Source of the DNA: Promethearchaeota archaeon
GTDB lineage: Archaea; Asgardarchaeota; Lokiarchaeia; Sigyniarchaeales; SOKP01
Direction of reading: 5' to 3'
Length of the DNA: 64,000 bases
Assembly (NCBI GenBank): GCA_029838195.1
Contig: JALGVJ010000011.1
Span: 1 to 64,000, forward strand
In this document: one piece after another, positions 1 through 64,000 of the stretch
Numbering within the stretch: position 1 is the stretch's first letter
Layout: the number at the start of each line of letters is the position of its first letter
The notes under the pieces: model-generated
Databases searched by the model: none
What the model was told of the DNA's origin: nothing
What the model saw: only the letters and a program-made list of their open reading frames with translations
Translations under genes and position numbers: made by a program

Positions 1-1545
1 TATGTTAACACGAAAAAAATCAAGTTAAACACTATAATAATTGAAATTAAAGAAACTCGACCTCTTGAAGAAAATGAAATAATCCTGATTGAAGTTAAAT
101 CTTTAAGATCAACCGATTATGAAATAAGAAATTTAACTATGAATTTACCATTGATTCAAACAAGACCCAATAATACTCCTCTTCATCTCCCAAAAAAAGA
201 ATTTGAAGGAAAACCTTTAGGAAATGAAGACTCAAGTGGAACTGGTAATGGAAAAATTAGAGAGGATGAAAAAGAAACCGTTTTAGAAATTTCTACTAAA
301 GACACAAAAGATGAGCTTTCATTAGAAGGAAAACCTTTAGGAAATGAAGACTCAAGTGGAACTGATAATGAAGAAATAAAGGAGCTTAAAAAAGAACCCA
401 TTTTAGGAATTCCTGTTAAAAACTTAAGAGATAAACCCGTATTAATTTATTTAAAAGATCAAAATAATGCTTTTACAGGGACATTGGAAGAATTATTAAA
501 AAGATTCTATCGAGAAATTAAAGGGGGATTTCCTATTGCTATTAAGCATGCTAGTTTTCAAACTTTTATTGACGAATTGAAAATCAATGGAATGGACGAA
601 GAAAATAAAATATTAACTATAGATTGTCAAAATAGCCAGGAATTGATAAATAAGAATACGGAACAGATTAGAAATTGGTTGGAAGAATCATATACACGGG
701 ACTTGGAATATATTATATTTAAGAATCTAGACTTAATATCAGACAAGTATCTCCCAAGAGAACACAAAATAGAAATAATCTCCCTTTCCTCAAATAATGC
801 CTTACTGGACGATTTTGAAGCAAAAATAAGAATTTGTCAACTTTTATGGGGTTTTGTAGACATATCGGAAACTGAATTGAAAAATCATTTTGATTTAAAT
901 GACAACATAAATTTTGACGACATCTTTAATTTCACACTAAATAAATATGAAGATTATTTTCAATCAATTCAAGTAGAACCTTTTATTGAGATTACGAATA
1001 GGTCAAGAAACAATGAAGAATCGGAGGTTCACTATAATTTAAAACTCTTTACGGTAAAATTCCTCTTAGAATCTTTAGGTTTAAAGAACAAGGAAGATTT
1101 ACCTAAAATGCGAGAATTCGTGCAAGTTGAACATGAATTAAGTAATGAGTCTGAAATCATTCCGGATATCTATGTTAGGGAAGTTGATGAAAGATTTTCC
1201 AAAGAGGTATTCGAAATTGAAACTTTATTTGGGCAAGGAAAATTACCTATAAAAAAAATTGATGAGACCATTAAAAAATATGAAGGGCAATCAATAAGGA
1301 GATTAAATATTGTATTAGAGAATATCACGTTAATAAATCATTTACATGAAATTGAAGGAAAATTAAAAAATCATAAAATTCTTGAAAAACAAGATAATAG
1401 AAATTTTGAATTAGAATTTTGGGGAATAGATATAGCTAATAATAGATTAATTGCATTTGAAGAAATTAAGGAAAAAGTTGAGGAATTTAAACAAAAAGGA
1501 TATTTACCCCTTTTCCCAGCTGATGAGAATTATATAAGACTATAA
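1..1545 (+). CDS. 5'-truncated protein with a possible C-terminal PD-(D/E)xK nuclease-like domain
   Basis: Frame 1 is open from base 1 into the ATG at 139, so the gene probably starts before the window. C-terminal 'VEHEL..IIPDIYV..VFEIETLFG' resembles a PD-(D/E)xK core. Confidence 0.5.
   Translation, partial: YVNTKKIKLNTIIIEIKETRPLEENEIILIEVKSLRSTDYEIRNLTMNLPLIQTRPNNTPLHLPKKEFEGKPLGNEDSSGTGNGKIREDEKETVLEISTKDTKDELSLEGKPLGNEDSSGTDNEEIKELKKEPILGIPVKNLRDKPVLIYLKDQNNAFTGTLEELLKRFYREIKGGFPIAIKHASFQTFIDELKINGMDEENKILTIDCQNSQELINKNTEQIRNWLEESYTRDLEYIIFKNLDLISDKYLPREHKIEIISLSSNNALLDDFEAKIRICQLLWGFVDISETELKNHFDLNDNINFDDIFNFTLNKYEDYFQSIQVEPFIEITNRSRNNEESEVHYNLKLFTVKFLLESLGLKNKEDLPKMREFVQVEHELSNESEIIPDIYVREVDERFSKEVFEIETLFGQGKLPIKKIDETIKKYEGQSIRRLNIVLENITLINHLHEIEGKLKNHKILEKQDNRNFELEFWGIDIANNRLIAFEEIKEKVEEFKQKGYLPLFPADENYIRL
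205..370 (+). repeat. In-frame direct repeat (EGKPLGNEDSSGT x2)
   Basis: gaaggaaaacctttaggaaatgaagactcaagtggaactg at 205-244 and 325-364, period 120 bp. Confidence 0.95.
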
Positions 1546-1705
1546 GAATTATAGTCTTTCATTCTCTTAGAAAATTAAGACAAATTACTCAAAACATACT
1601 TGAAATCACGAGAAGTTTGTTCTCTTTTACACTTTAACATCTCTAGAGAATTCCGTCTATTTAGATATAAAAAATATAAATAAAATATTTTAACTTAATT
1701 TTAAA

Positions 1706-4700
1706 TTAATTTTGAATTCTATTTTCTGTTGGAGGTTCCGAATGACGTGATGAAGTATGAGGTAAGTCTTTAATTTGATGATATATCTTATTTAAAGTAG
1801 AAAACACTTTTTTCGCCCAAATTTCTAATGATTCTTGTCGGAATTGTCCATTTTCCCGTAATAATAACTCATTTAACGCATCTAATTTTTTCCTGGACAT
1901 GCCAATAGATTTTGCAAAAGTATCTAAAAACGCCTCCAAGGTCATGCCTGTAATATTGCCCAAATATTGAATGTAAATCCTTCTTGCTCGACTCATGAAA
2001 TCACGATAACTCTCATGTCCCATGGAAATAACTATTTGGTATTCCCCTTTCTTATAATGCTTGCTCATTTTATATAAATGATATAAGAGCATTCCACTAC
2101 TTTCTGCGAGTTTGCGTTCAAAATCCCTAAAATTTTGTTCGACTTTTTCCTTTTCTGAAGTAAAGTTATTAGACATGCTTGTATCTGAAGAGATTCTTGA
2201 AGGAATATTCTGATACGATTCTGAAGTCGCTTTAGATTCTATTTTATACGATTGATAATCCTCAAGAGCTTTATAATACTGCTCTCCAATCCTAAAAGAG
2301 GGGCGGATGGCTTGAGAACCGGCGGCTGTAGGGGGAAAATGCTCCACTAAATACTGATGTTCCTTTAATATCCTAAATAATTCATCCCGAAGCTGTTGCA
2401 AGCGACGATTGCTCATGTTAGGTAGGTTCATGGCTTTTTCCTTCATGACCTCCAAAAGATATGTTTTTAGGGTGGCTTCATTAAGGTTCCCTACTTGCTC
2501 AATAGATTTGAGAGCCTCGAAAAACTGAATAACTTCAGGAATGAAGTCTTTAAATTTTCCCAAATCTTTTTCGAATAATGTGGATCTTAGTGTACTCTGA
2601 ATTCTCTGAATCCGTGTAGGAATTTTGAATCTCTCATATAATTCCTCCATGACTAAAGGCTTTGTCTCTTTAATCTCCCTCCACTCTACCTCAACAGGAA
2701 ACGGATAATCATTATCATGACGCTTGATAATGGTCTGGTCTTCTGGAAGTACTCGCAGATAGGAGAATTGAAGGGAATCATGACGAGTCTTGCTAAGCAA
2801 CCCTCGCATGTGAGTCGTATCTAAATTCATCAAATTACTTAAAATCTTGTAGTCATCTGAACTAATGATTCTAAATGTCGCATGATTGGGAAAATAGTTG
2901 AGGAAATATGGATGTAATCGAGAAATATTGGCAACCGAACAAATAATGCCCATTCGCATGTCTTTTAGCGAGGATAAAAAATGTTCTATCATGCTAAAAT
3001 CATCATAAAAAACGCGTTCAATGAAGTTCCGATCAAAGAAATAATCCACGTGAGGAAGGATGAGGTATTTTCTAATCATTGGTTGGTGATATCGAAAATA
3101 ATGAATGAATTTCAAGATAAGACTAAACATCGTAAAAATGCGAAGATTCAAAGAGGGCAATCGGGATAAATTAATGATAACTATTTTTTTTGATTCCATG
3201 ACTTCTTTCAAGGGAAAATCATGTTCCTCAAAAAATTGCTCCTCGGCTTTCAAAAGATAAAAAAACTCAGGATTATTAATTTCTTCTAATAATTCTAAAG
3301 TAGTTCGAGGGGAAGCTTGATTATTCATGAAAGAAGGCGGTTGCAAGTAATCATTTTCATACCCCATAGCAATACCATCAGCAGATAATTTTCGATCAAG
3401 GGATTCTTTCACGAATTTGCGAAGATATGCCGTAGTAGAAGGAGGTTTTTTGAACGCCAAACAAAATACTCTATAAAAATACTCTAAATATCTTACATTG
3501 TCAGGGTCATTGGGAATCCCCGATTGCAAGAGGTCCAAGATAAAATTCACGCCAATTGCCTGATAAGAAAATTTATCGATAAATAAGCTATTTTCCCCAT
3601 TCTCCCTATTCTCCCCCCGTATATTATCGAAATGTCTGATAAGCTTTGTCCAATTACCGTAAAAATCAAAAATAATGCAAGGACGATCTCGAATCGCTAA
3701 TTCTTTTGCGATTTTCATGAGAAGTAATTGTCGTTGTTCTTCCGTACCATGACTAATGAGTAAAGCATTTAATTGCTCTTCCGTAAACCCTGCGGGCCCT
3801 TGCTTTCCGTGATACTCTAAATCAATTCCATATCCTATCGTGATGAAATTTTCCAAATCTAAGGGAGTTAAAAATTCCGACCCTATTTTCGTAGCAATGG
3901 CTTTCTTTAATTCATCGGGCATATCAAAGAACGCTTGCAGTTCAGTACCTTGCATGACTTGATAAATCAAGTGCGTTCCGAAAGTGCGTATCATCTTGGT
4001 TTTTACCATTTGAACCGCTGTTCCCATGACTAACTTTCGAGAACGCAAGAATTCTACCTCTAAATTCTGTGAAAGGGATGCGGTTAATAAATTCGTTGCA
4101 AGAATATCCACTTGTCGTTTAGATTCCTCATCAATAGATTCTAAGTCCTCATTCGTTAAGTGATATTTTTTTATATTTATTTGAATAGATAACAGTAGCA
4201 TGGTTCGGTAAAATCCTCCGTGAGAACTCAAGTAGTTTTCTTTCTTATATTCCTCTATTTGTTTTTGAAATAATAAGGGATTTTCTGCTAAGAATGAACT
4301 TTTCTTGAGTTCTTTGGAGATATCTTTAACGCTCAAGGGTGAATTAATGAGAGTGTAGCTGAAACGTATTCCGTGTCCCATGATGGCTCTTAAAAATTTG
4401 GACATGTTCAAGTAATGAGGATATATTAAATTTCGAAGATTAAGCATCCGAATGATCATTTTCTTAGCACCAGATTGAATAAATAGCATTTCAGAATATC
4501 CTCGATATTGATAAAATCGCATTCGACGAAAAGGATTAATGATATCTAAATTCGAATGATGCCGGATTAAAAAATGAGTGAGTGAAAACAACGGCTTTCT
4601 CCACCACGCAAATAAAACGCCAATGAAAAGAAGAACAATTGATAACATTATCATTAAATTATTCACTTCATAATAGACTAATCCTTGATACCACATGGTA

Positions 4701-5617
4701 AAATAGATCAGCAAGAAAATGATTCGCAAGATGGGCTCTATAAATCTTACAAAAAACCTCGATAGTTCTTTTTCCTCATTTTTATCTTTTTCATCTTTAT
4801 CCTCAACACTGATAGGCAAGAAAAACGTTCTCAAAGCAAACAGCAGTTCCTTTCCCTGGAGTAATGTAAGCTTATAATGATGAAAATAATGAAATACAAA
4901 AGTTTTGAAAATATTAAGGCGTCTGTTTAATTCACTTGTTAAATCCTCTAAAAATGAAGGAATGAAAACGCCGTTCAAACACACGGGAATGATAATATAT
5001 ATCCGTGTATGCGTGGTTTTTTTTGCACTTTCCTCGTCCTCTTTCAGCACTTGTTCAAAGTGATTTTCCTTCAAGGCATATCTGGGCACCTGAACTACTT
5101 GATAGGTAAAAGGAATGCGTGCTGCTTTCCCCGCTAATGCCCTTAATAAAGAAATGAAAGATGCCGACACGTTTTCGGGTAAAATTTCCGTTCTGAACAC
5201 GCCCATTCCCACGTGCGTGAGCTCCCGTTTATTAGAAAAAAAAATCATCTCATCATGAGATTTTACTTTCCAAAATACCAAGTCCTCGAAAGGCCAGCAT
5301 TCAATTTTTTTATTAAATATCCGCCTAAATAAGTTTCTTAGTGAAAACCATTCCGCACTAAAAACAAATAAAAAAAACAATATCATGAAAAGTGCGTAGA
5401 AAAGATACAAGTAGAAAGGAATTAACAAGTTTCCAAGAAAAAACAAAAAAGAAAACACCATTATCGAAGCTACGAAAAATCGCAACATGATGATAAACAC
5501 GTTTAAATTCCTATAAGAAGGGTTCACGTCCCATAGATGATATTCAGAACCGGGCTTATTTGCTTCTAATAGAAACTTCATCACATCTTCGGGAGAAATA
5601 TTTTTATTTTTTGCCAT
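1706..5617 (-). CDS. Membrane-anchored HerA/VirB4/FtsK-superfamily-like protein with degenerate Walker motifs
   Basis: Two TM hairpins within a duplicated N-terminal module. 'LLISHGTEEQRQ..KELAIRDRPCIIFDFYGNW..IVIINLS..YLILPHVD' follows HerA/VirB4 motif order but lacks GKT and DE. Confidence 0.65.
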   Translation of the reverse strand: MAKNKNISPEDVMKFLLEANKPGSEYHLWDVNPSYRNLNVFIIMLRFFVASIMVFSFLFFLGNLLIPFYLYLFYALFMILFFLFVFSAEWFSLRNLFRRIFNKKIECWPFEDLVFWKVKSHDEMIFFSNKRELTHVGMGVFRTEILPENVSASFISLLRALAGKAARIPFTYQVVQVPRYALKENHFEQVLKEDEESAKKTTHTRIYIIIPVCLNGVFIPSFLEDLTSELNRRLNIFKTFVFHYFHHYKLTLLQGKELLFALRTFFLPISVEDKDEKDKNEEKELSRFFVRFIEPILRIIFLLIYFTMWYQGLVYYEVNNLMIMLSIVLLFIGVLFAWWRKPLFSLTHFLIRHHSNLDIINPFRRMRFYQYRGYSEMLFIQSGAKKMIIRMLNLRNLIYPHYLNMSKFLRAIMGHGIRFSYTLINSPLSVKDISKELKKSSFLAENPLLFQKQIEEYKKENYLSSHGGFYRTMLLLSIQINIKKYHLTNEDLESIDEESKRQVDILATNLLTASLSQNLEVEFLRSRKLVMGTAVQMVKTKMIRTFGTHLIYQVMQGTELQAFFDMPDELKKAIATKIGSEFLTPLDLENFITIGYGIDLEYHGKQGPAGFTEEQLNALLISHGTEEQRQLLLMKIAKELAIRDRPCIIFDFYGNWTKLIRHFDNIRGENRENGENSLFIDKFSYQAIGVNFILDLLQSGIPNDPDNVRYLEYFYRVFCLAFKKPPSTTAYLRKFVKESLDRKLSADGIAMGYENDYLQPPSFMNNQASPRTTLELLEEINNPEFFYLLKAEEQFFEEHDFPLKEVMESKKIVIINLSRLPSLNLRIFTMFSLILKFIHYFRYHQPMIRKYLILPHVDYFFDRNFIERVFYDDFSMIEHFLSSLKDMRMGIICSVANISRLHPYFLNYFPNHATFRIISSDDYKILSNLMNLDTTHMRGLLSKTRHDSLQFSYLRVLPEDQTIIKRHDNDYPFPVEVEWREIKETKPLVMEELYERFKIPTRIQRIQSTLRSTLFEKDLGKFKDFIPEVIQFFEALKSIEQVGNLNEATLKTYLLEVMKEKAMNLPNMSNRRLQQLRDELFRILKEHQYLVEHFPPTAAGSQAIRPSFRIGEQYYKALEDYQSYKIESKATSESYQNIPSRISSDTSMSNNFTSEKEKVEQNFRDFERKLAESSGMLLYHLYKMSKHYKKGEYQIVISMGHESYRDFMSRARRIYIQYLGNITGMTLEAFLDTFAKSIGMSRKKLDALNELLLRENGQFRQESLEIWAKKVFSTLNKIYHQIKDLPHTSSRHSEPPTENRIQN

Positions 5618-5802
5618 TATAATTCGTTTCCTCTCTTAACGTTTGAATTTTTAATTGGTTTCCTCATGATTTTTAAAAAATAATGATAAATTCTCATTAC
5701 CCTCTATTTCAGATAAAACTATTTAAATGAAAAAATTGGAAATCTTGTCTTCATTCTTAAAGAGTTTGTTTAAAATCAATTCTTATTATATCCGTGAAAT
5801 TT

Positions 5803-6162
5803 TTATTGATAGCCTCGGGAAAGCGTGGGATCATTTCCTGTAAAAAATTGAATGAACGAAAAGTCCAAGAACATGCCGGCTAAAATAAGAATTAACACGG
5901 CTTCCACCATGATTTTCACGCCTTTTAAACTTCTTCCGCAAAAGATTGTTAGTAATCCCCATACGAACATTATACCACCAAAAATCAAAAGCACGTTTCC
6001 CACGAAAACAAATATAGGATTTACGATGAAACCGAATGAAAAACTCATGCGAGCACGCCATGACGCTCCGAATAAGGGATATAATACCAATAAAAACAAG
6101 GCAATACCTATGAATGTGTATTCCACCATACTTGTCGTAGAATAATGTCTTTTTCTACTCAT
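5803..6162 (-). CDS. Small 3-TM protein, VirB2/TrbC pilin-like hairpin
   Basis: 119 aa with three hydrophobic helices and a 'GGIMFVWGLLTIFCGRSLKGVKIMVEAVLILILAG' hairpin. Lies directly upstream of the ATPase-like gene. Confidence 0.6.
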   Translation of the reverse strand: MSRKRHYSTTSMVEYTFIGIALFLLVLYPLFGASWRARMSFSFGFIVNPIFVFVGNVLLIFGGIMFVWGLLTIFCGRSLKGVKIMVEAVLILILAGMFLDFSFIQFFTGNDPTLSRGYQ

Positions 6163-6221
6163 AATACTTCTTATTACTTCCTCTTTTAATTTTTATAATT
6201 ACTTCCTCCCCATGAGGAACC

Positions 6222-6330
6222 TTTATAAAGAAAAAATAGTCTTAAAAATTATTTCCCTAAAACTCTTATTTAAAGAAAAAATCCGTTTTTAATTCGGAAC
6301 AAGTCCCAACCCTATCTTTTTATTTAAATA
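6222..6330. promoter_or_regulatory. Divergent promoter region with three T-tract/TATA motifs
   Basis: Minus strand TTTTTTCTTTATAAA (6222-6236) and TTTTTTCTTTAAATA (6267-6281). Plus strand TTTTTATTTAAATA (6317-6330), 25 nt before ATG 6356. Confidence 0.7.
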
Positions 6331-6355
6331 CTTTCATGAAAAATAGTATTTTAGC

Positions 6356-8392
6356 ATGATAACTCAACCATTTATCGATCAAAATGAGGACCTTGAATTA
6401 ACTCGAATAAAGTCCATCGGAGAAAAAACAGCGGAATTCTTGAAACAAGCAGGGATTCTTGACATTAAAGACTTGGCTCAAGCTAAAAAGGCTGTCCTCA
6501 CTTCCATAAAAGGTATAGGAGAAAAAAAAGCGGTCTCACTAATTAATGAAGCTAAAAACTATTTATTGACAAGGATCCAAGAACTTGATCCAAAACAACA
6601 CGCGGACCAAGAAGAGGAAATCCTTGAGAGTGAAGAAAAAAGCATGGAAATAAATCAAGAAGAGAAGTCTTTAACAAATGAAGTTAATTTCGAGGTGCTT
6701 TCTAGAGATACCATTGAAGAAATCAAAGAAAATACGACTGACGAAAAAAGAGAGATGGAATTAATAGAAAATGGATTTGATGAAAATTTTACTGATGATT
6801 TTTTAGAAAATGAAATAACACTAAATGAAAATTCATTCGTGACTGACCTCCTTTTCAATCCTTCAACAGACCCAGTTCGAAAATCTATTGAAGAATTTCT
6901 GGAAGATGATAACAGTTCACTTCAAGAAAACCTCGAGATACCCAGTTCTACTACGTCTACTTCTAAATTAATTGAAAAACCGAATAATAAGAAACGATAT
7001 GCTAAAATTAAAACATTAAAAAAGCACCTTTCTTTTGGCAATAAAATGCCAAAATTAGAAAATTCCCTTTCCTCCATGAACACATCGCCATCTCTCTCTC
7101 AAGAGCAATCGATAAATAAAGCAACACCTCAACCGAACATTGAAAAAGATTTACTCTCTCAAGAAGAATTGGAGCTTAAAAATTTAAAACAACAAGAACA
7201 ACAAAAAATAGAAAATAAAAAAGATACTTTACAACTCACTTTAACCAATTCAACCTACGAAAAAAAACTAAAAAAAATAGAAAAAAGGCTGAACAAATGG
7301 AGATATATACTTTTCGAACCCTCCATCATGGAAGACTCAACTGATTCAAGTAAAATACAATTCTTAATGGCCAAACCCTTGCATAATGATAACACGATTC
7401 TAATACCTCTAATACTCGTGTCATTGGAACAAGACACCGGAATGGACAATACTACATATTTAGTATCAAAACATTCTGTTCGCCTAATAGATTCCTCCAC
7501 CTCTTCCAGCGATCTCATTTCATGCGATTTTAATTTCCTTTATTCTCAACAACTTGCTTTACATGAAAAAATCTTACAAGGAGATAAAAAATATATTGAA
7601 AAACTTTCCAATGCTCTGGGATTTCCCCTGAAATATAATAACATTACCATGCAACTGTATTCAAATAATAATAATGATAAAAATAAAAATAATAATAAAA
7701 AAGTGAAGATATATCCGTTTACCTTACATCTCACCAATGCGAATGTTAAAATCGCAAATAACAAGATGACTTACTGCTATAATCGTAAATATAACATGTA
7801 TTTTCACTCTTTAAATGGAAACCTTACTTCGCTGAAATCTTTTCTTGATTATTTGGAAAAAAAACTCATTGCTATACATTTCCTTGAAAAAGAAACTATA
7901 AATTTCAGGAATAAAGAGTATCTTGCTACCTTACATCGTAATCTAAAAATCACATCATGGATATCTCCGTTTATTTTCATTATGGGACTTTCATGCCTTT
8001 TTACACTGTTCTTGGAGAACATACCTTTCAAATCCCTGATCATTCTTGGAGGGGTCATGACCTTCATTTTCTATATAATACTCTTATTGGGTGTCATGAA
8101 AACTTCCTTATCTAAACGTGCATTGTTAAAAAAAACGCTACTACAACCCTATTTTTTGCGGAAACCTTTTTTGAAAAGAGAGAAAATCAGCCTTTTACAG
8201 AAGAATTTTAACAATGGTATGTTCGAACAATTCTTAAGAGAACGCTCAATTAGTAATGCATCTCAAGTATTAACTCTACTAAAGCAATTTACTCTTGACC
8301 CATACCTAAATAAAACAAAAAAACACAAAAATAAGCAGAATAATGAAGAAAAGAAAGAGGAAAATGAAAATGAAAGCAAATTTTTTGAATAA
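6356..8392 (+). CDS. Helix-hairpin-helix DNA-binding protein with two C-terminal TM helices
   Basis: N-terminal 'IKSIGEKTAEFLKQAGI..IKGIGEKKA' tandem HhH, acidic linker, two hydrophobic helices near the C-terminus. Confidence 0.75.
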   Translation: MITQPFIDQNEDLELTRIKSIGEKTAEFLKQAGILDIKDLAQAKKAVLTSIKGIGEKKAVSLINEAKNYLLTRIQELDPKQHADQEEEILESEEKSMEINQEEKSLTNEVNFEVLSRDTIEEIKENTTDEKREMELIENGFDENFTDDFLENEITLNENSFVTDLLFNPSTDPVRKSIEEFLEDDNSSLQENLEIPSSTTSTSKLIEKPNNKKRYAKIKTLKKHLSFGNKMPKLENSLSSMNTSPSLSQEQSINKATPQPNIEKDLLSQEELELKNLKQQEQQKIENKKDTLQLTLTNSTYEKKLKKIEKRLNKWRYILFEPSIMEDSTDSSKIQFLMAKPLHNDNTILIPLILVSLEQDTGMDNTTYLVSKHSVRLIDSSTSSSDLISCDFNFLYSQQLALHEKILQGDKKYIEKLSNALGFPLKYNNITMQLYSNNNNDKNKNNNKKVKIYPFTLHLTNANVKIANNKMTYCYNRKYNMYFHSLNGNLTSLKSFLDYLEKKLIAIHFLEKETINFRNKEYLATLHRNLKITSWISPFIFIMGLSCLFTLFLENIPFKSLIILGGVMTFIFYIILLLGVMKTSLSKRALLKKTLLQPYFLRKPFLKREKISLLQKNFNNGMFEQFLRERSISNASQVLTLLKQFTLDPYLNKTKKHKNKQNNEEKKEENENESKFFE

Positions 8393-8423
8393 ATGAAACT
8401 AAGAATAATTTTTTTGACTAAAC

Positions 8424-9488
8424 ATGAAAAAAAGAAAAATGATAAGCGTGATTATTGGTTTCAGCTTACTATTCATGGGTGTCTTGCAATTACCGCCAGA
8501 GAGTAAAGCTTTTTCCTCAGAAGAAATCTTGGTGGATAAGGTATTTACCTTTCACACCCCTTCCGAGGACTTGGTTAGAGCAGTTCAGTTCAAGGAAAAT
8601 AAAACCTACTACATCCGCATGGAAGTGGTGACTCCGCATGCGTGTAATATAAGCATTAAGATCAACGATACCAGCCAAGATCCTTTATACGATATTTTCT
8701 ACGCCGCATTGAGCGGAGAATCCGCTTATGGCTATGTGAAAGAAGTACCCTTCGTGGCGGCAAGAAACGGCACGCACGTGGTCATGTTTCACGTGGAATG
8801 CCTGCTCAACATGAATATTTACATTTCTATTTATCGAGCAGAAGATTTAGTGGACTTAAGCAATACAATGGCATTTGATGTCCTCAAGATTAACCAAACT
8901 TTGACCACGCATTATTTCAATCTCACGCTTCTCACGGATACCATGTACCGCTTTCATTTCAGCCGAGTTTCCACGTTTCAAGAAAATATATCATTGCACA
9001 TTTACTTGACTTTCTGGGCACGAGCACCAGATGTGAATGATACAGAATTTCTGCTATTAATTAATGAAAGCATGCCACAAATAGGTGAAACCATATCCAC
9101 GTTTTTAGGCACTGCCATTAACGGCACCTATGAATTTTGGTTTGAATTAGAGACAAATTTAATCCCTTTCAATTTTTTATACAAGGTCGTGGAAGAACGA
9201 GAAATATCAGAGGAAATCTCAGGCAATTCTACGGTTCCTATTGATAATCAATCTGTATCTAATGGGAACAATGAAACAGACGATGAGGAGGATGATGCCC
9301 CAAAAGAAGAAGAACAGCCTTCTACTAATGATACAGATACACCTAATGAAAATATCACGATACTCGAAGGAACGATACCTCCACAGATTCGAACATTATT
9401 CGCGTGGGGAACTGTTGGTTTAATCTCAACAGCAATTATAGCCTTAATTTACACGCGCAAAAGAATACCTTTAGAATTACGGACTTAA
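8424..9488 (+). CDS. Secreted, C-terminally anchored surface glycoprotein
   Basis: Signal peptide, many N-x-S/T sequons, acidic linker, C-terminal TM followed by RKR. Confidence 0.8.
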   Translation: MKKRKMISVIIGFSLLFMGVLQLPPESKAFSSEEILVDKVFTFHTPSEDLVRAVQFKENKTYYIRMEVVTPHACNISIKINDTSQDPLYDIFYAALSGESAYGYVKEVPFVAARNGTHVVMFHVECLLNMNIYISIYRAEDLVDLSNTMAFDVLKINQTLTTHYFNLTLLTDTMYRFHFSRVSTFQENISLHIYLTFWARAPDVNDTEFLLLINESMPQIGETISTFLGTAINGTYEFWFELETNLIPFNFLYKVVEEREISEEISGNSTVPIDNQSVSNGNNETDDEEDDAPKEEEQPSTNDTDTPNENITILEGTIPPQIRTLFAWGTVGLISTAIIALIYTRKRIPLELRT

Positions 9489-9640
9489 TACCTTTTTTTA
9501 TTTAGTTCCATCTATTATTTAAGTTATTTTTTAATTTGTTGATCTAAATTTTTTTTAAAATATTCATAGATACGATACTAATGGAAATGAATTGGAAAAA
9601 ACTTGAATTAATTCATTCTGATATTTCTATAATTCAAGAG

Positions 9641-10327
9641 TTAAATTCGGCTGATTAATAGAATTAGCCTTTTCAATAGAAGTCTTATCAAACAGATTGA
9701 ATATTTTATCACGTAATAAAAGAGAAAAAGGCACCCAAATATCATAATGGAAAGAACCCATTCTTCAAATGTTTGATTCAAGAGATAAGTTGTATAAATT
9801 GCATTGGTGATGAAAAACGATATTATAACTAAAAAGAATTGGTATAATGTATATGTACCATTTTCCCCTAACGTGAGGAACACGTTTTTAATATCTACGC
9901 CACTTGGAGCCGCTCCAATAAATAATGAAATAATCAAGTATACCAAGAAAAATACCATGAGTGGCTCAAGTGAAGTAGAAAACAATATCTTCAGGCAAAG
10001 ATAGATCAAATACGAGGTAATATAAAGTGGGGCAAATGAGATCAAAAACATCTGGAAAAAGGTGATCCGCTGGTTTCTTTTAAAGCTCACGTAGCCGTGA
10101 TCATGAGCAACAAAAATATTTTTCGGCGTGACTCCTACCAGGAGAGAAATGATGTAATGGGAAAGCTCATGAATGGCCACGCCCAAAAATGACGAGCAAT
10201 ATATAAATGCCCGCAAAAGGCTACTTCTAAAATAACCAACTATTGCTTGGATGAATAGAGATGAAATGAAAATACCGATGAACATGGGCACATTGTCTAA
10301 TAAAAATATTTCTAATATAGCCATCAT
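9641..10327 (-). CDS. M50-like intramembrane zinc metalloprotease
   Basis: Polytopic, with 'AIHELSH' HExxH, 'ISFAPLY' and 'APSGVD' motifs. Confidence 0.75.
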   Translation of the reverse strand: MMAILEIFLLDNVPMFIGIFISSLFIQAIVGYFRSSLLRAFIYCSSFLGVAIHELSHYIISLLVGVTPKNIFVAHDHGYVSFKRNQRITFFQMFLISFAPLYITSYLIYLCLKILFSTSLEPLMVFFLVYLIISLFIGAAPSGVDIKNVFLTLGENGTYTLYQFFLVIISFFITNAIYTTYLLNQTFEEWVLSIMIFGCLFLFYYVIKYSICLIRLLLKRLILLISRI

Positions 10328-10460
10328 GTATTATTACTTTCTTGAGATTATTTAAAAAAAAGAACTTAAAATGAATCAACTAAAATTTTAGGAAAAAAGT
10401 TTTCATTTTAAAATTTTGATGATTTTTTTCTTTTTATACTTCTATAATTATATCTAAATC

Positions 10461-11072
10461 ATGAATGAAGCAAGTACAATTTTTAAAAAGCTTCATGAGA
10501 TTCTTGATGTATTGGAAAAATTCAAATACAACAAAGGTAAGAAGCTAAATCTTAATAAGTTAGCAAGCAGCTTGGAGATCCCCTCTAATTTACTTCCTAA
10601 AATTGCTCACCTCCTCGTGCGATTTCAAGAAGTGTTTAATTCTTTAGAAGAACATGAGCTTGAACTTGAAAATCAAGGAAATAATTATTACTTCTCTTTA
10701 ATGGAAAAAACCTTACCTGCGAGAAATAAAAATCTCTTTCCTCCTCCAAAAAGAATTGTTCTTACTGAAGATGAAGCTAACATCTTAAATGACATGATCT
10801 ATTCTTTCAAAAAAATCCGTAGAGGAGTTGGATTTGACCTATCTTCTCAAACAAATAACAAGCGGATTTTACAGCTGAATGAAAAACATCCCTATTTTTT
10901 CTTCAAAAACGGTAATGATTTGTATTATCCTTCTCAATTAGCTCTTACCTTGGGACAGAAATTGCTCATGTATAAAAAATCCCGCCGACCCTTTCATGAA
11001 TTAAAGGATTTGAATGTAAATGATATATCAATAAAAATTAGTGCATCTTCACATCAAAAAAAAAATAATTAA
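10461..11072 (+). CDS. Hypothetical protein, probably winged-helix
   Basis: 203-aa ORF with HTH-like 'LNLNKLASSLEIP'. Motif promoter at 10423-10438. Confidence 0.6.
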   Translation: MNEASTIFKKLHEILDVLEKFKYNKGKKLNLNKLASSLEIPSNLLPKIAHLLVRFQEVFNSLEEHELELENQGNNYYFSLMEKTLPARNKNLFPPPKRIVLTEDEANILNDMIYSFKKIRRGVGFDLSSQTNNKRILQLNEKHPYFFFKNGNDLYYPSQLALTLGQKLLMYKKSRRPFHELKDLNVNDISIKISASSHQKKNN

Positions 11073-11137
11073 TAAATACATTAAATAAAAAGAGAAAAAT
11101 CTAATAGGAGAAAATACGAAAAGGAGTAATTAAAATA

Positions 11138-11755
11138 ATGGAACACGAGTACTTGAAAAAAGACTTATCCCCCTATATCATTTTTAAATGTCCTTCCTGT
11201 CAAAACTTCTTGTATTTCAAGCAAGGAAAAAAGTCCAAGACCTGTACCCGCTGTAATAGACGATTTGGTCTCAAGCCTATTTTAGCTAATAAAATCATGA
11301 TAGTAAAAGGAATGACGGCGGCCGTCAATAAAGTGAAAGAATTACAGAACCGACGAGCCCTTAAAGAATTAGGAGAGGCCCCGAAACTACACGCTACCAA
11401 TCAGTATCAATTAAAACGATCATCATCATTTTTTATAGAAAATAAAAATAGTCATGAAAGTATCTCTTTTAAGAAAAAAATGAGAGATGAGGGATATAAT
11501 AAATCATTAGAAAGTAAGAAAAAAGTGAGAGATGATGGAGATCATGAATCATTAGAAACATTAACAAAACAAATGAAATTAGAACTATGGAAAATGTTCA
11601 AGACACATGGAAAATTACCAGCGCACGTTATTAACTTGATTTTTCAACACCACGACATTTCAAATAGAGAGAGAAATAAAATCCTGAGTAAATTAATCTC
11701 AGAAAAAATCGTGCTCCCTCAAAAAAATAATTATTTTATCATAAAAAATATGTAA
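11138..11755 (+). CDS. DUF1922-like Zn-ribbon protein with C-terminal wHTH
   Basis: 'YIIFKCPSCQNFLY..KTCTRCNR' CxxC pairs; SD-like GGAG upstream. Confidence 0.7.
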   Translation: MEHEYLKKDLSPYIIFKCPSCQNFLYFKQGKKSKTCTRCNRRFGLKPILANKIMIVKGMTAAVNKVKELQNRRALKELGEAPKLHATNQYQLKRSSSFFIENKNSHESISFKKKMRDEGYNKSLESKKKVRDDGDHESLETLTKQMKLELWKMFKTHGKLPAHVINLIFQHHDISNRERNKILSKLISEKIVLPQKNNYFIIKNM

Positions 11756-12306
11756 AAATAGATATTCTTTGGCAAGAACACAATTCTTGTTTTTTTTTCA
11801 AGCTCAAGTGTTTGTCATGAGTTATGAGGAGATGGAGTACAAATAAGGTCTCATCTGCTGATAAATAACCCCCCAATTGCGTTTTATTTTCGACACATAG
11901 AAAGAGCTCAGTGAACTCAAGAGTTTCACGTTCTCTTTCGTCATGAAATAGGAGTCTATGACCCAAATCTTGTAGGGAAATTTGAGAGGATATTCAAAAG
12001 GACCGCCGTAGTAATGCGTATGATCCTGGAACACACTCTTGAACTTAATAGGTGGATGATCCGACTCATCTGTTGCTTGATCTGCTCCCGAGCGATGTTC
12101 TCAGCAATGTTTTTGATTGAGGCTCTCTCATCCACTAAGAGGTCGTAGGCAAATGCCTTCATGGCCTTTTCCTTGGTGACCGGTAAACGCAAGCCATGAT
12201 CTTCAGAGAAATTCATAATAAACGGGTTTTCTTTCACGAGTAACATATTAAAATAAAGTGACATCCCTTTCTTATAAAATCGTGTAAGGCATGGGCGATA
12301 TACCAC
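11739..12306 (-). pseudogene. Frameshifted gene of unknown function
   Basis: Three overlapping minus-strand ORFs (11956-12306, 11822-12034, 11739-11966) read as consecutive pieces. The last is homologous to 18931-19200. Confidence 0.55.
11766..11853. repeat. Diverged 88-bp direct repeat, copy 1 (copy 2 at 18982-19069)
   Basis: Ungapped alignment at offset 7216: gaacacaa..gctcaagtg..atgaggagatg..aagg..ctca. Confidence 0.85.
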
Positions 12307-12469
12307 CTTTTTTACACGCAGATCTCTCTCATATCGAAATAGAGGTGCTATGATTTATAAAACTTCCGAGATACATTAAATTGTCGAACTTTAGATTAAA
12401 ATATAGCTATTTAAATTATTCATTTATTTAGAATTTCTCCTAATTTTCATAATAAAATCACTTAATAAG

Positions 12470-12499
12470 TTATGAATAGTTATTCATAATATTTAAATA
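12470..12499 (+). promoter_or_regulatory. Palindromic operator plus TATA box
   Basis: TTATGAATA-GT-TATTCATAA perfect inverted repeat (12470-12489), then TTTAAATA (12492-12499). Confidence 0.75.
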
Positions 12500-12597
12500 C
12501 TAGAATCATCTAATAATACTTGAAGAAATTAAAATTAAATCAAGTAACTTGAAGTTACTTGAAAAAATTAAATTTAAATTAAAAAAAATAGGAGGAG

Positions 12598-12816
12598 ATG
12601 AATATGCCAAGAGGAGATGGAACAGGTCCTACTGGTTTAGGACCCAAGACGGGACGTGCGTTAGGTTATTGCGCAGGATATAATAGTCCTGGTTTTACTA
12701 AAGGTCCAGGTCAGGGATTGGGTCTTGGAAGAGGTCTTGGAAGAGGTCTTGGAAGAGGTTCTGGAAGAGGATTCGGAAATGGTCGGGGCAGAAACCGTAG
12801 AACGTGGAGATATTAG
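12598..12816 (+). CDS. DUF5320 family protein
   Basis: MPRGDGTGPxGLGPxTGRxLGYCAGY signature, GRGL repeats. GGAGGAG SD suggests the start at 12604. Confidence 0.9.
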   Translation: MNMPRGDGTGPTGLGPKTGRALGYCAGYNSPGFTKGPGQGLGLGRGLGRGLGRGSGRGFGNGRGRNRRTWRY

Positions 12817-13131
12817 TAGATTAAACAATGCCGATCATCAACTATTTTTTTTACATTATTTTTTATATTTTTTGATTCTTGCTACTATTTTATTCTATTT
12901 TAGGTTTTTTAATTTTTTTTAAATATTCTTTAAATGATTTCAGCATTAGTTATGCTATATTATTAAACAAGCACATCATGAAAAGATTTAAATCTTGTTA
13001 TAAAAATGCTTGATGCTCAAACAAAACTTAAAGATAAATTTCTTTTATCTATTTTATTTAAAGTAATAAATTTTAGAGAAAATAGTCATTAAAAGTATTT
13101 CTTAATTTTTATAATAAATTAATCTCATGGA

Positions 13132-13161
13132 TTATGAATGATTATTCAGAATCCTTAAATA
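13132..13161 (+). promoter_or_regulatory. Second copy of the palindromic operator plus TATA box
   Basis: TTATGAATG-AT-TATTCAGAA followed by CTTAAATA at the same spacing as at 12470. Confidence 0.7.
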
Positions 13162-13231
13162 GGTAGATTAACTAATATTACATGAAAAAATTAAAAAATA
13201 TAATAATAAAAAAGGAGATGATGGAATAAAA

Positions 13232-13642
13232 ATGCCAAGAGGAGATGGAACAGGCCCAGCTGGCTTGGGGCCAATGACAGGTCGTGGTTTGGGTTATTGC
13301 GCAGGTTATAGTACTCCCGGATATACGAAGGGTCCTGGTCTTGGTTGGGGTCGCGGCTGGTGGGGTCGAGGTCGAGGTCTTGGTTGGGGCCGAGGATGGT
13401 GGGGTCGAGGATGGTGGGGTCGAGGATGGTGGAGATGGGGTGGTTATTATCCCTATGCTGCTCCAGTAGCAGTAACTGCTCCAGTAGTAGCACCATATAC
13501 CACACCAGTGGCTCTAAATCCTACTGACCAATTAGCGATGCTAAAACAAGAAAAAGAATACTTGGAATCCAATTTAAAAGGGATCCAAAACGCATTAAAA
13601 GATATTTCAAAAAAGATTGAAGAATTAGAACAAGAAAAATAA
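13232..13642 (+). CDS. DUF5320 family protein
   Basis: Same signature, GRGWW repeats, C-terminal coiled coil. Confidence 0.9.
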   Translation: MPRGDGTGPAGLGPMTGRGLGYCAGYSTPGYTKGPGLGWGRGWWGRGRGLGWGRGWWGRGWWGRGWWRWGGYYPYAAPVAVTAPVVAPYTTPVALNPTDQLAMLKQEKEYLESNLKGIQNALKDISKKIEELEQEK

Positions 13643-13797
13643 TTTTTATTTTTTTTTTCCTTGATATATCCATCTTATAATTAAAGGAAAAAATTTTAGT
13701 GATTAGAAGCGAACTTTAGTTTGTAAGGAATTTTTTTTATTCTTATTTTATTAAAATTTTAAGCAGTATTTTCAATTATTTTATTAGATTAATATTC

Positions 13798-13992
13798 GTA
13801 GATGATATAAAAGAGAGTCAAGAGGATTATTTAAAGGCAATTTATCTCATTTCTAAATCCAAAAAACGGGGCTGGGTGAACAATTCGGAGATCGCAAGAG
13901 TTATGAACGTTCAACCCTCTTCTGTTACAGAAATGCTGTATAAATTAAAAAAGAAAGGTTAATTTTTTGGAATCCCCGGAAAGCAATAAGGT
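13798..13992 (+). pseudogene. DtxR/MntR-family metal-dependent repressor fragment
   Basis: Manual translation gives ESQEDYLKAIYLISKSKKRGWVNNSEIARVMNVQPSSVTEMLYKLKKKG*, which continues LIFWNPRKAIR after a frameshift. No start codon. Confidence 0.85.
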
Positions 13993-14155
13993 CTCAAATC
14001 ACTCATTTAAGAAATGTTTATTAAAAAATTCATTTGAGATTTTCGAGAAATATTAATTTTGATATTGTTTTTTAAAAAAATTTCGAAAAAAAAATTTTTA
14101 AAGATAGAATTTATATTTTTTATAAGACAAATTTAATATTTTATTAAAATATATA

Positions 14156-17100
14156 ATGAGCGTCTCAAATTCAAAAAAAATAGTAAGTACAATTAATACT
14201 TGGTTAAATAAGTTAATCGATTTGAGCCGACGAAACCGTCAATTATATTTTAGGCCTACTAAGCGTTCCACAATTAAATTTTTAAAACCTTCATATCAAG
14301 AACTTTATGATATCCTGGTCAATAAGAGAAAGCCTATGAAAATTATTTATAGAAATATTGAAAATTTGAATAATCCTAAAAAAAAAAATAAAAATAATAA
14401 ATCTTCTGAACATGAAGAGAGCTATTTAGAATATAATAAACCTCTAAAAAAAGGAGAAATTTTGACTGATAAGGATGATGAAGAACTTAGTCGGTCATTA
14501 AGAAATTTATATTCTCGTTCAAGGACTTCTTTTCAAGAACAAGGAGTTAATATCTTATTTCTTGCTATAGGATTTTTAGAATGGAGAGAAGCAACTTATT
14601 CCGAAGTAAAAAATTTATCTCCTCTCCTATTAATTCCTGTTCTTTTAGAAAGAGAATCAATTCTTAAACCCTACAAATTGAAGTTCTTTGAAGATGATAT
14701 CTTAATAAACCCTTCTTTATCGGTAAAACTTCAAAATGATTTTAACATTACTTTACCAGAATTTAATGAAGGAGAAAATGAAATTGATAAGATTTTTGTT
14801 ATCATCGAGAAGGAAATAAGAAAACACATTGATGATCCAGATTGGAAACTGAACCATGATGTATATTTAAGTACATTTTCCTTTTCGAAATTAATGATGT
14901 ATAAAGACATAAAAGACAATGAAAATTTAATTAAAAAACATAAAATTCTTAGGGATCTGATTCTCGAAACTTCTAATGAAAAAATAGAAATGTATCCAGG
15001 AGAAATAATAGATGAAATGAATTCAGAAGAGATCTTTAATGTTTTAGACGCTGATTCTAGTCAACAAAATGTCATTTTAAACGCCATCAATGGAAGATCT
15101 TTTTCCGTGCAAGGACCTCCTGGTACTGGAAAAAGTCAAACAATTGCGAATATTATTGCTTCTTTTCTTGCCAAAGGAAAATCCGTACTTTTTGTAAGTG
15201 AGAAAATGGCTGCTTTAGAAGTTGTCATGAAGAGATTATCAGAATGTGGACTAAAAAATTATTGTTTAGAATTACACGGTTACAAAGCTAATAAAAAGGC
15301 TGTATATGAAGAATTATATCAATGTTGTTCAGACATTATAGAAGTAAAAGAACCTAAAATAGAGCTACTATGGACTTTAGATGAAAAAAAGAGAACATTA
15401 AATGATTATTATAAAGCATTAACAAAAAAATATCCTCCATTATATCATTCGGCATATTATCTTCATGGAGAACTTCTTAAATTACAAGATATTCCATGTG
15501 ATAATATTATATTAAATTTAGATATTAAAGAATATAATCAGAAAAAATTTAACACATTAATTCACTTATTCAATCAACTAGATAATATTTTTCCATTATT
15601 TAAATCTTATTTTAAAAATCCATGGTATGGGTTTGATTTATCTTGTCTTAGTTTTGATTTTCGAATGAATGCTGCATCACATTTTCAGACAATTATTCAT
15701 ATAATTGATGAATTAAGTTTTAAAGCTAAAAAGATTCAAAATTTATTACAAATTAAAAAAGAATTAACATATTATCACCTCACTGCTTTTTATGAATATG
15801 TTATAAATAATAATTACAATATTACTCCCCTTTTTTTTGAATTAGAAGATATAAATAATAGATTTTTAAAAAAATACAAAAATTTCTTAAGAATATTTAA
15901 ACCAAGTTATTGGAAAGATAGGAAAAATATTAAAAATTTATTTAATCATAAAAATGGGTTAAGCCACGATGAAGCACATGAGATTATTAAGAGAAGCTAC
16001 CAATATAAGCAAATTTTATCCATCCCGACATTCTATAAATGGGAAAAAGAGGATATTGAACAATCTAAAATTAAAAATCAATTATTTGAGAAAACATTTT
16101 TTGAAAATCTGAATACCTCTTTGCTTCAATATCATGAAAAATTGAAATATTTGCGTAGTTTATTTCCTAACATTGATACAAAAATATTTGATAAAGAACT
16201 TGAATATATATCTTTTTCTAAAATTACCAATTGGTTAAATAATAAAATAAAAAATTTAGACAAAATCGAAGATTGGAAAAAAATTGAAAGAATCCGTTTA
16301 GAATTTGAAAAAATTAACGAGGAACATCTATTCTTTAAGACATTGAAGTTTTCTTCTCGAATTTCTAATTTAAGCAAGACATTCAAAAAAAGGTTCTATA
16401 TTAAATATTTAGATTATATTTATTACAAAAATCCAATTTTATCATATTTTGAATCTAGTTATTTTAATTCAATTCTTAAAGACTTTAAATCATTAGATAA
16501 AAAACATATTGATCTTTCCCGTCAACAAATACAATTTATTTTAAATAATATAAAACCACAAGCTTCTTGGATTTTAGCTGATAGCTCACCTCTTAATATA
16601 TTGAAAAAAGAAGTAATTAAAAAAAGAAGAATTAAACCAATAAGGGTCTTGTTTTCAGAAATTCCAGATTTTATTAAATTAATCAAACCTTGTTTTTTAA
16701 TGAGTCCTTTATCTATTAGTAAATATTTAAAACCAGATATCTTCCAGTTCGATATTGTGTTATTTGATGAAGCCTCTCAAGTGCGACCTGAAGATGCTAT
16801 TGGAGCTATAATGAGGGCAAAACAAGTAGTAGTTGTTGGAGATCTAAAACAATTACCTCCTACTCCTTTTTTCCAAATTTTTTATGAAGAGGGCGATGAG
16901 GAAAATTATGATATAATTGATTATGAAAGTATTTTAGAACGCTTTTCAACCTCTGGATTTCAAAATTTAATGTTAAATTTTCATTATCGTAGTAAAAATG
17001 AAACCCTCATAGCTTTTTCAAATTATCATTTTTATGACAACCGGTTATATACATTTCCCGGAATAATATTTAAAAACGACAATTTTGGAATCGAATTTGA

Positions 17101-18703
17101 ATATGTCTCTGATGGGATATATGATCGAGGGAAAAGTAGAACGAATAAAAAAGAGGCTCGAAGAGTAGCTGAACTTGTAATCAACCATTTTAAAGAAAAT
17201 CCCGAATTTTCATTAGGTGTTATTGCATTTTCTCAAGCCCAACAAGAAGCAATTGAAATTGAGGTTGAAAATTTATTAAGAAATAATTTAGAACTTGAAA
17301 AATATTTCAATGATAATAATCTTGAAAGTTTTTTTATCAAAAATTTGGAAAACGTGCAAGGAGATGAAAGAGATTTTATGTTTTTTAGCATTGGATATGG
17401 AAAAGATATGGATGGAAAATTATACTTAAATTTTGGCCCATTAAATAAAGTAGGCGGTGAACGTCGTTTAAATGTTGCTATAACACGAGCACGATATAAG
17501 GTTAAAGTTATTAGTTCTATTAAATCTTCAGAAATAGATATTACTAAAACTAGAAGTGAAGGAGTAAAATTATTAAAACAATATTTAGAGTATGCTGAGC
17601 ATAAGGGAAATATAAATTATATAAAAACAAAAAATATTAATTTAACTGAAAATTTTGATTCTCCATTTGAAGAAGAAGTTTATAATGCCTTATCAAAATT
17701 AGGATATACTGTTCATACACAAGTAGGATGTTCTGGATTTAAAATCGATTTAGCAGTCGTGCACCCGAAATATCCGGGACGCTACATTCTTGGAATAGAA
17801 TGTGATGGAGCTCTTTATCATTCTTCATTTACAGCAAGAGATAGAGATCGTATTAGACAAGAAATATTAGAATTGCATGGATGGAAACTTCATCGAATTT
17901 GGTCTCGTGATTGGGTTATTAATCCTGAAAAAGAATTAATTAAAATAGTAAATCTCATTAAGAAATTAGAAAAAAAAAACAATACCATACTTAAAAAATC
18001 CAATAAAATAATAAAGGATACCACCAATATCAATCATTTTCTAAATAATAAAAATAATAATTCTAAAAATAATGTTTATGACAATAATTCCACTAAAAAA
18101 TCAATTGATTTTCAAAAGTTTCCAGAAGAATTTAAAGAATACGAGAAATATTCTTTAAAATGGCCGAATATATTTAATTTACAATATGGATCATTTCTTA
18201 AACAAGAATTTATTAGCAATGCAAAAAAACTCATCTATAACATCGTTGAGATAGAATCACCAATTACTATTAATGAATTATATTATAGAATTTCAAAATG
18301 TTGTGAACTAAAAAGATTAACAAAAAGAATGAAATCAAATATTGATATGGTGTTAAATGAAACCAAAGGTGTTTTCAAAAATGGAGATACAGTTTGGTTA
18401 AAAGAGCAATCTCTCATTCCTGTGCGGTATCCCAATTCAGCTGAATATAGAAGAAAAATTATTAATATCCCTAAAGAAGAAATAGCACAAGCAATATGTT
18501 ATTTATTAAGAGATGCTTTTTCTTTAAGTATCGATGAAGTCGTGTTATATACAGGCAAAATATTTGGGTATAATTCCATATCTGGAAAAAGTAAAGAATA
18601 TGTGTTAGATGTCCTTAAGTTCCTGACTAAAGAAAAATATGTCATTTATAAAGCTGGAAAGTTTTCATTAAAAGATAGGAATAATGTTGAACTAATAGTA
18701 TAA
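14156..18703 (+). CDS. DUF4011 / SF1 helicase / Vsr-like nuclease / DUF3320-like protein (Hhe-type anti-phage architecture)
   Basis: 'WLNKLIDLSRRN' (DUF4011), QGPPGTGKS, FDEASQ, VVGDLKQLPP, HYRS, ENVQGDERD, NVAITRAR, then 'FDSPFEEEV..IDLAV..GIECDG..RDRDRIRQ..GWKLHRIWS'. Confidence 0.9.
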   Translation: MSVSNSKKIVSTINTWLNKLIDLSRRNRQLYFRPTKRSTIKFLKPSYQELYDILVNKRKPMKIIYRNIENLNNPKKKNKNNKSSEHEESYLEYNKPLKKGEILTDKDDEELSRSLRNLYSRSRTSFQEQGVNILFLAIGFLEWREATYSEVKNLSPLLLIPVLLERESILKPYKLKFFEDDILINPSLSVKLQNDFNITLPEFNEGENEIDKIFVIIEKEIRKHIDDPDWKLNHDVYLSTFSFSKLMMYKDIKDNENLIKKHKILRDLILETSNEKIEMYPGEIIDEMNSEEIFNVLDADSSQQNVILNAINGRSFSVQGPPGTGKSQTIANIIASFLAKGKSVLFVSEKMAALEVVMKRLSECGLKNYCLELHGYKANKKAVYEELYQCCSDIIEVKEPKIELLWTLDEKKRTLNDYYKALTKKYPPLYHSAYYLHGELLKLQDIPCDNIILNLDIKEYNQKKFNTLIHLFNQLDNIFPLFKSYFKNPWYGFDLSCLSFDFRMNAASHFQTIIHIIDELSFKAKKIQNLLQIKKELTYYHLTAFYEYVINNNYNITPLFFELEDINNRFLKKYKNFLRIFKPSYWKDRKNIKNLFNHKNGLSHDEAHEIIKRSYQYKQILSIPTFYKWEKEDIEQSKIKNQLFEKTFFENLNTSLLQYHEKLKYLRSLFPNIDTKIFDKELEYISFSKITNWLNNKIKNLDKIEDWKKIERIRLEFEKINEEHLFFKTLKFSSRISNLSKTFKKRFYIKYLDYIYYKNPILSYFESSYFNSILKDFKSLDKKHIDLSRQQIQFILNNIKPQASWILADSSPLNILKKEVIKKRRIKPIRVLFSEIPDFIKLIKPCFLMSPLSISKYLKPDIFQFDIVLFDEASQVRPEDAIGAIMRAKQVVVVGDLKQLPPTPFFQIFYEEGDEENYDIIDYESILERFSTSGFQNLMLNFHYRSKNETLIAFSNYHFYDNRLYTFPGIIFKNDNFGIEFEYVSDGIYDRGKSRTNKKEARRVAELVINHFKENPEFSLGVIAFSQAQQEAIEIEVENLLRNNLELEKYFNDNNLESFFIKNLENVQGDERDFMFFSIGYGKDMDGKLYLNFGPLNKVGGERRLNVAITRARYKVKVISSIKSSEIDITKTRSEGVKLLKQYLEYAEHKGNINYIKTKNINLTENFDSPFEEEVYNALSKLGYTVHTQVGCSGFKIDLAVVHPKYPGRYILGIECDGALYHSSFTARDRDRIRQEILELHGWKLHRIWSRDWVINPEKELIKIVNLIKKLEKKNNTILKKSNKIIKDTTNINHFLNNKNNNSKNNVYDNNSTKKSIDFQKFPEEFKEYEKYSLKWPNIFNLQYGSFLKQEFISNAKKLIYNIVEIESPITINELYYRISKCCELKRLTKRMKSNIDMVLNETKGVFKNGDTVWLKEQSLIPVRYPNSAEYRRKIINIPKEEIAQAICYLLRDAFSLSIDEVVLYTGKIFGYNSISGKSKEYVLDVLKFLTKEKYVIYKAGKFSLKDRNNVELIV

Positions 18704-18712
18704 TTCTATCAA

Positions 18713-18898
18713 GTGGAATTTAAGCACTGGGAAAAAAATGTTATAAAAATATTGAATATGAACGATGGTAATATTCTCCAAACTCTTACAAGACATAGAA
18801 ATAGAGTTTTATCAATCGCATTTTCTCCTAGTAATCAATTTTTAGTGAGTGGCTCTCTAGATAGATCAATTAAAATTTGGAAATCAAGGAAAAAATAG
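18713..18898 (+). pseudogene. Single WD40 repeat remnant
   Basis: 'HRNRVLSIAFSPSNQFLVSGSLDRSIKIW'. One repeat cannot form a propeller. Confidence 0.75.
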
Positions 18899-18930
18899 AT
18901 TTAGTCCGCTTTCTAATATTAAAAGAAGGT

Positions 18931-19200
18931 TCACTCTTCTTTTTTCACGTGTATTTTTTTTAACAAGGTTTTCATGTATTCTCTTTGACGGGAACACAAA
19001 TCTTGCTTTTCTTTCGGGCTCAAGTGCTTGTTATGAGTCATGAGGAGATGAAGGACTAACAAGGACTCAAATCCCTCATTTAAAGAATGCTTGCTAAAAA
19101 ATTGTTTTTCAAAATGGATGATGGAGGAATTAGAATCATGCCCCTTCTTTACGAGCAGCTCATTGCCTTTTTTATCGGTTTTATCGTGCTTGGATGACAT
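18931..19200 (-). CDS. Small hypothetical protein or remnant, paralog of 11739-11966
   Basis: LLVLHLLMTHNKHLSPKEKQDLCSRQR vs LFVLHLLITHDKHLSLKKKQELCSCQR. Confidence 0.5.
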   Translation of the reverse strand: MSSKHDKTDKKGNELLVKKGHDSNSSIIHFEKQFFSKHSLNEGFESLLVLHLLMTHNKHLSPKEKQDLCSRQREYMKTLLKKIHVKKEE

Positions 19201-19248
19201 TATCCACGCTTAAATGTTTTTTAATATAGAATTGACCTACTAGTTCAT

Positions 19249-19857
19249 TTGTATTTTTTGAATTATATAAAGAAAAAATTAAATGTGGAAAACAATAGTG
19301 AAGAATTTTTATTTAAATATGTTGAATTCAAAAAACAATTAATGTCATTTGAAAAATTATTAACTCAGCTCAAGGAAATACATCTAGCATACCAAGAATG
19401 CTTTCTGAGACACGATCTTCCGAACCTTTCTTTTAACAAAAAACTCATGGAGGATTTAATCTTAGAATTAATAAAACTTGCAGAATATTCCGTACAATCA
19501 GAAGATATAAAAACAGCAATCAAAATATATACCCTATTATTAAGAGATTATCTTTATATAGTGGAAAAAATAGTGGATTTATCCATGATATATTTTTCTC
19601 TTTTTATATTAATTTTAGAGTATTACGGAGCTTCAGGCAATATCATGTTAGTTCTTTCACAAGAGAAAAAAGATAGTGTTCGACAATTGATACAAATATT
19701 CGAAAAATATTGTGAAGAGTTCGGAGGCTTCAGTGAAGTTTATCGATTATTAGCTGATTTATATAAAAAATTGGGAAACGTGAAAAAAGAGAAGGAATAT
19801 AAAGAGAAAGCACTTTTTAGTCCCGAACTCCTTGCCTACCTTAATAGTGATGATTAA
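19249..19857 (+). CDS. Helical, TPR-like hypothetical protein (start uncertain)
   Basis: 'VYRLLADLYKKLGNVKKEKEYKEKAL' is TPR-like. Confidence 0.55.
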   Translation: MYFLNYIKKKLNVENNSEEFLFKYVEFKKQLMSFEKLLTQLKEIHLAYQECFLRHDLPNLSFNKKLMEDLILELIKLAEYSVQSEDIKTAIKIYTLLLRDYLYIVEKIVDLSMIYFSLFILILEYYGASGNIMLVLSQEKKDSVRQLIQIFEKYCEEFGGFSEVYRLLADLYKKLGNVKKEKEYKEKALFSPELLAYLNSDD

Positions 19858-20058
19858 TCTTTTTATTTTCCCCTTTTTATTTTATCTTGAATTTTTTCTA
19901 TGCAATTATAATTGAGAAAAATCTGAATCCCATAGACAATGCTTTCTTTTTAATACTAATTTTAGTGCTTATTTCGGTTTTAAAATAAAGAATATGAATG
20001 AAATAAAAGAAATGGAATAAATTAAATATTAAATATTTATAAAAGAAAATTAGATGAG

Positions 20059-20298
20059 TTAAAAGCGGGATCTAATTATGATTAATTTTTTCTTTTTTTC
20101 CTGAATATCTGCTTTCTTTTTCTTAGTAATAAGATGAGAAGCTTTTTTGAACTCAATAATTTTCTTTATCTTAGAATTACGAGTTAATAGACTCAAAAAA
20201 TGCAATTCAACAGGGGATAAAGAATTCAAATAATCTTGGTCTTGATATTTCTCATGCTTCATGGAAAAATGATCTCTTATTGTTAGATTGAAGTACAT
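20059..20298 (-). CDS. Small basic hypothetical protein
   Basis: Starts 2 nt after the ThiF stop codon, consistent with an operon. Confidence 0.45.
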   Translation of the reverse strand: MYFNLTIRDHFSMKHEKYQDQDYLNSLSPVELHFLSLLTRNSKIKKIIEFKKASHLITKKKKADIQEKKKKLIIIRSRF

Positions 20299-20300
20299 AA

Positions 20301-21158
20301 TTATAATGTAAAATGGATGGGCTTCATGCGAAAATAATCGTAGCCAATAACATTGGGAGCCAAGATTTTTTGCTTCACCTCTAAGATTCCCGCATAAATC
20401 AGCTCGAACGCTAAATAAGAGGCACTCAAGCGAACAATGGGGCCCAATGACCGCAAGGGAATTTCCCTCGCCATCATTTTTTTCAAAGTTCCTCGCTCTC
20501 GATCAAACATTTCTGCCATGCCGGGAAACTTTAACACCTTAGGAATCAAGGCCTCTACAACGTTCATGCGAAGTATCTCCGACGTTCTCATCTCGTCTAT
20601 TGAAAGCTCATGGGTGTTCAATTCATAACAAGATTCATAATCCACGCTGTCGGGAGTAAACCACCATGCACATAAGTAAGGAATCGCCCACGTTTCCAGC
20701 ATGGGAATTGAGAGATTCCTGCACGTCCGAGCGATGAGTATCGAACTAATGGGGTCGTCTAATGTTAAAGCCACGACTTTTACATTCCCTACCATTTCAA
20801 TAACATTTTCTTCGCTTACTTCTTCGAAAATTTCAATATTCACTGCGGGATTTATATTTAATAACTTTTCTTTCACGCTCCTAACTTTTATTTCACCTAA
20901 ATCTGCTCTATTGCAGACTTGCCGATTTAAATTAGATTCCTCGAACATATCATTATCGCATAAAATTAAGTTTTCACATCCGCACCGCACGAGTTGCTCG
21001 GCGAGTGGACCGCCTAATCCCCCCACGCCTAACACGGCAATAGGCGTGGTGCGAAGAATCTCTTGTTCTTCAAAAGTAATGTATCCAATATTTCTTTTCA
21101 CGTGATTCCAATACGATTTCGTCCATGAAGATCGAATGATCTTAATTGGTTCTTGCAT
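20301..21158 (-). CDS. ThiF/MoeB/HesA (E1-like) adenylyltransferase
   Basis: GVGGLG and DNDMFEESNLNRQ; no CxxC Zn pairs. Motif promoter at 21238-21252. Confidence 0.9.
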   Translation of the reverse strand: MQEPIKIIRSSWTKSYWNHVKRNIGYITFEEQEILRTTPIAVLGVGGLGGPLAEQLVRCGCENLILCDNDMFEESNLNRQVCNRADLGEIKVRSVKEKLLNINPAVNIEIFEEVSEENVIEMVGNVKVVALTLDDPISSILIARTCRNLSIPMLETWAIPYLCAWWFTPDSVDYESCYELNTHELSIDEMRTSEILRMNVVEALIPKVLKFPGMAEMFDRERGTLKKMMAREIPLRSLGPIVRLSASYLAFELIYAGILEVKQKILAPNVIGYDYFRMKPIHFTL

Positions 21159-21431
21159 CTTTTTACCTTTACAATTTTTTTTTTTTAATTTTTAAATTTA
21201 TATTTAGAAAAGGTTACACTATATAATTTGATGAGTCTATTTAAATAAAAAATTTAAATCATTGCACTCAGAATATTAAGTTTTCAAACATTCATGAATG
21301 AATCACTTACTTGTATTCTTAATTATTTTTACTTAATTTACCAAAGGTCTCTTGGTTTTTAAAAAGAAGAATATAAAACAAAAAAAATAATGTTTAAAAT
21401 TCAAAATAAAAATAAAAATAAAAAATATAAT

Positions 21432-22529
21432 CTAAAGCTCTTTTTCTAATATTACTTTTGCCCCAATGACTTTACCCGCCATGCGTTTTTTCACGTTGGT
21501 TAAATTCGCCTCATTATCCACTGCCACGGACAAGTATCCCCGCGCTTTATGGAACGGAAATTTTTGCTTTTTCGCAATTTGTGAGGACATGGCATATTGA
21601 TATACCGTGAGCCCCCTTCGTCTAAACTCCTTATCGGTAACCCAAGCATGAAGGTCTGCTCCTAAAAGTTCTCCCTTCTCATCCTTGAGGAAGATGTCGG
21701 GAATAATGTATCCCCCTGCACAAATCTTTCCCGTGGGCTTGTACCGAACGATCCACATCATCCATTCTGCTCCATTATCAAAGATGAATTTCACCAGGTT
21801 ATCAAACGTGTTTTCGGGCTTTGGCGTGATCGCCGCCGAGTCAGGAAGATTGCGGGCAAACAGATCGAGGAATTCTTGCTTGATTTCCATCATACCGTCC
21901 CGACCGGGGTTGCTGTACTCGAACTCATCAAACTTCGCCATTACTATTTTTCCATCTTTTTTAATAGGAATTCGATCGGGATTAATGAGAAAAATGGGCA
22001 TGGCACATTCGTATTCCTTAATTTTCGTGTAGAATCCCTTCTCCTGAAAAAGCTCGGGATAAATGGGAGGATTTAGATTGTAGCGCATGTGAAAATCTTT
22101 CTTGCTCCCACGTAGCATAAAGCCCCAACCGAAAATCGTCACCGGAATATTAATTGGCCCTCGAATGTATTTATATCCATTTTCTTTCGCATGATCTATT
22201 AAAGCTTCCAAGAGGATTTCAATTTTCTCTCGTGCGTGGTCAAACACGCCGAAAAACCCGAAATACAAGATGTCTCCGCCATCATCATCATATATCAAGA
22301 TCATGCCTTCGACGTCATCCGTTTCTTCTCCAAACTCCTTCTCTTCACGTATTTCCTCTAAAAAAAGAGCCTTTGCATTGAATACCTTCAAATCATTCAT
22401 GATATATTCCTTAAAATCGGGTAATACGGGAAGCGACGTACCCAAAAATAAATAATTCATGATAATTTTAGGCTTGCTCACGATTTTAATTCTATATTTT
22501 TGTTCTAAAAATAATTTTTCAACGGACAT
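21432..22529 (-). CDS. Tandem GNAT (YghO-like) acyltransferase
   Basis: 'YFGFF..IRGPINIP..WGFML..YNLNPPIYPELFQEKGF' and 'VTDKEFRRRGL'. Motif promoter at 22619-22633. Confidence 0.75.
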   Translation of the reverse strand: MSVEKLFLEQKYRIKIVSKPKIIMNYLFLGTSLPVLPDFKEYIMNDLKVFNAKALFLEEIREEKEFGEETDDVEGMILIYDDDGGDILYFGFFGVFDHAREKIEILLEALIDHAKENGYKYIRGPINIPVTIFGWGFMLRGSKKDFHMRYNLNPPIYPELFQEKGFYTKIKEYECAMPIFLINPDRIPIKKDGKIVMAKFDEFEYSNPGRDGMMEIKQEFLDLFARNLPDSAAITPKPENTFDNLVKFIFDNGAEWMMWIVRYKPTGKICAGGYIIPDIFLKDEKGELLGADLHAWVTDKEFRRRGLTVYQYAMSSQIAKKQKFPFHKARGYLSVAVDNEANLTNVKKRMAGKVIGAKVILEKEL

Positions 22530-22921
22530 TTATTTCACTTTTCAAGATTATCATTTATATTTTTTAGTTTTAATTTTTTAATGACCTCAAGTAGTTATTA
22601 TACGTTACAAGCGGAGTATATTTAAAGAAAAAATCTTAAAAAAAAAGAGAAAATTTATGATAAAAAGACTAGGAAAATGAAGAAATTTTATTTCATTTAT
22701 TATTTATCAAACTTAAAACAAGTTCTCCCTTTTTTTTAATCCTTAGAAAAAGAATAAAAACCTTGAAATAAGGAATTAAAAATACTAACATTTTTAACTA
22801 CAAAAAATTGCTAATTAAAAAAACGCCATTCCGCATATATCCTATTTTGATATACCCTATTCCATTACATTTTTTATATTTTTATTTCCTCTTTTTCTTA
22901 AAAATATAGACGATTCTGATA

Positions 22922-23483
22922 TTGCTGGGGATCCTGATTGGGATCATTGCAACAATCGCTGGAGTTGGTGGAGGCGTGCTCTACGTTCTTGTCTTATCCT
23001 TGATCTTTCTTCTTCCTATTGATCATTCGATTGACACCAGCACTTTCGTAATTCTTATCTCATCTGCCGCGGGATTCATAACTTTTTTAAAGCAAAAAAG
23101 GACAGAGGAACATAATTATAAATCAAATCTTAACAAATCTTAAAAAGGGCATTTCTTTATTCATTTTGGGAGGTTTTGCTGCGAACCTCTTGGGGATTGG
23201 CGGAGGAGTGATCTATGCTCTGGCCTTAAATTTTATATTAGGATACCCCATCCACAATGCGACCGCGATCTCCACATCGATGTTCTTTTTCACTGCGATT
23301 TTTAACACGATCGCTAAAAGCATTACAGGTGATATTGACTACATTGTAGGTCTCTTTTTAGCAATAGGCTCGGTACTTTGGGCATTCTTAGGAGCTAAAA
23401 TATCGTATCGAATGCCAAGGGCAACTTAGCAATTTTTTGTGTCCATAGTTTTAATCGGGATTGCCATTAGATTGTATTTTTAA
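22922..23483 (+). pseudogene. TauE/SafE sulfite-exporter family pseudogene
   Basis: Two 'GVGGG/GIGGG' halves separated by a stop. TAG at 23427-23429 interrupts the last TM, which continues QFFVSIVLIGIAIRLYF. Confidence 0.8.
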
Positions 23484-23498
23484 TAGAACCAACCTTTA

Positions 23499-24365
23499 TC
23501 ATTGAGTTGAAGGAGAAGTTTTCTTTTTTCTTCTTTGAAATTTCTTGTATTGTCGTTTTAAATATCTAAACGCGGGAGGACCCATCCCTTCAGGCATGTC
23601 GATTAGCAAGAACTTGGAAGGCATGCCCATATTATAGTTAGCAGCACTTTTAAAAAGAAATTTAGTTACATAAAATATTCTTTTTGCCGGCATGCCGAGC
23701 GCCATCTCGTTTTCCATGGTCATTGCCAACATGCGATCTCCGGTTCCGGGAAGAACTACTTGTGCTTTATTTGAAATGTACGGCACTAACACCCCTCGAA
23801 TGCAAGATTCACCGTATCCCATGAAATGTTGATTATTCACGAGATATTTCGCTTCATAACTTAATGCGTGAATGATATGCGTGATTTGAGCGGGATTTCC
23901 ATAAACTAAGATCACGTCCGGTATTACTTCCGTGGAGGGTAATGGGCTTATGATGCATCCCAGATTACCCTTGACTTTTTCCATGGCTTTTTCATTCAAT
24001 AATTCTGCAAATTGTAGTTGTATTTTTAGCTCAGCTTTAGGATTGGCGTGGTATTTTGAGAGGACTTGAGATTTTAGGATTTGCTTTCCGGACATTTTGG
24101 CCCAACCTTGTACAAAAGAGCTGGTGATGCAGTGATTATCTTCGAATGTCATTGCAACAGTCCTATTCCATCGGCGGCTTAATGTGAACGCCTGACATAA
24201 AGAAAGCTTTTGTTTTATTTTAGAAGGCCTCAAAGCATTTTGTGGGATTTCGGATTCATTTTTAAAGTATTTTATTGCTAAAGGATAAGTTAGCAACCGT
24301 AATTTATTATAAAACTCGTTTCCCACATCTTGATATTCCTTAAGACCATAATTCTGTTTTGTCAT
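23499..24365 (-). CDS. DUF169 family protein
   Basis: YPLAIK..LCQAF..PDVILVYGNPAQ..ESC..PGTGDR..ENEM. Confidence 0.88.
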   Translation of the reverse strand: MTKQNYGLKEYQDVGNEFYNKLRLLTYPLAIKYFKNESEIPQNALRPSKIKQKLSLCQAFTLSRRWNRTVAMTFEDNHCITSSFVQGWAKMSGKQILKSQVLSKYHANPKAELKIQLQFAELLNEKAMEKVKGNLGCIISPLPSTEVIPDVILVYGNPAQITHIIHALSYEAKYLVNNQHFMGYGESCIRGVLVPYISNKAQVVLPGTGDRMLAMTMENEMALGMPAKRIFYVTKFLFKSAANYNMGMPSKFLLIDMPEGMGPPAFRYLKRQYKKFQRRKKKTSPSTQ

Positions 24366-24453
24366 CTTTTTTCTAAATTTCTTCTCTCATTTTTTGAATG
24401 TTTTGAATAACAAAATTTTTAATTAAAGTATTAAAAAAAAATTTTAACTTTTT

Positions 24454-25287
24454 TCATTTCTTTATCCGCTTTCTCAAGTAGTCCCATACTCCTGGTTCCG
24501 TTGGTTTTCCAAAAAGTGTAATGGGGCCCAGATTTGCATTTAAATGGGGGATTCCGAAAGGTTTTATTGGTATTTTATTTCCCGCTTTAAATAGATTATT
24601 AAGTATCATGATTAATTTGTTTTCTGGTACCGAAAAAATCATCTCGTGATCTTGGACTCCTGCTAGGACTCTATCTCCCATTCCTGGTGCGACTACTTGA
24701 CATTGGTTGGTCACGTAAGTGCGAATAATTCCTTCCTTGCATGAGCTTTCCATTCCATTAAAGGAACTAGTAATGGTATCTCCATCATAAGTTGCAGCTA
24801 AAATCAAGTGAGATAAAATTAATGGCGAGCAATAAATCAAGATCAAATGGGGTTTCATTATAGTAAAATTTAAAGGAGAGATGATTAAACCCTTGATTTC
24901 TCCTTGTTGGAGTTTTGTATCATTCGCTCTAGATTTTTTTTCTGCTTCCCTGTTCCGTTTATATCCGGCCTTTTTTTCCCAAGCTTCGAACACGTCACTT
25001 AATTTATTAGTTTGCTCCAACCCAAAATAATTGATGGAAATGGGTTTGCATGCGATATCTCTAGCATCTAGAAAAAAAGAAAAACCAGAGCGCCTACACC
25101 AAGTATATACAAGGCAGGCAGGCACCTCCGAATTGAAAACAACGTGAGGTCTCAATGCATTAGAAGATACGTCTTCTTCATTGGGAACTAACCTCACTGC
25201 AACGGGATAAGTCGTGAGCTTTAACTTTTCAATTAATTTTTTCCCAATTTCCCTATATTGGTCTAAATCTTCAGTCATTATATTCAC
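24454..25287 (-). CDS. DUF169 family protein
   Basis: YPVAVR..PHLILIYCSP..SSC..PGMGDR..QDHEM. Confidence 0.88.
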   Translation of the reverse strand: MNIMTEDLDQYREIGKKLIEKLKLTTYPVAVRLVPNEEDVSSNALRPHVVFNSEVPACLVYTWCRRSGFSFFLDARDIACKPISINYFGLEQTNKLSDVFEAWEKKAGYKRNREAEKKSRANDTKLQQGEIKGLIISPLNFTIMKPHLILIYCSPLILSHLILAATYDGDTITSSFNGMESSCKEGIIRTYVTNQCQVVAPGMGDRVLAGVQDHEMIFSVPENKLIMILNNLFKAGNKIPIKPFGIPHLNANLGPITLFGKPTEPGVWDYLRKRIKK

Positions 25288-25353
25288 TTTTTATTGAGAG
25301 TTATAATTATCAATTATGAAATTGATTATCTTTTTAAAAATTAAAAAAATCAA

Positions 25354-25672
25354 TTATTTTTTTCCTAACTCCTTAATTCTCCTTTTAATCTGTTGTCTCC
25401 CATTGTTTAGAATATTTGACGCAATAAAGGAAAGTTCCTTCTTGACTTTCTGAGTTAGAATATCATATTTTAGCTCTAATGCTATCAGAAGGTCCTTGGC
25501 ATTCACGATGTTCTCTCCTTTCAATACAATATCAATAATATGAAGGGCGAGTTGTAGATCTCCCCTCTCGAACAATGCTCGTGCCCGATTGATATAATTT
25601 TCTGGTGAGTTAATGGTTAATAATTCCTTAGCGATATCTTCCGATTTAGCGGGAAATAGATCCGTGGGTTCT
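25354..25672 (-). pseudogene. C-terminal fragment resembling an alkyl-sulfatase dimerisation domain
   Basis: Frame extends upstream of the called ORF as PTDLFPAKSEDIAKEL..ARALFERGDLQLALHIID..SFIASNI. No catalytic N-terminus. Confidence 0.65.
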
Positions 25673-25810
25673 ATTTCATTGATAAATTTAATATTTTATT
25701 TTTGGGAGAAGAAAAACTTTTCTGCATTCAGATTCTACACCCTTCCAAATAGTTATAAAAAAGGTATTTACTTATCTTTCAACTGAAAATAGTTCTTGTT
25801 ACTTATTTTT

Positions 25811-26665
25811 TTATCCTTTATCGACTTTTTCTCTTAAATATTTGAATCCTGGAGTAATGTTTTCAGTAAGGTGGATGGGAATTAAGTTCTTTAAAGGCCA
25901 TCCAATATTCATCATTCCTCCCGTTTTGAATAGGTTTTCTATGACGTAAAACAAGAGGAATCCTGGCATGCCAACTCCGATCTCGTGTTCTTGAATGCCC
26001 GCAAACGATCGATCCCCCATTCCGGGTATGACAATCTGCGGTTTCTGCATTAAGAAAGGAAATAATCCTCCCTTGCCACAAGATTCCCCAAAACCTTCAA
26101 AGGTGGAGGTGGGAACGTATTCTGGCAAGCATTCATAATTAAGAGCCTGAATGACATGAGTAATTTGAGCGCCACTCCCATAAATGAGAATGGAATCCGG
26201 AATGATCAAGCTCATGGGGAGTGGGGAGGCAATAACACCAATATACCCTTTCTTTTGCAGTCCTTCAAGTCCCTCTGGCAGAAGGTCACTCATCATTCTT
26301 GTTCTTCTCTTTTCCGATTCTGCATCTTTATGCCATCCTTGTTTTATTTGACTTTCAGTAATATCTTCTAATGAGACTTTTATCCAACCATGCATTGCCG
26401 AGGAGGGAACGCAAAAATTTTCATCTGCGGTGAGAGCAACGGTCACCCCCATGCGACGCGCAATCGTGAAAGCTTGACAAATTGACAATTTTCTCGGCTT
26501 TCTTCCCATCGTAGAAGGTCTAATTGCACGTCGGGGAATTTCTTCTTCGCTTTTTATATATTTAATAGCCACGGGGTATGTTGAGAGGTGTAAAGCATGA
26601 TAGAGTTTCTCTCCCGCTACTTTATAATCCGATTTAGAATAATCGCTTTTTTCATTCATCATCAT
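25811..26665 (-). CDS. DUF169 family protein
   Basis: YPVAIK..ICQAF..PDSILIYG..ESC..PGMGDR..QEHE. Confidence 0.88.
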   Translation of the reverse strand: MMMNEKSDYSKSDYKVAGEKLYHALHLSTYPVAIKYIKSEEEIPRRAIRPSTMGRKPRKLSICQAFTIARRMGVTVALTADENFCVPSSAMHGWIKVSLEDITESQIKQGWHKDAESEKRRTRMMSDLLPEGLEGLQKKGYIGVIASPLPMSLIIPDSILIYGSGAQITHVIQALNYECLPEYVPTSTFEGFGESCGKGGLFPFLMQKPQIVIPGMGDRSFAGIQEHEIGVGMPGFLLFYVIENLFKTGGMMNIGWPLKNLIPIHLTENITPGFKYLREKVDKG

Positions 26666-26847
26666 TCATTTTCCTTTCCTTGTTAAATATTTTAAAGATC
26701 GAACCCGATTTAATTCTTTTTATCGGCAGTAATTATCTCCACAATAAATGCTTATAGAGGAGTTAAAATTCATTAATAAATCAAACAAAATTATTTTAAC
26801 CAAATTTAGATTGATTAAAAAAGAAAGAAAAAAGGTCTAATGATATC

Positions 26848-27093
26848 ATAGTTGATGAAAAATTATTAAAAGAATTAAATGCTATAAGAGAAAACGGTCC
26901 CAGTACGCCATCGGATGTTTTAAAGATATTCGAGGTAGCGAAACAGCTTTCTGTTGAGTTTGAGGGCATGAAAGAAGGACTTGAGGATATGGACCAGATG
27001 TTAGTCCAATTTGTAATGAATGAATGCTTTTTACTTGTTATAACATTGTATTTTGGGACAAATATATTTAGAGAAAAAATCTTAAGAAAATAG
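26848..27093 (+). pseudogene. Start-less, truncated gene remnant (possibly an SCP2-domain protein N-terminus)
   Basis: Open protein-like frame IVDEKLLKELNAIRENGPSTPSDVLKIFEVAKQLSVEFEGMKEGLEDMDQMLVQF beginning at ATA. Family assignment from memory only. Confidence 0.4.
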
Positions 27094-27124
27094 AAAATTT
27101 GAAGTAAAAGCGAATAATTTAAAA

Positions 27125-27874
27125 TCAAAAAAATTGCGACATTTCCATCTCTTTCATTCCTTTTATTGTTTTGCCAAACAGCATTTCTTGATTCTTTTCC
27201 ACGAATTTCCAGCCGATTCCCTTGATCTTCTTTAAGGGCCCTTCAATTCCTTTCGGCTTGCCCGTTTTCGTGTACAGGATCCTCGTGTTCTTGAGAGCAT
27301 CAAACACTCGCTCAGGGGTCTTGAAATGCTCGATCAAAAGCTTTGCACGAGAAGGCCCCACATCAATAAGACCTTCCATGAGATATGCCCTCCGTCCTGC
27401 CAGATCCAAGTGCTTGGGCGCAGACCGAGCCAATACGGGAATGTTATCCTTGACTTGCTCCCGATAAGCGATTCGCTCAATCACGATGGCAGTGTCCTTC
27501 AGATTCCTCGTGGGAATGATGGAGACTTTCATTTTATAGGAAACAAAGGCCAGAGCACCGTAAATGGAGTTGATGTTCATGCCCGTGAAGTTGAAAACGC
27601 TGTCATTGAGCCCCTCCAAAATGAGAATGGGCAAAGGATAAACTTCTTTCAAGCGGAGTAATTGATCAAATAGGCGGTTATCCATGATAGAGGAGATGAA
27701 ATCGGATCCCTCTTTTCGCTCGATGGCAACGTCTTGGCTCACCACGATATCTGCAATATCCAATTGCTTGATATCAAGTTCGATAGAATGATAACTACTT
27801 TTTATATGTCGGATTAATTCTCGTTCTCTATTATCAATAATAATTTTTAGACTTTTTTGCTTCATTAATTTCAC
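27125..27874 (-). CDS. xpf: Stand-alone XPF/ERCC4 structure-specific nuclease with HhH (likely start 27865)
   Basis: IIIDNRE..ADIVVS..AIERKEGSDFISSIMDNRLFDQ; HhH 'VGPSRA', 'IKGIG'. Confidence 0.9.
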   Translation of the reverse strand: MKLMKQKSLKIIIDNRERELIRHIKSSYHSIELDIKQLDIADIVVSQDVAIERKEGSDFISSIMDNRLFDQLLRLKEVYPLPILILEGLNDSVFNFTGMNINSIYGALAFVSYKMKVSIIPTRNLKDTAIVIERIAYREQVKDNIPVLARSAPKHLDLAGRRAYLMEGLIDVGPSRAKLLIEHFKTPERVFDALKNTRILYTKTGKPKGIEGPLKKIKGIGWKFVEKNQEMLFGKTIKGMKEMEMSQFF

Positions 27875-27999
27875 GATGGTATAAACATTAATAAATAAAA
27901 AAAATAGGATTAATGAAACCTAAAGCAATATAATGTTTTCACGTGTTTTATTCCTATTTTCAAAAAAGTTTATTCTGAATTCAATCTCAGTTTTTCATT

Positions 28000-28049
28000 C
28001 TAAATTTAATTAATGATACTAAATTTAATTAATGATACTAATCATTAAT
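28000..28049. promoter_or_regulatory. 19-bp tandem duplication overlapping a 9-4-9 inverted repeat
   Basis: ctaaatttaattaatgata x2 (28000-28037); ATTAATGAT-acta-ATCATTAAT (28028-28049). Confidence 0.6.
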
Positions 28050-28176
28050 AATAACCATTAAATGAAATTTTTAAATATGGGGGAATCATAATCATTTACA
28101 TTGAAAAAATTGAATTATAAGATGAGAACTATGAAAAATGATAAAAAAATAAGAAAGAAATGAGGTAAAGGAAAAA

Positions 28177-29403
28177 ATGAAAGTATTAGCATTAGGTGGT
28201 GCAGGAGATATGGGTAGAATGGCCGTTGCCGTGCTTCTTGAATCTGCTAAGGTTTCGGCAGTTACTATGGCTGATATAAACATTAAGCAAGCTGAAATTT
28301 GTGTTGAAATGATAGGGTCGGAAAAATTATCCGCAGTTCAAATTGATATAAACGAAAAGAAGAAGTTAATTGAATTAATAAAAGCGCATGATGTCGTGAT
28401 TAACACTATAGGACCATTTTACAAGTTTGAAAAACCTCTTGTTGAGATTATTATCGAAACACAGAAACCTTTTTTGGATATCTGTGATGATTGGAAGCCA
28501 ACATTAGACGTATTGAAAATGGATCAAAAAGCTAAGGATGCCGGAGTTTCAGCAGTTATCGGCATTGGTGCAAGTCCAGGAATAACAAATCTGATGGCGG
28601 TTCTTGCTTGCTCAAAGCTTGACGATGTGGACGATCTTATCACGGCATGGGGAGAGTGTGTTGATATTAAAGAAGGAAAAAAACCTAAATATTATATTAA
28701 ACCAAAAAAACTAAGAAATAAATTAGGACAACTCCCAGAGAAAGCAAATGCAGCTATAGAACACCTATTGTTTGAGACTTTAGAAAAGATACCCGTTTTT
28801 AAGAATGGCATTATGGTTTATATAGAACCACTTTCCGAAATCGAGCCATTTGCTTTTCCCAGCTTTAAAGAAATGTATGCTACAGTGATAGGTCATCCAG
28901 AACCTATAACACTTCCGCGAACTATAAAAGCTAATTCAATATCTAATGTCATGTATATTGGAAAAACGGCTACGGATATTGTCAGGCAATATCGTCAAAA
29001 AATATTAAATAAAAAAATCACGATTCAAAAAGCTGCTATTGCATTAGAAAAAGATTTTAAGAAGTTAGAAAGGAGGGCTAAGATGGGTCGGGCACCTTTA
29101 AAAGAATATCTTGGAGGACCTCCAAATTTATGTGTTATAGGAACTGGTACAAAAGATGGTGTGCCTAAAAAGATTGCTATAGCGCTTGGCCGCAATCCCT
29201 TTGGTGAGATGGCAGGTCTTACTGGAGTCCCGCTGGCAATCGCAACGATAATGATGATTGAAGGAAAAATCACTAAAAAGGGAGTATTAACTCCCGAGGA
29301 AGCAATTACAGATCCAATGGAATTTTTTAATCGAATGGCTCCATATTGCGGAAATAATCTAACTGGCAAAGATATATTGATTGAAAGAATAGTCAATCTT
29401 TAA
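28177..29403 (+). CDS. Saccharopine dehydrogenase-like NAD(P)-binding oxidoreductase
   Basis: LGGAGDMG, NTIGPFY, FLDICDD, GIGASPGITN, GHPEPITLPR, KGVLTPE. Confidence 0.9.
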   Translation: MKVLALGGAGDMGRMAVAVLLESAKVSAVTMADINIKQAEICVEMIGSEKLSAVQIDINEKKKLIELIKAHDVVINTIGPFYKFEKPLVEIIIETQKPFLDICDDWKPTLDVLKMDQKAKDAGVSAVIGIGASPGITNLMAVLACSKLDDVDDLITAWGECVDIKEGKKPKYYIKPKKLRNKLGQLPEKANAAIEHLLFETLEKIPVFKNGIMVYIEPLSEIEPFAFPSFKEMYATVIGHPEPITLPRTIKANSISNVMYIGKTATDIVRQYRQKILNKKITIQKAAIALEKDFKKLERRAKMGRAPLKEYLGGPPNLCVIGTGTKDGVPKKIAIALGRNPFGEMAGLTGVPLAIATIMMIEGKITKKGVLTPEEAITDPMEFFNRMAPYCGNNLTGKDILIERIVNL

Positions 29404-29473
29404 ATTTTTCAAGTAAAAAAGATTAAACATGTATTAAGCGGAACCAGAGCTATGAAAACCCGGGTTCAAGCTT

Positions 29474-29902
29474 TTATGGAAATATTGATCCTAAATTTAA
29501 CTCATTTAATACATTAGTTAAAGCTATATCCAATTCTTCATATTTCTTTTCACATTCTTTTAGCAACCCTTCCAATTGAATAATGCGTTTCTTTAGAGCA
29601 GGCACGGATTCTGATTCAGAATTGGATTCTTTTATATACTCTTGTACTTCTCTCATGTTGCTTTCTTGCTGTATCATGATGGGAAGAAATTCCGTGAGTT
29701 CCTTTATCATTTCGGTTCGCTGACGGATGATTTCTTGTTTTAATTCTTTAGCAGAAAGCTCTTGTTTTTTTACTTTTTCAATCATCATTTTTAAGATGCT
29801 CAAGTTCTTCTTGTTAAAACAATATCGCTCCAGAAAATCCTTTAATTTGTTCTTTAAAAATTTGTTCTCTAAAAATAGATGCTCATTTTTATTTTCGGAC
29901 AT
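29474..29902 (-). CDS. Coiled-coil hypothetical protein
   Basis: Third gene of a tight operon (4-nt gap); heptad-rich. Confidence 0.65.
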   Translation of the reverse strand: MSENKNEHLFLENKFLKNKLKDFLERYCFNKKNLSILKMMIEKVKKQELSAKELKQEIIRQRTEMIKELTEFLPIMIQQESNMREVQEYIKESNSESESVPALKKRIIQLEGLLKECEKKYEELDIALTNVLNELNLGSIFP

Positions 29903-29906
29903 GTAA

Positions 29907-30815
29907 TTACACCCTCCAAGATTTAAATAAGAAATAAAACAAGAAGTAAAATAACAAGGATAGAAATGCGGGTAAAAGAAATATCATGAGAAGAGTACTA
30001 AAAAATTCGTTGGAATAAAGGTTAGGCATCCACGTGTTAGAAATATTTAAAATACCAAATAAAATGAAAAATAATAGTGCCAAGCCTAAAAAATAATAAT
30101 TAAATGAATACAACAGGAATCTAATATAGAATGGATCATTTTTTAAATCATCTCTCACGTGTAGGCGATTTTCACTAGAAAAATCCGCAACTTTTTGTTT
30201 CATTTCCTTGATTTGCTTTAATCTTGCGAGCTCCTCTATAGAATATCCTTTTTGTAAAATTTCATTGCATAATTGTTTTTCTTGATGAGATAAAACATCT
30301 TGCAAAATTAATTGTTCAGGGGTAAAAACACCATTTCCTTGACGAATGATGTTGTTTTTTAATTTGGTACTATTATTTAATTTACTGTTATTTGATAACA
30401 AACCCTTTACATGACTTTTAATTTCAAAATAACACTTGAATAAAAGTTCTAAATCGTTTAATGTAATGGTCGAAAATGCGTTTTCATCAGTGAAATTTTC
30501 TCCTTCGAGAGGATTAAAAAAGATGAGTTCTCGGGATCGAATGGTATTAATCCATTGCGGTTTAAATAACATGAGTCCCGTATTATTGAAAAAATGCTGA
30601 TTCAACTTTTCCATTTTTTCGTGTATTAAGGAATTCTTTAATGCTATAGGAGGTTCAAGAAATATAAAAGCCATTTTCCCGTTAATTTCATAAAGAAGAT
30701 TATTCAGATACTTGAATATTAAGGATTGTATTAAGGATAAGTTGCCTGTCTGCTTGCATAACTGAATTAACTTAATAACTTTTTCCCATTTTTCATCATT
30801 CACGGACATCATCAC
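29907..30815 (-). CDS. Hypothetical protein with two C-terminal TM helices
   Basis: Overlaps the upstream stop codon; two hydrophobic helices at the C-terminus. Confidence 0.7.
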   Translation of the reverse strand: MMMSVNDEKWEKVIKLIQLCKQTGNLSLIQSLIFKYLNNLLYEINGKMAFIFLEPPIALKNSLIHEKMEKLNQHFFNNTGLMLFKPQWINTIRSRELIFFNPLEGENFTDENAFSTITLNDLELLFKCYFEIKSHVKGLLSNNSKLNNSTKLKNNIIRQGNGVFTPEQLILQDVLSHQEKQLCNEILQKGYSIEELARLKQIKEMKQKVADFSSENRLHVRDDLKNDPFYIRFLLYSFNYYFLGLALLFFILFGILNISNTWMPNLYSNEFFSTLLMIFLLPAFLSLLFYFLFYFLFKSWRV

Positions 30816-31462
30816 TTAAGTTTTTTTAATTTTTCTTTTTCCATTTCTATTAAAATATCTAAATCAATATCGTGCTCATTTACTAAGTCCTCCTCAACCT
30901 CCTTTTCATGATTCTTCAAAAATTCAAGAGAAGATTCAATATCATTATTTTCTGATTGAGGAAGGATTTCAAATGACGTGATAATTTTATAATACTGAAA
31001 AGCATGGGGAAATACTAAAAGAAAAGATATGCACATGAGGAAATAACCCATGCTAATGGTACTGAAATATTCTGAAGAATAATAAACGAAAGGGAAAACA
31101 TGTCCTTGAGGAATGAGACACACCAGCGGAAAGACGATGAGAAAACTCGCTTGAATGATGGGAACGGCAAGATTGATAATGGCATGGATTTCTAAGGATT
31201 TTAAATCGGAAGCATTTTCAGGATTTTTCATTAGCATGCTATAACCGCTTCCTGCTATAATCATTAAAAAAATAAACATAAAATAAAAGCTCCACGTATT
31301 CCATGAATAGCCTTCTTGAATGTCCCAAATATGTATTATCGTGAACATGCCATGTTCATTTTTTTCATACCACGGTAAGAATAACGAGAAAATACCTAAA
31401 ACAAATCCAAAAAGAGCTGAACCTTTCATCATGTTTTTTAAAATAAGATTCTTAATTGCCAT
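30812..31462 (-). CDS. 4-TM membrane protein
   Basis: Four hydrophobic helices, 'LFLPWY', acidic tail. Motif promoter at 31523-31537. Confidence 0.75.
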   Translation of the reverse strand: MAIKNLILKNMMKGSALFGFVLGIFSLFLPWYEKNEHGMFTIIHIWDIQEGYSWNTWSFYFMFIFLMIIAGSGYSMLMKNPENASDLKSLEIHAIINLAVPIIQASFLIVFPLVCLIPQGHVFPFVYYSSEYFSTISMGYFLMCISFLLVFPHAFQYYKIITSFEILPQSENNDIESSLEFLKNHEKEVEEDLVNEHDIDLDILIEMEKEKLKKLK

Positions 31463-31629
31463 GACACTGTTATTTCATTTCTAATTTTAATTTTATTCAT
31501 TATTTCACCCATATTTTCATGGTATTTAAAGAAAAAAAAAAGTAATTTTTTGAAGATAAAAATAAAGCAAGTAAAAACATGAATATTATTTTAGATTTCA
31601 TTAATTCTCTTAGTTTTCATTAATTCTCT

Positions 31630-32901
31630 TTAAAAGAGTTCAAGCACGTCATTCTTTCTATTTTTATTATCACCTTTTTTCTTATTTCTTTTTCTTTTTG
31701 TTTTTTCAAAATAAGAATTAAAATTGAGAGTATTTTCCCCACAAAACAAGGTCAATAGCACGTGAGGAGCAATTCGCTTTTCATCTACTGCCTCTAATAA
31801 AAATTGTGCAAGAAAAGAAGGATCTAAAGAATTTCTTAATTTAATGATATCTTCATGAGTAAATTCTCGAAATGAAGCATTCCAAGAAGATTTGCTTAAA
31901 ACACGCATGTATTTCCTCCTTTTTTTAAAAGGTTGGATACTGCTTACTTCCTCTTTATTCAAAAATGGTGATTTTAAACTTTCATGTAAAAAAATATGTT
32001 GTTTTATGTGGGTAAAAAATTCAGAGCACTGTGAAACAGAAAGCACGTGAAACGGCGGAGAAGGACAATATAAAAAAGGAGGTGAAATAGATTCCCAAGA
32101 AGAAAAACCGTTCTTAGAAAAAAATTTATTGAATTTTTTAAATTTAGCAAGAAAAAGATTGTTCGCTTGCACGCGAGAACTCAAGAGGAGCGGATGGTAA
32201 ATGAATTTTATTATTTTATCATTGAAAAAGAAAAATGGTTTATTTAAGAATTCTTTCTGAGAAATGGGAATTCGAAACTGCTCTTGAAGGAATTTAGAAA
32301 CATGAGCAGAATAACGCTTTAATTCCTTTTCTAATCGTGTTTTCGCAAAAATATCTGTAGAGAGGGGAATTTTTTTTGAATCTTTTTCCCGCAAGACAAG
32401 TAAAGAACCTTTTTCAATAGTAAGAGATAATTTAGATTCATTAATAATAATAGGAAAAAGAGATAAAACAGAAAACAAGGGAGAAATCGGGATGATAAGA
32501 ATAACTATTATATCAATTATACTTTCTTTTAGTTCCATGAAGTTCATGGTGGGTGTTATTTTTTGTTTCAACATCTCCTTGAGGGTATATATTAGGTGTT
32601 CTCGCTCTAATAATGTAAGTTTTTCTTCAGGGTTGAGTCCCATCTTCGAGAATAAGGAAATTTTTCTATCAAAACTTTTTTTTTTAGCCTTTACGTTTCG
32701 TTCTTGACATTTTACATATTCATTAAGTGTTTTTTGACGTGCCCTTATTTTAATGATAAGATTTCGTGAATTCAAGAAAGCATGGTTATTATCATGATGA
32801 GAATTATTATCATGATGAGAATTACTATGGGCATCTAAAATAACTTGTTTTTTGTATTCTTTATTATTATTTTCTTTTTTATTAGAAGATCGCATGTCCA
32901 T
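31630..32901 (-). CDS. Hypothetical protein with a PIP-box-like motif
   Basis: 423-aa ORF with 'QKTLNEYV'. Motif promoter at 32922-32936. Confidence 0.6.
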   Translation of the reverse strand: MDMRSSNKKENNNKEYKKQVILDAHSNSHHDNNSHHDNNHAFLNSRNLIIKIRARQKTLNEYVKCQERNVKAKKKSFDRKISLFSKMGLNPEEKLTLLEREHLIYTLKEMLKQKITPTMNFMELKESIIDIIVILIIPISPLFSVLSLFPIIINESKLSLTIEKGSLLVLREKDSKKIPLSTDIFAKTRLEKELKRYSAHVSKFLQEQFRIPISQKEFLNKPFFFFNDKIIKFIYHPLLLSSRVQANNLFLAKFKKFNKFFSKNGFSSWESISPPFLYCPSPPFHVLSVSQCSEFFTHIKQHIFLHESLKSPFLNKEEVSSIQPFKKRRKYMRVLSKSSWNASFREFTHEDIIKLRNSLDPSFLAQFLLEAVDEKRIAPHVLLTLFCGENTLNFNSYFEKTKRKRNKKKGDNKNRKNDVLELF

Positions 32902-33001
32902 TTCCTTATTTTCTTCCCTTCTATATAAAGAAAAAATTCAGTTGAATGAAATTCAAGAAAAAGCGCAATTTTACTATTTTTTATTTAAATAAAACGATTG
33001 G

Positions 33002-33304
33002 ATGATATCATTAATGACCGTTTCAATACATCAAACAAAAACCTCAATTAAAAAGAGAAAAAAGTATTCTTGTCCGTATTGTCACGCCCCAATTGAAATT
33101 AATTTTAATGAAATCGAGCAATCTAAACAGAGAACAGGAGGGCTCTATACCACATGTTATTTACACGGTGATCCCTTACATGCTTTTATTCTTTACATTG
33201 ATTCTGATGGCAAGGTAAGAGGACATGAAATCATCACGAACATTTTCATTACAAAAGAATCAGAAACTCTCAATACGCTATTAAAGAAATGGGCTAAAGG
33301 ATAA
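33002..33304 (+). CDS. Small Zn-binding protein (likely start 33014)
   Basis: CPYC..'YLHGDPLHAFILYID..VRG'. Motif promoter at 32977-32991. Confidence 0.75.
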   Translation: MISLMTVSIHQTKTSIKKRKKYSCPYCHAPIEINFNEIEQSKQRTGGLYTTCYLHGDPLHAFILYIDSDGKVRGHEIITNIFITKESETLNTLLKKWAKG

Positions 33305-33405
33305 TTAATAACATGTTTTTTCATTTATTTTTTTAATTTTTAATTTACAATGAATTTATTGAATCTATTAAAATTTATAAAAGGTTAATTGAAATATCCA
33401 TTATC

Positions 33406-36015
33406 ATGACTTCCAAGCAAGATTCTTCGAAAAATTCTAAAAAACAATTAATAAAACAAGAAGCCGTTAAAAAGTATAACACAGAAACTCTTCCTTTTGA
33501 TGCAGTTTCCGATGAACCAAGGGAAACAAGAAAATCTACTTTAGAAATTGATAAATACATCTCGGATAAACGGATTTTACGTGTATTACTAGAAAACAAT
33601 ATTTTCGAATTAAGAGAAATCCAAAAAGTTGCCATCAAGCAAGGTTTATTTTTCCAAAAATCGTTTTTAATTTGTGCCCCATCCGGAAGTGGTAAAACTC
33701 TAATCGGAGAATTGTGCGCCATCCACAACATTCTCGAGGATTTCGGAAAATCCATCTATCTCGTGCCTTTCAAGGCCTTAGCAACGGAAAAATACATTCA
33801 TTTCAAAAAGAATTATTCCCGATTTAATATTAAGATAGGGCTCAGTATCGGAGACTTTGAACTAAATGAAGAAGAGCTGAAAAAATCGGACCTTATCGTT
33901 ACCACCTACGAGAAAATGGACTCCATTTTAAGAAATTTCAATGAAAAAGATTGGATTCACGAAATTTCCACCATAATAATTGATGAAATTCACATGATAG
34001 GCGAAGAGGTACGAGGGCCCCGACTTGAATCTCTCATCATCCGATTAAACGAATTTCTTTATCATCCTCAAATCATTGGCCTTTCGGCTACTATCGCAAA
34101 TCCCGAATTTTTTAATGCATGGCTAAGTTCTTTAGGAAATAAGACCACTTTAATCAAATCAGATGTTCGACCTGTACCCCTTCATTACCGCATTGAAATC
34201 TCGGGCAATAAAACGGCTACCATTCGCAAGTATATCAAGGCTATCTTGAGTCAAGAAGGGCAAGTATTAATATTCGTGAACACCCGAAAAGATTCGCAAG
34301 TGCTCGCTCAAGAATACATGAAACTAATTCCACACTTTTTAAAACCCGAAGAAAAAGAAATATGTAAAAGATTGAGCAAGAAACTCGAAAAAACGAATGG
34401 AAATAACAAGGAATTGGAACGCATGGTTTCTCACGGCATCGCCTTTCACCACGCGGGACTATTACCAAAAGAACGCAAGCTCGTAGAGGATAATTTTCGA
34501 AAACGCAATATAAAAGTCATTTGCTGCACGACCACGCTTTCTGCAGGTGTGAACACGCCGGCACGATTAGTCATCCTAAAAAAATTCAAGAAACACGTTA
34601 CTTCCGGGTATAATCTTACCAATTTTTCCGGCTATTTCGAAACGGGCGATGGCTTTTCTTTTTTCAAACCTTTTTCTGCTAATGAAGTATTCCAAATGCT
34701 CGGAAGGGCAGGACGACCAGGTTTAGATCCCCTTGGCTATGGTATTATTTTAGTTAAAAATTTAGATGAAAAGCTATGGGTGGAGGATAACTATTTTCAG
34801 CCTTTGGGTTCTGATTATATTCTTAAACCTAAATATAATGATTTAGTTTCCACGCTTAACGACGTGAGCGTGCTAACCGAACAAGTCTTACTACGGATAT
34901 ATGAAGAAAAGCGGATTTCCTTAGAAAAGCTCAAGCAATTTTTTGAACGCACCTATTTTTATCATGAATTCAAAAATAGGGCTTCACGTCAAAATATTTC
35001 CATTCCCATTGAACAGCTCCTCATGATTAAGGAAATCAAGCCTGTAAACATTTTAAAAATGTATTCCGCAAGCAAGAATTTAGTTAATATTAAAAAGAAA
35101 ATAAAAAAAATCCAATTAAATGGTGTAACCAGTAGCAAGATTAGCGGCTATCTTCAAACGCAGTACGGCGTGTTCGAATGCTCGTTTCACGTAAGCCGGG
35201 GAATCACCTGCTCGTGTGGGTTTAAAAATGGATTTTCCGATAATTTTGGAAATACAAAAAACTTATTCGAGTTTTGCGAACACGTGCTTGCATTTTTGAT
35301 ATATCTCATTGAATATCCAGATCCGAAGGTCCAAAAATATGTTGAAGACATCATTCCAAAATCACTTCGAAGGCAATACATTCTAAATTATCTTTTAGAA
35401 AAGGGATTACTCAAGAAAGACGAAAAAAACACGTTTTTTTGTACGGCCTTCGGAAAATTAGTAATTCAACTCTACATTGCTCCTTCCTCTGCAGTGTTGA
35501 TTCGGAAAAAATTGGAAAATAAAAGCATCAACACCTACATGGAACTACTAAAAGAAGCATTTAACATTTTAAAAGAAGAGGGTAAAGTGAGGAGAGATGA
35601 CTTTTTCGAACCCTTATTAGATTGGTGCGATGAAGTTCCTTTAGATGAAATTTTAGATCGATATAACATCATGGCGGGAGATTTGTTCACGCTCAGAGAA
35701 AACGTGGTTAGGAACATTATTTTCATTCAAAAAATTGCCGAATTTTTATCCCGGACTGGCACGGACTTGCGCGAATCTATGTTTAACGTGATGGAAATGG
35801 CAGAAACGCTCAGCATTCGAGTAGAACATGGCATAAAAGAAGAGCTATTCGATTTAGTACTACGCTTAAATCAAGTGGGGCGAGTTCGGGCAAGAATTTT
35901 ATTCAATGCAGGGTATAAAAATGCTTCTGAAGTAAGAAAAGAAACTCCCTACACGCTTCACATAAGAACGGGTCTGGGAATTAATCTATGTAAGGCTATA
36001 TTAAAAAGTAAATAA
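33406..36015 (+). CDS. hel308: Hel308/Hjm Ski2-like SF2 helicase with SWIM-type Zn finger insertion
   Basis: APSGSGKT, DEIH, GLSATI, FHHAGL, TTTLSAGVNTPA, QMLGRAGRPGLD, RVRARILF; insert CSC-x19-CEH. Confidence 0.9.
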   Translation: MTSKQDSSKNSKKQLIKQEAVKKYNTETLPFDAVSDEPRETRKSTLEIDKYISDKRILRVLLENNIFELREIQKVAIKQGLFFQKSFLICAPSGSGKTLIGELCAIHNILEDFGKSIYLVPFKALATEKYIHFKKNYSRFNIKIGLSIGDFELNEEELKKSDLIVTTYEKMDSILRNFNEKDWIHEISTIIIDEIHMIGEEVRGPRLESLIIRLNEFLYHPQIIGLSATIANPEFFNAWLSSLGNKTTLIKSDVRPVPLHYRIEISGNKTATIRKYIKAILSQEGQVLIFVNTRKDSQVLAQEYMKLIPHFLKPEEKEICKRLSKKLEKTNGNNKELERMVSHGIAFHHAGLLPKERKLVEDNFRKRNIKVICCTTTLSAGVNTPARLVILKKFKKHVTSGYNLTNFSGYFETGDGFSFFKPFSANEVFQMLGRAGRPGLDPLGYGIILVKNLDEKLWVEDNYFQPLGSDYILKPKYNDLVSTLNDVSVLTEQVLLRIYEEKRISLEKLKQFFERTYFYHEFKNRASRQNISIPIEQLLMIKEIKPVNILKMYSASKNLVNIKKKIKKIQLNGVTSSKISGYLQTQYGVFECSFHVSRGITCSCGFKNGFSDNFGNTKNLFEFCEHVLAFLIYLIEYPDPKVQKYVEDIIPKSLRRQYILNYLLEKGLLKKDEKNTFFCTAFGKLVIQLYIAPSSAVLIRKKLENKSINTYMELLKEAFNILKEEGKVRRDDFFEPLLDWCDEVPLDEILDRYNIMAGDLFTLRENVVRNIIFIQKIAEFLSRTGTDLRESMFNVMEMAETLSIRVEHGIKEELFDLVLRLNQVGRVRARILFNAGYKNASEVRKETPYTLHIRTGLGINLCKAILKSK

Positions 36016-36051
36016 CAAATCTAATATTATAAATCTATTAATATGATTTAA

Positions 36052-38271
36052 TTAAATCTTCTCCTTTTTCTTTTTCTTTTTATTATATTCATAAAGGTTA
36101 TGAATCATGAACAATAACTCTTGAGAATCATCAAATATGAGATAATGAATCCCATGACTCTTGCAAAAGTGTTTTATTTTTTCTTTTACGACGATTTTTT
36201 CTCCTGATACGTGTTCTGAATAATTAGTGAAATCCATCGCCCAAAAGACTAACACGTACTTTTCTTGTAAGGTTTTATTCTGGAGTAGAAGCTCATGAAA
36301 ATTCATAGTAGATGGTTTCATGATTCGAATCAAAATACGGTCAAGTAAAATGATATCTGAGCTGGAAATAGTATCATTCAATCCATATTGTATTTTTTTT
36401 CGTTGTAAATATTTGCGGAGGCCATATTGAACGGTAAATCGAGAAGAAATCAAAATTCTGGAAAATTCTTTAGAAAAACTTAAAGAAGAATTTTTTATCA
36501 CGTATCTTTCTTGATCTTTTATCTCTTGACAAGAAGAGTTCATGAAAGAAGTTAATCGTGTTTGCGTCTTTTGGATTTTATATTTTTTTTTAGAATTTAA
36601 AACGGAAGTAGTAAAAGAAATATCTTTAGAAGTCGTATCTAAAAGAAAAAGGTGCCCCGAAGGGGAGGTTTTAGGCGCATTTGATTTTAATGTTCCTTCC
36701 ATGTGTTTTAGTTTTTTTAGTGCCACCATTAAATATACCTCATCATTAGTATCTTTCGTATAGAGCATGATAACTTTCCCTTCCCTATGACGAGCAGTGC
36801 GTCCTTTTCTCTGAATTAACCGAATTTCCGATGCCACGATATCATAAAAAATAACTATATCGCATTCGGCAATGTCCAAACCCTCCTCTCCTACGTTCGT
36901 GCTTACCAATACATTATACTTTCCATCCTTGAAATCTTGAAGTATTTTAATCTGTTCTTTTTGGCTCAAACCCTTATCGGCCTTTTTAGACGCTTGCCCC
37001 ACGAACCGCTTGGGCTGAATGCTCGGAAGCGATTTCAATTTTTCCACGATATTTTTCACGGAATCTCTTAACTTCACGAATACGATCACGCGAGATTCTG
37101 GATTAATAGTGAATTGTTTGGCTAATATTTTTTTTAAAAGGATGAGCTTGGGATGTAATAACATCTCTGATTTAAATACTTGATATTTTTTTAATTCCAA
37201 GAGTAAAGCAGTAAGCTTGGGATTGCTCGCAAGATATCTTTGAGCTTTGGAACTATTACTTTTCTTGGCTTCTGATTTTAATTTTTCCAAATAGACCAAG
37301 AGAATGTCTAATCCTTGTTGTTCGACAAGGGATTCCATGTGATACAAAATTAACGCTTGAGCTATGATGGATAAGGCTACATACACGTTCTTGCTGGGAA
37401 TACCTTGCTGGGTCATGGCAACGAGTTCAGAGCGTAATTCCACGAGTTTCTTTCTATATATTTTATCCTCAATATTTTGACTGTTTTTATCACTTTTAGA
37501 GGGAGGAATTACTCCCAAGCGATCCAAATAATATAATCGCTCTTTTATTAATTCGTGTATCACGTCCAGAGCTTTTTTCATGAGATCCGTGAGAGATACT
37601 CCCATCTTAATGACATCCATGGGCTTGATATACGATTTCACGTCAGCATCCGCACGTGAGCGGTAATGGATGTTCTCTAAAGGCACGTGCAAGATTTCGC
37701 ATAAATTTTCCACACTCTCGCGGGTGGCACCAGGGGATGCCGTAAGTGCAAGAATGTTTCCCTCTGGGTTTTGGATCATGTACTCGCTTGCCAAATACAC
37801 GTACGCATAATCTCCCGTGGCGTGATGAGCTTCATCAAAAATCATCAAGCACACCTGAAATAAGCTGTATTTTTGTTTCACAATGTCGTTTCGCAAGGTC
37901 TGTGGCGTGTAAAATAATATTTGATTTTCCGAAAAAAGCAAAGGACGTTCCTTAGGAGATGTCCTTCCCGTCAATATCACGAACTTCTCGGGAGGAATGT
38001 TTAAAAATCGTAAGAAAAATTCGTGGTGTTGGTCTATTAAGGGACGAGTTGGTGCCATTAAAATGATTTTACTGTCGGGAGGATAATATTCTAAAGTTTT
38101 TGCTGCGACCAATAAAGCAATGATGGTTTTTCCCAAGCCCGTGGGAATGATCACCAATGAATTCTTGTTCACGCATTGTTCCGCAATAGAAAGCTGATAT
38201 TCTCGCTTTTCAAGAAGCTCTTCCCTTAAATATTTGAATTCCTTTAACCGCAAATCTTCACTCGTTACCAT
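36052..38271 (-). CDS. hef: Hef/FANCM-like SF2 helicase with degenerate C-terminal ERCC4-like domain
   Basis: PTGLGKT, FDEAHH, LTASPG, HPKL, EEGLDI, IQRKGRTAR; PIP-like QTRLTSFM; C-terminal 'SDIILLDRILIRIMK' lacks ERK. Confidence 0.88.
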   Translation of the reverse strand: MVTSEDLRLKEFKYLREELLEKREYQLSIAEQCVNKNSLVIIPTGLGKTIIALLVAAKTLEYYPPDSKIILMAPTRPLIDQHHEFFLRFLNIPPEKFVILTGRTSPKERPLLFSENQILFYTPQTLRNDIVKQKYSLFQVCLMIFDEAHHATGDYAYVYLASEYMIQNPEGNILALTASPGATRESVENLCEILHVPLENIHYRSRADADVKSYIKPMDVIKMGVSLTDLMKKALDVIHELIKERLYYLDRLGVIPPSKSDKNSQNIEDKIYRKKLVELRSELVAMTQQGIPSKNVYVALSIIAQALILYHMESLVEQQGLDILLVYLEKLKSEAKKSNSSKAQRYLASNPKLTALLLELKKYQVFKSEMLLHPKLILLKKILAKQFTINPESRVIVFVKLRDSVKNIVEKLKSLPSIQPKRFVGQASKKADKGLSQKEQIKILQDFKDGKYNVLVSTNVGEEGLDIAECDIVIFYDIVASEIRLIQRKGRTARHREGKVIMLYTKDTNDEVYLMVALKKLKHMEGTLKSNAPKTSPSGHLFLLDTTSKDISFTTSVLNSKKKYKIQKTQTRLTSFMNSSCQEIKDQERYVIKNSSLSFSKEFSRILISSRFTVQYGLRKYLQRKKIQYGLNDTISSSDIILLDRILIRIMKPSTMNFHELLLQNKTLQEKYVLVFWAMDFTNYSEHVSGEKIVVKEKIKHFCKSHGIHYLIFDDSQELLFMIHNLYEYNKKKKKKEKI

Positions 38272-38402
38272 GACTATATCTTATTTTTTTCGATGTATAA
38301 AAATAAAAAATCACGAAAAAATCGAAAATACAAGAAAATGATTGCATTTTAGAGAAGTAAAAAAATAGAAAAATAATAGTAAAAAAATCTATTTTATTAT
38401 AA

Positions 38403-41400
38403 TTACTCCGCACCCAATCGTTTCTTAATATACCACGAGCTAATGATAGTTAACCCCGGAGTAGACAACAACCCAATCGTTAAAGGCAACACGAAATTGG
38501 TATTTTCTAATACTTGAGGAATTCGTGGTGTTGTGGAATTTGAGGGATGATCAGTGTCATCAGGAGGAGAGGAGTCATCATTATTTCCTCCTTCTTGTCC
38601 ACCTGAAGGATCAGAATCATCTAAAGAACAATTAAACACTTGCTTTATAACGGTAATAGAAGTTTGATAGTAATTGCCCGCCGTATCGTTGGAATGAAAC
38701 GTGATGATAATTGTGGCATTTTCGTATGAATTCCACGCTTCCTTGTTAATGATTCCGCTATATTCATTGGACGTGAGATAATATCGATTCAAGCTTCCAT
38801 TGAACATATACCACGTTTCATGAACATTCCAATCTTCCACCTCAATTTTATATGAAGGCGCTTGCTCGCCGAAAATTAAATTATCTTTCGATGGCTGAAG
38901 GATCGTGATTATAGGTAGGATATTATCCTTTTGCAATCGTATGGTAGCATTAGAGCACGTGCCTGCCTTGTTTTTCACGATAAATGTTAAATCAATGCTT
39001 TCATTTCCAAACCGATTCCAGTGAGCTTGAGAAATTTGTCCTTGAACGTAATCATTCACGGAGTAATAGGGACTTTGAAGAGTAAGATGCGAGTTATTTA
39101 TCACGTACCAAAACGATTCCAAGATTTTGCCATTTAATTCAATTTCATAGCGTGGAGCTTGAATGCCGTGTAGCGACCCCTCGATAGGGGAATGAATAAT
39201 AATTGATGGATGAGAAAGCTCTTTATATAGAGTAATCACATCCGTACCATTATTTTTTTGAATGTCAGTGGCTTTAATTGTCAACGTGAGCGTACCATTT
39301 CCGAAAAAGTTCCAATCATCTTCAAAAATAGAATCATTGAATGTCCAAATCCCTTCTATCCGTTTCATTTCATTCAAGGATATCCATCGCTCTCTCTCAT
39401 GAGTGCCATTAGATAGCATTAAATACACCGCATCTAAATAGGTTTCGTTCACGTGGAAAACAAGAGAAGGTGTTTGCCAAGCATGATACGATTGATTCAG
39501 GGGGTTCTCAATCGACACCAACGGAATTTGCGTGTCATTGATAATCAACCCCAAAGAAACACTCATATCTGCCACCCAAGAGAGTGAAGCTTGAGGCACG
39601 TAAAATTTATCCCTTGTTCTATAAAATGAATGAAGCGAAGTAGAGTAGGTATTTAAAATTAAATTCCGGACCAGTGTGCTATTAAAAAACATGCCCAAAT
39701 CAAGCAATTCATTGATCTTATAAACGAGATATAACTCTTCCAGATTTGAATAAATTAGACAAGATTCTGCGTAATTCTTGATTTTTTGAGGATCAATCAA
39801 GCTTTCATTTACTAATTTCAATATGGCAAGTGATTGATAAGTCGTTTCCAGAATTTCTAAAGAATCCTCAGCTTCGGTACGATAAGTAGGCTGAAAGTAA
39901 AGTTCATCGGTAGTTTCCACCGCGTGAGAAAGAACGTAGTTTGTTAGGGCAGTCGTGTTTATATTCGTGTCAGAAATGTTTCCCAAGTTTAAATAACGAG
40001 CCAGCAAGTCCAAAGTCAATACAGAATAATAGGAATGTTCCAAGTATACATAGCTGTTTCTCAACTCGTTGGAAAGGTAAACATGAAATCCATCGGGAGA
40101 AAAGCCGCCCGTATTAGAATAGCCGGGTTCCATGAACTGACACGATTCAATATAACCCAAGATATCATTTATGGAGATCCCCGTTTCCAGTTCAAACTCA
40201 TCAAACAAGTCCAATTTGTAGAGCGTGTCAAGAGCATGATACATGGAGCGGGCGTTCACGGGAGCATTTAACTCGTGGACTCTCTCATGCGTGCCTCTCG
40301 TGTCGAATTCAAAAGGATGAGAATGATAGTATAGCTCGCCGCCGTCTATGTTCGTGAACAAGCTAAATTGATACACGTCAAACTGAGAATAATCCTTGAA
40401 GGATTGCTTGAATTGAGATAAGAGATAAGGAGCATCTAATTGGGTTAATAAGTTGTAATCATAATAATAAAATGCATTTATCAAGGAATTTAATTTCTCC
40501 AGGGTTGTATAATCGGGAGACATTAAGGAATATCCTCCATGAAACTTGAAAGATTCGAGTCCTTGAGCAATTTCATCTTTAACATCTTCAGTAAGAGAAT
40601 TCATAAAACCCGTCTCATTAATGGAACGAATAATCTGGTAAGTGTAAATGATTTCGTGATAAGGTATTTCCGTGGATTTATCCCAAATTCCCATGCTGTT
40701 TCGATGCGAGAGGAGGTAATTCGTGATTTCCGTGCTATTAATGTTCGGATTGTTGGCAAGACTGCCGAGATCCAATCCAAGAGCAGTTGCCACGAGATTG
40801 CAGTAATCCATATTAAAGTATTGTGAATGTGGGGCAATGACAAAGTAATCTTCTTGAGCATTGTATAAATAATCTAAATAAGAATTGAAATTAACCATGT
40901 TTATTTGATCCAAGCTATTTAGCAATTCTAACGATTTCACGCAATAATAAGAGGCTAATAAATTGGTTTCTTTAATAACAAGAGAATTGAACGAGGAATC
41001 CAAATCGTTGTAAAAGCCTCCTAAATGAATGCCCGCAACTGTTTCTTGTAAGCTTGCTAACCAAGAAATCAGTTCATTCTTCTCTTGAGCATGCGTGCTC
41101 CAATCCTCTCCTAATAAAAGCAGTGTTTTAATAGCAAAATAAGTGTTATCAGCGGTAGGCAAGGCTAGCTCTCCCGTGAGCGTGTCATCATAAGGTTGCC
41201 CGAGAAAACCGTGCTTTAATGGATGATAACAGCTCCAAATAAAATCAATAATGTTTTGTACATTAATCTGGTCCAATTCATTGAAAATACCAAGAGATAA
41301 AGTGGCATGGCAATTTATTTCCAAGTAAGAAGTCAATGGTGGGGGATCATCTTTAGCTAAATCAGTATCCAAATATCTATCGGAATAAGAATCCGAGAAA

Positions 41401-43241
41401 AGACCCGAACTAACATTATAGTGGACCATGATGTATTCCATAATTTCTTGCGTATTTATTTCATCAAGCTTTCCGATGCTCTGAAGGATGTATAAAGCAT
41501 AATACGTGGCATGAAGTGAGGGAGGATGAATAGTAGGATAATATCCTTGCCCTTGTTCTTGCTCTTGCTGATCGTAGTAATTTATATTATATTTTAAGGA
41601 ATCTTGAATGATTTGCTCGATTGCTAAATAATACTGCTCTGAAGTCACTACATCAGGAGAATATTTTAAAATAAAAGCATCATTTTCATGAATTCCAAGG
41701 AAATCAAATTTTCCTAAAATGAAAAGGTTTCCCGAAAAATCTTTAATAATCGCATTTCCCGAAATAACATTTGAAGCTCCCCAGGTGGTATTCCATCTCA
41801 TTATTTCTAAAGAATTATCCACCTCTCCAATAAGTACGCTTTTTTCTGAGATAGAATAACGAACATATCCCGTGAGAATGAGATGTTCCTCAGCAGATTG
41901 AAATATATTCCTCAAATAGGCCCCTTGCTCACTTGACCACGTGAATTCTTTATTCAATTCTCCCGTTTCATTAAAGCTGACCATAAATATACTATCTCTT
42001 CCATTCACTTGAAAACTCTCTGTATCTCCTCCGATAATAATATCATCATCCTTATCAATCGTTAAGGAATATAAAATATCATCTGCCATCCCTCCCCAAG
42101 TTCGATTCCATTGCTCTTGCCCTTGGTTATTATATTTAATTAACAAGGCATCATAATTTCCCGCTCCCAAACTCTTGGTAGTAGCTCCCACGTACACGTT
42201 TCCCTTCGAATCTACCTCAAGAGCCGAGCTAAATATGAGATCTTGGTCATTTCCGTGCCATGCTCTCTCCCAAATGATTTCTCCTGTAATATCATATTTA
42301 TTAATGATGATATCATTTAGCGTGCTTGACCATCCCCCCATATAAATCGTATTGGAATCTTCCAGTGCAATGGCATTTCCAAGAGTACCTTCTTCGGCTA
42401 AAATGGTCCACGCAATTGTTCCGTTCGGATAAATTTTACTTAGCCCCGCATGATGAAGATTGCTTCCAGCAGAAAAATTCCACGTTCCCACGATATATAC
42501 ATTTCCTTGAGAATCACATGCAACATCACTTCCAAAATCAAAATTATCCGTTCCTAATGTAATGTTCCACTGTTCCATACCCGTTGAATCAAATTTTACC
42601 AAATAAATATCATCATTTCCGTGAGGGCCGTTTTTCATCGTCCCGATTTGATACATGTTTCCCGAAAGATCGAGGGCAATTCCGTTTCCTTCCGTGCTTT
42701 TCTCATTTCCCCAGAAAATTTCTTGCTCCAAGTGATAAGATGTTTTTAAAATATCAATTTCAAACGAGTAGATTTCTGATGACGTGATATTTACTCCATC
42801 TGACACGTTTACGTACCATTGGTATTTTTTACCGTGATGCAATCCCATCCACGTTAAACTCACTCGCTGATTGCTGGGAGTGTTTTCCACCCTTCCTATT
42901 TCAGAATTATCGGAAGCATCATGAAATATAACCGTATAGCTCTCATCATCAGGGTCTGCCACGTAAATGCTCAAGGTCGGGTTCAGTCCGGCAATGACTT
43001 CACCGTCCGCAGGAGATGGACTTAAAATTTCTAGCTCCGTGATATGAGCTGATTTAGGAACCTCTTGAGAGAACATGGGTTTAGAAGATGATTGATTATT
43101 GGATTGGGTTATTCCGTCATCGTTTATCCGAGTATTATTGAAAACGCTTATTTGCATATTTGAACTCAAACTAATTACTAATAGTAGCACGATCAAGGAG
43201 CTAATCATTACATGACTGATTCTTTTCATGACGATCACCAT
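38403..43241 (-). CDS. Large surface protein: beta-propeller (SBBP-like), two prenyltransferase/squalene-cyclase-like barrels, Ig-like repeats, C-terminal TM
   Basis: Signal peptide; 'DSQGNVYIVG' repeats; 'ATYYALYIL', 'NTYFAIKTL', 'GGF' repeats; C-terminal TM followed by KKR. Confidence 0.8.
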   Translation of the reverse strand: MVIVMKRISHVMISSLIVLLLVISLSSNMQISVFNNTRINDDGITQSNNQSSSKPMFSQEVPKSAHITELEILSPSPADGEVIAGLNPTLSIYVADPDDESYTVIFHDASDNSEIGRVENTPSNQRVSLTWMGLHHGKKYQWYVNVSDGVNITSSEIYSFEIDILKTSYHLEQEIFWGNEKSTEGNGIALDLSGNMYQIGTMKNGPHGNDDIYLVKFDSTGMEQWNITLGTDNFDFGSDVACDSQGNVYIVGTWNFSAGSNLHHAGLSKIYPNGTIAWTILAEEGTLGNAIALEDSNTIYMGGWSSTLNDIIINKYDITGEIIWERAWHGNDQDLIFSSALEVDSKGNVYVGATTKSLGAGNYDALLIKYNNQGQEQWNRTWGGMADDILYSLTIDKDDDIIIGGDTESFQVNGRDSIFMVSFNETGELNKEFTWSSEQGAYLRNIFQSAEEHLILTGYVRYSISEKSVLIGEVDNSLEIMRWNTTWGASNVISGNAIIKDFSGNLFILGKFDFLGIHENDAFILKYSPDVVTSEQYYLAIEQIIQDSLKYNINYYDQQEQEQGQGYYPTIHPPSLHATYYALYILQSIGKLDEINTQEIMEYIMVHYNVSSGLFSDSYSDRYLDTDLAKDDPPPLTSYLEINCHATLSLGIFNELDQINVQNIIDFIWSCYHPLKHGFLGQPYDDTLTGELALPTADNTYFAIKTLLLLGEDWSTHAQEKNELISWLASLQETVAGIHLGGFYNDLDSSFNSLVIKETNLLASYYCVKSLELLNSLDQINMVNFNSYLDYLYNAQEDYFVIAPHSQYFNMDYCNLVATALGLDLGSLANNPNINSTEITNYLLSHRNSMGIWDKSTEIPYHEIIYTYQIIRSINETGFMNSLTEDVKDEIAQGLESFKFHGGYSLMSPDYTTLEKLNSLINAFYYYDYNLLTQLDAPYLLSQFKQSFKDYSQFDVYQFSLFTNIDGGELYYHSHPFEFDTRGTHERVHELNAPVNARSMYHALDTLYKLDLFDEFELETGISINDILGYIESCQFMEPGYSNTGGFSPDGFHVYLSNELRNSYVYLEHSYYSVLTLDLLARYLNLGNISDTNINTTALTNYVLSHAVETTDELYFQPTYRTEAEDSLEILETTYQSLAILKLVNESLIDPQKIKNYAESCLIYSNLEELYLVYKINELLDLGMFFNSTLVRNLILNTYSTSLHSFYRTRDKFYVPQASLSWVADMSVSLGLIINDTQIPLVSIENPLNQSYHAWQTPSLVFHVNETYLDAVYLMLSNGTHERERWISLNEMKRIEGIWTFNDSIFEDDWNFFGNGTLTLTIKATDIQKNNGTDVITLYKELSHPSIIIHSPIEGSLHGIQAPRYEIELNGKILESFWYVINNSHLTLQSPYYSVNDYVQGQISQAHWNRFGNESIDLTFIVKNKAGTCSNATIRLQKDNILPIITILQPSKDNLIFGEQAPSYKIEVEDWNVHETWYMFNGSLNRYYLTSNEYSGIINKEAWNSYENATIIITFHSNDTAGNYYQTSITVIKQVFNCSLDDSDPSGGQEGGNNDDSSPPDDTDHPSNSTTPRIPQVLENTNFVLPLTIGLLSTPGLTIISSWYIKKRLGAE

Positions 43242-43587
43242 TATTCAATTTTTTATTAAAGTGAATTTTTTGAAAATAGATGAACTCATGAAAGAGAGAT
43301 TCAATGAGCATATTTAAAGGAAAAAAAAATAAAGGACATTCAAAAATGGTTTAAAAAAATAGACATGTAATGAGTAAAACTACAATTTTTAATTAAATAA
43401 ACAAGATATAAATTAAATACATGAATAAGAGAAGTCATCTTAAATGTACCTTTTTTTATGAATTTGATTTTTATGGCTTAATATTAATGTCTCCATTTTT
43501 TATTATTTTTCCTTGTGAAAGATGACCCTTCTCTTATTTCCTTTTTTTCCTATTTGAAAATCTTTTTTTTTAATCCTCTAATCTTTT

Positions 43588-43602
43588 TTTTTTCTTTAAA
43601 TA
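43588..43602 (+). promoter_or_regulatory. T-tract/TATA promoter of the radA paralog
   Basis: TTTTTTCTTTAAATA; identical 15-mer at 6267(-), 22619(-), 31523(-), 47572(+) and 52918(-). Confidence 0.75.
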
Positions 43603-43657
43603 AACATGTCATAAATTTTAGATCAAAAAATAAATATACAAAGGTGATGGAAAAAAT

Positions 43658-44914
43658 TTGACAGATCTCAGCCAGGTAAAAGGAATCAATGCCAGACAAA
43701 TCAAGCTACTTCAGGAAAACGGAATTGGAAGTGCCGAAGCTTTGGCCATGTCTCCTTTTAGCGTGGTGGCAGAAATAAAAGGCTTAGGAGAAGCCACTGC
43801 CAAGAAGCTCATTTGGAACGCTCGCAACGGCTTGGGCATGACGGAATTTTCTCCAGCTTCTGAAATCAATGAAAATGTGGAATACATCACCACGGGCTCG
43901 GCAGCATTAGACGGAATTTTTCAAGGAGGAATTCACACGGGAAAGCTCACGGAAGTGTTTGGACCTTTTAAATCGGGAAAAACGAATCTTTCACATACGC
44001 TTTCCGTGACAACTCAGCTTCCAAAAGAAAAAGGAGGAGTGGAAGGTGCGGTCATCTACATTGATACGGAAAATACTTTTTCAAAAAACAAGATTACCCG
44101 CATTGCTAAGCGATTTGAATTAAATCCTAATGAAGTACTTTCACACATTTTTCAAGCACGTATATATAGCTCTGACCATCAATCGCAAATGATAACGAAA
44201 GCGGAAGCATTTTGTAAGAATCGAAACGTGCGTTTGATTGTAGTTGACAGCCTGATGGCCCTCTTGCGAGCGGAATACATGGGGATTGGCATGTTAGCAA
44301 AACGGCAAGGTGTTTTAAACGGCATGATACACGCACTTTCTCGGATTGCCGAAACCTATAACGTTGCGGTCCTTTTGACAAATCAAGTGGCAACGAAAAT
44401 GATGGGCATGTTTGCGGCGGATGATGCCATCGGAGGAAATATCGTGGCGCACGGCTGCCATTTCCGTATCATGTTCAAGACTAAAGGATTCTCTTCCAAC
44501 TCTTCTTTAAAGAGAAAAGCCATTATCGTGGATGCTCCTGACCTTCCGCCAAATGAATGCGAGTTCTATATTACCGGTGCGGGTATTGCAGATACTGAAG
44601 AAATATCAATTCCCAAAAGCTCTTCAGATGTATTTGATGTGACAGAATTTTATGAACAAGGCGATGATGCTTTAGAAGTAGAGGAAAATAAAGAGGTAGA
44701 AGGAAGTGATGGAAATGGTGGCAAAAGCATGAACATTAACTTAACGGATGTAAAAGGAATTGGAAAAGGAACGGCAAAGCAGTTGAATGATCAAGGTATT
44801 CTTACAATCCAAGATTTATTGGTTCAATCGCCTGAAGATTTGGCTGAAAAAATTTCGGGCATCTCTTCAAAGAAGGTAAGAGAATGGCAAAGAAATGCTA
44901 AAATCCTTATCTAA
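43658..44914 (+). CDS. radA: RadA/Rad51 recombinase paralog with an extra C-terminal HhH domain
   Basis: N-terminal HhH, TEVFGPFKSGKT, YIDTENTF, LIVVDSL, LTNQV, GGNIVAH. TTG start with GGTGA SD. Confidence 0.9.
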   Translation: MTDLSQVKGINARQIKLLQENGIGSAEALAMSPFSVVAEIKGLGEATAKKLIWNARNGLGMTEFSPASEINENVEYITTGSAALDGIFQGGIHTGKLTEVFGPFKSGKTNLSHTLSVTTQLPKEKGGVEGAVIYIDTENTFSKNKITRIAKRFELNPNEVLSHIFQARIYSSDHQSQMITKAEAFCKNRNVRLIVVDSLMALLRAEYMGIGMLAKRQGVLNGMIHALSRIAETYNVAVLLTNQVATKMMGMFAADDAIGGNIVAHGCHFRIMFKTKGFSSNSSLKRKAIIVDAPDLPPNECEFYITGAGIADTEEISIPKSSSDVFDVTEFYEQGDDALEVEENKEVEGSDGNGGKSMNINLTDVKGIGKGTAKQLNDQGILTIQDLLVQSPEDLAEKISGISSKKVREWQRNAKILI

Positions 44915-45078
44915 TAAAACTTATTACCATTTTTTTAAAGTCAAATTAATTTTATTTTTTCTTATTTTTTTAAAGAATGTTTTTTTATGATTTTACTTTT
45001 TAATCGTGATAATTTTTCTTTTAAATAGAATGACTGATCTTTAAGTAATAAACATGTAATTAATTAAGAGATTTTAAA

Positions 45079-45396
45079 ATGAAAAAAATCGAAGAGATTG
45101 GAACATGTCCCATTTGTGAGAGTATTTTATTTCTCTATAAAACAAGTAATTACAAGCGATTTGTAAAGTGCGAGGCATGTGGAATCTCTTATCCAGTACC
45201 GAAACGGGGGAAGATCGAGATTTCGGGTTTGAATTGTCCAAAATCGAACATGCCCCTCCTCATCATAGAGAAAAAAGAAGGAAAATCGTACTTTTGGGCA
45301 GCTGAACCGTGTTTCAATTGCCTCACTAGAAGTTCTTGCGAATCTGTTCAACTTCTTATTAAAGAATTTGAAGAATTAAACATTCACGGGTATTAA
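45079..45396 (+). CDS. Topoisomerase-IA C4-type Zn-ribbon protein
   Basis: CPIC..KRFVKCEAC..YPVPKRGKI..CPKS..PCFNC. Motif promoter at 45013-45027. Confidence 0.75.
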   Translation: MKKIEEIGTCPICESILFLYKTSNYKRFVKCEACGISYPVPKRGKIEISGLNCPKSNMPLLIIEKKEGKSYFWAAEPCFNCLTRSSCESVQLLIKEFEELNIHGY

Positions 45397-45430
45397 AAAA
45401 GAAAATACAGGAAAAAAGGAAGGATAAAAA

Positions 45431-45643
45431 ATGGACCTGGAATTATGGATGGAAGTATTTGAGTTTTTACTTGCTGTAGGTTCGATTTTAGGATTAATTG
45501 GATTTATTGTAGGTCTCCTCATCTTGTTTTTCTCAGGCCCCCGTAGCAAAGAAAAATTTATTCCCTTCCTCTTGATTTGCTTGCTTTTATTAATTATTTG
45601 CGGATGGAATGCGGGCTTGCGATATTTTAGAATTAATTTTTAA
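45431..45643 (+). CDS. 2-TM hairpin protein (pilin-like), paralog of 61565-61786
   Basis: EFLLAVGSILGLIG..CGWNAGLRYF. Confidence 0.75.
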   Translation: MDLELWMEVFEFLLAVGSILGLIGFIVGLLILFFSGPRSKEKFIPFLLICLLLLIICGWNAGLRYFRINF

Positions 45644-45797
45644 TTATTTCACTTGTATTTTTTCTTTTTTTAATTATTAGTACTCTTTTCATAGCTCATT
45701 GATATAATTTTTTGTTTAAAAGGATTGAAAGAATAAGAATAACTTGAACATAATTGTAAAAAAAATATAAAAATTAAATTTAAAGCGGTGAAAGAGA

Positions 45798-46745
45798 ATG
45801 GAAAACAATTGCGAAATCCATTCCAATGGTTCCATTGAGATGATCAAGGCTTCTTTGCTTCAAGCGGGTTTTAGTGAGGAGGAGCTCGAAAAAGAGGTGG
45901 AGCGCAAGCGAGAGGAATTTGGCGGGTTCATTTCCGAAAAGGGTATCTTATTTTTGATTGCGAAAGACCACGACCTCCCTATCCGCTCTCCCGATATTGA
46001 TAGATCTTTATATGACTTGGTTGAACAAGAAGAAATCGATTATGACGAATTTAGGATTGATATTGCTCAGCTTGAGGAAGGGTTATCTAACGTGGTGATC
46101 ATCGGTAGAATTGTTAAAACTTATCCCATTCATTATTTTGCCCGTAAGGATGGCACCACGGGAAAAATAAGCTCATTCTTGCTTCAAGATAACTCTGCCA
46201 TGATTAAGGTGGTCATGTGGGACGACCTTGCGGATATTGTCAATGAAGAGGCATTTGAAGTGAATCAAGGGATTCGAGTTATTGGAGGTTATACCAAGAT
46301 GAATAAGGACCGCTTGGAAGTCCATTTAGGGAAAAAAAGCAGGCTGATGTTCCTCTCAAAAGAAGAAGCACGGGAGAAACAGCTCAGAGAAGCATCCGAA
46401 ATGCTTCCTTATGTTTCTCACACGAAAAACAATAAGGTCAGTGAGAAAAAACTATCTAAAAATGCCTATCTACCTTATCTTTCAGGCAAAGTACTGAATT
46501 TTACTTTTAAGGAATTTGATAGAAAGAAAATGGAAAAATCGTTTCTCTTAAAAATTACGATATTAGCGGAGGAAAACAAGGAATACATCGTGAATTTTTG
46601 GAAATTTGATGCTATAGAAGTCTTGAAGCTCATCGAAAAAGGCAATCTTATTTATTTAACCAATTTAAAAAGTAAAGAAAATCCCTATACTAAGGAAAAA
46701 GAATTTCATTATACGGATCGTTCTACTCTGAATATTTTAAATTAA
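45798..46745 (+). CDS. RPA/SSB-like OB-fold protein
   Basis: N-terminal helical domain 'GGFISEKGILFLIAK'; OB fold 'FARKDGTTGKISSFLLQDNSAMIKVVMWDD'; a second OB fold. Confidence 0.85.
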   Translation: MENNCEIHSNGSIEMIKASLLQAGFSEEELEKEVERKREEFGGFISEKGILFLIAKDHDLPIRSPDIDRSLYDLVEQEEIDYDEFRIDIAQLEEGLSNVVIIGRIVKTYPIHYFARKDGTTGKISSFLLQDNSAMIKVVMWDDLADIVNEEAFEVNQGIRVIGGYTKMNKDRLEVHLGKKSRLMFLSKEEAREKQLREASEMLPYVSHTKNNKVSEKKLSKNAYLPYLSGKVLNFTFKEFDRKKMEKSFLLKITILAEENKEYIVNFWKFDAIEVLKLIEKGNLIYLTNLKSKENPYTKEKEFHYTDRSTLNILN

Positions 46746-46788
46746 TGGGATTCTTTTTATCGAAAGTATCTTAAAAAATGAATTAATT

Positions 46789-47472
46789 TCATGAATTTGT
46801 CTTGTTTTTCGGAAGTTTAATGATTTCTCCCGTGTTGAGCTTGAGTATCACGTGTGTCGATGTTTCCATTAAGATTTTTGTTTTATTTTTTGGAGGAGCT
46901 TGATTTATTTTTTCGTTTTTCGAGGAATTAAGTTTTTCTTTTTTTATTAGATGATGTGTTTGATAATTAGGATTGTTAGTTTTTTCCATTAATCGTTGAC
47001 TTTTTCTTTTATTAGAATGTTTTTGAGATAATAAAGAATTTTTCTTTTTTGATCCGTGAAAAGTTGTTGCGGATTCGATCTTTTCTTGAAGAACATGGTT
47101 CATTAGCATGGAAAGAATGGTTATTTCAGGTTGAGAAAGTAATTTTTTGTACGTTCCTACTTGAATCATGACTATATAATTTCCACTTTTTTCGCTTTTT
47201 TTCCTATACACGTGAATGGGCGTTCCTTTCTCCTTGTATTGATGATATCCTTTCCATTCCTTTGAGTTGCCTTCTAATACCGAAAGAATTTGTGCTTGTT
47301 CCTCTAAAGATAATCGAACCACGCTGCCCTCTTGTTGCGAAGGCTTTTCCCACGTGCCGCTTTCTTTCTTTCGAATCATACGGAAAAACACGTAGGGAAG
47401 CGTATTTTTAGCAGAGTCGAAGAAAAGAGCGGTTTTCTGACCGAAAAAATTATAAATGTGTTGATCTCCCAT
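46789..47472 (-). CDS. Possible Whirly/PC4-like ssDNA-binding protein
   Basis: 'FFGQKTAL..FRMIRKKESGTWEK..VRLSLEEQAQIL..YHQY' pattern plus basic tail. Motif promoter 22 nt upstream. Confidence 0.55.
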   Translation of the reverse strand: MGDQHIYNFFGQKTALFFDSAKNTLPYVFFRMIRKKESGTWEKPSQQEGSVVRLSLEEQAQILSVLEGNSKEWKGYHQYKEKGTPIHVYRKKSEKSGNYIVMIQVGTYKKLLSQPEITILSMLMNHVLQEKIESATTFHGSKKKNSLLSQKHSNKRKSQRLMEKTNNPNYQTHHLIKKEKLNSSKNEKINQAPPKNKTKILMETSTHVILKLNTGEIIKLPKNKTNS

Positions 47473-47637
47473 GATAAAATTATTTTATTGTTATATATAA
47501 AAGAAAAAAATTAAGATCCTCGATAATGATCTCATTACTTTTTTTAATGCAATAATGGAATATTCCGTCATTTTTTTCTTTAAATAAAAAGGCCCCAAGA
47601 AAAAATAATAATATTAAAAAAAAAGAAAAGTGAGGAT

Positions 47638-48183
47638 GTGAAAAACATGCAAAAAACTCAATTGTGGAATAATGAAATCACTAAGATTTTAGATGCCATG
47701 AGATATGAATACAGCAAGCTGATTCGAAAAGGATATATTCACGGCTTAATCGTGGTTGACCAAGACGCTAAATTAATCGCCATGGATTCGCATTTCGACA
47801 AGTCTTTAAATTATTGGGACTTGAGTGCCATTGGGGCCGCTTTTTACGGTGTTGCCCGACAAGGCCAAGATTTTTTTGAAGCGTCCGAATTAGAACGAGC
47901 CAGCATCATTTATAATGACCTGCAGTTATTCGTGAAATCAATTGGAAAAGTTCAAATCGTTCCTAACAAAAAACGTGAAATTTTAATCGTAATTCTTTCC
48001 GATCGGGCTGTAAATTTAGGGCTTCTCATTCTCCAGATGAATCGATTTGCTCCCGAAATCAAAGAAGGCATTGAGAAAAATGCCTCCATTAAAAAAACTT
48101 TATCCATGAATGAAACAGAACTAAAAGAATATATCAAACAACTGAAGAACGGTTTATTTAATAATGCAGAAACTATACTATAA
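47638..48183 (+). CDS. Roadblock/LAMTOR (MglB-like) protein
   Basis: 'GLIVVDQDAKLIA..LSAIGAAFYGVA..VNLGLLILQM'. Directly upstream of the GTPase. Confidence 0.8.
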   Translation: MKNMQKTQLWNNEITKILDAMRYEYSKLIRKGYIHGLIVVDQDAKLIAMDSHFDKSLNYWDLSAIGAAFYGVARQGQDFFEASELERASIIYNDLQLFVKSIGKVQIVPNKKREILIVILSDRAVNLGLLILQMNRFAPEIKEGIEKNASIKKTLSMNETELKEYIKQLKNGLFNNAETIL

Positions 48184-48202
48184 GGGGTGAGCTAAAAAAA
48201 AA

Positions 48203-48823
48203 ATGAATTCTTCCTTGACATCTAAAGATGTATTTGACTTTGGCTCAAGCCTTCTTCAGTTAAAAGTGGTATATTGGGGTCCCGGCGAATCGGGAAAAAC
48301 CACGAGTTATAACGTGCTCAAAGAAGAGCTTCGTTCTAAGAAGATTTCTCGAAGTATATCCGTGGAAACCACCGATGGCAGAACGCTCTGGAAGGATTGC
48401 ATGTATTTATCCTTTTCATTAAAGCTAAATAAGTTCACGTTTGATGTCGTCGTCCAGGTGGTCACGTGTACGGGTCAAGAACGGTTTCTCTCCACCCGGG
48501 AATACGTGTTAGATGGAGCTGATGGGATCGTTTTCGTGGCAGACTCCTCACCTTTAAAGCGAGAAGAAAACAAGCGGAGTTTTCGGGAACTCATGAGCTT
48601 CACGGCTTCGAATAACGTTCCTTACGTGGTTCAATTGAACAAGCGGGATTTATCTGATGCGATTTCTGAAGAAGAGTTTAAAAAAGATCTGGAATTACCG
48701 GAGGAAAAAGCGTATCCGGACGGCACGTTGGTGGTATATCCTACCATTGCCACGGAAAAAGTCAATGTTTTATATTGTTTTAAAGACTTATTGGGGCTTA
48801 TTTTATTTAAAAACTTCTTATGA
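48203..48823 (+). CDS. MglA-like small GTPase
   Basis: KVVYWGPGESGKTT, GRTLWKD, TGQERF, GADGIVFVADS, QLNKRDL. Confidence 0.88.
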   Translation: MNSSLTSKDVFDFGSSLLQLKVVYWGPGESGKTTSYNVLKEELRSKKISRSISVETTDGRTLWKDCMYLSFSLKLNKFTFDVVVQVVTCTGQERFLSTREYVLDGADGIVFVADSSPLKREENKRSFRELMSFTASNNVPYVVQLNKRDLSDAISEEEFKKDLELPEEKAYPDGTLVVYPTIATEKVNVLYCFKDLLGLILFKNFL

Positions 48824-48981
48824 ATAAATACATGATTTTATAAAGTTTTTTTATAATCTTTTTTCTATTTCATGATACCTATAATTCAGTAACTTAGAAT
48901 TTTTTTTATTTATATAGTTTGACTAAAAACTTCAGATTAAATAATAATATTCAATTAATCATTTACCACCTCGAAAGAAAA

Positions 48982-49572
48982 ATGCCTTCTCTCATAGAAT
49001 ATCCTTCATTAAGTTATAAGGCAAAAAAAAAGCTGAAAATTGAAATTCTTGACCATTCGTTCAGGAAATATAATTTTCTAATGGAATCCTTGAGCATCTC
49101 CCGATTTGCCAAAATTCTACACCATTCTTTTTCTGAACATGATATTTCTGAAATACAAGAAGTTTTAAATAATTTTTCCGATGATTGGAAACGATACAAG
49201 ATTCGTTTTCAACTCACTACTAAATTATTACCCTTCCACGGAGAACCCCATTCAGTGCACGATTTGATGGAATATCGGTTCAATGTGTTACAGCAGCATT
49301 TAAAAGAACTATATCATATCGCTCCCATTTTCAATTTACAGCGGGCCACTCATAATGCAAAAGTATTATTAACAATGTTGGATCAAAAAAATTATTGTCC
49401 TGTCCTTAGCACGCAGTTGGCATTAATTTTATTTGTCACAGACACTCGAGACTCGTTGGTCAAGGAGGGTAAAAAGAAACCGATTTTACAAGTTAATATT
49501 CGGAATTTATGTAAAACTTCTGCTTACGCCTTTCATAGAGCACGAAACAAGTTAGGAATAAGTCGATTTTAA
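48982..49572 (+). CDS. Protein with a C-terminal TFB/cyclin-repeat-like HTH
   Basis: 'LALILFVTD..ILQVNIRNLCKTSAYAFHRARNKL'. ATG 48982 preferred because TTG 48919 abuts the TATA box at 48902-48916. Confidence 0.6.
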   Translation: MPSLIEYPSLSYKAKKKLKIEILDHSFRKYNFLMESLSISRFAKILHHSFSEHDISEIQEVLNNFSDDWKRYKIRFQLTTKLLPFHGEPHSVHDLMEYRFNVLQQHLKELYHIAPIFNLQRATHNAKVLLTMLDQKNYCPVLSTQLALILFVTDTRDSLVKEGKKKPILQVNIRNLCKTSAYAFHRARNKLGISRF

Positions 49573-49634
49573 TCAACTTTGTCTTATTTTTATTCTTTAT
49601 TTATAATTTTTCACATTTTTAGTCTTTAATGAAA

Positions 49635-49652
49635 AAATATCACGTGATATTT
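49635..49652. other. 18-bp perfect palindrome between convergent genes
   Basis: AAATATCACGTGATATTT. Confidence 0.6.
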
Positions 49653-51687
49653 AAAAAAGCGTAACTAACTTTTCATATAAGAGAGATAAATACTGGAAAA
49701 TTTTTTCATATTTTTCACTACTGATAGAGATGGATTCTCCTTGAAGTAATTTTTTGTAGAGTGATTCCACGTACTTGATATTGGAAATCGGTGTCAAACG
49801 TTTTTTTAACATGTATTCTAATCCCATGAACGTTTCGGCAAGGTTCATAGTATCGATTTTTTCGGGAGCGATATAAGAGGGAGGCTGACTGCCGTTGAAA
49901 AATTTCTTGAATAATAATTTCATGAGTAATCCTAATGCCAACATCATGGTGCGAAAAGAGGGCTCATTCTCTCCTTGAGAAAAATATTTCTGACCCTGAC
50001 AAAAAATGGATTTAACTTCTTCTAATTTATCGTAAATATCAGTATTTTTTTCCCTCTCAGAATCCCTTTTTTCATGGACTTGCCGTGAGGTAGAAATACC
50101 ATTAGAAATGGGTATTTCATAATTTTTTAATTGAGATAAGCGTTCTTGTAATTGTTTTATTTTTTGATCAATAGAGTTCATGTGGAATCGGAGCGATCGT
50201 TCAAGTTCTAACAATGAAGGGACTTTTGGAACTTCAGATTTCTTAAGAATTTTTTGCTCTATTGGAGATGAATTTTCTTGTAAAGATGGAGAATGTTTTT
50301 CTTTGATTTGAGGAGAGAGAGCAGGCTCTTGTTTGATTTGGATGGGAGCGGATTCTTGAATGGATCCTTTTCCATTTGAGATGGTTTCATCAGCAAGATT
50401 AGAATCAGAATCTAAAGAATCAATATCAATGTGCTGAATTTCTAACTCAGGAAAAAAAGTTTTCATGTTATTTTCAAGATCATCTTTTTTAAGAAAAGAT
50501 TTTCTCTTTTCTTTTTCTTTTTTAACACGTTCACGTTTCTTATACGTTAATTCTTGAGGAAAATAATCCTCTTTTGGAGTAAAATTATTAAGATATGTCG
50601 AGCTTGATAGGGAAGTAAAAATGGAATCTATTTTATTTGGAGCAAGACCTAATGATTGTAAAAAAGAGTGAAGATCAAGCACGTGAGCTTCGCAAGGAAC
50701 AGATTTCAGCCATGTTCTTAAAAAATCTTCGGGCAATCCAAGTTTCCAATGATGTTGCCGCAAGTAGAGATATCGATTTTCGGGATTAATGAGAACCTTG
50801 TCTTCCAAATTTGCTGTATTTACATGTTCCAAACAGTATTCTTCCATGCAAGAAACGAACATTCGCTTGATAGTTGCTGGTAAATTTTTAAGGGCTCGAT
50901 ATTCCTCTCTATATTGCTGCAAAGGATCCTTTTTCTGAAGGAGTGGGTCACTTTTACTAATTTTTTCAATAGAAATGGAATCATCATCATTCAAAGAAGA
51001 AGCTTTTTTAAGAAGATGGCAAATACGGACATCATAAAAATGCTCCATAAACCTCAAGATTTTCTCTTGTTCATTCTCATCCTCATGGGATTTAGAAAGA
51101 AATTTTTGAATGCTTTTTATTGATTTTCCTTCATTTAACAAAATAAAAATCTGTCCTGCTAAATTTTTGATTTTTAAAAGATCATCCCGTAGGAGGTCAA
51201 GAGTCGGACACCTTTCAATTATTTTTTTTTCAAACGATAAATCTCTCGCAATAAAATCGTAATTTAAAAATTTTTTAGTCTTCTTATTATAAAGAATGAG
51301 AGGTTGTGAAGTAAGATTTTCAGAAGTGGCAGAAGAAGGAGATTGAATTGATGGAACAGCGAGTTTAGGGATAAGTTCTTTGGCATTTTCGCTGGTATTT
51401 AAGATGTAATGCAATGAAGGGTATTGCATGATTGCATAGATGTCTTTTAGATTTAGATTGTAGATGAGATAGAAATTGGGGATCGTGGAGTAGACATTCG
51501 CTTCTAAAATGTCATTCACGCTGGTTAGAGCCGTCGCATCGATGGGAATGAATGTATATCCTACGGTAAAAATCTCTAAAGCATTTAAGTATTTTAAGTC
51601 CACGTGGGGATAAATGAGCACGTTCCTCTGCTTGAAAAAAATTAAGTGTAGAAATTGGGCCGTGATGAAGTCGCTTTCCGTGTCCAT
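49651..51687 (-). CDS. Hypothetical protein
   Basis: 678-aa ORF with a low-complexity linker. Motif promoter at 51742-51757. Confidence 0.7.
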   Translation of the reverse strand: MDTESDFITAQFLHLIFFKQRNVLIYPHVDLKYLNALEIFTVGYTFIPIDATALTSVNDILEANVYSTIPNFYLIYNLNLKDIYAIMQYPSLHYILNTSENAKELIPKLAVPSIQSPSSATSENLTSQPLILYNKKTKKFLNYDFIARDLSFEKKIIERCPTLDLLRDDLLKIKNLAGQIFILLNEGKSIKSIQKFLSKSHEDENEQEKILRFMEHFYDVRICHLLKKASSLNDDDSISIEKISKSDPLLQKKDPLQQYREEYRALKNLPATIKRMFVSCMEEYCLEHVNTANLEDKVLINPENRYLYLRQHHWKLGLPEDFLRTWLKSVPCEAHVLDLHSFLQSLGLAPNKIDSIFTSLSSSTYLNNFTPKEDYFPQELTYKKRERVKKEKEKRKSFLKKDDLENNMKTFFPELEIQHIDIDSLDSDSNLADETISNGKGSIQESAPIQIKQEPALSPQIKEKHSPSLQENSSPIEQKILKKSEVPKVPSLLELERSLRFHMNSIDQKIKQLQERLSQLKNYEIPISNGISTSRQVHEKRDSEREKNTDIYDKLEEVKSIFCQGQKYFSQGENEPSFRTMMLALGLLMKLLFKKFFNGSQPPSYIAPEKIDTMNLAETFMGLEYMLKKRLTPISNIKYVESLYKKLLQGESISISSEKYEKIFQYLSLLYEKLVTLF

Positions 51688-51795
51688 GATAAAAATAATA
51701 TTTTGATATCTTAGTTCTTTTATCTTTAAAATTCAACGGATCTTTAAAAAGAAAAAATTTATTTTAGCTTCTAAGACTAATTTCTAAAATAATTT

Positions 51796-52896
51796 TTATA
51801 TTGATTTATTCGAGAAAATCTCATCTAATGTAAGCTGAACATGCTTGGATTTTTTTCTGAATGTTTCAAACGCAGAAATACAAGAATGATATTTATTAAT
51901 TAACTTATTTAAATTGTTTTCTACTCGAGCTTGATTGAGATGATGGTCTTTACAAAGAAAGGCACGCACTTTTTCTCTTATGGGAGCCGTCCAAGTGAAC
52001 GGTTCTTTTGGCGTGATTACTTCAGGAAAGAGAAAAATGTTCCGAACCTTAAAAATTATTTCAGGCGTGAGAGAGGAGAAATAATAATTTTTATTTCTTT
52101 CACGGTCAATGATATTTTCAAGTGTTTCATGAGCTTTTATTAATTTCAAGGCGGTTTTTGATCCAACATGTTTGATGCCCGGAAAATAATCCGTTTTTAA
52201 TAATAAGACTAAATCAATGAGTTGAAAGTAATTAATTCCCATTAATTTAAGGCTTTTCTTGAGGTCATATAACTTAGGCTCAATTTTTTGATAAACCCAT
52301 TTATTTTTGATCTTTCTTCTCATGGACTTTGTTAAATTCTGAATGACGTGAGGACTTCCGAACAAGAGCGAATCAAAATCTTGAGAGTTCATGTAATCCA
52401 CGAGATGACTTTTTACTAAATGAGCACATTGAGCTTCAGCGGAAGAAGGAGATTCAATATAAGGTACACCCAATAAACTTAATAAAATTTTAGATTCTTC
52501 TACAACGGAAGGCCATAAAAATTCCTTGCTCAATCCGATTTGACGAGCTGTTTTCCAATCCTTGTTTTTTAAGGCTTTTTCGTGCATGCGTTTCGCATAT
52601 CGGAAGTCATTGAGTTGATCTTTAGTAATGATGCGTTTTAACTCCGAGACTTTGCCATCAAAACAAAACACAGGAAGAATCCGCTTTGAATACAAGAATA
52701 AAATCTTGTATAAAATTCCATAAAGGTGATTGATGACTCGCTGCGTTCTGTCAATGAATAAGGAATCGGTATTCTTAGCAGTGAAATTTAACGTGCTAAA
52801 TAAAAAATTAGGAGTATCAATTGCAATGACTGTTCCTTCCAAGGAGGTGAGAGAAATAGGTTCAGCATGGAGTAGGTCAGCAATTTTCACTCCCAT
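51796..52896 (-). CDS. fen: Divergent FEN1/XPG-family flap nuclease with PIP box
   Basis: MGVKI, AIDTPN, FDGK, AEAQ, SQDFDSLLFG, TDYFPGI, QLTLDEIF. Confidence 0.88.
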   Translation of the reverse strand: MGVKIADLLHAEPISLTSLEGTVIAIDTPNFLFSTLNFTAKNTDSLFIDRTQRVINHLYGILYKILFLYSKRILPVFCFDGKVSELKRIITKDQLNDFRYAKRMHEKALKNKDWKTARQIGLSKEFLWPSVVEESKILLSLLGVPYIESPSSAEAQCAHLVKSHLVDYMNSQDFDSLLFGSPHVIQNLTKSMRRKIKNKWVYQKIEPKLYDLKKSLKLMGINYFQLIDLVLLLKTDYFPGIKHVGSKTALKLIKAHETLENIIDRERNKNYYFSSLTPEIIFKVRNIFLFPEVITPKEPFTWTAPIREKVRAFLCKDHHLNQARVENNLNKLINKYHSCISAFETFRKKSKHVQLTLDEIFSNKSI

Positions 52897-52988
52897 GACC
52901 TATCTGTTTTATCCTCATATTTAAAGAAAAAATCAGTATTAGGGAAAAATCATTTTTATTTAAATAAATTTAATGAGTAGTTAAGAGG

Positions 52989-53624
52989 ATGATGGAAAAT
53001 GTAAATTATATTGAAAAAAAATTTCATGAAAACAATGTTAATGGAAATTTTATAAACCTTGGTGCGACTGATTTCAACCAAGAAATAGATAAACATGATG
53101 TAATAAATGTTCTATTACGTTATTTCTCTATTCCTGTCCTTAGAGCTTCTTCTAACCGCATGAAAACAGCAATGGTATCATTTTTAGCTCGAATTCTTAA
53201 TAAAAATAAATCATGGATTCGTGATTCTATAAACGAATTTTTAGAAAACTGCCAATCGTTTAAAGAGATTCTAAAACAAGAATTAAAAAAGTTGAAATTG
53301 GACGGATGCTTCGACCCCATCGAAACGCACATTAACCTCTTGAATCGCTTTCTCGAACAACTTCATTCCTTTACAAATGCGTTCGATATGGAACGTGCCA
53401 AGATAAACATGTTAATCCTCATTGATAAATTAGACGCTAAATCTAAGTTCATGCCTCTTTTTAACCTAAACATTCATCTTGCTTTTTTGATATATATTAC
53501 CGATGTTAAGGATTACGAGGTTTTGAGAGCTAATATTTCTCCTCTTAAGTTAGAAAATATTTGCTACATGACAAATTGTAAAGAAAAACAATTGTTTCAA
53601 TTAAAGGCGATCCTTTCTCCTTAA
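52989..53624 (+). CDS. Paralog of 48982-49572 (cyclin/TFB-repeat-like C-terminus)
   Basis: 'LDAKSKFMP..HLAFLIYITD..LKLENICYMTNC' aligns with 'LDQKNYCP..QLALILFVTD..ILQVNIRNLCKT'. Confidence 0.6.
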   Translation: MMENVNYIEKKFHENNVNGNFINLGATDFNQEIDKHDVINVLLRYFSIPVLRASSNRMKTAMVSFLARILNKNKSWIRDSINEFLENCQSFKEILKQELKKLKLDGCFDPIETHINLLNRFLEQLHSFTNAFDMERAKINMLILIDKLDAKSKFMPLFNLNIHLAFLIYITDVKDYEVLRANISPLKLENICYMTNCKEKQLFQLKAILSP

Positions 53625-53652
53625 AGTCAATTAAAGGCGATCCTTTCTCCTT
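53597..53652 (+). repeat. 26-bp direct repeat duplicating the gene 3' end
   Basis: tcaattaaaggcgatcctttctcctt at 53597-53622 and 53627-53652. Confidence 0.9.
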
Positions 53653-53691
53653 GAAAAAACTCATTTTATCTAATTATATTTATTACTTAAA

Positions 53692-54447
53692 CTATGGCAA
53701 ATAAAAGGTAATGCCTTGATCAGTAATTTCAAATTTTAACGAAATCTTTTTCTCATTATAATGGATGATTAACCTTCTAAGCCTACCATGTGAATGAGCT
53801 TCCATGAGATGAGGTGGAAAAAGCTCAAGAGTCACTCCCTTTATCCTCTCAAATAAAGAGGAATAAAAAACATTATCCTGAGAAGTAGTCGGATTCGTAG
53901 AAAACTCATGAATGAGAAATACAAGAATATTTTTAAATGAACAATAAAATAAGAGAGGCACCAATTGCTTTTCAAAAAAATCATTAATAATAACTTCTCT
54001 TATATTCATGTCCTCTTCCATGGATAAACGCAATCGCAAGTGATGAGAGATGTTATCCACGACCATACATTTGAGATAAGGAATATTAGGCAAGTATTTT
54101 TCAAGAAGTCCTTGAAAAAGTAATTCTTGTTTTTCATATGAAAGGAGGACAGAACGAGCCGGAAAAATGAAAAAGCGCTCATGAAGGGATGAAGATTTAT
54201 TATTATAAAATATTTCTAATTGTTTGAGTCGCTTAACGGGAAAATGTTCGGAAGCTTGAATCCACGCGCACGCATGACGTGATCCGAGTAAATGATAGAC
54301 TAAATAGAGAACAAGATTAGTTTTTCCGCTTCCTGCTTTCCCCTTTACATGAATGACATTTTCTCTTTTTAAAATAAGAGAAATAATTTCCAAGAGGTCT
54401 TTTTCATTCAAAATCTTTAAACTTCTTTTTTCTTTTTTTCGAGCCAT
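53692..54447 (-). CDS. RadB/Rad51-paralog-like RecA-fold ATPase
   Basis: GKAGSGKT, WIQASEHFPVKRL, VVDNISHHLR, FEITDQGI; no N-terminal HhH. Confidence 0.8.
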   Translation of the reverse strand: MARKKEKRSLKILNEKDLLEIISLILKRENVIHVKGKAGSGKTNLVLYLVYHLLGSRHACAWIQASEHFPVKRLKQLEIFYNNKSSSLHERFFIFPARSVLLSYEKQELLFQGLLEKYLPNIPYLKCMVVDNISHHLRLRLSMEEDMNIREVIINDFFEKQLVPLLFYCSFKNILVFLIHEFSTNPTTSQDNVFYSSLFERIKGVTLELFPPHLMEAHSHGRLRRLIIHYNEKKISLKFEITDQGITFYLP

Positions 54448-54763
54448 TATTATTTTCTCTTAAAGCTTGTAAAACCCTTTTCTCAAGATTATCATGAGAT
54501 CTGTTAGGCAAGATAATAGTATTATCACGCTTGGAAGAATTGTTTTCCGCATTTTTAAGGTTCATGGCTAATAACATTAAGGGTAACCATTTATCCGTTC
54601 CATCAGAAGAATTTCCTTTTATTTTCAAGTGTTTTTTGTATTTCACGAACAGGAAATAGACGATAATGACGCACGTGATATAAATGACATATTGGGGATT
54701 GGTTTGAATGAACACGATTAAGAACATTATCAAGATTAGATAGAATAAACATTTAAATGTCAT
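54404..54763 (-). CDS. Small 2-TM membrane protein overlapping the RadB-like gene
   Basis: ATG 54763 has an AGGAGG SD; ATG 54805 abuts the promoter motif (54808-54822). Confidence 0.65.
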   Translation of the reverse strand: MTFKCLFYLILIMFLIVFIQTNPQYVIYITCVIIVYFLFVKYKKHLKIKGNSSDGTDKWLPLMLLAMNLKNAENNSSKRDNTIILPNRSHDNLEKRVLQALRENNNGSKKRKKKFKDFE

Positions 54764-55384
54764 TTTTTTGATACTACCTCCTGTATAGTATTTAAATACA
54801 TTCATTCTATATAAAGAAAAAAAGTTCTATCACGCAAATAGAAGAAAAAATACCCAATTGAACAATGTTTATTTTCTTATGAGAAATTGTATTAAAGAAA
54901 AGATTTTATAGAATTGGTTTAATTTAATATAGATCAATCAGTTTTTGGAAATATTTTTTATTCAATATGCCAAAAAAATGGAAAAAATAAAAGAAAATTA
55001 TTATTAAACCGTTTTCCTTAAGGATTCAAAAAAGCTCATATTATTAAAATTCTAATATTTCACGATGTCTTTCTACACCTAATATTTTGAGAGAAGAACC
55101 CAAATTCTCACCAAGATCATCAAATCAAGAAGAGAAGAATTACATTAAGAAGCCTAATTAATTCTGGATTTTGGAAGAGTGTATATTTATATTTAAGAAA
55201 TGAATTAATGATTAACACATTTAAAAGAATAGCTTTAATTTAAAAAATTTTGATCTCAAAACAAGCCCAAAAGTGATCAACACTTTTTGTGAGATTGATT
55301 TTTTGCTAAATATTGTTCATTTATTAGGACATTAAATGAAATAATTCCATCATAAATATAAAGGATATTAAAAATGAGGTCAAA

Positions 55385-55401
55385 ACCGTAAAGTTTAAAA
55401 G
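55385..55401 (+). promoter_or_regulatory. Canonical BRE-TATA promoter of the tfb paralog
   Basis: ACCGTAAAG-TTTAAAAG, i.e. a purine-rich BRE with no T-tract. Confidence 0.6.
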
Positions 55402-55459
55402 GCACACTCCCCCCAGTATATTTCCTTAAGAAAAAATGTAAAATGAGTTGTAATAAAAA

Positions 55460-56851
55460 ATGGCATCTAAAACTAATAAAAATTTGGTTTTTACGGAATT
55501 CTTAACTTGTGATATTTGTGGCTCGACTGATATTGTCGAAACAATGGAAGGTTATACCTGTAGAAATTGCGGTATTGTACTCAACATGCAACGTTTAGAA
55601 TATCACAGGCCATATAACGAAGCTTGTTTACAGCACGCACCTCTTAATTCAACCCAAATTGGAACTAAACAAGAACGCTTGAATCATACAAGATCTCCCC
55701 ATTTACAGAGATTAAATAAACTTCATTCTATTTCCTCGATATCAAATGAAAAATTTATAATTGAAACCGCCAGAAAAGAAATCTCTCGTCTTTTAGAGAT
55801 TCTTGGTTATTCTACTTCGGAGATGAATCAAGATATCTTGAAAAATGTTAAAACTATTTGGCAAAAAATAGAAAAAGGAACAAAATTTAGAAATGTTGAG
55901 AAATTAATCCCTGCCGTGATCTACGTTTATTTTAAGATTAAATGCCTCTTCATTAATTGGTCCAAACTTTTAGAGAATTCTAAACTCTCGAAAGAAGAAT
56001 TTCGCGCTGCTTTAATGACCGTCATTCGATTTCTAGACCATGAGGTGAGAATTGCTTATCTCAAGGGAACGAGAAAACGATATTGCGAGCGAAAAATTTT
56101 ACGAATAGCAGAAGAATTTGGTTTGGGAATGGACTTTTATCATCAAGCCGTGGCGCTCATGTATAAATTATGGAACATTATTCAAAATACGAAAGAAGAT
56201 GTCATCGTGGGAGTAACATGCAGTCTCATTGCTCTCACATCCGCTTATCGAGAGAAAATTTCTGTTTCTAAAATATGCTCTTATGTAGGCATTCAGATGT
56301 CCACTGTTCAAAGTCAGGTAAAAAAACGCATCATTGAGAGGTTCAAGATTCCCGGATTTATAAGTCTTGTTAAATCTGCAAACCTCATTGAAAAAATCTT
56401 AAAAAAATTGGGCATTTTAAAAGAAAAACTCACTCATCGGAGACAGAAAAAAATTCATGATGATGAGAAACAAGCTGAAGAGAAACAAGATATCAAAAGA
56501 AATTCGGAGATTAGTTTAGAAGAAGAGGAGAAGGATGCCATTAGAATAATTAAATCATTTGAATTAGAATTCATGGTTTCAAAAAATAATAACGCCAAAA
56601 AGGCATGTTATATTTTAAAGAGCAGTAATGGAAAACACGGATATTTATTGTTACTTGATGAAAACGATAAAAAACAAGGTCATTTTCAAGGCTTTAAAAA
56701 ACGATTTCAGAAAAAATCAATTAGATTAGTAAATCATCAAACAAAATTTTTTAATAATCCCTTGATACAAGTTAATGCGATTTTAAAATTTAAAACGGGT
56801 AAAGGACCTCCTGAAAAAGAACATATAATTTCATTTCACTTCATCAGATAA
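55460..56851 (+). CDS. tfb: Divergent transcription factor B (TFB/TFIIB) paralog with C-terminal extension
   Basis: CDICGS..YTCRNCG Zn ribbon; two cyclin repeats ('LIPAVIYVYFK', 'ISVSKICSYVGIQMSTVQSQVK'). Confidence 0.85.
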   Translation: MASKTNKNLVFTEFLTCDICGSTDIVETMEGYTCRNCGIVLNMQRLEYHRPYNEACLQHAPLNSTQIGTKQERLNHTRSPHLQRLNKLHSISSISNEKFIIETARKEISRLLEILGYSTSEMNQDILKNVKTIWQKIEKGTKFRNVEKLIPAVIYVYFKIKCLFINWSKLLENSKLSKEEFRAALMTVIRFLDHEVRIAYLKGTRKRYCERKILRIAEEFGLGMDFYHQAVALMYKLWNIIQNTKEDVIVGVTCSLIALTSAYREKISVSKICSYVGIQMSTVQSQVKKRIIERFKIPGFISLVKSANLIEKILKKLGILKEKLTHRRQKKIHDDEKQAEEKQDIKRNSEISLEEEEKDAIRIIKSFELEFMVSKNNNAKKACYILKSSNGKHGYLLLLDENDKKQGHFQGFKKRFQKKSIRLVNHQTKFFNNPLIQVNAILKFKTGKGPPEKEHIISFHFIR

Positions 56852-56872
56852 TAAATGAAGTGAACTTTTATT
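56835..56872 (+). terminator. Hairpin plus T-rich tail at the tfb 3' end
   Basis: TTCACTTCAT (56835-56844) / ATGAAGTGAA (56855-56864). Confidence 0.5.
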
Positions 56873-57029
56873 TCTCTCCTTCCCTCTATTCTTTCACTTT
56901 TTCTTTTTATTTTTATCTTTAATTTTTCTATTTTTTATTTTCTATTCTAAATTTTTATAACATGAAAAAAATAAATTTATAAACATGAATAATTATATTA
57001 AAATAAATATAAAATAAACTAAAAAACAA

Positions 57030-57168
57030 GATTCTCCTCCTAAACGAGAAACTTGGATTTTTGTCTTTTGGTTAGCATGCTAAGGCATGCTCTTTTGCGA
57101 CTTTCTTTTCTATTATATATTTTGATGGGCACTCTTGTTTGGCCCCTTAACCCGTTTAGGGGAGAATC
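57030..57168. other. Structured element with 16-bp terminal inverted repeat (candidate ncRNA or MITE)
   Basis: GATTCTCC(T)CCTAAACG / CGTTTAGGGGAGAATC; internal hairpin AGCATGC-taag-GCATGCT. Confidence 0.55.
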
Positions 57169-57319
57169 ATTCTTTTTTAGGAGCGTATAATTTTTAATAA
57201 TTATTTTAAATGATTATTAGGTAACCATCAACTTTCAAATGATTTTTTTAAAAGAAATATCGGGAACTATTTTTTTAACTATTTTTTATTTAAATATGAT
57301 TGATGATCTTATTTTATTG

Positions 57320-57404
57320 CTAATCAAAAAGTATTCCTAAAAACAGAAGGGAGGTGATGGACTCGAAACGTGCTGGGAATATTTTTTGGGCTTCTTTTTT
57401 TTTT
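57320..57404 (+). ncRNA. Candidate small RNA behind a motif promoter
   Basis: Promoter motif at 57282-57296; 15-bp stem 57325-57339/57374-57388 with two G:U pairs; T-run follows. Confidence 0.4.
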
Positions 57405-57429
57405 ATTATTGTTATATCTTGTTGCCACT

Positions 57430-60400
57430 TTATTTTTGAGAAGTCAAGGATGGGTATTGCTTTTCAAAAAATTCATTAAACAATTTAACATTTTTATAAG
57501 AATTAGTAATAGAGTCCCATTCTAATGTAGTTAGAGGGTTATATTGTTTTAATTCTTTTTCTGAAAAAGGAAGGATTTCAGGAACATCAATAAGATCCGT
57601 GAGAAACATAAATTTTTTTATTCCCATGGAGATGAGTACTTGTTCGAAGGAGGAAATAAGATCTTTGAGGTCCGTGCCCATTGGAATCCAAAAAGAGATA
57701 AAAAACCCTTGGAAAAGCGTGAATTTTTGATCACCATAAACGTAAGACTTTCCTGAAATCTCTTTAATAAATCCAAAATTAAAATATTGAAAAATGGAGA
57801 TTAATAAATTCTTTTTATCCTTAGGAATGTTTAAAATAAGAAGGTGAATTTCTTCCGATAAATTTAAATTTTTCAAGTTCATGTAGGGATGAATCAATTT
57901 TTTTTTTAATAGAAGGGATAATGCGTCATGTTGTTCTTTCGAGCATTTATCTGGAGTAAAAATAAAAGAAGATAAGTCTTTAGGTGTTAATCCATGAACT
58001 TTTAATAGAGCAGAAAATTCTTCTGAATTTGGAGGATAAACATCATTAGAAGGGTATAATGAAAAAGCATGATGCTCGCGGTGTTCACGGTGCTTCTCTG
58101 TTAATATGAGGTTAGCGTGGGCTCGAAAATTTTCCGTATTAATCCTCCATTCTCCTGCGCTGAAATTATGATCGAAATTGAATATTTCGTGAATGACTTC
58201 AGTTTTGAAAAGAATGCATTCTTTTATGGCTTTTTTTGAAAATAACAACCACTTTAAATAGCTCAGATTGGGCAAGTCTTGGGGAAATAAATAGGAGATA
58301 AAAAACATTGCATCAGGACAATATTCCGCCGCTGAAATTTGAACGGTTTGAAAAGTATTGGATAATAATAATTTAAAATCAAGTGTTTCAGGAGAAGTGT
58401 CTATAACCCTAATATATAAATAATATTGTTCCAAGCTAAACGCTTTATAATTTGTGAAAAAAAGAAGGGATTGCAAGTGCGATTGTAATGTTTTTATTAA
58501 ATTTTCATAATGAAATGGTTTTTTTAAAATATCCTTTAGATTTTCTCTAATTATTCTTAATTCTCGAATTATATCCATTGATATTAAATGATACTTGTTT
58601 TCATTTTCTTTTTGAAGCTTTAAAACACACGCTTGTAATTTTTCATTATTTAATGCCATCAGATTGTCGTAAACGGAAGGGAAATGGGCTTGAAAATGGT
58701 TAATCTTGGGTAAAGAAGAGAGATTTGTAATATTGTTCGCTTTCAATAAATATTTGACGTATTTATTGAGTTCCTTGAATAAAGAAGCATCGTAAATGAA
58801 TTCTTTTTTACCAAAATCGTAGAAATTATGGCTTGTTTGAAAAGAAAAAAATCCATCTGAAATTCCACGATAATAAAATTTAATATCTTTTCCAAAATAA
58901 TTCAAAAAAAACAAAAACCATTCTTTTTTATTTGAAAGAACGGAAAGATAACCTCCAATTTGTTTTTCCTTATTATTTTTAAATATAGAAACAAGTAAAC
59001 GAGGGATTAATTTATTAAATTGAGTTAATTTCTGATTAAAAGAATTAAAATTATCAGGAGAGAGAATTGCATCAAATATATATTGACAAAAATGGCTTAC
59101 TGATAAGGTGTTAATAAAAAAAGGCGCTATTACTTTATTTTTAAGATATTTTTCATAGAGATGGGTGAGATATTTAATAGTAATTTTACCACTTAAATTT
59201 TCTTCTTGAATTTTTTTTAAATATATATTTTTCTGAATTAAAAATTTTTGAAATATAGGGGGTTTTCGGATATATTGAATCACGGTATTAACATCAAAGA
59301 CATTTAATGCTTCTAAGGATGTAATAAAATTGAATAATAAATCAATCTGTGATTTATCTTGAATATCCGATAAAAAAGGTAAGTTTTTTGAAATTAAAAA
59401 ATCCGTATTTTTTAAGCATGCTAATTCCATGATGATGTTTTTTTGTTTTTTTCCCTTTTTTTGAATCAAAGTTTCAAAAGAAGGGGATTCAGAAAAATCT
59501 TTTAATAAACATATTATTTCTTTTAAATGAAAAAAACCACCTTTAACTGATTTTAAAATGGAAAAAAAAAAGGAGCGAACATATTTATTATTTACAATGC
59601 CATCATGTCCCAATTTCAAATTCATAAGATTGCTCTTTAAACTACTTAAAGCTTCATTTAAATACTTTTGTAGCGTAATAATAGCATCTTTTATATAAGA
59701 TTGAAAAGAAAACCCCGAAGGCCCCCAATTATTTAATCGATTTAAAAAAGTATATTCTATTAAATTTAATGAGAGATCTGATTGGTTATTACGTTTAAAT
59801 TTTCTCTTCAAAATGAATCGATTTTCTATTAATTTCTCTTGAATTAATTTATTTAAGAATTCATGATAGTTCATTTTAAAATAGTTTAAATTCAAGCAGT
59901 TTTCTGTTTCAATGCTCTCTTTCAAAGAATAGGAGCAAATATTTAATTTATTTAATTGAATTAAAAATTGTTTTAAATCTCCTACAAATGTGGAGGGAAT
60001 TACGAAAAATCCCCAATATCGATTTTCTAAAGAATTTAACACTTGATAATTATATCCATAAAAGGGCATATGTTGTATAATTTTTTTAGGAATTGAATTT
60101 AGCAAGGAAGGATGGAATTGAAAAAAACAATAAAAGACCTTTATTCCAATTCTCGACCAATCGATAAAATAAGAAGGAGAAAGAGGAGAATATTGAATTA
60201 ATCTTAAGTTTTTACTAAATTTGCGTAAAGAAAGAGAAGTGTTAATTTTTCCTACGGATTTATATTCTTTAAATAAAGATTTATATTCTTCATTTGAGGT
60301 AAAAATTTTTTTATTGTAAAAAATTTGGGATAAAGCCCAAATAGTTTCGATTAACTCTTGATTCCCGTGCATGTTCTTAAAGAAATCCCGAATTTGATCC

Positions 60401-61074
60401 TTGAATATTAAATCATAAAATTGATCGTTAATGGCAGAAATTTTATCTCCATGAAGTTGAAAATACTGAAGTATAGCACGTTCATTAGAACTCACATCAT
60501 TGGATAATGGAACGTCTTGGAACCATTTGTGTAAAAATAAAGCGGAATATTCTCCTGAAAATAAAGACAATGCTTCTTGGTTCATGTATGCTGCATCCAA
60601 TTCGTTGAAAAAAGACTTGGGAAGAAATCTTAATTTTTTTAATTGAGCTATAGAAAGATGATATAGAGTTAAGGAAATTACCATTAAATGGGATAATTCT
60701 GGAGGTATGAAACAATAATAAATTTCTCGTATTAAGATAAAAGGTAAAAATGGAATCATGGTTTCTGGAATACGGATTTCATGAAGTTCCATTCCCTTTA
60801 AATCGTTTATAACTTTTCTGATAATTCCAAAATCCATTAAATTTAAATTTAAATTTAAACCATTTTCTTTCACATCTGGTGCATTAGAATTAGAAATAAA
60901 TACAAATTTAACATGATGGAAGGTTTTTAAAGGATCCAATTCTTTCTTTTTAATTTCTAAGATTTTATTAAAACTTTTTTCGAGAAAACAGCTATCTATT
61001 TCAGCAGCCTGCTCTTTTATTTTCTCCAAAATAAATTTTAGATCGTTTTCTAAATCTTTTACTTCATTAAGCAT
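57430..61074 (-). CDS. Large hypothetical protein with repeated Lrp/AsnC-like alpha/beta modules
   Basis: 1214 aa; repeated 'IDWSRIGIKVFYCFFQF', 'TNYKAFSLEQYYLYI', 'MNLKNLNLSEEIHLLI' segments. Purine-rich BRE-TATA upstream. Confidence 0.6.
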   Translation of the reverse strand: MLNEVKDLENDLKFILEKIKEQAAEIDSCFLEKSFNKILEIKKKELDPLKTFHHVKFVFISNSNAPDVKENGLNLNLNLMDFGIIRKVINDLKGMELHEIRIPETMIPFLPFILIREIYYCFIPPELSHLMVISLTLYHLSIAQLKKLRFLPKSFFNELDAAYMNQEALSLFSGEYSALFLHKWFQDVPLSNDVSSNERAILQYFQLHGDKISAINDQFYDLIFKDQIRDFFKNMHGNQELIETIWALSQIFYNKKIFTSNEEYKSLFKEYKSVGKINTSLSLRKFSKNLRLIQYSPLSPSYFIDWSRIGIKVFYCFFQFHPSLLNSIPKKIIQHMPFYGYNYQVLNSLENRYWGFFVIPSTFVGDLKQFLIQLNKLNICSYSLKESIETENCLNLNYFKMNYHEFLNKLIQEKLIENRFILKRKFKRNNQSDLSLNLIEYTFLNRLNNWGPSGFSFQSYIKDAIITLQKYLNEALSSLKSNLMNLKLGHDGIVNNKYVRSFFFSILKSVKGGFFHLKEIICLLKDFSESPSFETLIQKKGKKQKNIIMELACLKNTDFLISKNLPFLSDIQDKSQIDLLFNFITSLEALNVFDVNTVIQYIRKPPIFQKFLIQKNIYLKKIQEENLSGKITIKYLTHLYEKYLKNKVIAPFFINTLSVSHFCQYIFDAILSPDNFNSFNQKLTQFNKLIPRLLVSIFKNNKEKQIGGYLSVLSNKKEWFLFFLNYFGKDIKFYYRGISDGFFSFQTSHNFYDFGKKEFIYDASLFKELNKYVKYLLKANNITNLSSLPKINHFQAHFPSVYDNLMALNNEKLQACVLKLQKENENKYHLISMDIIRELRIIRENLKDILKKPFHYENLIKTLQSHLQSLLFFTNYKAFSLEQYYLYIRVIDTSPETLDFKLLLSNTFQTVQISAAEYCPDAMFFISYLFPQDLPNLSYLKWLLFSKKAIKECILFKTEVIHEIFNFDHNFSAGEWRINTENFRAHANLILTEKHREHREHHAFSLYPSNDVYPPNSEEFSALLKVHGLTPKDLSSFIFTPDKCSKEQHDALSLLLKKKLIHPYMNLKNLNLSEEIHLLILNIPKDKKNLLISIFQYFNFGFIKEISGKSYVYGDQKFTLFQGFFISFWIPMGTDLKDLISSFEQVLISMGIKKFMFLTDLIDVPEILPFSEKELKQYNPLTTLEWDSITNSYKNVKLFNEFFEKQYPSLTSQK

Positions 61075-61564
61075 GGTAAATTCTAATCTTTAAAAATTAT
61101 CTTGCCCGTTAATTCTTATATTAACCTTTATTAAAATGATTTATAAATGTTTTCTTCTATTATTTTTTCTATATTTTTTTTATTATATTTTCTATTTTCT
61201 TTTTATAAAAACTTCTTATAATTCTTCACGGTAACCAAAAGAATAAAATTTAAGCGCCATTTTGATTAGGAGATTTTTTAAATTTCAAAAAAGAGAGAAA
61301 GAAGAAAAAGATAAAAAATAATGAATTTCTTAATGAAGATCATATAAAAAATAGATTCCTTCTAATAACGGATAATTCGAAAGATTAAATAAAAATATAC
61401 TTGATAGAAACTCATTATTTTGATATATTGTTTTGTTATTCTATTTATGGAAAAAATTTTCTTTAAAATGGAACATCTAATTTTTTTTCATTTAAATAAT
61501 AAGAGTAAAAAAAAGATTCAATAAAGGAATAATGAAGAAAAAATAAAATAAAAAGGGAATTATC

Positions 61565-61786
61565 ATGATATTAGATTATTATTCTCGTGTTTTAGATGGT
61601 GTAGAATTTCTCATTGCCGTTGGCTCTCTCGTGGGCCTTTTTGGTGTTATCATTGGATTTATTTTATTCATTTTTGGTTCTACTAGATACCGTTTACGTA
61701 TTTTATTTTTTATTATTATTAGTTGTCTATTATTAATCGCATGTGGATGGGCCACTGGTTTACGTTATTTTCATATTCGAATATAA
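61565..61786 (+). CDS. 2-TM hairpin protein (pilin-like), paralog of 45431-45643
   Basis: EFLIAVGSLVGLFG..CGWATGLRYF. Motif promoter at 61483-61498. Confidence 0.75.
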   Translation: MILDYYSRVLDGVEFLIAVGSLVGLFGVIIGFILFIFGSTRYRLRILFFIIISCLLLIACGWATGLRYFHIRI

Positions 61787-62432
61787 ATCAATTTTTTATT
61801 TATATAGATTTATCGTCTTAGTATTATAGATCTAAATTCATTAATAATTCTTCCTGAGTCCGTGGATAAGATGAGTATTAAATTAAAAAATACAAATAAA
61901 TCTACTAAAAAATCATCATTAAATGTTAAACATTCTTTCTCAGAAAAAAATAAAACAAGAAAAAACCAAGAGAAAATTTTTTTTTTAGACTTAACAATAA
62001 TTTTTGAAACTTGTCGCTATTATATTGAAGGGAAGAAAATAAAAGCATCTAATATTAAATATTTAATCCGATTACAAAATTCTCCTCGAAAAAAGAATCT
62101 GCCCCCTTTTTTTAATTATTTACTTCATGAATTTTTAAATAATAGAATAAAATCCAGATAATTCTTTTTTTAAAATTTGCTTAATTTGATTTTTAATTTC
62201 TTTTGGAGCATTACTAAATTCCGAGCCAATTGAAAAATCAATTATTTTCTTAAATTCTTCTCTTTTCTTTATTTTTTTAATTTTTTCTATATTCTTCTTT
62301 TTAATAGAAGAAGAATAGATAAGAATATATTGAGAAAAAGCAAAAATTTCCGCCTAATTGCAAGCTGACAAGAGTGTTTAAAAATGGGAACATTCAAATT
62401 GAATATACGCCTACTAAATTTGACCGAAAAAA

Positions 62433-62645
62433 GTGGAAAATGAACAAGTTCAGGAGTTATTGAACAAATTAATCAAAGAAACTTTAAAAGGACCAAAAGA
62501 ATGGACCATTCCGAGCTCGTCAGAAGAAGGTAAATATTATACAGTAAAAGTAGATGCTACCGGGAAATGGTCCTGCACATATCCTCAATTTATTTATCGT
62601 AAAAAAGAGTGCAAGCACATCGTGGCGTGTAAAAAAGAATATTAA
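62433..62645 (+). CDS. Stand-alone SWIM Zn-finger protein (second Cys replaced by Tyr)
   Basis: 'SSSEEGKYYTV..WSCTYPQF..ECKHI'. Confidence 0.7.
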   Translation: MENEQVQELLNKLIKETLKGPKEWTIPSSSEEGKYYTVKVDATGKWSCTYPQFIYRKKECKHIVACKKEY

Positions 62646-62679
62646 TTGTATTTATTATTTTTTTTATTACTCATGCTAA

Positions 62680-62850
62680 TTAAGCATGTATCACGGGCCT
62701 AATTAAGGGAGAACTTTTTTTTGATTTAAATTGTTTCGAGCATTTATGATCCATCTCTCGCTTTTTTCCACAATGATCGCCCCCTAATTTTTGACACGTG
62801 CGGCTTGTTTTTTCATAGTACGTGCAGGTAGCATTATATTTACATTTCAT
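62680..62850 (-). CDS. Unannotated 56-aa Cys-rich protein
   Basis: MKCKYNATCTYYEKTSRTCQKLGGDHCGKKREMDHKCSKQFKSKKSSPLIRPVIHA; GAGGGT SD; motif promoter at 62935-62949. Confidence 0.7.
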   Translation of the reverse strand: MKCKYNATCTYYEKTSRTCQKLGGDHCGKKREMDHKCSKQFKSKKSSPLIRPVIHA

Positions 62851-63257
62851 TTATCTTAATACCCTCTTTTTTTTAATTCTATTTTAATCATTAATAATTG
62901 CAATATAAAATGCAATAGTAATTATTCATGAATTTATTTAAAGGAAAAATTTTTTTAAAAACGTGCTCCGTGAAAGGATTTCTCAATACAATGAATTAAT
63001 CTTGCTTTTTTTCTTACTTTTTATTATTTTAGTTTAATAAAAAGCATAAATTAATAACAGGAAGGAAAAAAAAGGAGGGAGGAGATTGAAAAAGATGGAC
63101 TAAAAAAAATAATATTATTAAGATATGAAAATATTAATTTTAATTTTAAATTTTTAAAAATTTTGCGATGGAGAATTTCTTTTTATTTAAATAAACAAGA
63201 TGATAAATATATATAATCTAATTAAAAAATAATTAAATTTAAGAACTACAGGAAAAA

Positions 63258-63461
63258 ATGGAAGAAAACATGATTATTGATGATTGGATGGATTTTTCCA
63301 ATATTAAAAAAATGGACCGGAATACCTATGAAATCTCGGGAATAGTGTGGGAGAAAACGTGGACTGAGGACGAGGAATTTATTGATCAATTTGTTGAAAT
63401 TTTAGATCAATATAAAGGGAAAAAAATTAAGGTTAATATAAAGATAGAACTCCAATCCTAA
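63258..63461 (+). CDS. Small acidic hypothetical protein
   Basis: 67-aa ORF; motif promoter at 63180-63193. Confidence 0.65.
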   Translation: MEENMIIDDWMDFSNIKKMDRNTYEISGIVWEKTWTEDEEFIDQFVEILDQYKGKKIKVNIKIELQS

Positions 63462-63556
63462 AATTGTTATTTCAAAGAGTTTTCTAAATTTTTACTATTA
63501 TTTGTTTTTTATATTTTTAATTCTTTCCACATTTTAAAGCTATTTTTAATTTTAAT

Positions 63557-63859
63557 TTAATCTAATTCTAGTTCACGAAAAATTTGTTTTTGATCAAAAG
63601 AGGGAGAAATTTTATAATATTTTTTAGAATAGGAAAATATACCTTCTCGAAAGAGAAATCCATGAGCTTCGAGAATATCTAATGTCTTCCAAAGGAAATA
63701 AAGATAGGAGCGCTCATTGGAAGGAATGTTAAAATAATACCACAATTTTTTCGTGTTAATGAAATTTTCGCCTTGTTCATGTAATAGGTTAATAGTTGAG
63801 ATAATTTTTTTCATTCGTGTCTTTTTAATGTTTTTAATTTTTTTTAATTGAGGTTCCAC
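63557..63859 (-). CDS. Small winged-helix-like protein
   Basis: 'INTKKLW..LWKTLDILEAHGFL..KKYYKI'; GTG start with AGGAG SD. Confidence 0.6.
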   Translation of the reverse strand: MEPQLKKIKNIKKTRMKKIISTINLLHEQGENFINTKKLWYYFNIPSNERSYLYFLWKTLDILEAHGFLFREGIFSYSKKYYKISPSFDQKQIFRELELD

Positions 63860-64000
63860 TAAGCTTCTCCTCTTTTGGTGGAATTCTTGAGAAGATGAGA
63901 TACAAATTATCTATTATTTTAAAAAAGTTTGAAATGCGAGAAGAAATAATAAGAAATCTTTTTTTTAATCAATTTTGAATTTTTTCTTTCCTCATTTTTT

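Follow-up and report, generated by a model that had tools for sequence, protein, structure and literature searches.

Why would a Loki-type Asgard archaeon keep additional, divergent recombination and repair enzymes beside genes for membrane and surface proteins? The question is raised by a 64,000-nt stretch of DNA, hereafter the window (Promethearchaeota archaeon, GCA_029838195.1, contig JALGVJ010000011.1, positions 1 to 64,000, forward strand), in which a first-pass annotation had noted clustered RadA, RadB-like, RPA, XPF, Hef, Hel308, FEN1 and Zn-ribbon genes. All of these are present as described, and synteny and motif statistics place their clustering far beyond chance. The window contains a copy of a regulon of about 25 genes that is conserved, dispensable and inherited vertically, rearranged here and broken up by insertions; it occurs in one Loki-type family of the Asgard archaea (Promethearchaeota) and, in a more divergent version, in its sister family. 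Its genes travel together, joining spare paralogs of recombination enzymes to a membrane complex that resembles DNA-transfer machinery. We found no published description of this regulon.

Promoters, synteny and descent

The promoter motif TTTTTT[C/A]TTTA[A/T]ATA, in which a T-tract takes the place of the BRE ahead of a TATA box (e.g. TTTTTTCTTTAAATA at 43588..43602, + strand), has 34 copies in the 4.5-Mb genome, of which 15 lie in the window, where 0.5 would be expected, and nine more in two paralogous loci; these three related loci thus hold 24 of the 34 copies in 2.8% of the genome, an enrichment of approximately 25-fold, and 0 of 65 canonical purine-BRE promoters. Other perfect copies in the window start at 47572 (+) and at 6281, 22633, 31537 and 52932 (all −). 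Counting sites with two mismatches or fewer, in the correct orientation and within 170 nt upstream, 22 of 41 ORFs carry the motif, against a random 170-nt background of 1.3%, which bears out the earlier suggestion of a shared promoter, including its remark that hel308 lacks the motif. The spacing between motif and start codon fits leaderless or short-leader transcripts. The motif clusters likewise in five other genera and is scattered at control level in four relatives without the system, and the locus of G038, a genome of the sister family, carries a T-tract variant.

The cluster also encodes a highly divergent TFB/TFIIB homologue, TFBp (55460..56851, +; hhalign against canonical TFBs 97.4%, E 9e-12; TFIIB in the PDB, E 3e-4), on which the Pfam TFIIB model was not detected. 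TFBp combines a Zn ribbon with two cyclin repeats, the last helix being altered and some 130 aa added as an extension; its own promoter looks canonical. That the cluster has a specific promoter and also encodes a TFB homologue supports a shared programme of these genes, as far as can be predicted from sequence, in which TFBp would recognize the T-tract promoters and turn on the whole set together.

Synteny of about 25 families extends over 12–14 related genomes; twenty-five families are common to at least seven of about 14 genomes compared, and five genomes (G002, G003, G011 and two other MAGs) have compact clusters of 25–30 kb. Whether the membrane genes co-occur with the repair genes had been named beforehand as a test, and the two groups proved to be syntenic in at least 12 genomes, with markers mostly present together or absent together. 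Across the family, presence is nearly all-or-none: all four markers are found in 13 of 24 genomes and none in 4 of 24 (95–99% complete), and the whole system is lost within genera while housekeeping repair copies stay. It is highly probable that the genes are co-regulated as a real system. A number of plainly unrelated genes lie between the members in the window, as would be expected if unrelated paralogs had come together by chance in a variable part of the genome, but the synteny, the co-occurrence and the locus-specific promoter speak against this; we assign such a reading a negligible probability and, in our view, promoter clustering and synteny have already refuted it.

The interspersed genes, at roughly 12000–20300, 23100–26700 and 28177–29403, include DUF5320, a Hhe/PDC-S37 defence helicase-nuclease (1366 bits), a TauE fragment, three DUF169 genes and saccharopine dehydrogenase. 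They are not part of the regulon, and other genomes do not have them in the cluster. A defence island aimed at viruses or plasmids, with helicases and nucleases directed against foreign DNA, would accommodate the Hhe gene as well as the patchy distribution, the secondary matches of the Hel308 paralog to the Hachiman helicase HamB (153 bits) and the HerA fold, known in several defence systems. However, no other genome has the Hhe gene in its cluster, Hel308 models give the Hel308 paralog a far better score (422 bits), and PADLOC returned nothing for HerAm, RadBl, p49651, p57430, w1 and XPF and one weak match for RadA3 (mad8, 27 bits, E 7e-7). Nor are a recombinase, a protein resembling RPA and a FEN1 that probably binds PCNA, judging by its PIP-like box, typical of defence, and we consider this explanation very improbable.

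The same patchiness, extending even inside genera, could reflect a resident or domesticated mobile element, conjugative-element-like or virus-derived, equipped with membrane genes for its own transfer, a dedicated transcription factor and promoters, and functions in recombination or replication. The dedicated TFB and promoter type, the three related loci, the VirB4-fold protein and one full-length HerAm copy in a genome of another family (G231) are consistent with such an origin. Nevertheless, searches of the window with Pfam, PHROGs and ARAGORN found no integrase, relaxase, replication initiator, capsid or tRNA target, and its GC content of 0.25–0.37 spans the genome mean of 0.335, with the lowest values in non-cluster stretches. 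Furthermore, the genus groupings in the tree of the FEN1 paralog repeat those of the housekeeping FEN1 clade, with the sister family outside, which fits vertical descent better than a mobile element, and in G024 the genes are split among distant chromosomal sites, yet all are retained. We consider a mobile element unlikely.

Divergent copies of the DNA enzymes

The RadA, FEN1, Hel308, Hef helicase and XPF of the window are divergent paralogs with better-scoring copies elsewhere in the genome. RadA3 (43658..44914, +; perfect motif 70 nt upstream) matches Pfam Rad51 with 250 bits and NCBIfam RadA with 334 bits (cut-off 259) and has HHH_5 at both ends, i.e. an extra C-terminal HhH domain; against Pyrococcus furiosus RadA it scores 214 bits, compared to 352–368 bits for the two RadAs outside the window (C7 and C1). 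The FEN1 paralog FEN1p (51796..52896, −; perfect motif 36 nt upstream) keeps six of seven catalytic acidic residues and ends in a PIP-like box, the other FEN1 gene being on C46. The Hef-type helicase (36052..38271, −) reaches 563 bits, below the cut-off of 610, and no ERCC4 nuclease domain was detected in it; a full Hef with nuclease (C91) and a further Hef helicase (C19) are located outside. The 869-aa Hel308 paralog (33406..36015, +) scores 342–422 bits with Hel308 models, all below cut-off, and has a counterpart on C70; it follows p33002 (from 33002, +), a 100-aa Cys-rich protein, the pair being divergent from the membrane operon described below. The stand-alone XPF/ERCC4 nuclease (27125..27874, −; ERCC4 88 bits) has a 64% paralog on C84 and is a peripheral member, present in the locus of only three genomes. 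The 'second recombination toolkit' proposed in the first-pass annotation is thus real, because further RadA (two), FEN1, Hef (two), Hel308 and XPF genes exist elsewhere, with the RadAs scoring higher.

Three more proteins belong to this group: a RadB-like RecA-fold P-loop ATPase (53692–54447, −; Walker A GKAGSGKT; RadB model E 1e-8, far under the cut-off), an RPA-like OB-fold protein (45798..46745, +; replication factor A models E 5e-25, under cut-offs) and the zinc-ribbon protein Zn105 (45079–45396, +; in 12 genomes). Hef/FANCM, XPF, Hel308/HELQ, RAD51 with its paralogs, RPA and a flap nuclease constitute the fork and crosslink repair toolkit. Each DNA enzyme of the set would fit purely internal fork or crosslink repair equally well, and the PIP-like box of FEN1p points to PCNA-linked work.

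Membrane, surface and signalling proteins

HerAm (1706..5617, −; 1303 aa) is anchored by four to five N-terminal TM segments and has a cytoplasmic domain of HerA/VirB4/TrwB-like fold, as had been proposed (VIA Z 18.2 for DndH-C, 17.9 for VirB4 and 16.7 for HerA). Its Walker A reads SHGTEEQRQ and its Walker B LPHVD; the Walker A lysine and Walker B acids are missing in every family member aligned, and the membrane operon contains no other P-loop motor, leaving no active motor ATPase identified there. HerAm is present in 16 of 24 family genomes and in 46 of 61 in a wider sample of the family. In the conserved operon, HerAm is accompanied by two polytopic membrane proteins and a membrane-tethered (HhH)2 protein. 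In the window, p31630, tm30812 (4 TM) and p29907 (C-terminal 2 TM) occupy 29907..32901 (−), with motifs at 31537 and 32936, and in other genomes (e.g. G001) the HerA-like gene lies directly 3′ of them. The predicted membrane-tethered HhH protein was confirmed at 6356..8392 (+): HhH-TM has an N-terminal (HhH)2 (HHH_5, 46 bits), a long acidic linker and a C-terminal TM hairpin (532–586). It is homologous to the first operon gene of other genera (HHH_5, 39–48 bits), and a G018 protein aligns with it over both the HhH and the membrane part. It has no signal peptide, and from the charge around the hairpin we read its HhH domain as probably cytoplasmic. As previously stated, no VirB6/CedA-like or ComEC-like channel was recognized among the window proteins.

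At the start of the contig, the truncated w1 (1..1545, +; C-terminal 514 aa) is 89% identical to a full-length 666-aa paralog on C49 and adjoins the HerA-like gene in both copies of this genome. It is absent from the loci of the other genomes compared, matches DUF87 weakly (E 0.004) and has no discernible Walker A.

Three small pilin-sized TM proteins had been noted and are present: tm5803 (5803..6162, −; 3–4 TM, motif upstream, in nine genomes) and the two-TM hairpins hp74a (45431–45643, +; 70 aa, in 11 genomes) and its second copy hp74b (61565..61786, +; motif 81 nt upstream). Another two-TM hairpin, tm54404 (within 53692..54805, −), has a conserved cytoplasmic tail and overlaps the RadB-like gene. 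The gene of a candidate M50/S2P-like metalloprotease (9641..10327, −; HELSH, 5 TM; PF13398 21.5 bits, cut-off 26) is found in 13 genomes and always followed by these two, tm54404 coming before the RadB-like gene; the expected protease is accordingly a candidate, based on HELSH and a sub-threshold M50B match. Both surface proteins are found in 12 genomes and end in a TM segment: S8424 (8424..9488, +), a type-I protein that combines a signal or anchor sequence with an acidic stalk and two beta-rich repeats, which contain an FGTA motif, and the 1612-aa SurfPT (38403..43241, −), with a signal sequence, SBBP propeller repeats and an alpha/alpha-toroid domain. The presumed MglAB corresponds to a Roadblock/MglB-fold protein (47638–48183, +; MglB and Asgard Roadblock chains, E 3e-7, TM 0.66–0.79) and, 3′ of it, a small Arf/Ras-like GTPase (48203–48823, +), the pair being preceded by a perfect motif.

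The remaining conserved proteins are p10461 (within 10461..11755, +; 203 aa, no known family) and a DUF1922 Zn-ribbon protein (11138–11755, +), which flank Hef and occur in nine genomes; the weakly GNAT-like p21432 (21432..22529, −; perfect motif upstream, six genomes); p46789 (46789..47472, −; family not known, five genomes); p49651 (49651..51687, −; no known family), located 3′ of the GTPase in other genomes; and p48919 (48919..49572, +; about 210 aa, no known family, no match in the PDB), a paralog of p52989 (52989..53624, +).

A regulon for internal repair of DNA damage or replication forks, mending crosslinks or broken forks inside the cell with no DNA passing between cells, would assign the membrane proteins to tethering damaged DNA or to signalling stress, e.g. 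by intramembrane proteolysis. The apparently cytoplasmic HhH and HerA-like domains, the lack of ATPase motifs in HerAm and the failure to recognize a channel are in line with this, in addition to the enzyme set itself. On the other hand, two conserved surface proteins, small TM hairpins and a membrane operon with a VirB4/HerA fold, all core members in at least 10 genomes, are hard to explain by purely internal repair. The dispensability of a system that is lost whole within genera while housekeeping repair copies persist also counts against it. We regard internal repair as somewhat unlikely, though a serious contender.

A possible DNA-exchange programme and its analogues

The HerA/VirB4 fold, the (HhH)2 membrane protein and the extra HhH domain of RadA3 point to DNA handling at the membrane, and the regulon may be a switchable programme of DNA exchange. 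By analogy, the leading candidate for its purpose, which we put forward tentatively, is that DNA passes from cell to cell and is then used in homologous recombination. Following induction, the surface proteins and the Roadblock–GTPase pair would establish cell contact or position, and the membrane complex would hold or pass DNA at the cytoplasmic membrane face, where RadA3, the RadB-like ATPase, the RPA-like protein, FEN1p (via PCNA), Hel308p, Hefp and XPF would process it and recombine it with the chromosome. From such parallels we infer a potential bearing on competence, on mating or on how sex originated.

Two known arrangements are proposed as functional analogues. In Sulfolobales, TFB3 leads through Ups and Ced to a recombination response, with TFB3-dependent induction of ups and ced (PMC6101594). 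Ted loci, another published parallel, also carry Rad50 and HerA genes (PMC9905601). The second functional analogue is provided by bacterial competence regulons, where ComEA serves as an external DNA receptor, in contrast to HhH-TM, whose HhH domain apparently faces the cytoplasm.

A second set of recombination enzymes

The window, the opening 64 kb of the 112-kb contig C89 in a 4.5-Mb Asgard (Promethearchaeota) MAG (completeness 96.6%, contamination 7.9%), encodes what is very probably a conserved, co-regulated system. Pfam and NCBIfam searches recovered every DNA enzyme named in the first-pass annotation: XPF (27125-27874), a Hel308-like helicase (Hel308p, 33406-36015), a Hef-type helicase in which the ERCC4 domain is not detectable (Hefp, 36052-38271), a RadA with HhH domains at both ends (RadA3, 43658-44914), an RPA-like OB protein (45798-46745), a FEN1-like nuclease (FEN1p, 51796-52896) and a RadB-like P-loop protein (53692-54447), together with Zn-ribbon proteins. 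Their earlier description as atypical variants is fair, because all of them fall below the curated equivalog cut-offs, with the exception of one RadA model. Separate copies are encoded elsewhere in the same genome, namely two RadA genes (contigs C7 and C1), FEN1 (C46), a complete Hef with nuclease (C91) and a further Hef helicase (C19), Hel308 (C70) and XPF (C84), so that the window carries a second toolkit, as had been proposed.

RadA3 has the HhH and RecA-core architecture of the RadA family with an extra C-terminal HHH_5 domain, and scores 334 bits with NF003301 (cut-off 259) and 293 bits with TIGR02236, below the cut-off of 361. Against Pyrococcus RadA it reaches 214 bits, compared with 352-368 bits for the proteins on C7 and C1. 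Its best PDB matches are, by a slight margin, eukaryotic RAD51 proteins (221 bits versus 214 bits for archaeal RadA), and the housekeeping RadAs (loci L001 and L002) clearly prefer archaeal RadA (352-368 versus 274-288 bits). In our reading, the scores of RadA3 reflect divergence and no specific link to eukaryotes. Asgard RadA paralog clades have been published, with a less robust grouping for Lokiarchaea and seemingly no treatment of gene context (PMC12722695). Considering that Rad51 and DMC1 fall outside all sampled Asgard RadA paralogs and that their origin is placed after the split from these RadAs (PMC12722695), RadA3 is, on present evidence, no ancestor of DMC1. The housekeeping RadA on C7 has a Zn-ribbon-like extension at its N-terminus; in-frame stops in the housekeeping RadA matches, examined as possible introns, proved to be terminal stop codons inside the alignments.

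FEN1p scores 273 bits with TIGR03674, under the cut-off of 352, and retains six of the seven active-site acidic residues (D27, D80, E154, D173, D175 and D236) as well as a PIP-like QxxLDxIF box at the C-terminus; in the FEN1 paralog clade, the first E of the canonical EGEAQ stretch is replaced by S or A. Judged by these residues, FEN1p is probably an active, PCNA-binding nuclease. Hel308p, with 422 bits in the best model (cut-off 887) and 342 bits versus 1200 in NF040935, is a Hel308-like Ski2-family helicase and not an equivalog. The housekeeping FEN1 of the genome and a canonical HerA are about 3 kb apart (C46:11575-16458; DUF87, 100 bits for HerA), and a further canonical HerA is located on the same contig as the window, 33 kb past its end (C89:97264).

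A shared promoter motif and a divergent TFB homologue

Upstream regions in the window carry TTTTTTCTTTAAATA and close variants. The pattern TTTTTT[C/A]TTTA[A/T]ATA occurs 34 times genome-wide, with 15 copies in the window, where 0.5 are expected, 6 at a related locus on contig C50 and 3 at another on C49; the bounds of the latter two loci were set after the protein matches were known, which does not affect the count for the window. Promoters with a purine BRE and TATA number 65 in the genome, and none of them lies within the three loci. A correctly oriented site with at most two mismatches is found within 170 nt upstream of 22 of the 41 window ORFs (background 1.3%), at a spacing from the start consistent with leaderless or short-leader mRNAs; ORFs lacking a site are mostly second operon genes or unrelated insertions. 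The motif copy at 57282(+) has no downstream ORF of at least 80 aa and lies near a GC-rich structured-RNA candidate (57030-57168), and further copies at 62949-63995 stand upstream of small unannotated ORFs.

The motif also concentrates at the syntenic locus in five other genera (7 of 11, 7 of 22, 9 of 20, 5 of 14 and 8 of 24 copies per genome), and in four relatives without the system it is scattered, at control level. In G038, a single-contig genome of the sister family, the locus contains no copy of TTTTTT[C/A]TTTA[A/T]ATA. A T-tract variant there, TTTTTTG[C/T]TTTTATAA, has only three copies in 4.3 Mb, all at the locus; because this pattern was derived from those three sites, only the lack of further copies is informative.

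The cluster also encodes a TFB homologue (55460-56851(+)), identified by hhalign and by a PDB profile match. Its hhalign alignment with the canonical TFBs of the genome (97.4% probability, E 9e-12, 248 columns) covers the Zn ribbon, both cyclin repeats and the last helix. The four Zn cysteines are invariant, and a profile search of the PDB returned TFIIB at E 3e-4. The Pfam TFIIB model misses this protein while detecting eight canonical TFBs. The last helix of TFB contacts the BRE, and in the homologue this helix is altered; the homologue's own upstream region looks canonical. From the co-occurrence of factor and motif, we infer that the TFB homologue reads the T-tract promoters. A truncated factor of the TFB3 type was considered and rejected, as both cyclin repeats align and the proteins measure 409-463 aa. 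The idea that the window proteins p48919 and p52989 are TFB-cyclin-like found no support, their profile search of the PDB giving no match. The set of initiation factors in this genome is large, comprising eight canonical two-repeat TFB genes and three divergent TFB homologues.

Gene order, distribution and descent

All window proteins were compared by tblastn with the 60 kb surrounding RadA3 orthologues in nine relatives, and in a later step the ORFs of 19 loci were clustered into families. About 25 families recur together, with compact versions of 25-30 kb in three genomes (G002, G003 and G011) and two public MAG contigs. One recurring unit comprises an HhH-membrane protein, a 4-TM protein, a 2-TM protein and the HerA-like membrane protein, divergent from p33002 and Hel308p. 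Others are DUF1922, Hefp, p10461 and a surface protein, with the TFB homologue adjoining; an M50-like protease, tm54404 and the RadB-like protein; RadA3; S8424 and Zn105, then a 74-aa hairpin and tm5803; FEN1p, p48919 and the RPA-like protein; and Roadblock, GTPase and p49651. XPF lies inside the locus in three genomes only. In the window, this set is rearranged and broken up by unrelated genes (DUF5320, ThiF, a TauE fragment, three DUF169 paralogs and saccharopine dehydrogenase), none of which was found in the cluster of the other genomes compared.

Some of these insertions have features of their own. The DUF5320 protein (13232-13642(+)) contains a run of GRGW/GWGRG repeats, a motif partly repeated at 12604-12702, and the stretch 23166-26665 holds a probable gene remnant, a TauE/SafE fragment of 87 aa, followed by the tandem DUF169 paralogs, which share 29-43% mutual identity and are unrelated to the system. 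A 1515-aa protein (14156-18703(+)) combining DUF4011, an SF1 helicase, an MTES_1575 nuclease and DUF3320 matches PDC-S37 (1366 bits) and Hhe (632 bits) in PADLOC and is a candidate single-gene defence system inserted here; no other genome in the comparison has it in the cluster. For the system itself a defence role is a less likely explanation; PADLOC gave nothing for the uncharacterised core proteins. PHROGs gave no match for ten uncharacterised window proteins.

The source genome contains two further, partial paralogous loci, both carrying the window's promoter motif and neither encoding RadA, FEN1 or Hel308 paralogs. The locus C49:14750-31000 (L044) encodes proteins 71-89% identical to the TFB homologue, S8424, the membrane-tethered HhH protein HhH-TM, tm5803, the HerA-like membrane protein HerAm and w1, the gene cut by the contig start; the more distant C50:35000-55000 (L045) encodes a TFB homologue, surface proteins and the membrane operon. 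With a contamination of 7.9%, the C49 locus may be either a true duplicate or a piece of a second related organism in the bin.

Of 24 family genomes, 13 carry the complete marker set (RadA3, FEN1p, HerAm and the TFB homologue) and four carry none of these markers, each of the latter being 95-99% complete. Mixed markers characterise the other seven, five of which are 78-90% complete and in some cases highly fragmented, with G004 (98%) and G008 (96%) being near-complete. Genomes with and without the system occur within single genera (g3, g4 and g6). As the presence or absence of the entire system is the only difference between such related species, they lend themselves to natural comparisons of recombination rate. 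Wider sampling found HerAm in 46 of 61 family genomes, and the full-length protein is essentially absent elsewhere in the phylum, except in one genome assigned to another family (G231:C266:2134-3930, 701 bits), where it could reflect lateral transfer or a binning error. The sister family has a more divergent version, exemplified by G038. In G032, a single-contig genome of that family, only a 124-residue fragment 60% identical to RadA3 was detected (G032:C1:1881471-1881839), and queries with single proteins, at the thresholds applied, detected neither FEN1p nor HerAm nor a TFB homologue; the fragment may be a remnant of a lost system.

Such a patchy distribution raises the question of a mobile-element origin, which we consider less likely. 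Placed in one maximum-likelihood tree, the FEN1 and FEN1p sequences of 15 genomes separate into two clades with support of 100/100; genus pairs seen for housekeeping FEN1 reappear in the FEN1p clade, with the sister family outside, and FEN1p branches are about twice as long as housekeeping ones. No integrase, relaxase, replication initiator, capsid or tRNA gene was found in the window, GC content is unremarkable, and the cluster genes are kept in G024 although spread over 170 kb. Taken together, these observations favour an old chromosomal system that has often been lost.

The membrane module, its proposed function and known systems

Membrane and surface proteins lie between the DNA enzyme genes. 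HerAm (1706-5617(-), 1303 aa) has TM hairpins at its N-terminus, and phmmer found no match for it in the PDB. An AlphaFold model of residues 480-1100 built from 19 sequences (core pLDDT 75-92, mean 60) gave VIA Z scores of 18.2 for DndH-C, 17.9 for VirB4 (286 aligned residues, rmsd 4.4) and 16.7 for HerA, ranging to 14.6 for TrwB, with generic RecA folds at 8-10. The top Foldseek match was HerA (E 7e-8), and Atlas features point in the same direction, including a CedB cluster. The model thereby bears out the suggested HerA/VirB4-like fold, of the VirB4/CedB type, and because the VirB4, HerA and DndH scores are tied, it singles out no subfamily. The Walker A lysine is missing from every one of the 19 family members aligned, as are the Walker B acids (NGTxxSRE and IDLFFD at these positions in the consensus; SHGTEEQRQ and LPHVD in the window protein). 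Owing to this family-wide loss, HerAm is most likely a non-catalytic scaffold. The membrane operon contains no further P-loop protein. The gene w1 (1-1545(+)) was ruled out as an active HerA partner, having no Walker A and only a weak DUF87 match.

The first gene of the HerA-like operon encodes an (HhH)2 protein in five genomes (G002, G011, G015, G018 and G024; HHH_5, 39-48 bits), and the separate HhH-TM of the window (6356-8392(+)) aligns with it in both its HhH part and its C-terminal membrane part. On these grounds, a predicted membrane-tethered DNA-binding protein is a conserved member of the system, which goes beyond the first reading. A whole-protein search of relatives had made HhH-TM appear restricted to the genus, a misleading result, since domain-wise comparison identified the operon first genes as its homologues. 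As HhH-TM lacks a signal peptide and its TM hairpin is bordered by basic residues, we read its HhH domain as probably cytoplasmic.

The polytopic proteins available for comparison with VirB6/CedA are tm30812 (4 TM) and an 8-TM protein of some loci. Neither matched a family in Pfam, NCBIfam or Atlas, the Atlas search of tm30812 returning unnamed clusters only, below 0.9. Pfam and NCBIfam gave no match for the membrane-operon proteins, the hairpins, S8424, p10461, p48919, p46789 and family f25, and none of the proteins of the system could be placed in a channel, pilin or Ced family with Pfam, NCBIfam or Atlas. Two-TM hairpins of 70-75 aa, encoded here at 45431-45643 and 61565-61786, are kept in 11 genomes. 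The M50-like protease candidate scores 21.5 bits with PF13398 (cut-off 26) and has a HELSH motif and five predicted TM segments. A complex prediction for the RadB-like ATPase with the cytoplasmic tail of tm54404 scored 0.00, which has no bearing either way. The anticipated MglAB was recovered as an MglAB-like pair of a Roadblock fold beside a small GTPase: the model of 47638-48183 (pLDDT 83.5) matched MglB and Asgard Roadblock structures (E 3e-7, TM 0.66-0.79), settling a fold for which the profile search of the PDB was not significant (E 0.41), and the adjacent GTPase scored 40.6 bits against Arf (cut-off 22.3).

We infer that DNA transfer from cell to cell, coupled to recombination, is the best explanation of the system, because any explanation has to account for the surface proteins, the VirB4/HerA-fold membrane complex and the membrane-tethered DNA binder together with a private HhH-extended recombinase, SSB-like, flap-nuclease and helicase paralogs and a dedicated initiation factor. 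The main rival is a purely internal regulon for fork or crosslink repair, anchored at the membrane, which would accord with the dead ATPase of HerAm, the probably cytoplasmic placement of the HhH domain and the missing channel; the surface proteins are among the components that favour DNA transfer. The broadest form of the transfer reading, that Loki-type Asgards possess a switchable chromosomal programme of cell-to-cell DNA exchange with a dedicated TFB and its own RadA3 and accessory enzymes, evolved independently of Rad51/DMC1, is tentative and, in our estimate, rather doubtful. If true, it would provide a prokaryotic counterpart of the split between general and specialised recombination in the closest relatives of eukaryotes, and would be relevant to the way genes were exchanged and recombined before meiosis arose. 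Regardless of function, the pairing of a divergent TFB with a non-canonical BRE-like T-tract is a case of archaeal promoter-level specialisation testable in vitro, and about ten conserved uncharacterised protein families gain a defined context. The literature searches returned no account of the cluster or of its promoter and TFB. The public sequencing runs are DNA metagenomes with partial shares, and no RNA runs are listed.

In bacterial competence regulons of the ComX/ComK type, a dedicated initiation factor and its promoter turn on membrane proteins for DNA handling along with a second SSB and recombination proteins, and ComEA is an HhH DNA binder anchored in the membrane. The regulatory logic here would be similar. 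The parts are not homologous, the HhH domain seems cytoplasmic, unlike that of ComEA, and neither a ComEC-like channel nor type IV pseudopilus genes were found in the system.

The closest experimental analogue comes from Sulfolobales, where induction of Ups pili and of the Ced importer depends on TFB3 (PMC6101594). In this DNA-damage response, a TFB paralog activates ups and ced, membrane and DNA-transfer genes with ties to recombinational repair, and TFB3 and Ced co-occur across genera (PMC6101594, PMC6101591). TFB3 is a truncated TFB acting via its Zn ribbon and a coiled coil (PMC6101594), whereas the factor described here combines a Zn ribbon and both cyclin repeats with a long C-terminal extension, is encoded within the cluster, and has presumed targets sharing a distinct T-tract BRE.

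Ced of Sulfolobales and Ted of Thermoproteales are DNA-import systems derived from domesticated T4SS, and Ted loci also hold Rad50 and HerA-like genes (PMC9905601). The present system differs in that no Ced family is matched at the sequence level, its VirB4/HerA-fold protein is devoid of Walker A and B motifs, and a CedA/VirB6-like channel of 6-7 TM is not recognised. Like Ced and Ted, it is chromosomal rather than plasmid-borne, is tied to homologous recombination and encodes a membrane-associated protein of VirB4/HerA fold with small two-TM and polytopic membrane proteins; beyond them, it comprises an HhH protein tethered to the membrane, a complete second recombination toolkit, surface proteins, a protease, a GTPase pair and a TFB of its own.

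Follow-up and report, generated by a model that had tools for sequence, protein, structure and literature searches.

A T-tract promoter class private to paralogous gene islands of an Asgard archaeon, and a divergent TFB as its candidate reader

Genes and T-tract promoters of the window

The window, i.e., the whole stretch of 64,000 nucleotides analyzed (on contig C89), belongs to an Asgard archaeon, and about 30 of its genes or operons have an unusual T-tract promoter in common. Proceeding along the sequence, a promoter with one mismatch (5720-5734, minus strand) precedes, with a leader of 102 nt, the gene for a 1303-aa HerA/CedB-like ATPase (1706-5617, minus), and two promoters (6222-6236 and 6267-6281, minus) precede a 119-aa gene (5803-6162, minus). 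The one at 6316-6330 (plus) lies 25 nt from the ATG of a 678-aa HhH protein (6356-8392), followed by 8424-9488; that at 10349-10363 (minus, two mismatches) lies 21 nt from the ATG of an M50B-like membrane protein (9641-10327, minus), and that at 10424-10438 (plus) 22 nt from the ATG of 10461-11072, after which comes a DUF1922 Zn-ribbon gene (11138-11755). A divergent pair is then found, whose minus member (19264-19278) precedes 18931-19200 (minus) and whose plus member (19305-19319) is 22 nt from the ATG of 19342-19857. On the minus strand, promoters precede a ThiF/E1-like gene (21238-21252; gene 20301-21158), a 365-aa gene (22619-22633, exact 15-mer; gene 21432-22529), an extra XPF/ERCC4 nuclease (27888-27902, two mismatches, ATG at 22 nt; gene 27125-27874) and the operon 30812-31462/29907-30815/29474-29902 (31523-31537, exact 15-mer).

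A second divergent pair has its minus member (32922-32936) 20 nt from the ATG of a 423-aa gene and its plus member (32977-32991) before a 100-aa ORF and a Hel308-like helicase (33406-36015). Two further minus-strand promoters serve an SF2 (Hef-like) helicase (38296-38310, 24 nt to the ATG; gene 36052-38271) and a giant protein of 1612 aa (43311-43325; gene 38403-43241), and plus-strand ones precede an extra RadA-like recombinase (43588-43602, exact 15-mer; gene 43658-44914), a 105-aa Zn-ribbon gene (45013-45027, two mismatches; gene 45079-45396), 90% of whose orthologs at other loci carry the motif, and an OB-fold gene (45707-45723, the loose variant TTTTTTG-TTTAAAAG; gene 45798-46745). In the next divergent pair, the minus member (47494-47508) is 21 nt from the ATG of 46789-47472 and the plus member (47572-47586, exact 15-mer) precedes a 181-aa gene and a small GTPase (47638-48823). 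Promoters follow at 48902-48916 (plus), before 48919/48982-49572 (plus), and at 51743-51757 (minus, two mismatches), before a 678-aa gene (49651-51687, minus).

Another divergent pair comprises a minus member (52918-52932, exact 15-mer) 21 nt from the ATG of an extra XPG/FEN-like nuclease (51796-52896) and a plus member (52952-52966) 22 nt from the ATG of 52989-53624. The promoter at 54808-54822 (minus) precedes 54404-54805 (minus) and a STAND/AAA-like gene (53692-54447, minus). The one at 57282-57296 (plus) has no ORF of at least 60 codons downstream, and might serve either a small ORF or a transcript running antisense to the 1214-aa gene at its 3' end. Finally, promoters precede a 73-aa two-helix protein (61484-61498, plus; gene 61565-61786), 61862-62161 (61792-61806, plus), a 56-aa ORF (62935-62949, minus) and a 67-aa ORF (63179-63193, plus, with a palindromic overlapping match at 63184-63198, minus). 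The last promoter of the block starts within the window (63995-64000, plus; in full C89:63995-64009) and precedes a 411-aa gene (C89:64130-65365); host-type genes begin at about 66.5 kb, beyond the block.

The motif TTTTTTMTTTAWATA at up to one mismatch has 27 matches in the window against 1.82 +/- 1.33 expected from dinucleotide-preserving shuffles, and none of 100 shuffles reached 27. The exact 15-mer TTTTTTCTTTAAATA occurs six times (6267-, 22619-, 31523-, 43588+, 47572+ and 52918-; 0.04 expected from the shuffles), at all the positions that an earlier note on this DNA had given. This note had reported about 28 recurring sites, 22 of which match TTTTTTMTTTAWATA at up to one mismatch (some with an offset of 1 nt) and five at two mismatches (10349-, 27888-, 45013+, 47494- and 51743-), the one at 45708+ being a single loose variant (TTTTTTGTTTAAAAG); it had overlooked those at 19264-, 19305+, 27065-, 61792+, 63184- and 63995+. 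Its observation that divergent gene pairs carry one site per strand was borne out, e.g., at 52918-/52952+. Within the block, all sites with up to one mismatch fall outside genes, 21 of them upstream of a called gene in the sense orientation and seven elsewhere between genes; beyond the block, 80 of 213 are intragenic. The distance from the end of the TATA box to the ATG is 20-25 nt at 6316+, 10349-, 10424+, 19305+, 27888-, 32922-, 32977+ (counting from a second in-frame ATG), 38296-, 47494-, 52918- and 52952+.

A promoter class confined to paralogous islands

Archaeal promoters normally carry an A/purine-rich BRE just upstream of the TATA box. The element T6-(C/A)-TTTAWATA is a genuine archaeal promoter class, with a normal TATA box and an initiator, in which the non-template strand carries a run of T where the BRE would adjoin TATA. 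The analysis of 425 sites pooled from 83 loci revealed that an ORF starts within 150 nt in the facing direction in 73% of cases and in the opposite one in 26%; the distance from TATA to ATG is most often 21 nt (54 sites), 111 sites falling at 20-29 nt and a second group at 40-59 nt, and a pyrimidine-A signal is found at the expected start position. The orientation and spacing proposed for the motif thus hold in the pooled sites. The TATA boxes are near-perfect, the register of the T-tract is fixed, with one C/A base before TATA and about 1.4 bits per position, and in 1.27 Mb the combination T6-TATA occurs 383 times, whereas A6-TATA is found 24 times and the reversed control 62 times. A divergent upstream neighbour is present at 123 of 288 motif-bearing genes (43%).

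In the genome, 24 of the 34 exact sites and 54 of the 241 sites with up to one mismatch (in 4.5 Mb) fall within three diverged paralogous blocks, C89 (the window), C49 and C50; the density of the latter sites is about 4.8 per 10 kb here and about 0.43 elsewhere in the genome. At least five T in six positions stand upstream of gene-oriented TTTAWATA in 21 of 26 cases in the block versus 21 of 460 elsewhere (Fisher p = 8.6e-21), where this flank is mildly A-rich. The host RadA-2, FEN1, XPF, Hef, Hel308 and RPA genes examined lack the motif. The idea of a distinct promoter class, served by an initiation complex whose specificity differs, therefore survives the comparison with housekeeping and host repair genes, before which the motif is absent. 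The candidate regulon that had been proposed stands as a separate promoter class but not as a dispersed regulon, since the sites mark contiguous paralogous islands; nor is the motif the promoter that this organism uses in general. Such islands number three in this genome and from zero to six per genome within one Asgard family, and the T-tract element is the private promoter of these 30-60-kb gene islands, which belong to a single family of Asgard archaea of the Loki type. The estimated contamination of the MAG is 7.9%, given which its three blocks might not all derive from one cell; in other genomes several island copies lie on a single contig. The GC content of the block matches that of the host (33%).

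The genes under T-tract promoters include a repair set (extra divergent RadA, XPF, FEN/XPG-like and Hel308-like proteins, a Hef-like helicase and an OB-fold protein). Besides these there are the DNA-translocating ATPase of HerA/CedB type, a GTPase pair, a giant protein of surface type, small membrane proteins with two helices and numerous proteins of unknown function. Taken as a whole, this gene content suggests a DNA-exchange/recombination programme.

The island TFB and the possible readers of the T-tract

A divergent TFB paralog of full length is encoded in each of the three blocks. In the window it is a 463-aa protein (55460-56851, plus), in which a Zn ribbon and a shortened B-reader are combined with two cyclin folds, and which extends about 140 aa further at the C-terminus. 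The family profile matches TFIIB/TFB in the PDB (E 3e-5), and the AF2 core (pLDDT about 90) matches 1ais_B, the P. woesei TFB (TM 0.80), and 1d3u_B (TM 0.78) over about 204 columns; the cysteines of the Zn ribbon do not vary across the family. It is known that TFB contacts the BRE, and sets the direction of transcription, through a helix of its second cyclin/HTH domain (PMC4581349, PMC7289017). This helix reads (V/I)TEVT(L/I)R(S/N)R in all eight host TFBs versus MST(I/V)(Q/H)xQV in the island family (MSTVQSQVKK, residues 280-289, in the protein of the window), so that Ser/Gln/Gln stand where canonical TFBs have Val/Arg/Arg. The gene's own promoter (55388-55401, plus) has a purine BRE, GTAAAG, and the TATA box TTTAAAAG, then GCACACTCC, with no T-tract; this layout is kept in orthologous loci, only 1% of 83 having a T-tract before the gene. 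Purine-rich BRE-TATA sequences had been described before the tfb, Hhe, saccharopine dehydrogenase and 1214-aa genes; the first is conserved, while the others could not be convincingly confirmed.

The earlier note had listed tfb merely among these exceptions; we consider it instead the island's own gene and the likely, candidate reader of the T-tract. According to the reading we lean towards, the T-tract is recognized by the island TFB, which activates an island whose genes are additional ones for recombination/repair and DNA translocation. Its gene would be transcribed from the canonical promoter, presumably by a host TFB; the product would join the host TBP at the near-perfect TATA boxes of the islands, the rewired Ser/Gln/Gln helix would read the T-tract (an A-run on the opposite strand) and so orient transcription, and RNA polymerase would be recruited by the Zn ribbon that the protein has kept. 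About 30 transcription units would thus be switched on together, akin to the regulon of an alternative sigma factor, and the pair of TFB and T-tract probably works like such a factor and its promoters. We infer the co-induction of the island genes, the role of TFB as reader and the purpose of the islands. The truncated B-reader suggests that the island TFB might not be able to support initiation alone.

Comparative data bear on this reading. The TFB family is found in 35 of 45 genomes of one family and in none of 155 elsewhere in the phylum; family and motif clusters co-localize in numerous genomes (G001, G004, G009, G011, G142, G199, G202 and G164), and the motif density around the TFB-like gene is 3.0 per 10 kb (80 loci). 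Genomes with the family have 269 motif versus 124 control matches, and those without it 91 versus 68. This co-occurrence of motif clusters with an altered-helix TFB lends comparative support to the proposed initiation complex of different specificity. Of the island genes, the TFB-like one shows the most universal conservation (83 of 83 loci, by construction), and co-occurrence with it is co-occurrence with every conserved island gene, so that another island protein or a host TFB could read the T-tract. T-tract clusters without a nearby TFB-like gene (G142:C3 and G202:C7), and small ones in two genomes that yielded no family member (G145:C59 and G154:C136), fit trans action or incomplete assemblies, and also independence from the island TFB. 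Changes in the helix are not neatly matched by changes in the motif: in a 21-member TFB clade Q is changed to H, with an adjacent basic residue, and some members retain many standard sites.

We would assign a minor, though real, chance to a promoter class that is genuine and island-specific and yet is read by a host TFB paralog, another island protein or a TBP-adjacent activator, the TFB-like protein being a trans co-activator (as Sulfolobus TFB3) or a competitor. Besides the orphan clusters, the imperfect co-variation and the truncated B-reader, the eight canonical TFBs of the host and the several small Zn-ribbon proteins conserved in the islands, themselves candidate readers, speak for it. 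Against it, all eight host TFBs retain the V/R/R helix, expected to favour the usual BRE, the T-tract sits exactly at the BRE position, and the TFB-like protein, present at every locus by construction, has kept its Zn ribbon and the entire core that binds TBP and DNA, with invariant helix substitutions. It is distinctly less probable that the T-tract works through DNA shape or chromatin, a rigid poly(dA:dT) excluding archaeal histones or aiding TBP bending and so making a strong constitutive promoter for any TFB. Such tracts do play a role of this kind in eukaryotic promoters, and the island TATA boxes are near-perfect; however, a shape effect should be indifferent to strand, at odds with the 383 versus 24 occurrences of T6 and A6, and neither the fixed, information-rich register nor the absence of the element from the host's other genes agrees with it. 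As for the possibility that AT-richness alone produces the motif, or that an oligo-T terminator happens to abut the TATA box of the next gene, the genome is AT-rich and the archaeal termination signal is oligo-T, but this explanation is refuted by the shuffles (1.8 expected versus 27 observed), by a reversed-pattern control six-fold rarer, by the 43% of sites lying between divergent genes, where nothing terminates, by the strong orientation and the 21-nt peak, and by the lack of the motif in the rest of an equally AT-rich genome; we give it practically no credit.

A different issue concerns the nature of the islands. The blocks might be integrated mobile elements (e.g., conjugative or DNA-transfer ones) or their domesticated remnants, the TFB and T-tract being the element's expression system rather than a host stress programme; we regard this as less likely than not, and it is compatible with the mechanism proposed above. 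It would account for the zero to six copies per genome, for the presence of the TFB family in only 35 of the 45 genomes and the failure to find it in several 97-99% complete ones, for internal stop codons in some copies, for the three diverged blocks and for their extra divergent repair genes and HerA/TrwB/CedB-like ATPase; moreover, Asgard viruses are known to carry TFB genes. However, no tyrosine integrase was found in or near the blocks and no tRNA gene in the window, the TFB family had no match in 2.9 million IMG/VR contigs, ten block proteins searched gave no PHROG match, the GC content equals that of the host, and the block with both its flanks is collinear in two species of one genus (87-93% identity). 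In the TFB tree, copies group by genome and genus, which points to vertical descent with local duplication.

Comparison with known systems

A close parallel is the DNA-damage response of Sulfolobales, where the TFB3 paralog, Orc1-2 and an upstream promoter element activate Ups pili, the Ced DNA importer and repair genes. There as here, a TFB paralog under an ordinary promoter would be devoted to a discrete DNA-exchange/recombination gene set, whose promoters carry a distinctive T-containing element near BRE/TATA, and a HerA/CedB-like ATPase is among the proposed targets here. Sulfolobus TFB3 is a truncated TFB that cannot substitute for TFB1 and acts in trans beside it (PMC7289017), whereas the island TFB retains both cyclin folds and the HTH; the targets of TFB3 are dispersed host genes rather than contiguous duplicated islands. 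The cell-cycle regulon of S. acidocaldarius TFB2 also has a full-length TFB paralog serving a specific transcriptional programme, the candidate role here; TFB2 promoters have TATA/BRE similar to those of TFB1 with a different spacing (bioRxiv 10.64898/2026.09.06.749720), whereas the islands replace the BRE by a complement-type T-run, alongside an altered recognition helix.

In haloarchaea, TFB/TBP paralogs act as alternative general factors conferring some promoter specificity (PMC7289017), with genome-wide overlapping regulons and subtle promoter differences; unlike these, the island factor gene is physically linked, one to one, with a cis-element that is sharply distinct and restricted to the island of the gene. 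The TFB homologs of viruses (WyrdV1 and JinchiV1 of Asgard archaea; rudiviruses) likewise belong to an accessory unit and presumably redirect the host RNA polymerase, with no matching promoter class reported for them in the literature examined; the islands differ from them in that virus hallmark genes were not found, IMG/VR yielded no match to the family and the position in the chromosome is stable. Finally, alternative sigma factors of bacteria and those encoded by phages share with the proposed system a paralogous initiation factor whose HTH is altered, a different upstream anchor (-35 versus BRE) and a gene block that is turned on, and the HTH2 of TFB is structurally equivalent to sigma region 4 (PMC4581349). 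Sigma factors belong to another domain of life and the archaeal system depends on TBP; beyond a proposed deep homology, the likeness is thus one of working logic rather than of family.

The T-tract promoter and its distribution in the genome

The window belongs to a Loki-type Asgard MAG of the Promethearchaeota (G000: 4.52 Mb in 94 contigs, 33.5% GC, 96.6% complete), and the earlier note had read in it about 28 copies of a promoter in which an oligo-T run stands where the purine-rich BRE is normally found (T6-(C/A)-TTTAWATA, hereinafter the T-tract promoter). The exact 15-mer TTTTTTCTTTAAATA is indeed present at the six positions claimed for it, against an expectation of 0.04, and TTTTTTMTTTAWATA occurs, with at most one mismatch, 27 times in the window versus 1.82 +/- 1.33 times in dinucleotide-preserving shuffles. 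Most of the 28 sites stood: 22 lie within one mismatch and five have two mismatches, the one at 45708(+) being a loose variant only; six additional sites were found in the window. None of the sites of the block, i.e. the contiguous gene stretch carrying these promoters, is intragenic, and about a dozen of them end 20-25 nt before an ATG, as had been proposed.

The exact 15-mer occurs 15 times and the degenerate pattern 34 times in the whole genome. Fifteen of these 34 sites fall at 6-64 kb of the contig bearing the window (C89), three at C49:14-24 kb and six at C50:44-78 kb. When up to one mismatch is allowed, 28 of the 241 sites of the genome are located in C89:5.7-64 kb and one in the other 48 kb of the same contig, the motif density reaching about 4.8 per 10 kb inside the block versus about 0.43 elsewhere. 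Likewise, a gene-oriented TTTAWATA is preceded by at least five T out of six bases in 21 of 26 cases in the block versus 21 of 460 elsewhere (Fisher p = 8.6e-21), and outside the block its upstream flank is mildly A-rich, matching the expectation for a canonical BRE. With only 34 sites genome-wide and A-biased flanks of the host TATA boxes, the idea that the T-tract is the general promoter of this organism can be rejected. As for a host promoter reference, a de novo EM search ended in an uninformative motif, and the regions upstream of 15 tRNA genes were too heterogeneous in sequence. ARAGORN in default mode detected just 15 tRNA genes in this 96.6%-complete genome, a low count that is consistent with many intron-containing tRNAs.

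The behavior of the element was analyzed on a pooled set of 425 sites, taken from all three G000 blocks and from 80 loci of other genomes. An ORF of at least 60 codons starts within 150 nt downstream of 73% of the sites versus 26% in the opposite direction. The distance between the end of the TATA box and the ATG exhibits a sharp peak at 21 nt (54 sites, with 111 at 20-29 nt), which, judging from the sequence, would be the geometry of leaderless mRNAs, and a second group of 128 sites at 40-59 nt, probably corresponding to leadered ones. The TATA element is that of a canonical archaeal promoter, in which it lies about 25 nt before the start, TTTAWATA ending 21-25 nt before the ATG of leaderless genes. 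The BRE is not purine-rich: positions -7 to -2 are T at frequencies of 0.87-0.99, the same positions elsewhere in the genome being A-biased, and the canonical archaeal BRE is enriched in A (review PMC7289017). A pyrimidine at +20 and an A (0.71) at +21 after the TATA end conform to a pyrimidine-purine initiator, a signal confounded with the ATG of the leaderless genes, and a purine is preferred 5-6 nt past the TATA box.

The T-run might be thought of as the terminator of the preceding gene; this is not so, because 43% of the T-tract genes have a divergent upstream neighbor. One might also suppose that the tract acts purely via DNA shape or histone exclusion, a role which is disfavored by its strand specificity: in 1.27 Mb, T6-TATA was counted 383 times versus 24 for A6-TATA and 62 for the reversed pattern.

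The regulon envisaged by the earlier note did not hold in a dispersed form, in that, outside the blocks, the 33 sites lying sense-upstream of a gene show no spacing peak at 21 nt, and the genes behind them have no closer relationship to block genes than randomly drawn host genes. An extension to the repair genes of the host can also be discarded, given that the host's own copies (RadA-2, RadB-like, FEN1, XPF, Hef, Hel308, and RPA) are devoid of the motif. A look-alike with two mismatches, ATTTTTATTTATATT, lies about 79 nt upstream of host RadA-1 (G000:C1, 158331-159332(-)); it may be due to chance or may tie a host gene to the island factor.

The island TFB and its altered recognition helix

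The block harbors, at 55460-56851(+), a gene coding for a divergent TFB paralog of 463 aa (the island TFB). As a single sequence, this protein gives a sub-threshold Pfam match to the TFIIB Zn ribbon (E 0.0011) and no match to PF00382; PF08271 is present in some members of its family, which embeds at least 77 Asgard proteins. The family profile matched cyclin repeat 1 of TFIIB/TFB in the PDB (E 3e-5) and recovered the canonical TFBs from other genomes (E 1e-8 to 1e-11). The Zn-ribbon cysteines C17, C20, C34, and C37 do not vary among 35 sequences, and the AlphaFold model obtained from the family alignment shows a beta-hairpin at residues 25-34 and a helical core at residues 100-320, with pLDDT about 90. 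According to Foldseek, this two-cyclin core superposes on 1ais_B (TM 0.80, rmsd 3.7, about 204 columns) and 1d3u_B (TM 0.78), both representing the P. woesei TFB from TBP-DNA complexes, and the model also superposes on yeast (E 2e-7) and human TFIIB.

G000 possesses eight canonical TFB paralogs (on C69, C38, C23, C22, C28, C6, C26, and at C49:142.5 kb) and a single TBP gene (C53). The B-reader/B-linker of the island family carries RPYN versus the (EW)RAF type of the host TFBs, in a segment that is about 18 residues shorter than theirs and conserved inside the family. The recognition helix is present (model helix 280-292, MSTVQSQVKK); this last helix of cyclin repeat 2 reads MST(I/V)(Q/H)xQV in the family versus (V/I)TEVT(L/I)R(S/N)R in all eight host TFBs. 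In TFIIB/TFB co-crystals, the base-contacting residues of the recognition helix are the Val and the first Arg, and the island TFB helix appears to lack these canonical Val/Arg contacts with the BRE. It is this helix that is inserted into the major groove immediately upstream of the TATA box, reads the BRE, and sets the direction of transcription (PMC4581349, PMC7289017).

A clade of the family (loci L079, L069, L073, L059, L092, L054, L046, L045, L033, L039, L038, L051, L060, L034, and L070) bears MSTIH(R/K)QVE(R/K) in place of MSTIQxQVKK. Two subclades within it show fewer strict 15-mers and upstream regions dominated by TTTT(T)CC-TTT words, while a third has kept the standard motif; hence a co-variation between helix and motif is suggested by two subclades and contradicted by the third. 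The earlier idea that the proteins encoded at 48982-49572 and 52989-53624 are TFB cores without a Zn ribbon found no support (hhalign probability 0.1%). Short paralogs consisting of the TFB core only (about 235-250 aa, without Zn ribbon) do occur inside some blocks (G009:C35:110265-110915, G142:C5:200171-200821, and G000:C50:54865-55056) and could compete for TBP or the promoter without recruiting the polymerase.

The gene for the island TFB does not, as a rule, share the promoter of its neighbors, a T-tract preceding it in 1% of 83 loci. Its upstream region is conserved across genera and consists of a purine BRE, GAAAAG(G) or GTAAAG, followed by TTTAAAA(A/G). A GCAAACTCC(TTCC)-type box comes directly after the TATA box, and the motif TTTCTTAG lies near the expected start (both at 55388-55459 in the window and in the orthologs of loci L022-L101); the leader contains the Shine-Dalgarno sequence AGTGATC. 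These conserved boxes resemble an operator on which a regulator would act to control the factor gene. Because this promoter is of the conserved purine-BRE type and almost never a T-tract, we suggest that the island TFB is made by means of a host TFB and would then activate the island.

Gene content of the block and its conservation in other genomes

On the basis of Pfam assignments, the repair genes of the block code for an extra RadA with HhH domains, an XPF/ERCC4 nuclease, an XPG/FEN-like nuclease, a Hel308-like helicase, and an OB-fold protein, besides a second, Hef-like SF2 helicase. These repair proteins are additional, divergent copies: the RadA shares 43% identity with two other RadA genes, the corresponding values being 64% for XPF, 32% for FEN, and 30% for Hel308. 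The block also contains HhH and Zn-ribbon proteins, a ThiF/E1-like enzyme, an M50B-like membrane protein, a giant protein of 1612 aa, a small GTPase with its partner gene, and many proteins without any Pfam match. By its language-model features, a 1303-aa protein falls in with ATPases of the HerA/DUF87/TrwB type; one of the clusters matched bears the name DNA import protein CedB, which we take as a lead only to a kinship with CedB.

About 30 of the approximately 41 transcription units of the block carry a T-tract promoter. Two stretches are free of the motif, one at 11900-19000 (DUF5320 and a 1515-aa DUF4011/AAA_11-12/MTES_1575 helicase-nuclease) and the other at 23400-29400 (three DUF169 paralogs and a saccharopine-dehydrogenase-like gene), and both give the impression of having been inserted later, with genes whose promoters are ordinary and SD-led; among the other units, a T-tract is missing from, for instance, the TFB-like gene and the 1214-aa gene. 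A perfect T-tract promoter at 57282-57296(+) has no ORF of at least 60 codons downstream and is directed into the 3' end of the 1214-aa gene, located on the opposite strand; its product might be a small or antisense RNA. Rightward of about 65.4 kb, the genes appear to be of the ordinary host type (SLOG, CLC channel, threonine synthase, Rag-type GTPases, and NrdD). The two other blocks of G000 (C49:~5-32 kb and C50:~21-78 kb) harbor orthologs that are 37-90% identical and the same promoter.

The pairing of promoter and factor recurs outside G000. Motif clusters with the TFB-like gene inside or adjoining were found in relatives (G001:C102, G004:C286, G009:C35, and G011:C47), and in the most contiguous genomes (G142:C5, with seven exact sites in 28 kb, G202:C9, with eight in 41 kb, G199:C21, with five in 23 kb, and G164). 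In the 80 loci (1.27 Mb), which were picked by homology to the TFB-like protein alone, the motif density is 3.0 per 10 kb versus 0.49 for the reversed control. The conserved neighborhood comprises the M50B-like protein (58 loci), the giant protein (54), a STAND/AAA-like ATPase (50), the SF2 helicase (39), RadA-like (37), Hel308-like (23), the Zn-ribbon protein (20), FEN-like (12), and small, putative two-helix proteins of about 73 aa (17), with T-tract frequencies that range from 55 to 90% among its lead genes. The ~73-aa family, whose members include 61565-61786 and 45431-45643 in the window and C49:15826-16059, has a T-tract promoter on 72% of its members.

The TFB family was found in 35 of the 45 sampled genomes of one taxonomic family, with 0-6 copies per genome, and in none of the 155 genomes that represent 24 other families of the phylum. 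Motif versus control matches are 269 versus 124 in genomes with the TFB family and 91 versus 68 in seven genomes without it. No motif clusters were found in G139, G120, and G005, which lack the TFB; small ones exist in two of the seven TFB-less genomes (G145:C59 and G154:C136), and the expectation that clusters are wholly absent there thus holds only in part. Moreover, a dense cluster of 10 sites in 15 kb (G142:C3:46000-61500, locus L106) has neither a TFB-like gene nor homologs of the window block genes, and encodes TPR, SMODS-like, CarboxypepD_reg-domain, and unknown proteins. Because of this cluster, the promoter class may serve further gene sets in trans; clusters without a local TFB-like gene fit such an action, yet they are the main loose end.

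Origin of the blocks, proposed mode of action, and known systems

The blocks could be either resident or mobile. A mobile element would account for the patchy, multi-copy distribution (0-6 copies, 35/45 genomes, three diverged blocks in G000), the stop codons in some copies, the extra copies of core repair genes, and the conjugation/Ced-type ATPase, and virus-borne TFBs offer a precedent. Against a recent mobility, no integrase lies near the blocks, the PF00589 matches being confined to C86 and C56; tRNA genes are absent from the window, the left border of the block being beyond the contig end; the GC content is host-like; and in two species (G009 and G142) block and flanks are collinear at the same place with 87-93% identity. 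In a quick tree, the TFB copies cluster by genome or genus, which seems to indicate a mostly vertical descent of the family, and two old lineages are common to G000 and its congener. The search of IMG/VR yielded no relative of the TFB family and ten block proteins gave no PHROG match, which speaks against recent mobility and also led us to reject a viral origin. We therefore read the blocks as long-resident accessory islands, duplicated and lost now and then, for which an ancient mobile origin is possible.

The island TFB, together with the host TBP, would read the T-run, for which Gln residues facing the A-run would be chemically plausible, and would recruit RNA polymerase via its Zn ribbon despite the altered B-reader. 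The island might in this way be expressed as one unit, perhaps for DNA exchange or recombination. We can speculate, giving the idea slightly less than an even chance, that this is an Asgard TFB switch resembling a sigma factor, in which the BRE helix was re-specified from A/purine to oligo-T, and that the resulting orthogonal code insulates a self-contained, duplicating DNA-exchange/recombination island, possibly a domesticated DNA-transfer element, from the eight host TFBs. If true, Asgard archaea would possess a natural orthogonal promoter/factor pair. The pairing of element and factor also makes the specificity of TFB for the BRE directly testable, there being three residues or six bases to swap. 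The island itself, with second copies of RadA, XPF, FEN, and Hel308 and a CedB-like ATPase, is unexplored, and the Asgard lineage is the presumed source of the eukaryotic transcription and recombination machineries.

Full-text searches of the literature turned up no description of an oligo-T BRE or of the island TFB family; the choice of promoters by alternative TFBs is already accepted in principle. Bacterial alternative sigma factors and the haloarchaeal TFB/TBP networks are mechanistic analogues, and so is the cell-cycle regulon of Sulfolobus TFB2, whose promoters have a similar BRE and a different spacing (bioRxiv 10.64898/2026.09.06.749720). The DNA-damage regulon of TFB3 in Sulfolobales is among the closest analogues in the mode of working; however, TFB3-type activators are truncated TFBs without the DNA-binding cyclin/HTH core that work only alongside the main TFB, whereas the island TFB is predicted by its model to have a complete two-cyclin core. 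For an accessory unit bearing its own TFB, the closest precedent is represented by virus-encoded TFBs. In haloarchaea and in Sulfolobus TFB2/TFB3, as described, the cis-elements differ subtly or the factor acts indirectly; the pairing in the island is unusually clean, with a sharply distinct upstream element co-localizing, in dozens of genomes, with one TFB paralog that bears changes at conserved positions of its recognition helix.

Follow-up and report, generated by a model that had tools for sequence, protein, structure and literature searches.

It is a long-standing question whether the TFB paralogs of archaea behave as sigma factors do, each with promoter sequences of its own. Of the best-studied paralogs, TFB3 does not bind DNA and TFB2 uses a near-identical BRE. 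The stretch of Lokiarchaeial DNA analysed here (64,000 nucleotides, called the window below) raises the question again, since a gene for a strongly divergent TFB lies in it among genes that share an uncommon promoter element, a T-tract immediately in front of the TATA box. Does this TFB read that element? Judging from sequence comparison and structure prediction, we put a probability of about 70% on the reading that it is a dedicated alternative TFB, functioning like an alternative sigma factor through direct read-out of the T-tract.

A divergent TFB of complete architecture

The gene was called as an open reading frame at 55460-56851 on the plus strand and encodes 463 aa. A Pfam/NCBIfam search of the protein gave no TFIIB match and returned the Zn ribbon alone (PF08271, E 1e-3, below the cut-off). 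A profile built from the 71-sequence family matches TFIIB structures at E 1e-5, and the AlphaFold model, with a pLDDT of ~90 across aa 100-320, has TFIIB/TFB structures as its top Foldseek matches (e.g., 1d3u_B, E 3.6e-5, target TM 0.75). By these models, the product is a real TFB of full architecture. All its parts lie on the plus strand. A C4 zinc ribbon with nearly invariant cysteines, the RNAP-recruiting domain (aa 17-37, 55508-55570), is followed by a shortened B-reader with a retained B-linker helix (aa 46-92, 55595-55735), as seen in the alignment. Cyclin repeat 1 (55757-56029) keeps R144, the Arg of the canonical GRS motif, and carries a conserved K178. Cyclin repeat 2 (56072-56335) is seen in the AlphaFold model and by Foldseek, the altered BRE-recognition HTH (aa 268-288, 56261-56323) was delimited by alignment to the host TFBs, and a poorly conserved C-terminal tail (56420-56848) is evident in both the family alignment and the AlphaFold model. 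The preliminary description of this DNA had recognized the Zn ribbon and the two cyclin repeats, which the cysteines, the model, Foldseek and the profile all confirm. It had also made much of a B-reader lacking EWRAF. The motif is indeed absent, but this is unremarkable because it is present in only 2 of the 8 ordinary TFBs of the host and the other 6 also do without it; the true change is a reader about 20 aa shorter with conserved YxRPY and TQIG..ER.

The C-terminal extension, correctly described as longer than 100 aa, spans about aa 321-463 (143 aa; the family median is ~100). Its conservation score within the family is 0.25, compared with 0.73 for the HTH and 0.74 for the Zn ribbon, and the paralog on contig 50 has no tail. 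Near the tail end stands KGPP (56801-56812). The pattern [KR]GPP, which resembles the bacterial RAPP/RGPP arrest motifs, follows a non-conserved spacer in 46 of the 71 homologs and is rare at the C-termini of the other proteins of this genome.

The genome contains one TBP (on contig 53), eight ordinary TFBs and three copies of the divergent clade, the other two being on contig 49 (79%) and contig 50 (45%). Since assembly contamination is 7.9%, the contig 49 copy could derive from another strain. Next to each of the three copies lies a divergently oriented gene for a small membrane protein. Named homologs are nearly all from Promethearchaeota/Lokiarchaeia, and support for the split between the clade and canonical TFBs is 100/100 in a tree with flagged long branches. 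The gene after the divergent TFB encodes a large surface protein in many relatives. A 232-aa copy without the Zn ribbon, preceded by a T-tract promoter, occurs at G147:C35:110253-110951 and L069:5136-5834, and is a candidate feedback inhibitor.

A model of TBP with the core of the divergent TFB, made without DNA, scored 0.34 against 0.01 for the best control. Its runs agreed in at least 53% of contacts with a partner pLDDT of at least 86. The mark set for this score is reached by 58 of 80 solved pairs and by 2 of 110 mismatched pairs; at 0.60 or under, it is reached by 7 of the 80 solved pairs and by both mismatches. Because TBP-TFB complexes have already been solved, the score may reflect memory, and the model weakly supports the view that the divergent TFB binds TBP.

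A conserved change in the DNA-reading helix

The last HTH had been singled out as altered, and it does differ from that of all eight host TFBs, in a manner conserved across the family. The residues V269, C273, M280, S281, Q284 and Q286 replace the Q, S/A, E, V, R and R of the host TFBs. M280, S281, Q286 and C273 are invariant in the 71 homologs, and position 284 is Q or H. The canonical Q...EVTxRxR helix is found in all eight host TFBs (with Ala for Val in one) and in none of the 71 sequences of the divergent clade. The host TFBs share the recognition helix of the Pyrococcus woesei chain in 1D3U, where we take the BRE-contacting residues to be Q268, V280 and R283, mapped to the divergent TFB by alignment. 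From the general chemistry of protein-DNA contacts, the exchange of Arg for Gln fits a change from guanine to adenine read-out. Since the key residues are invariant and the HTH is conserved like the Zn ribbon and unlike the tail, the helix is under selection for something new. To judge from the alignments, the BRE-reading helix has been rewritten and has not decayed.

A private promoter class at the position of the BRE

The promoter motif consists of a T run, one base, and TTTA(A/T)ATA. It precedes 30 of the ~3700 called genes, and 23 of these are located on the three contigs that carry a divergent TFB. On contig 89, all 19 motif sites start in the first 64 kb, with none in the remaining 48 kb. 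Overall, a T-tract stands before 26 of the 37 TATA boxes of the cluster (the islands) and before 23 of 505 in the rest of the genome (p 2e-22), and it occupies -2 to -7 before the TATA box, which is the BRE position. In relatives, T-tracts were found at 54 of 98 module promoters compared with 13 of 147 neighbouring promoters (p 3e-15). In G188, whose genome is a single contig, module pieces at 0.21, 0.49 and 0.96 Mb retain the motif. It is kept at distances of 0.3-0.75 Mb from the TFB, so the T-tract is not a local sequence bias. Upstream terminators and base bias were ruled out as explanations, as the T-tracts are found in divergent spacers, their spacing to the TATA box is fixed, and T content is near equal (0.38 vs 0.36) with no matching base bias. 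A mirror image of a canonical promoter on the opposite strand was rejected too, because the A-tract would then fall downstream of that TATA box.

Host promoters have no strong BRE consensus and ordinary TFBs may therefore tolerate T-tracts, which counts against a dedicated reader; tRNA promoters, tried as a host BRE reference, were too few and unclear. Whole-genome motif counts in 135 genomes were so noisy relative to background that they did not separate genomes with the TFB from those without it. At 57283, 63180 and 19306 (+), T-tract promoters are followed by no clear ORF; the one at 57283 precedes a hairpin containing GGAGGTGAT, possibly a small RNA.

The genes of the cluster form a module that is conserved across genera at ~30-60% identity. 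Closest to the TFB, a T-tract+TATA promoter on the minus strand (54808-54821) leads an operon of the divergent small membrane protein found beside all three TFB copies (54404-54805, -) and a RadB-like RecA-fold ATPase (53692-54447, -). Back-to-back T-tract promoters (52918-52966) serve a FEN1 paralog (51796-52896) and the ORF 52989-53624. On the plus strand, one T-tract promoter leads a roadblock-like gene and an MglA-like GTPase (47573-48823, +), and another leads a RadA paralog, a Zn-ribbon protein, a 69-aa two-helix membrane protein (at 45431) and an RPA-like OB protein (43589-46745, +). Further along lie Hel308-like and Hef-like helicase paralogs (33406-38271), a T-tract-led membrane operon (29474-32935, -) that in relatives extends into the pseudo-ATPase gene, an XPF/ERCC4 nuclease paralog (27125-27874, -), an M50-like HExxH membrane protease (9641-10327, -), and a 1303-aa membrane protein having a HerA/TrwB-fold domain with degenerate Walker motifs, the pseudo-ATPase (1706-5617, -). 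Across genera the module accordingly comprises the extra RadA, RPA-like, Hef, Hel308-like, FEN1, XPF and RadB-like genes as well as the roadblock/MglA pair, the M50-like protease, the large surface protein, two-helix membrane proteins and the operon of the ~1300-aa protein. For most of its repair genes, the host has separate housekeeping copies.

Several other genes in this region deserve mention. The ORFs 48919-49572 and 52989-53624 are transcribed from T-tract promoters and encode paralogous proteins of ~210 aa that end in an HTH-like part and are conserved in relatives; they matched neither the TFB clade profile (probability 0.7%) nor PDB cyclins when examined as possible TFB derivatives. 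Among the genes at 14156-18703, at 20301-22529 and from 64130 onward, a DUF4011 helicase-nuclease lies within the island without the motif, and ThiF and GNAT-like genes carry it here and in relatives.

What is the module for? The C-terminal domain of the pseudo-ATPase has a HerA/TrwB fold by structure prediction, which alone reveals it, as sequence profiles gave no match against the PDB; its language-model neighbours include CedB. Given this fold and the extra set of repair genes, DNA transport with recombination is the likeliest purpose, and from folds and neighbours the cluster seems, on balance, to be a competence or DNA-exchange programme. The Walker motifs are degenerate throughout and the absent Walker A lysine counts against a role as a DNA-transport motor. 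The small membrane proteins of the module gave no match to the Ced families (CedA/CedA1). In most relatives the M50-like protease gene lies next to the TFB in divergent orientation, as it does in 17 of 30 short loci. By analogy, such a protease and a small membrane protein beside the TFB could recall site-2 protease/anti-sigma control, or equally pilin processing.

Helix and element in a sister family

A sister family holds the same module. In the single-contig genome G143 it covers ~45 kb and includes a 411-aa TFB, and in G138 the main cluster lies at 5.615-5.640 Mb with the TFB and FEN1 near 4.425 Mb. In the tree, whose long branches were flagged, these TFBs join the divergent clade and are separated from canonical TFBs at 100/100, and their recognition helix reads ASTVY in G143, G140, G142 and G138. 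The T-tract pattern is absent from the module promoters of the sister-family clusters. Their element is instead TTYGAT-like, with G at -3 in 63% compared with 5% in the T-tract family. It was counted at 11 of 47 against 3 of 53 promoters (p 0.02), and 7 of 31 genome-wide sites fall inside the 24-kb G138 cluster; these counts are partly circular because the pattern was derived from the same promoters. Beyond the canonical state there are thus two independent helix/element states, which represent two lineages and no statistical series. As far as the sequences of these two lineages go, and with one exception (G238, below), helix and element co-vary. Direct read-out predicts that the two change together; recruitment of an ordinary TFB by a separate activator does not.

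Outside the two families, the more distant Lokiarchaeial locus L177 (G128:C11:597449-605309) holds FEN1, a split pseudo-ATPase (535+325 aa) and a helicase together, with no TFB of the divergent clade in the 20 kb examined. Further divergent TFB clades with other helices occur at L169, L175, L158 and L159 (G144, G133), including ASAISAR-type helices and long KGPP-tailed forms. The 4.4-Mb single contig of G135 has no match for the pseudo-ATPase or the G143-type TFB and is a possible negative control.

Genomes with and without the factor

Across 134 genomes of the family, the TFB and the pseudo-ATPase occur together in 86, the TFB alone in 11, the pseudo-ATPase alone in 16 and neither in 21, an odds ratio of 10 among kin that are not independent. 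The association of TFB clade, motif and gene set that the preliminary description proposed to look for is therefore present family-wide, with G238 as the exception. That description had named persistence of the motif in genomes lacking the TFB as refuting its idea, and the motif is in fact kept at 19 of 31 promoters of genomes without a TFB match. Eight TFB-less genomes, however, retain M50, the usual neighbour of the TFB, and in six of them the contig stops just upstream of M50, at the TFB start; the final bases of the G192 contig are the TFB promoter and ribosome site. Because of these breaks, the apparent refutation by TFB-less genomes is mostly an assembly artefact. G158 has a lone M50 gene and no pseudo-ATPase. 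In G238 (99% complete), the motif is kept and the M50 and surface-protein genes have an empty site between them where the TFB would be, with no TFB copy elsewhere in the assembly, so that this genome is a real exception and counts against dependence on the TFB. Five further genomes (including G211) keep the motif and have neither TFB nor M50; since M50 is absent too, the whole TFB-M50 block has been lost or was not assembled.

Transcription of the TFB gene itself

The TFB gene has been said to possess a canonical promoter, and this holds. On the plus strand at 55386-55410 lie a purine-rich BRE, a TATA box and a conserved downstream block, the canonical-like core being CCGTAAAG then TTTAAAAG (55386-55401). 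The purine-rich element with the same downstream block recurs in at least 16 of 37 TFB promoters of relatives, and a T-tract TATA box in 1 of 37. This purine-rich promoter is conserved in the family, and not clearly so in the sister family.

The 7-bp dyad reported upstream of it does exist, at 55269-55287. As a regulator site it was ruled out: the 654-nt upstream spacer contains 2 such dyads where 2.7 are expected by chance, and the upstream regions of the TFB in relatives do not share it, having other sequences at that place. In genus g11 (L021-L050), a conserved TGACA-N4-TGTCA palindrome precedes the TATA box of the TFB by ~110-150 nt; after the palindrome comes GTGATC, often with an ORF of 4-8 codons. 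This palindrome is a likelier candidate for a regulator site than the dyad at 55269-55287.

Proposed mechanism and alternative explanations

The mark of a sigma-like factor is a promoter class of its own, shared by a coherent set of genes, and such a class and gene set were found here. In the mechanism that we propose, an ordinary host TFB would transcribe the divergent TFB gene from its purine-rich promoter. The product, whose TFB fold is seen in the model, would join the single TBP of the cell on the TATA box, its intact Zn ribbon and B-linker would recruit RNA polymerase, and the rewritten helix would read the A:T tract at -2 to -7, where host TFBs expect purines. About 20 transcription units, which are co-located, would be switched on at once, and these may furnish an apparatus in the membrane that resembles DNA transporters, together with recombination enzymes that make up a second set. 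The cascade from housekeeping TFB to divergent TFB to T-tract promoters had been suggested before, and it fits all the computational tests, although the arguments from the dyad and from EWRAF fall. A bolder version, which we offer tentatively, is that Lokiarchaeia possess a true archaeal alternative-sigma system, in which a BRE code reprogrammed per family alone licenses competence-like uptake and recombination, maybe under the control of the M50 and small membrane proteins.

The purpose of the system might be different. It is conceivable, though unlikely, that the cluster represents a mobile element, either integrated or domesticated, whose TFB is a private initiation factor for genes of transfer and recombination, as in viruses that carry TFIIB. 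Its patchy presence, with 2-4 copies per genome, the TrwB-like fold, the extra copies of host repair genes and language-model neighbours that include viral TFIIB clusters all speak for such an origin. Against it, gene order is kept across genera at ~30% identity and in the sister family, the module is scattered over the chromosome in single-contig genomes, and the genes tested included no integrase, relaxase, capsid or tRNA site. This account can stand together with the promoter mechanism; the difference is one of purpose only.

A more direct challenge, to which we give a somewhat smaller chance, is that the T-tract is an activator site or a weak BRE where a separate factor, either an Orc1/Cdc6 paralog or the protein encoded at 10461-11072, recruits ordinary TFB, leaving the divergent TFB as a co-activator or just one more module gene. 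There is a precedent in Orc1-2, which binds ANTTTC and activates ups/ced/tfb3 (PMC6061795), and some sister-family (G138-type) sites contain ANTTTC. Those sites work at variable distances, however, whereas the T-tract has a fixed spacing in the BRE position, where a bound activator would be expected to clash with TFB. The three islands showed no Orc1-like P-loop protein, and the protein of ORF 10461, though conserved in both families, matched no solved structure. G238, which keeps the motif without the TFB, favours recruitment by another factor; the invariant new helix and its co-variation with the element would be left unexplained by it.

Could the divergent TFB instead be a repressor, competing on TBP at T-tract promoters and keeping the module off? 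We regard this as very improbable. The shortened B-reader and the truncated Zn-less copies in G147 and G149 would suit such a role, yet conservation of the Zn ribbon matches that of the HTH and the protein keeps its B-linker helix, so recruitment of RNAP appears to be selected. That the protein is neutral cargo, a drifting paralog beside AT-rich promoters, draws on the lack of a TFIIB Pfam/NCBIfam match and on the AT-rich genome, and it is already largely refuted by the invariant helix residues, the fixed-spacing motif without base bias and the linkage in two families.

Discussion

The divergent clade offers a clean test of the sigma-like behaviour of TFB paralogs, because three helix types and three elements could be reconstituted in vitro with one TBP. 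The clade likewise points to DNA exchange as a regulated programme of Asgard archaea. Our literature search found no description of this TFB clade or of such an Asgard programme. If the bolder version above is true, Asgard archaea would have a route for exchanging genes, and promoter-class-specific TFIIB paralogs such as Brf1/Brf2 would have a prokaryotic precedent.

Compared with the archaeal TFB/TFIIB of the Pyrococcus woesei TBP-TFB-BRE complex (PDB 1D3U), the divergent TFB shares the Zn ribbon, the B-linker, the two cyclin repeats and the C-terminal HTH. It differs in having ~15% identity, the rewritten helix, the shorter reader and a tail of 100-150 aa, and PF00382 misses the protein. Among TFB paralogs, Sulfolobales TFB3 has neither B-finger nor HTH and needs TFB1, and in that system Orc1-2 reads ANTTTC at variable distance (PMC6101591, PMC6061795). 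The likeness is that a TFB paralog is tied to DNA-exchange-type genes and a T-rich promoter element; unlike TFB3, the divergent TFB has all its domains, and the element lies in the BRE position. The analogy with TFB3 drawn in the preliminary description is therefore wrong in mechanism, because TFB3 lacks the HTH. The BREs of Sulfolobus TFB2 resemble those of TFB1 but are spaced differently, and the TFB2 gene is itself a target of TFB2 (bioRxiv 10.64898/2026.09.06.749720). Like the TFB2 division regulon, the present system uses a full-length paralog for a dedicated gene programme, but here it is the sequence of the element that differs, and the divergent TFB gene does not carry that element.

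On the side of DNA transfer, the Ced/Ted import systems (CedB, CedA, CedA1; PMC9905601) likewise combine a membrane-anchored HerA/TrwB-fold protein with two-helix proteins and a linkage to recombination, whereas in the pseudo-ATPase the Walker motifs are degenerate and the N-terminal membrane part is much larger. Paralog-specific regulation is also a feature shared with the haloarchaeal TFBs. The Halobacterium proteins TfbA-G have canonical-type helices and overlapping BREs and are not known to be clustered with a private regulon. A comparison in logic comes from bacteria: in streptococci, ComX/SigX, a basal factor with changed promoter specificity, turns on genes for DNA uptake and recombination. 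The protein family is unrelated and the likeness is one of working only, but the logic is the same as that proposed for the divergent TFB.
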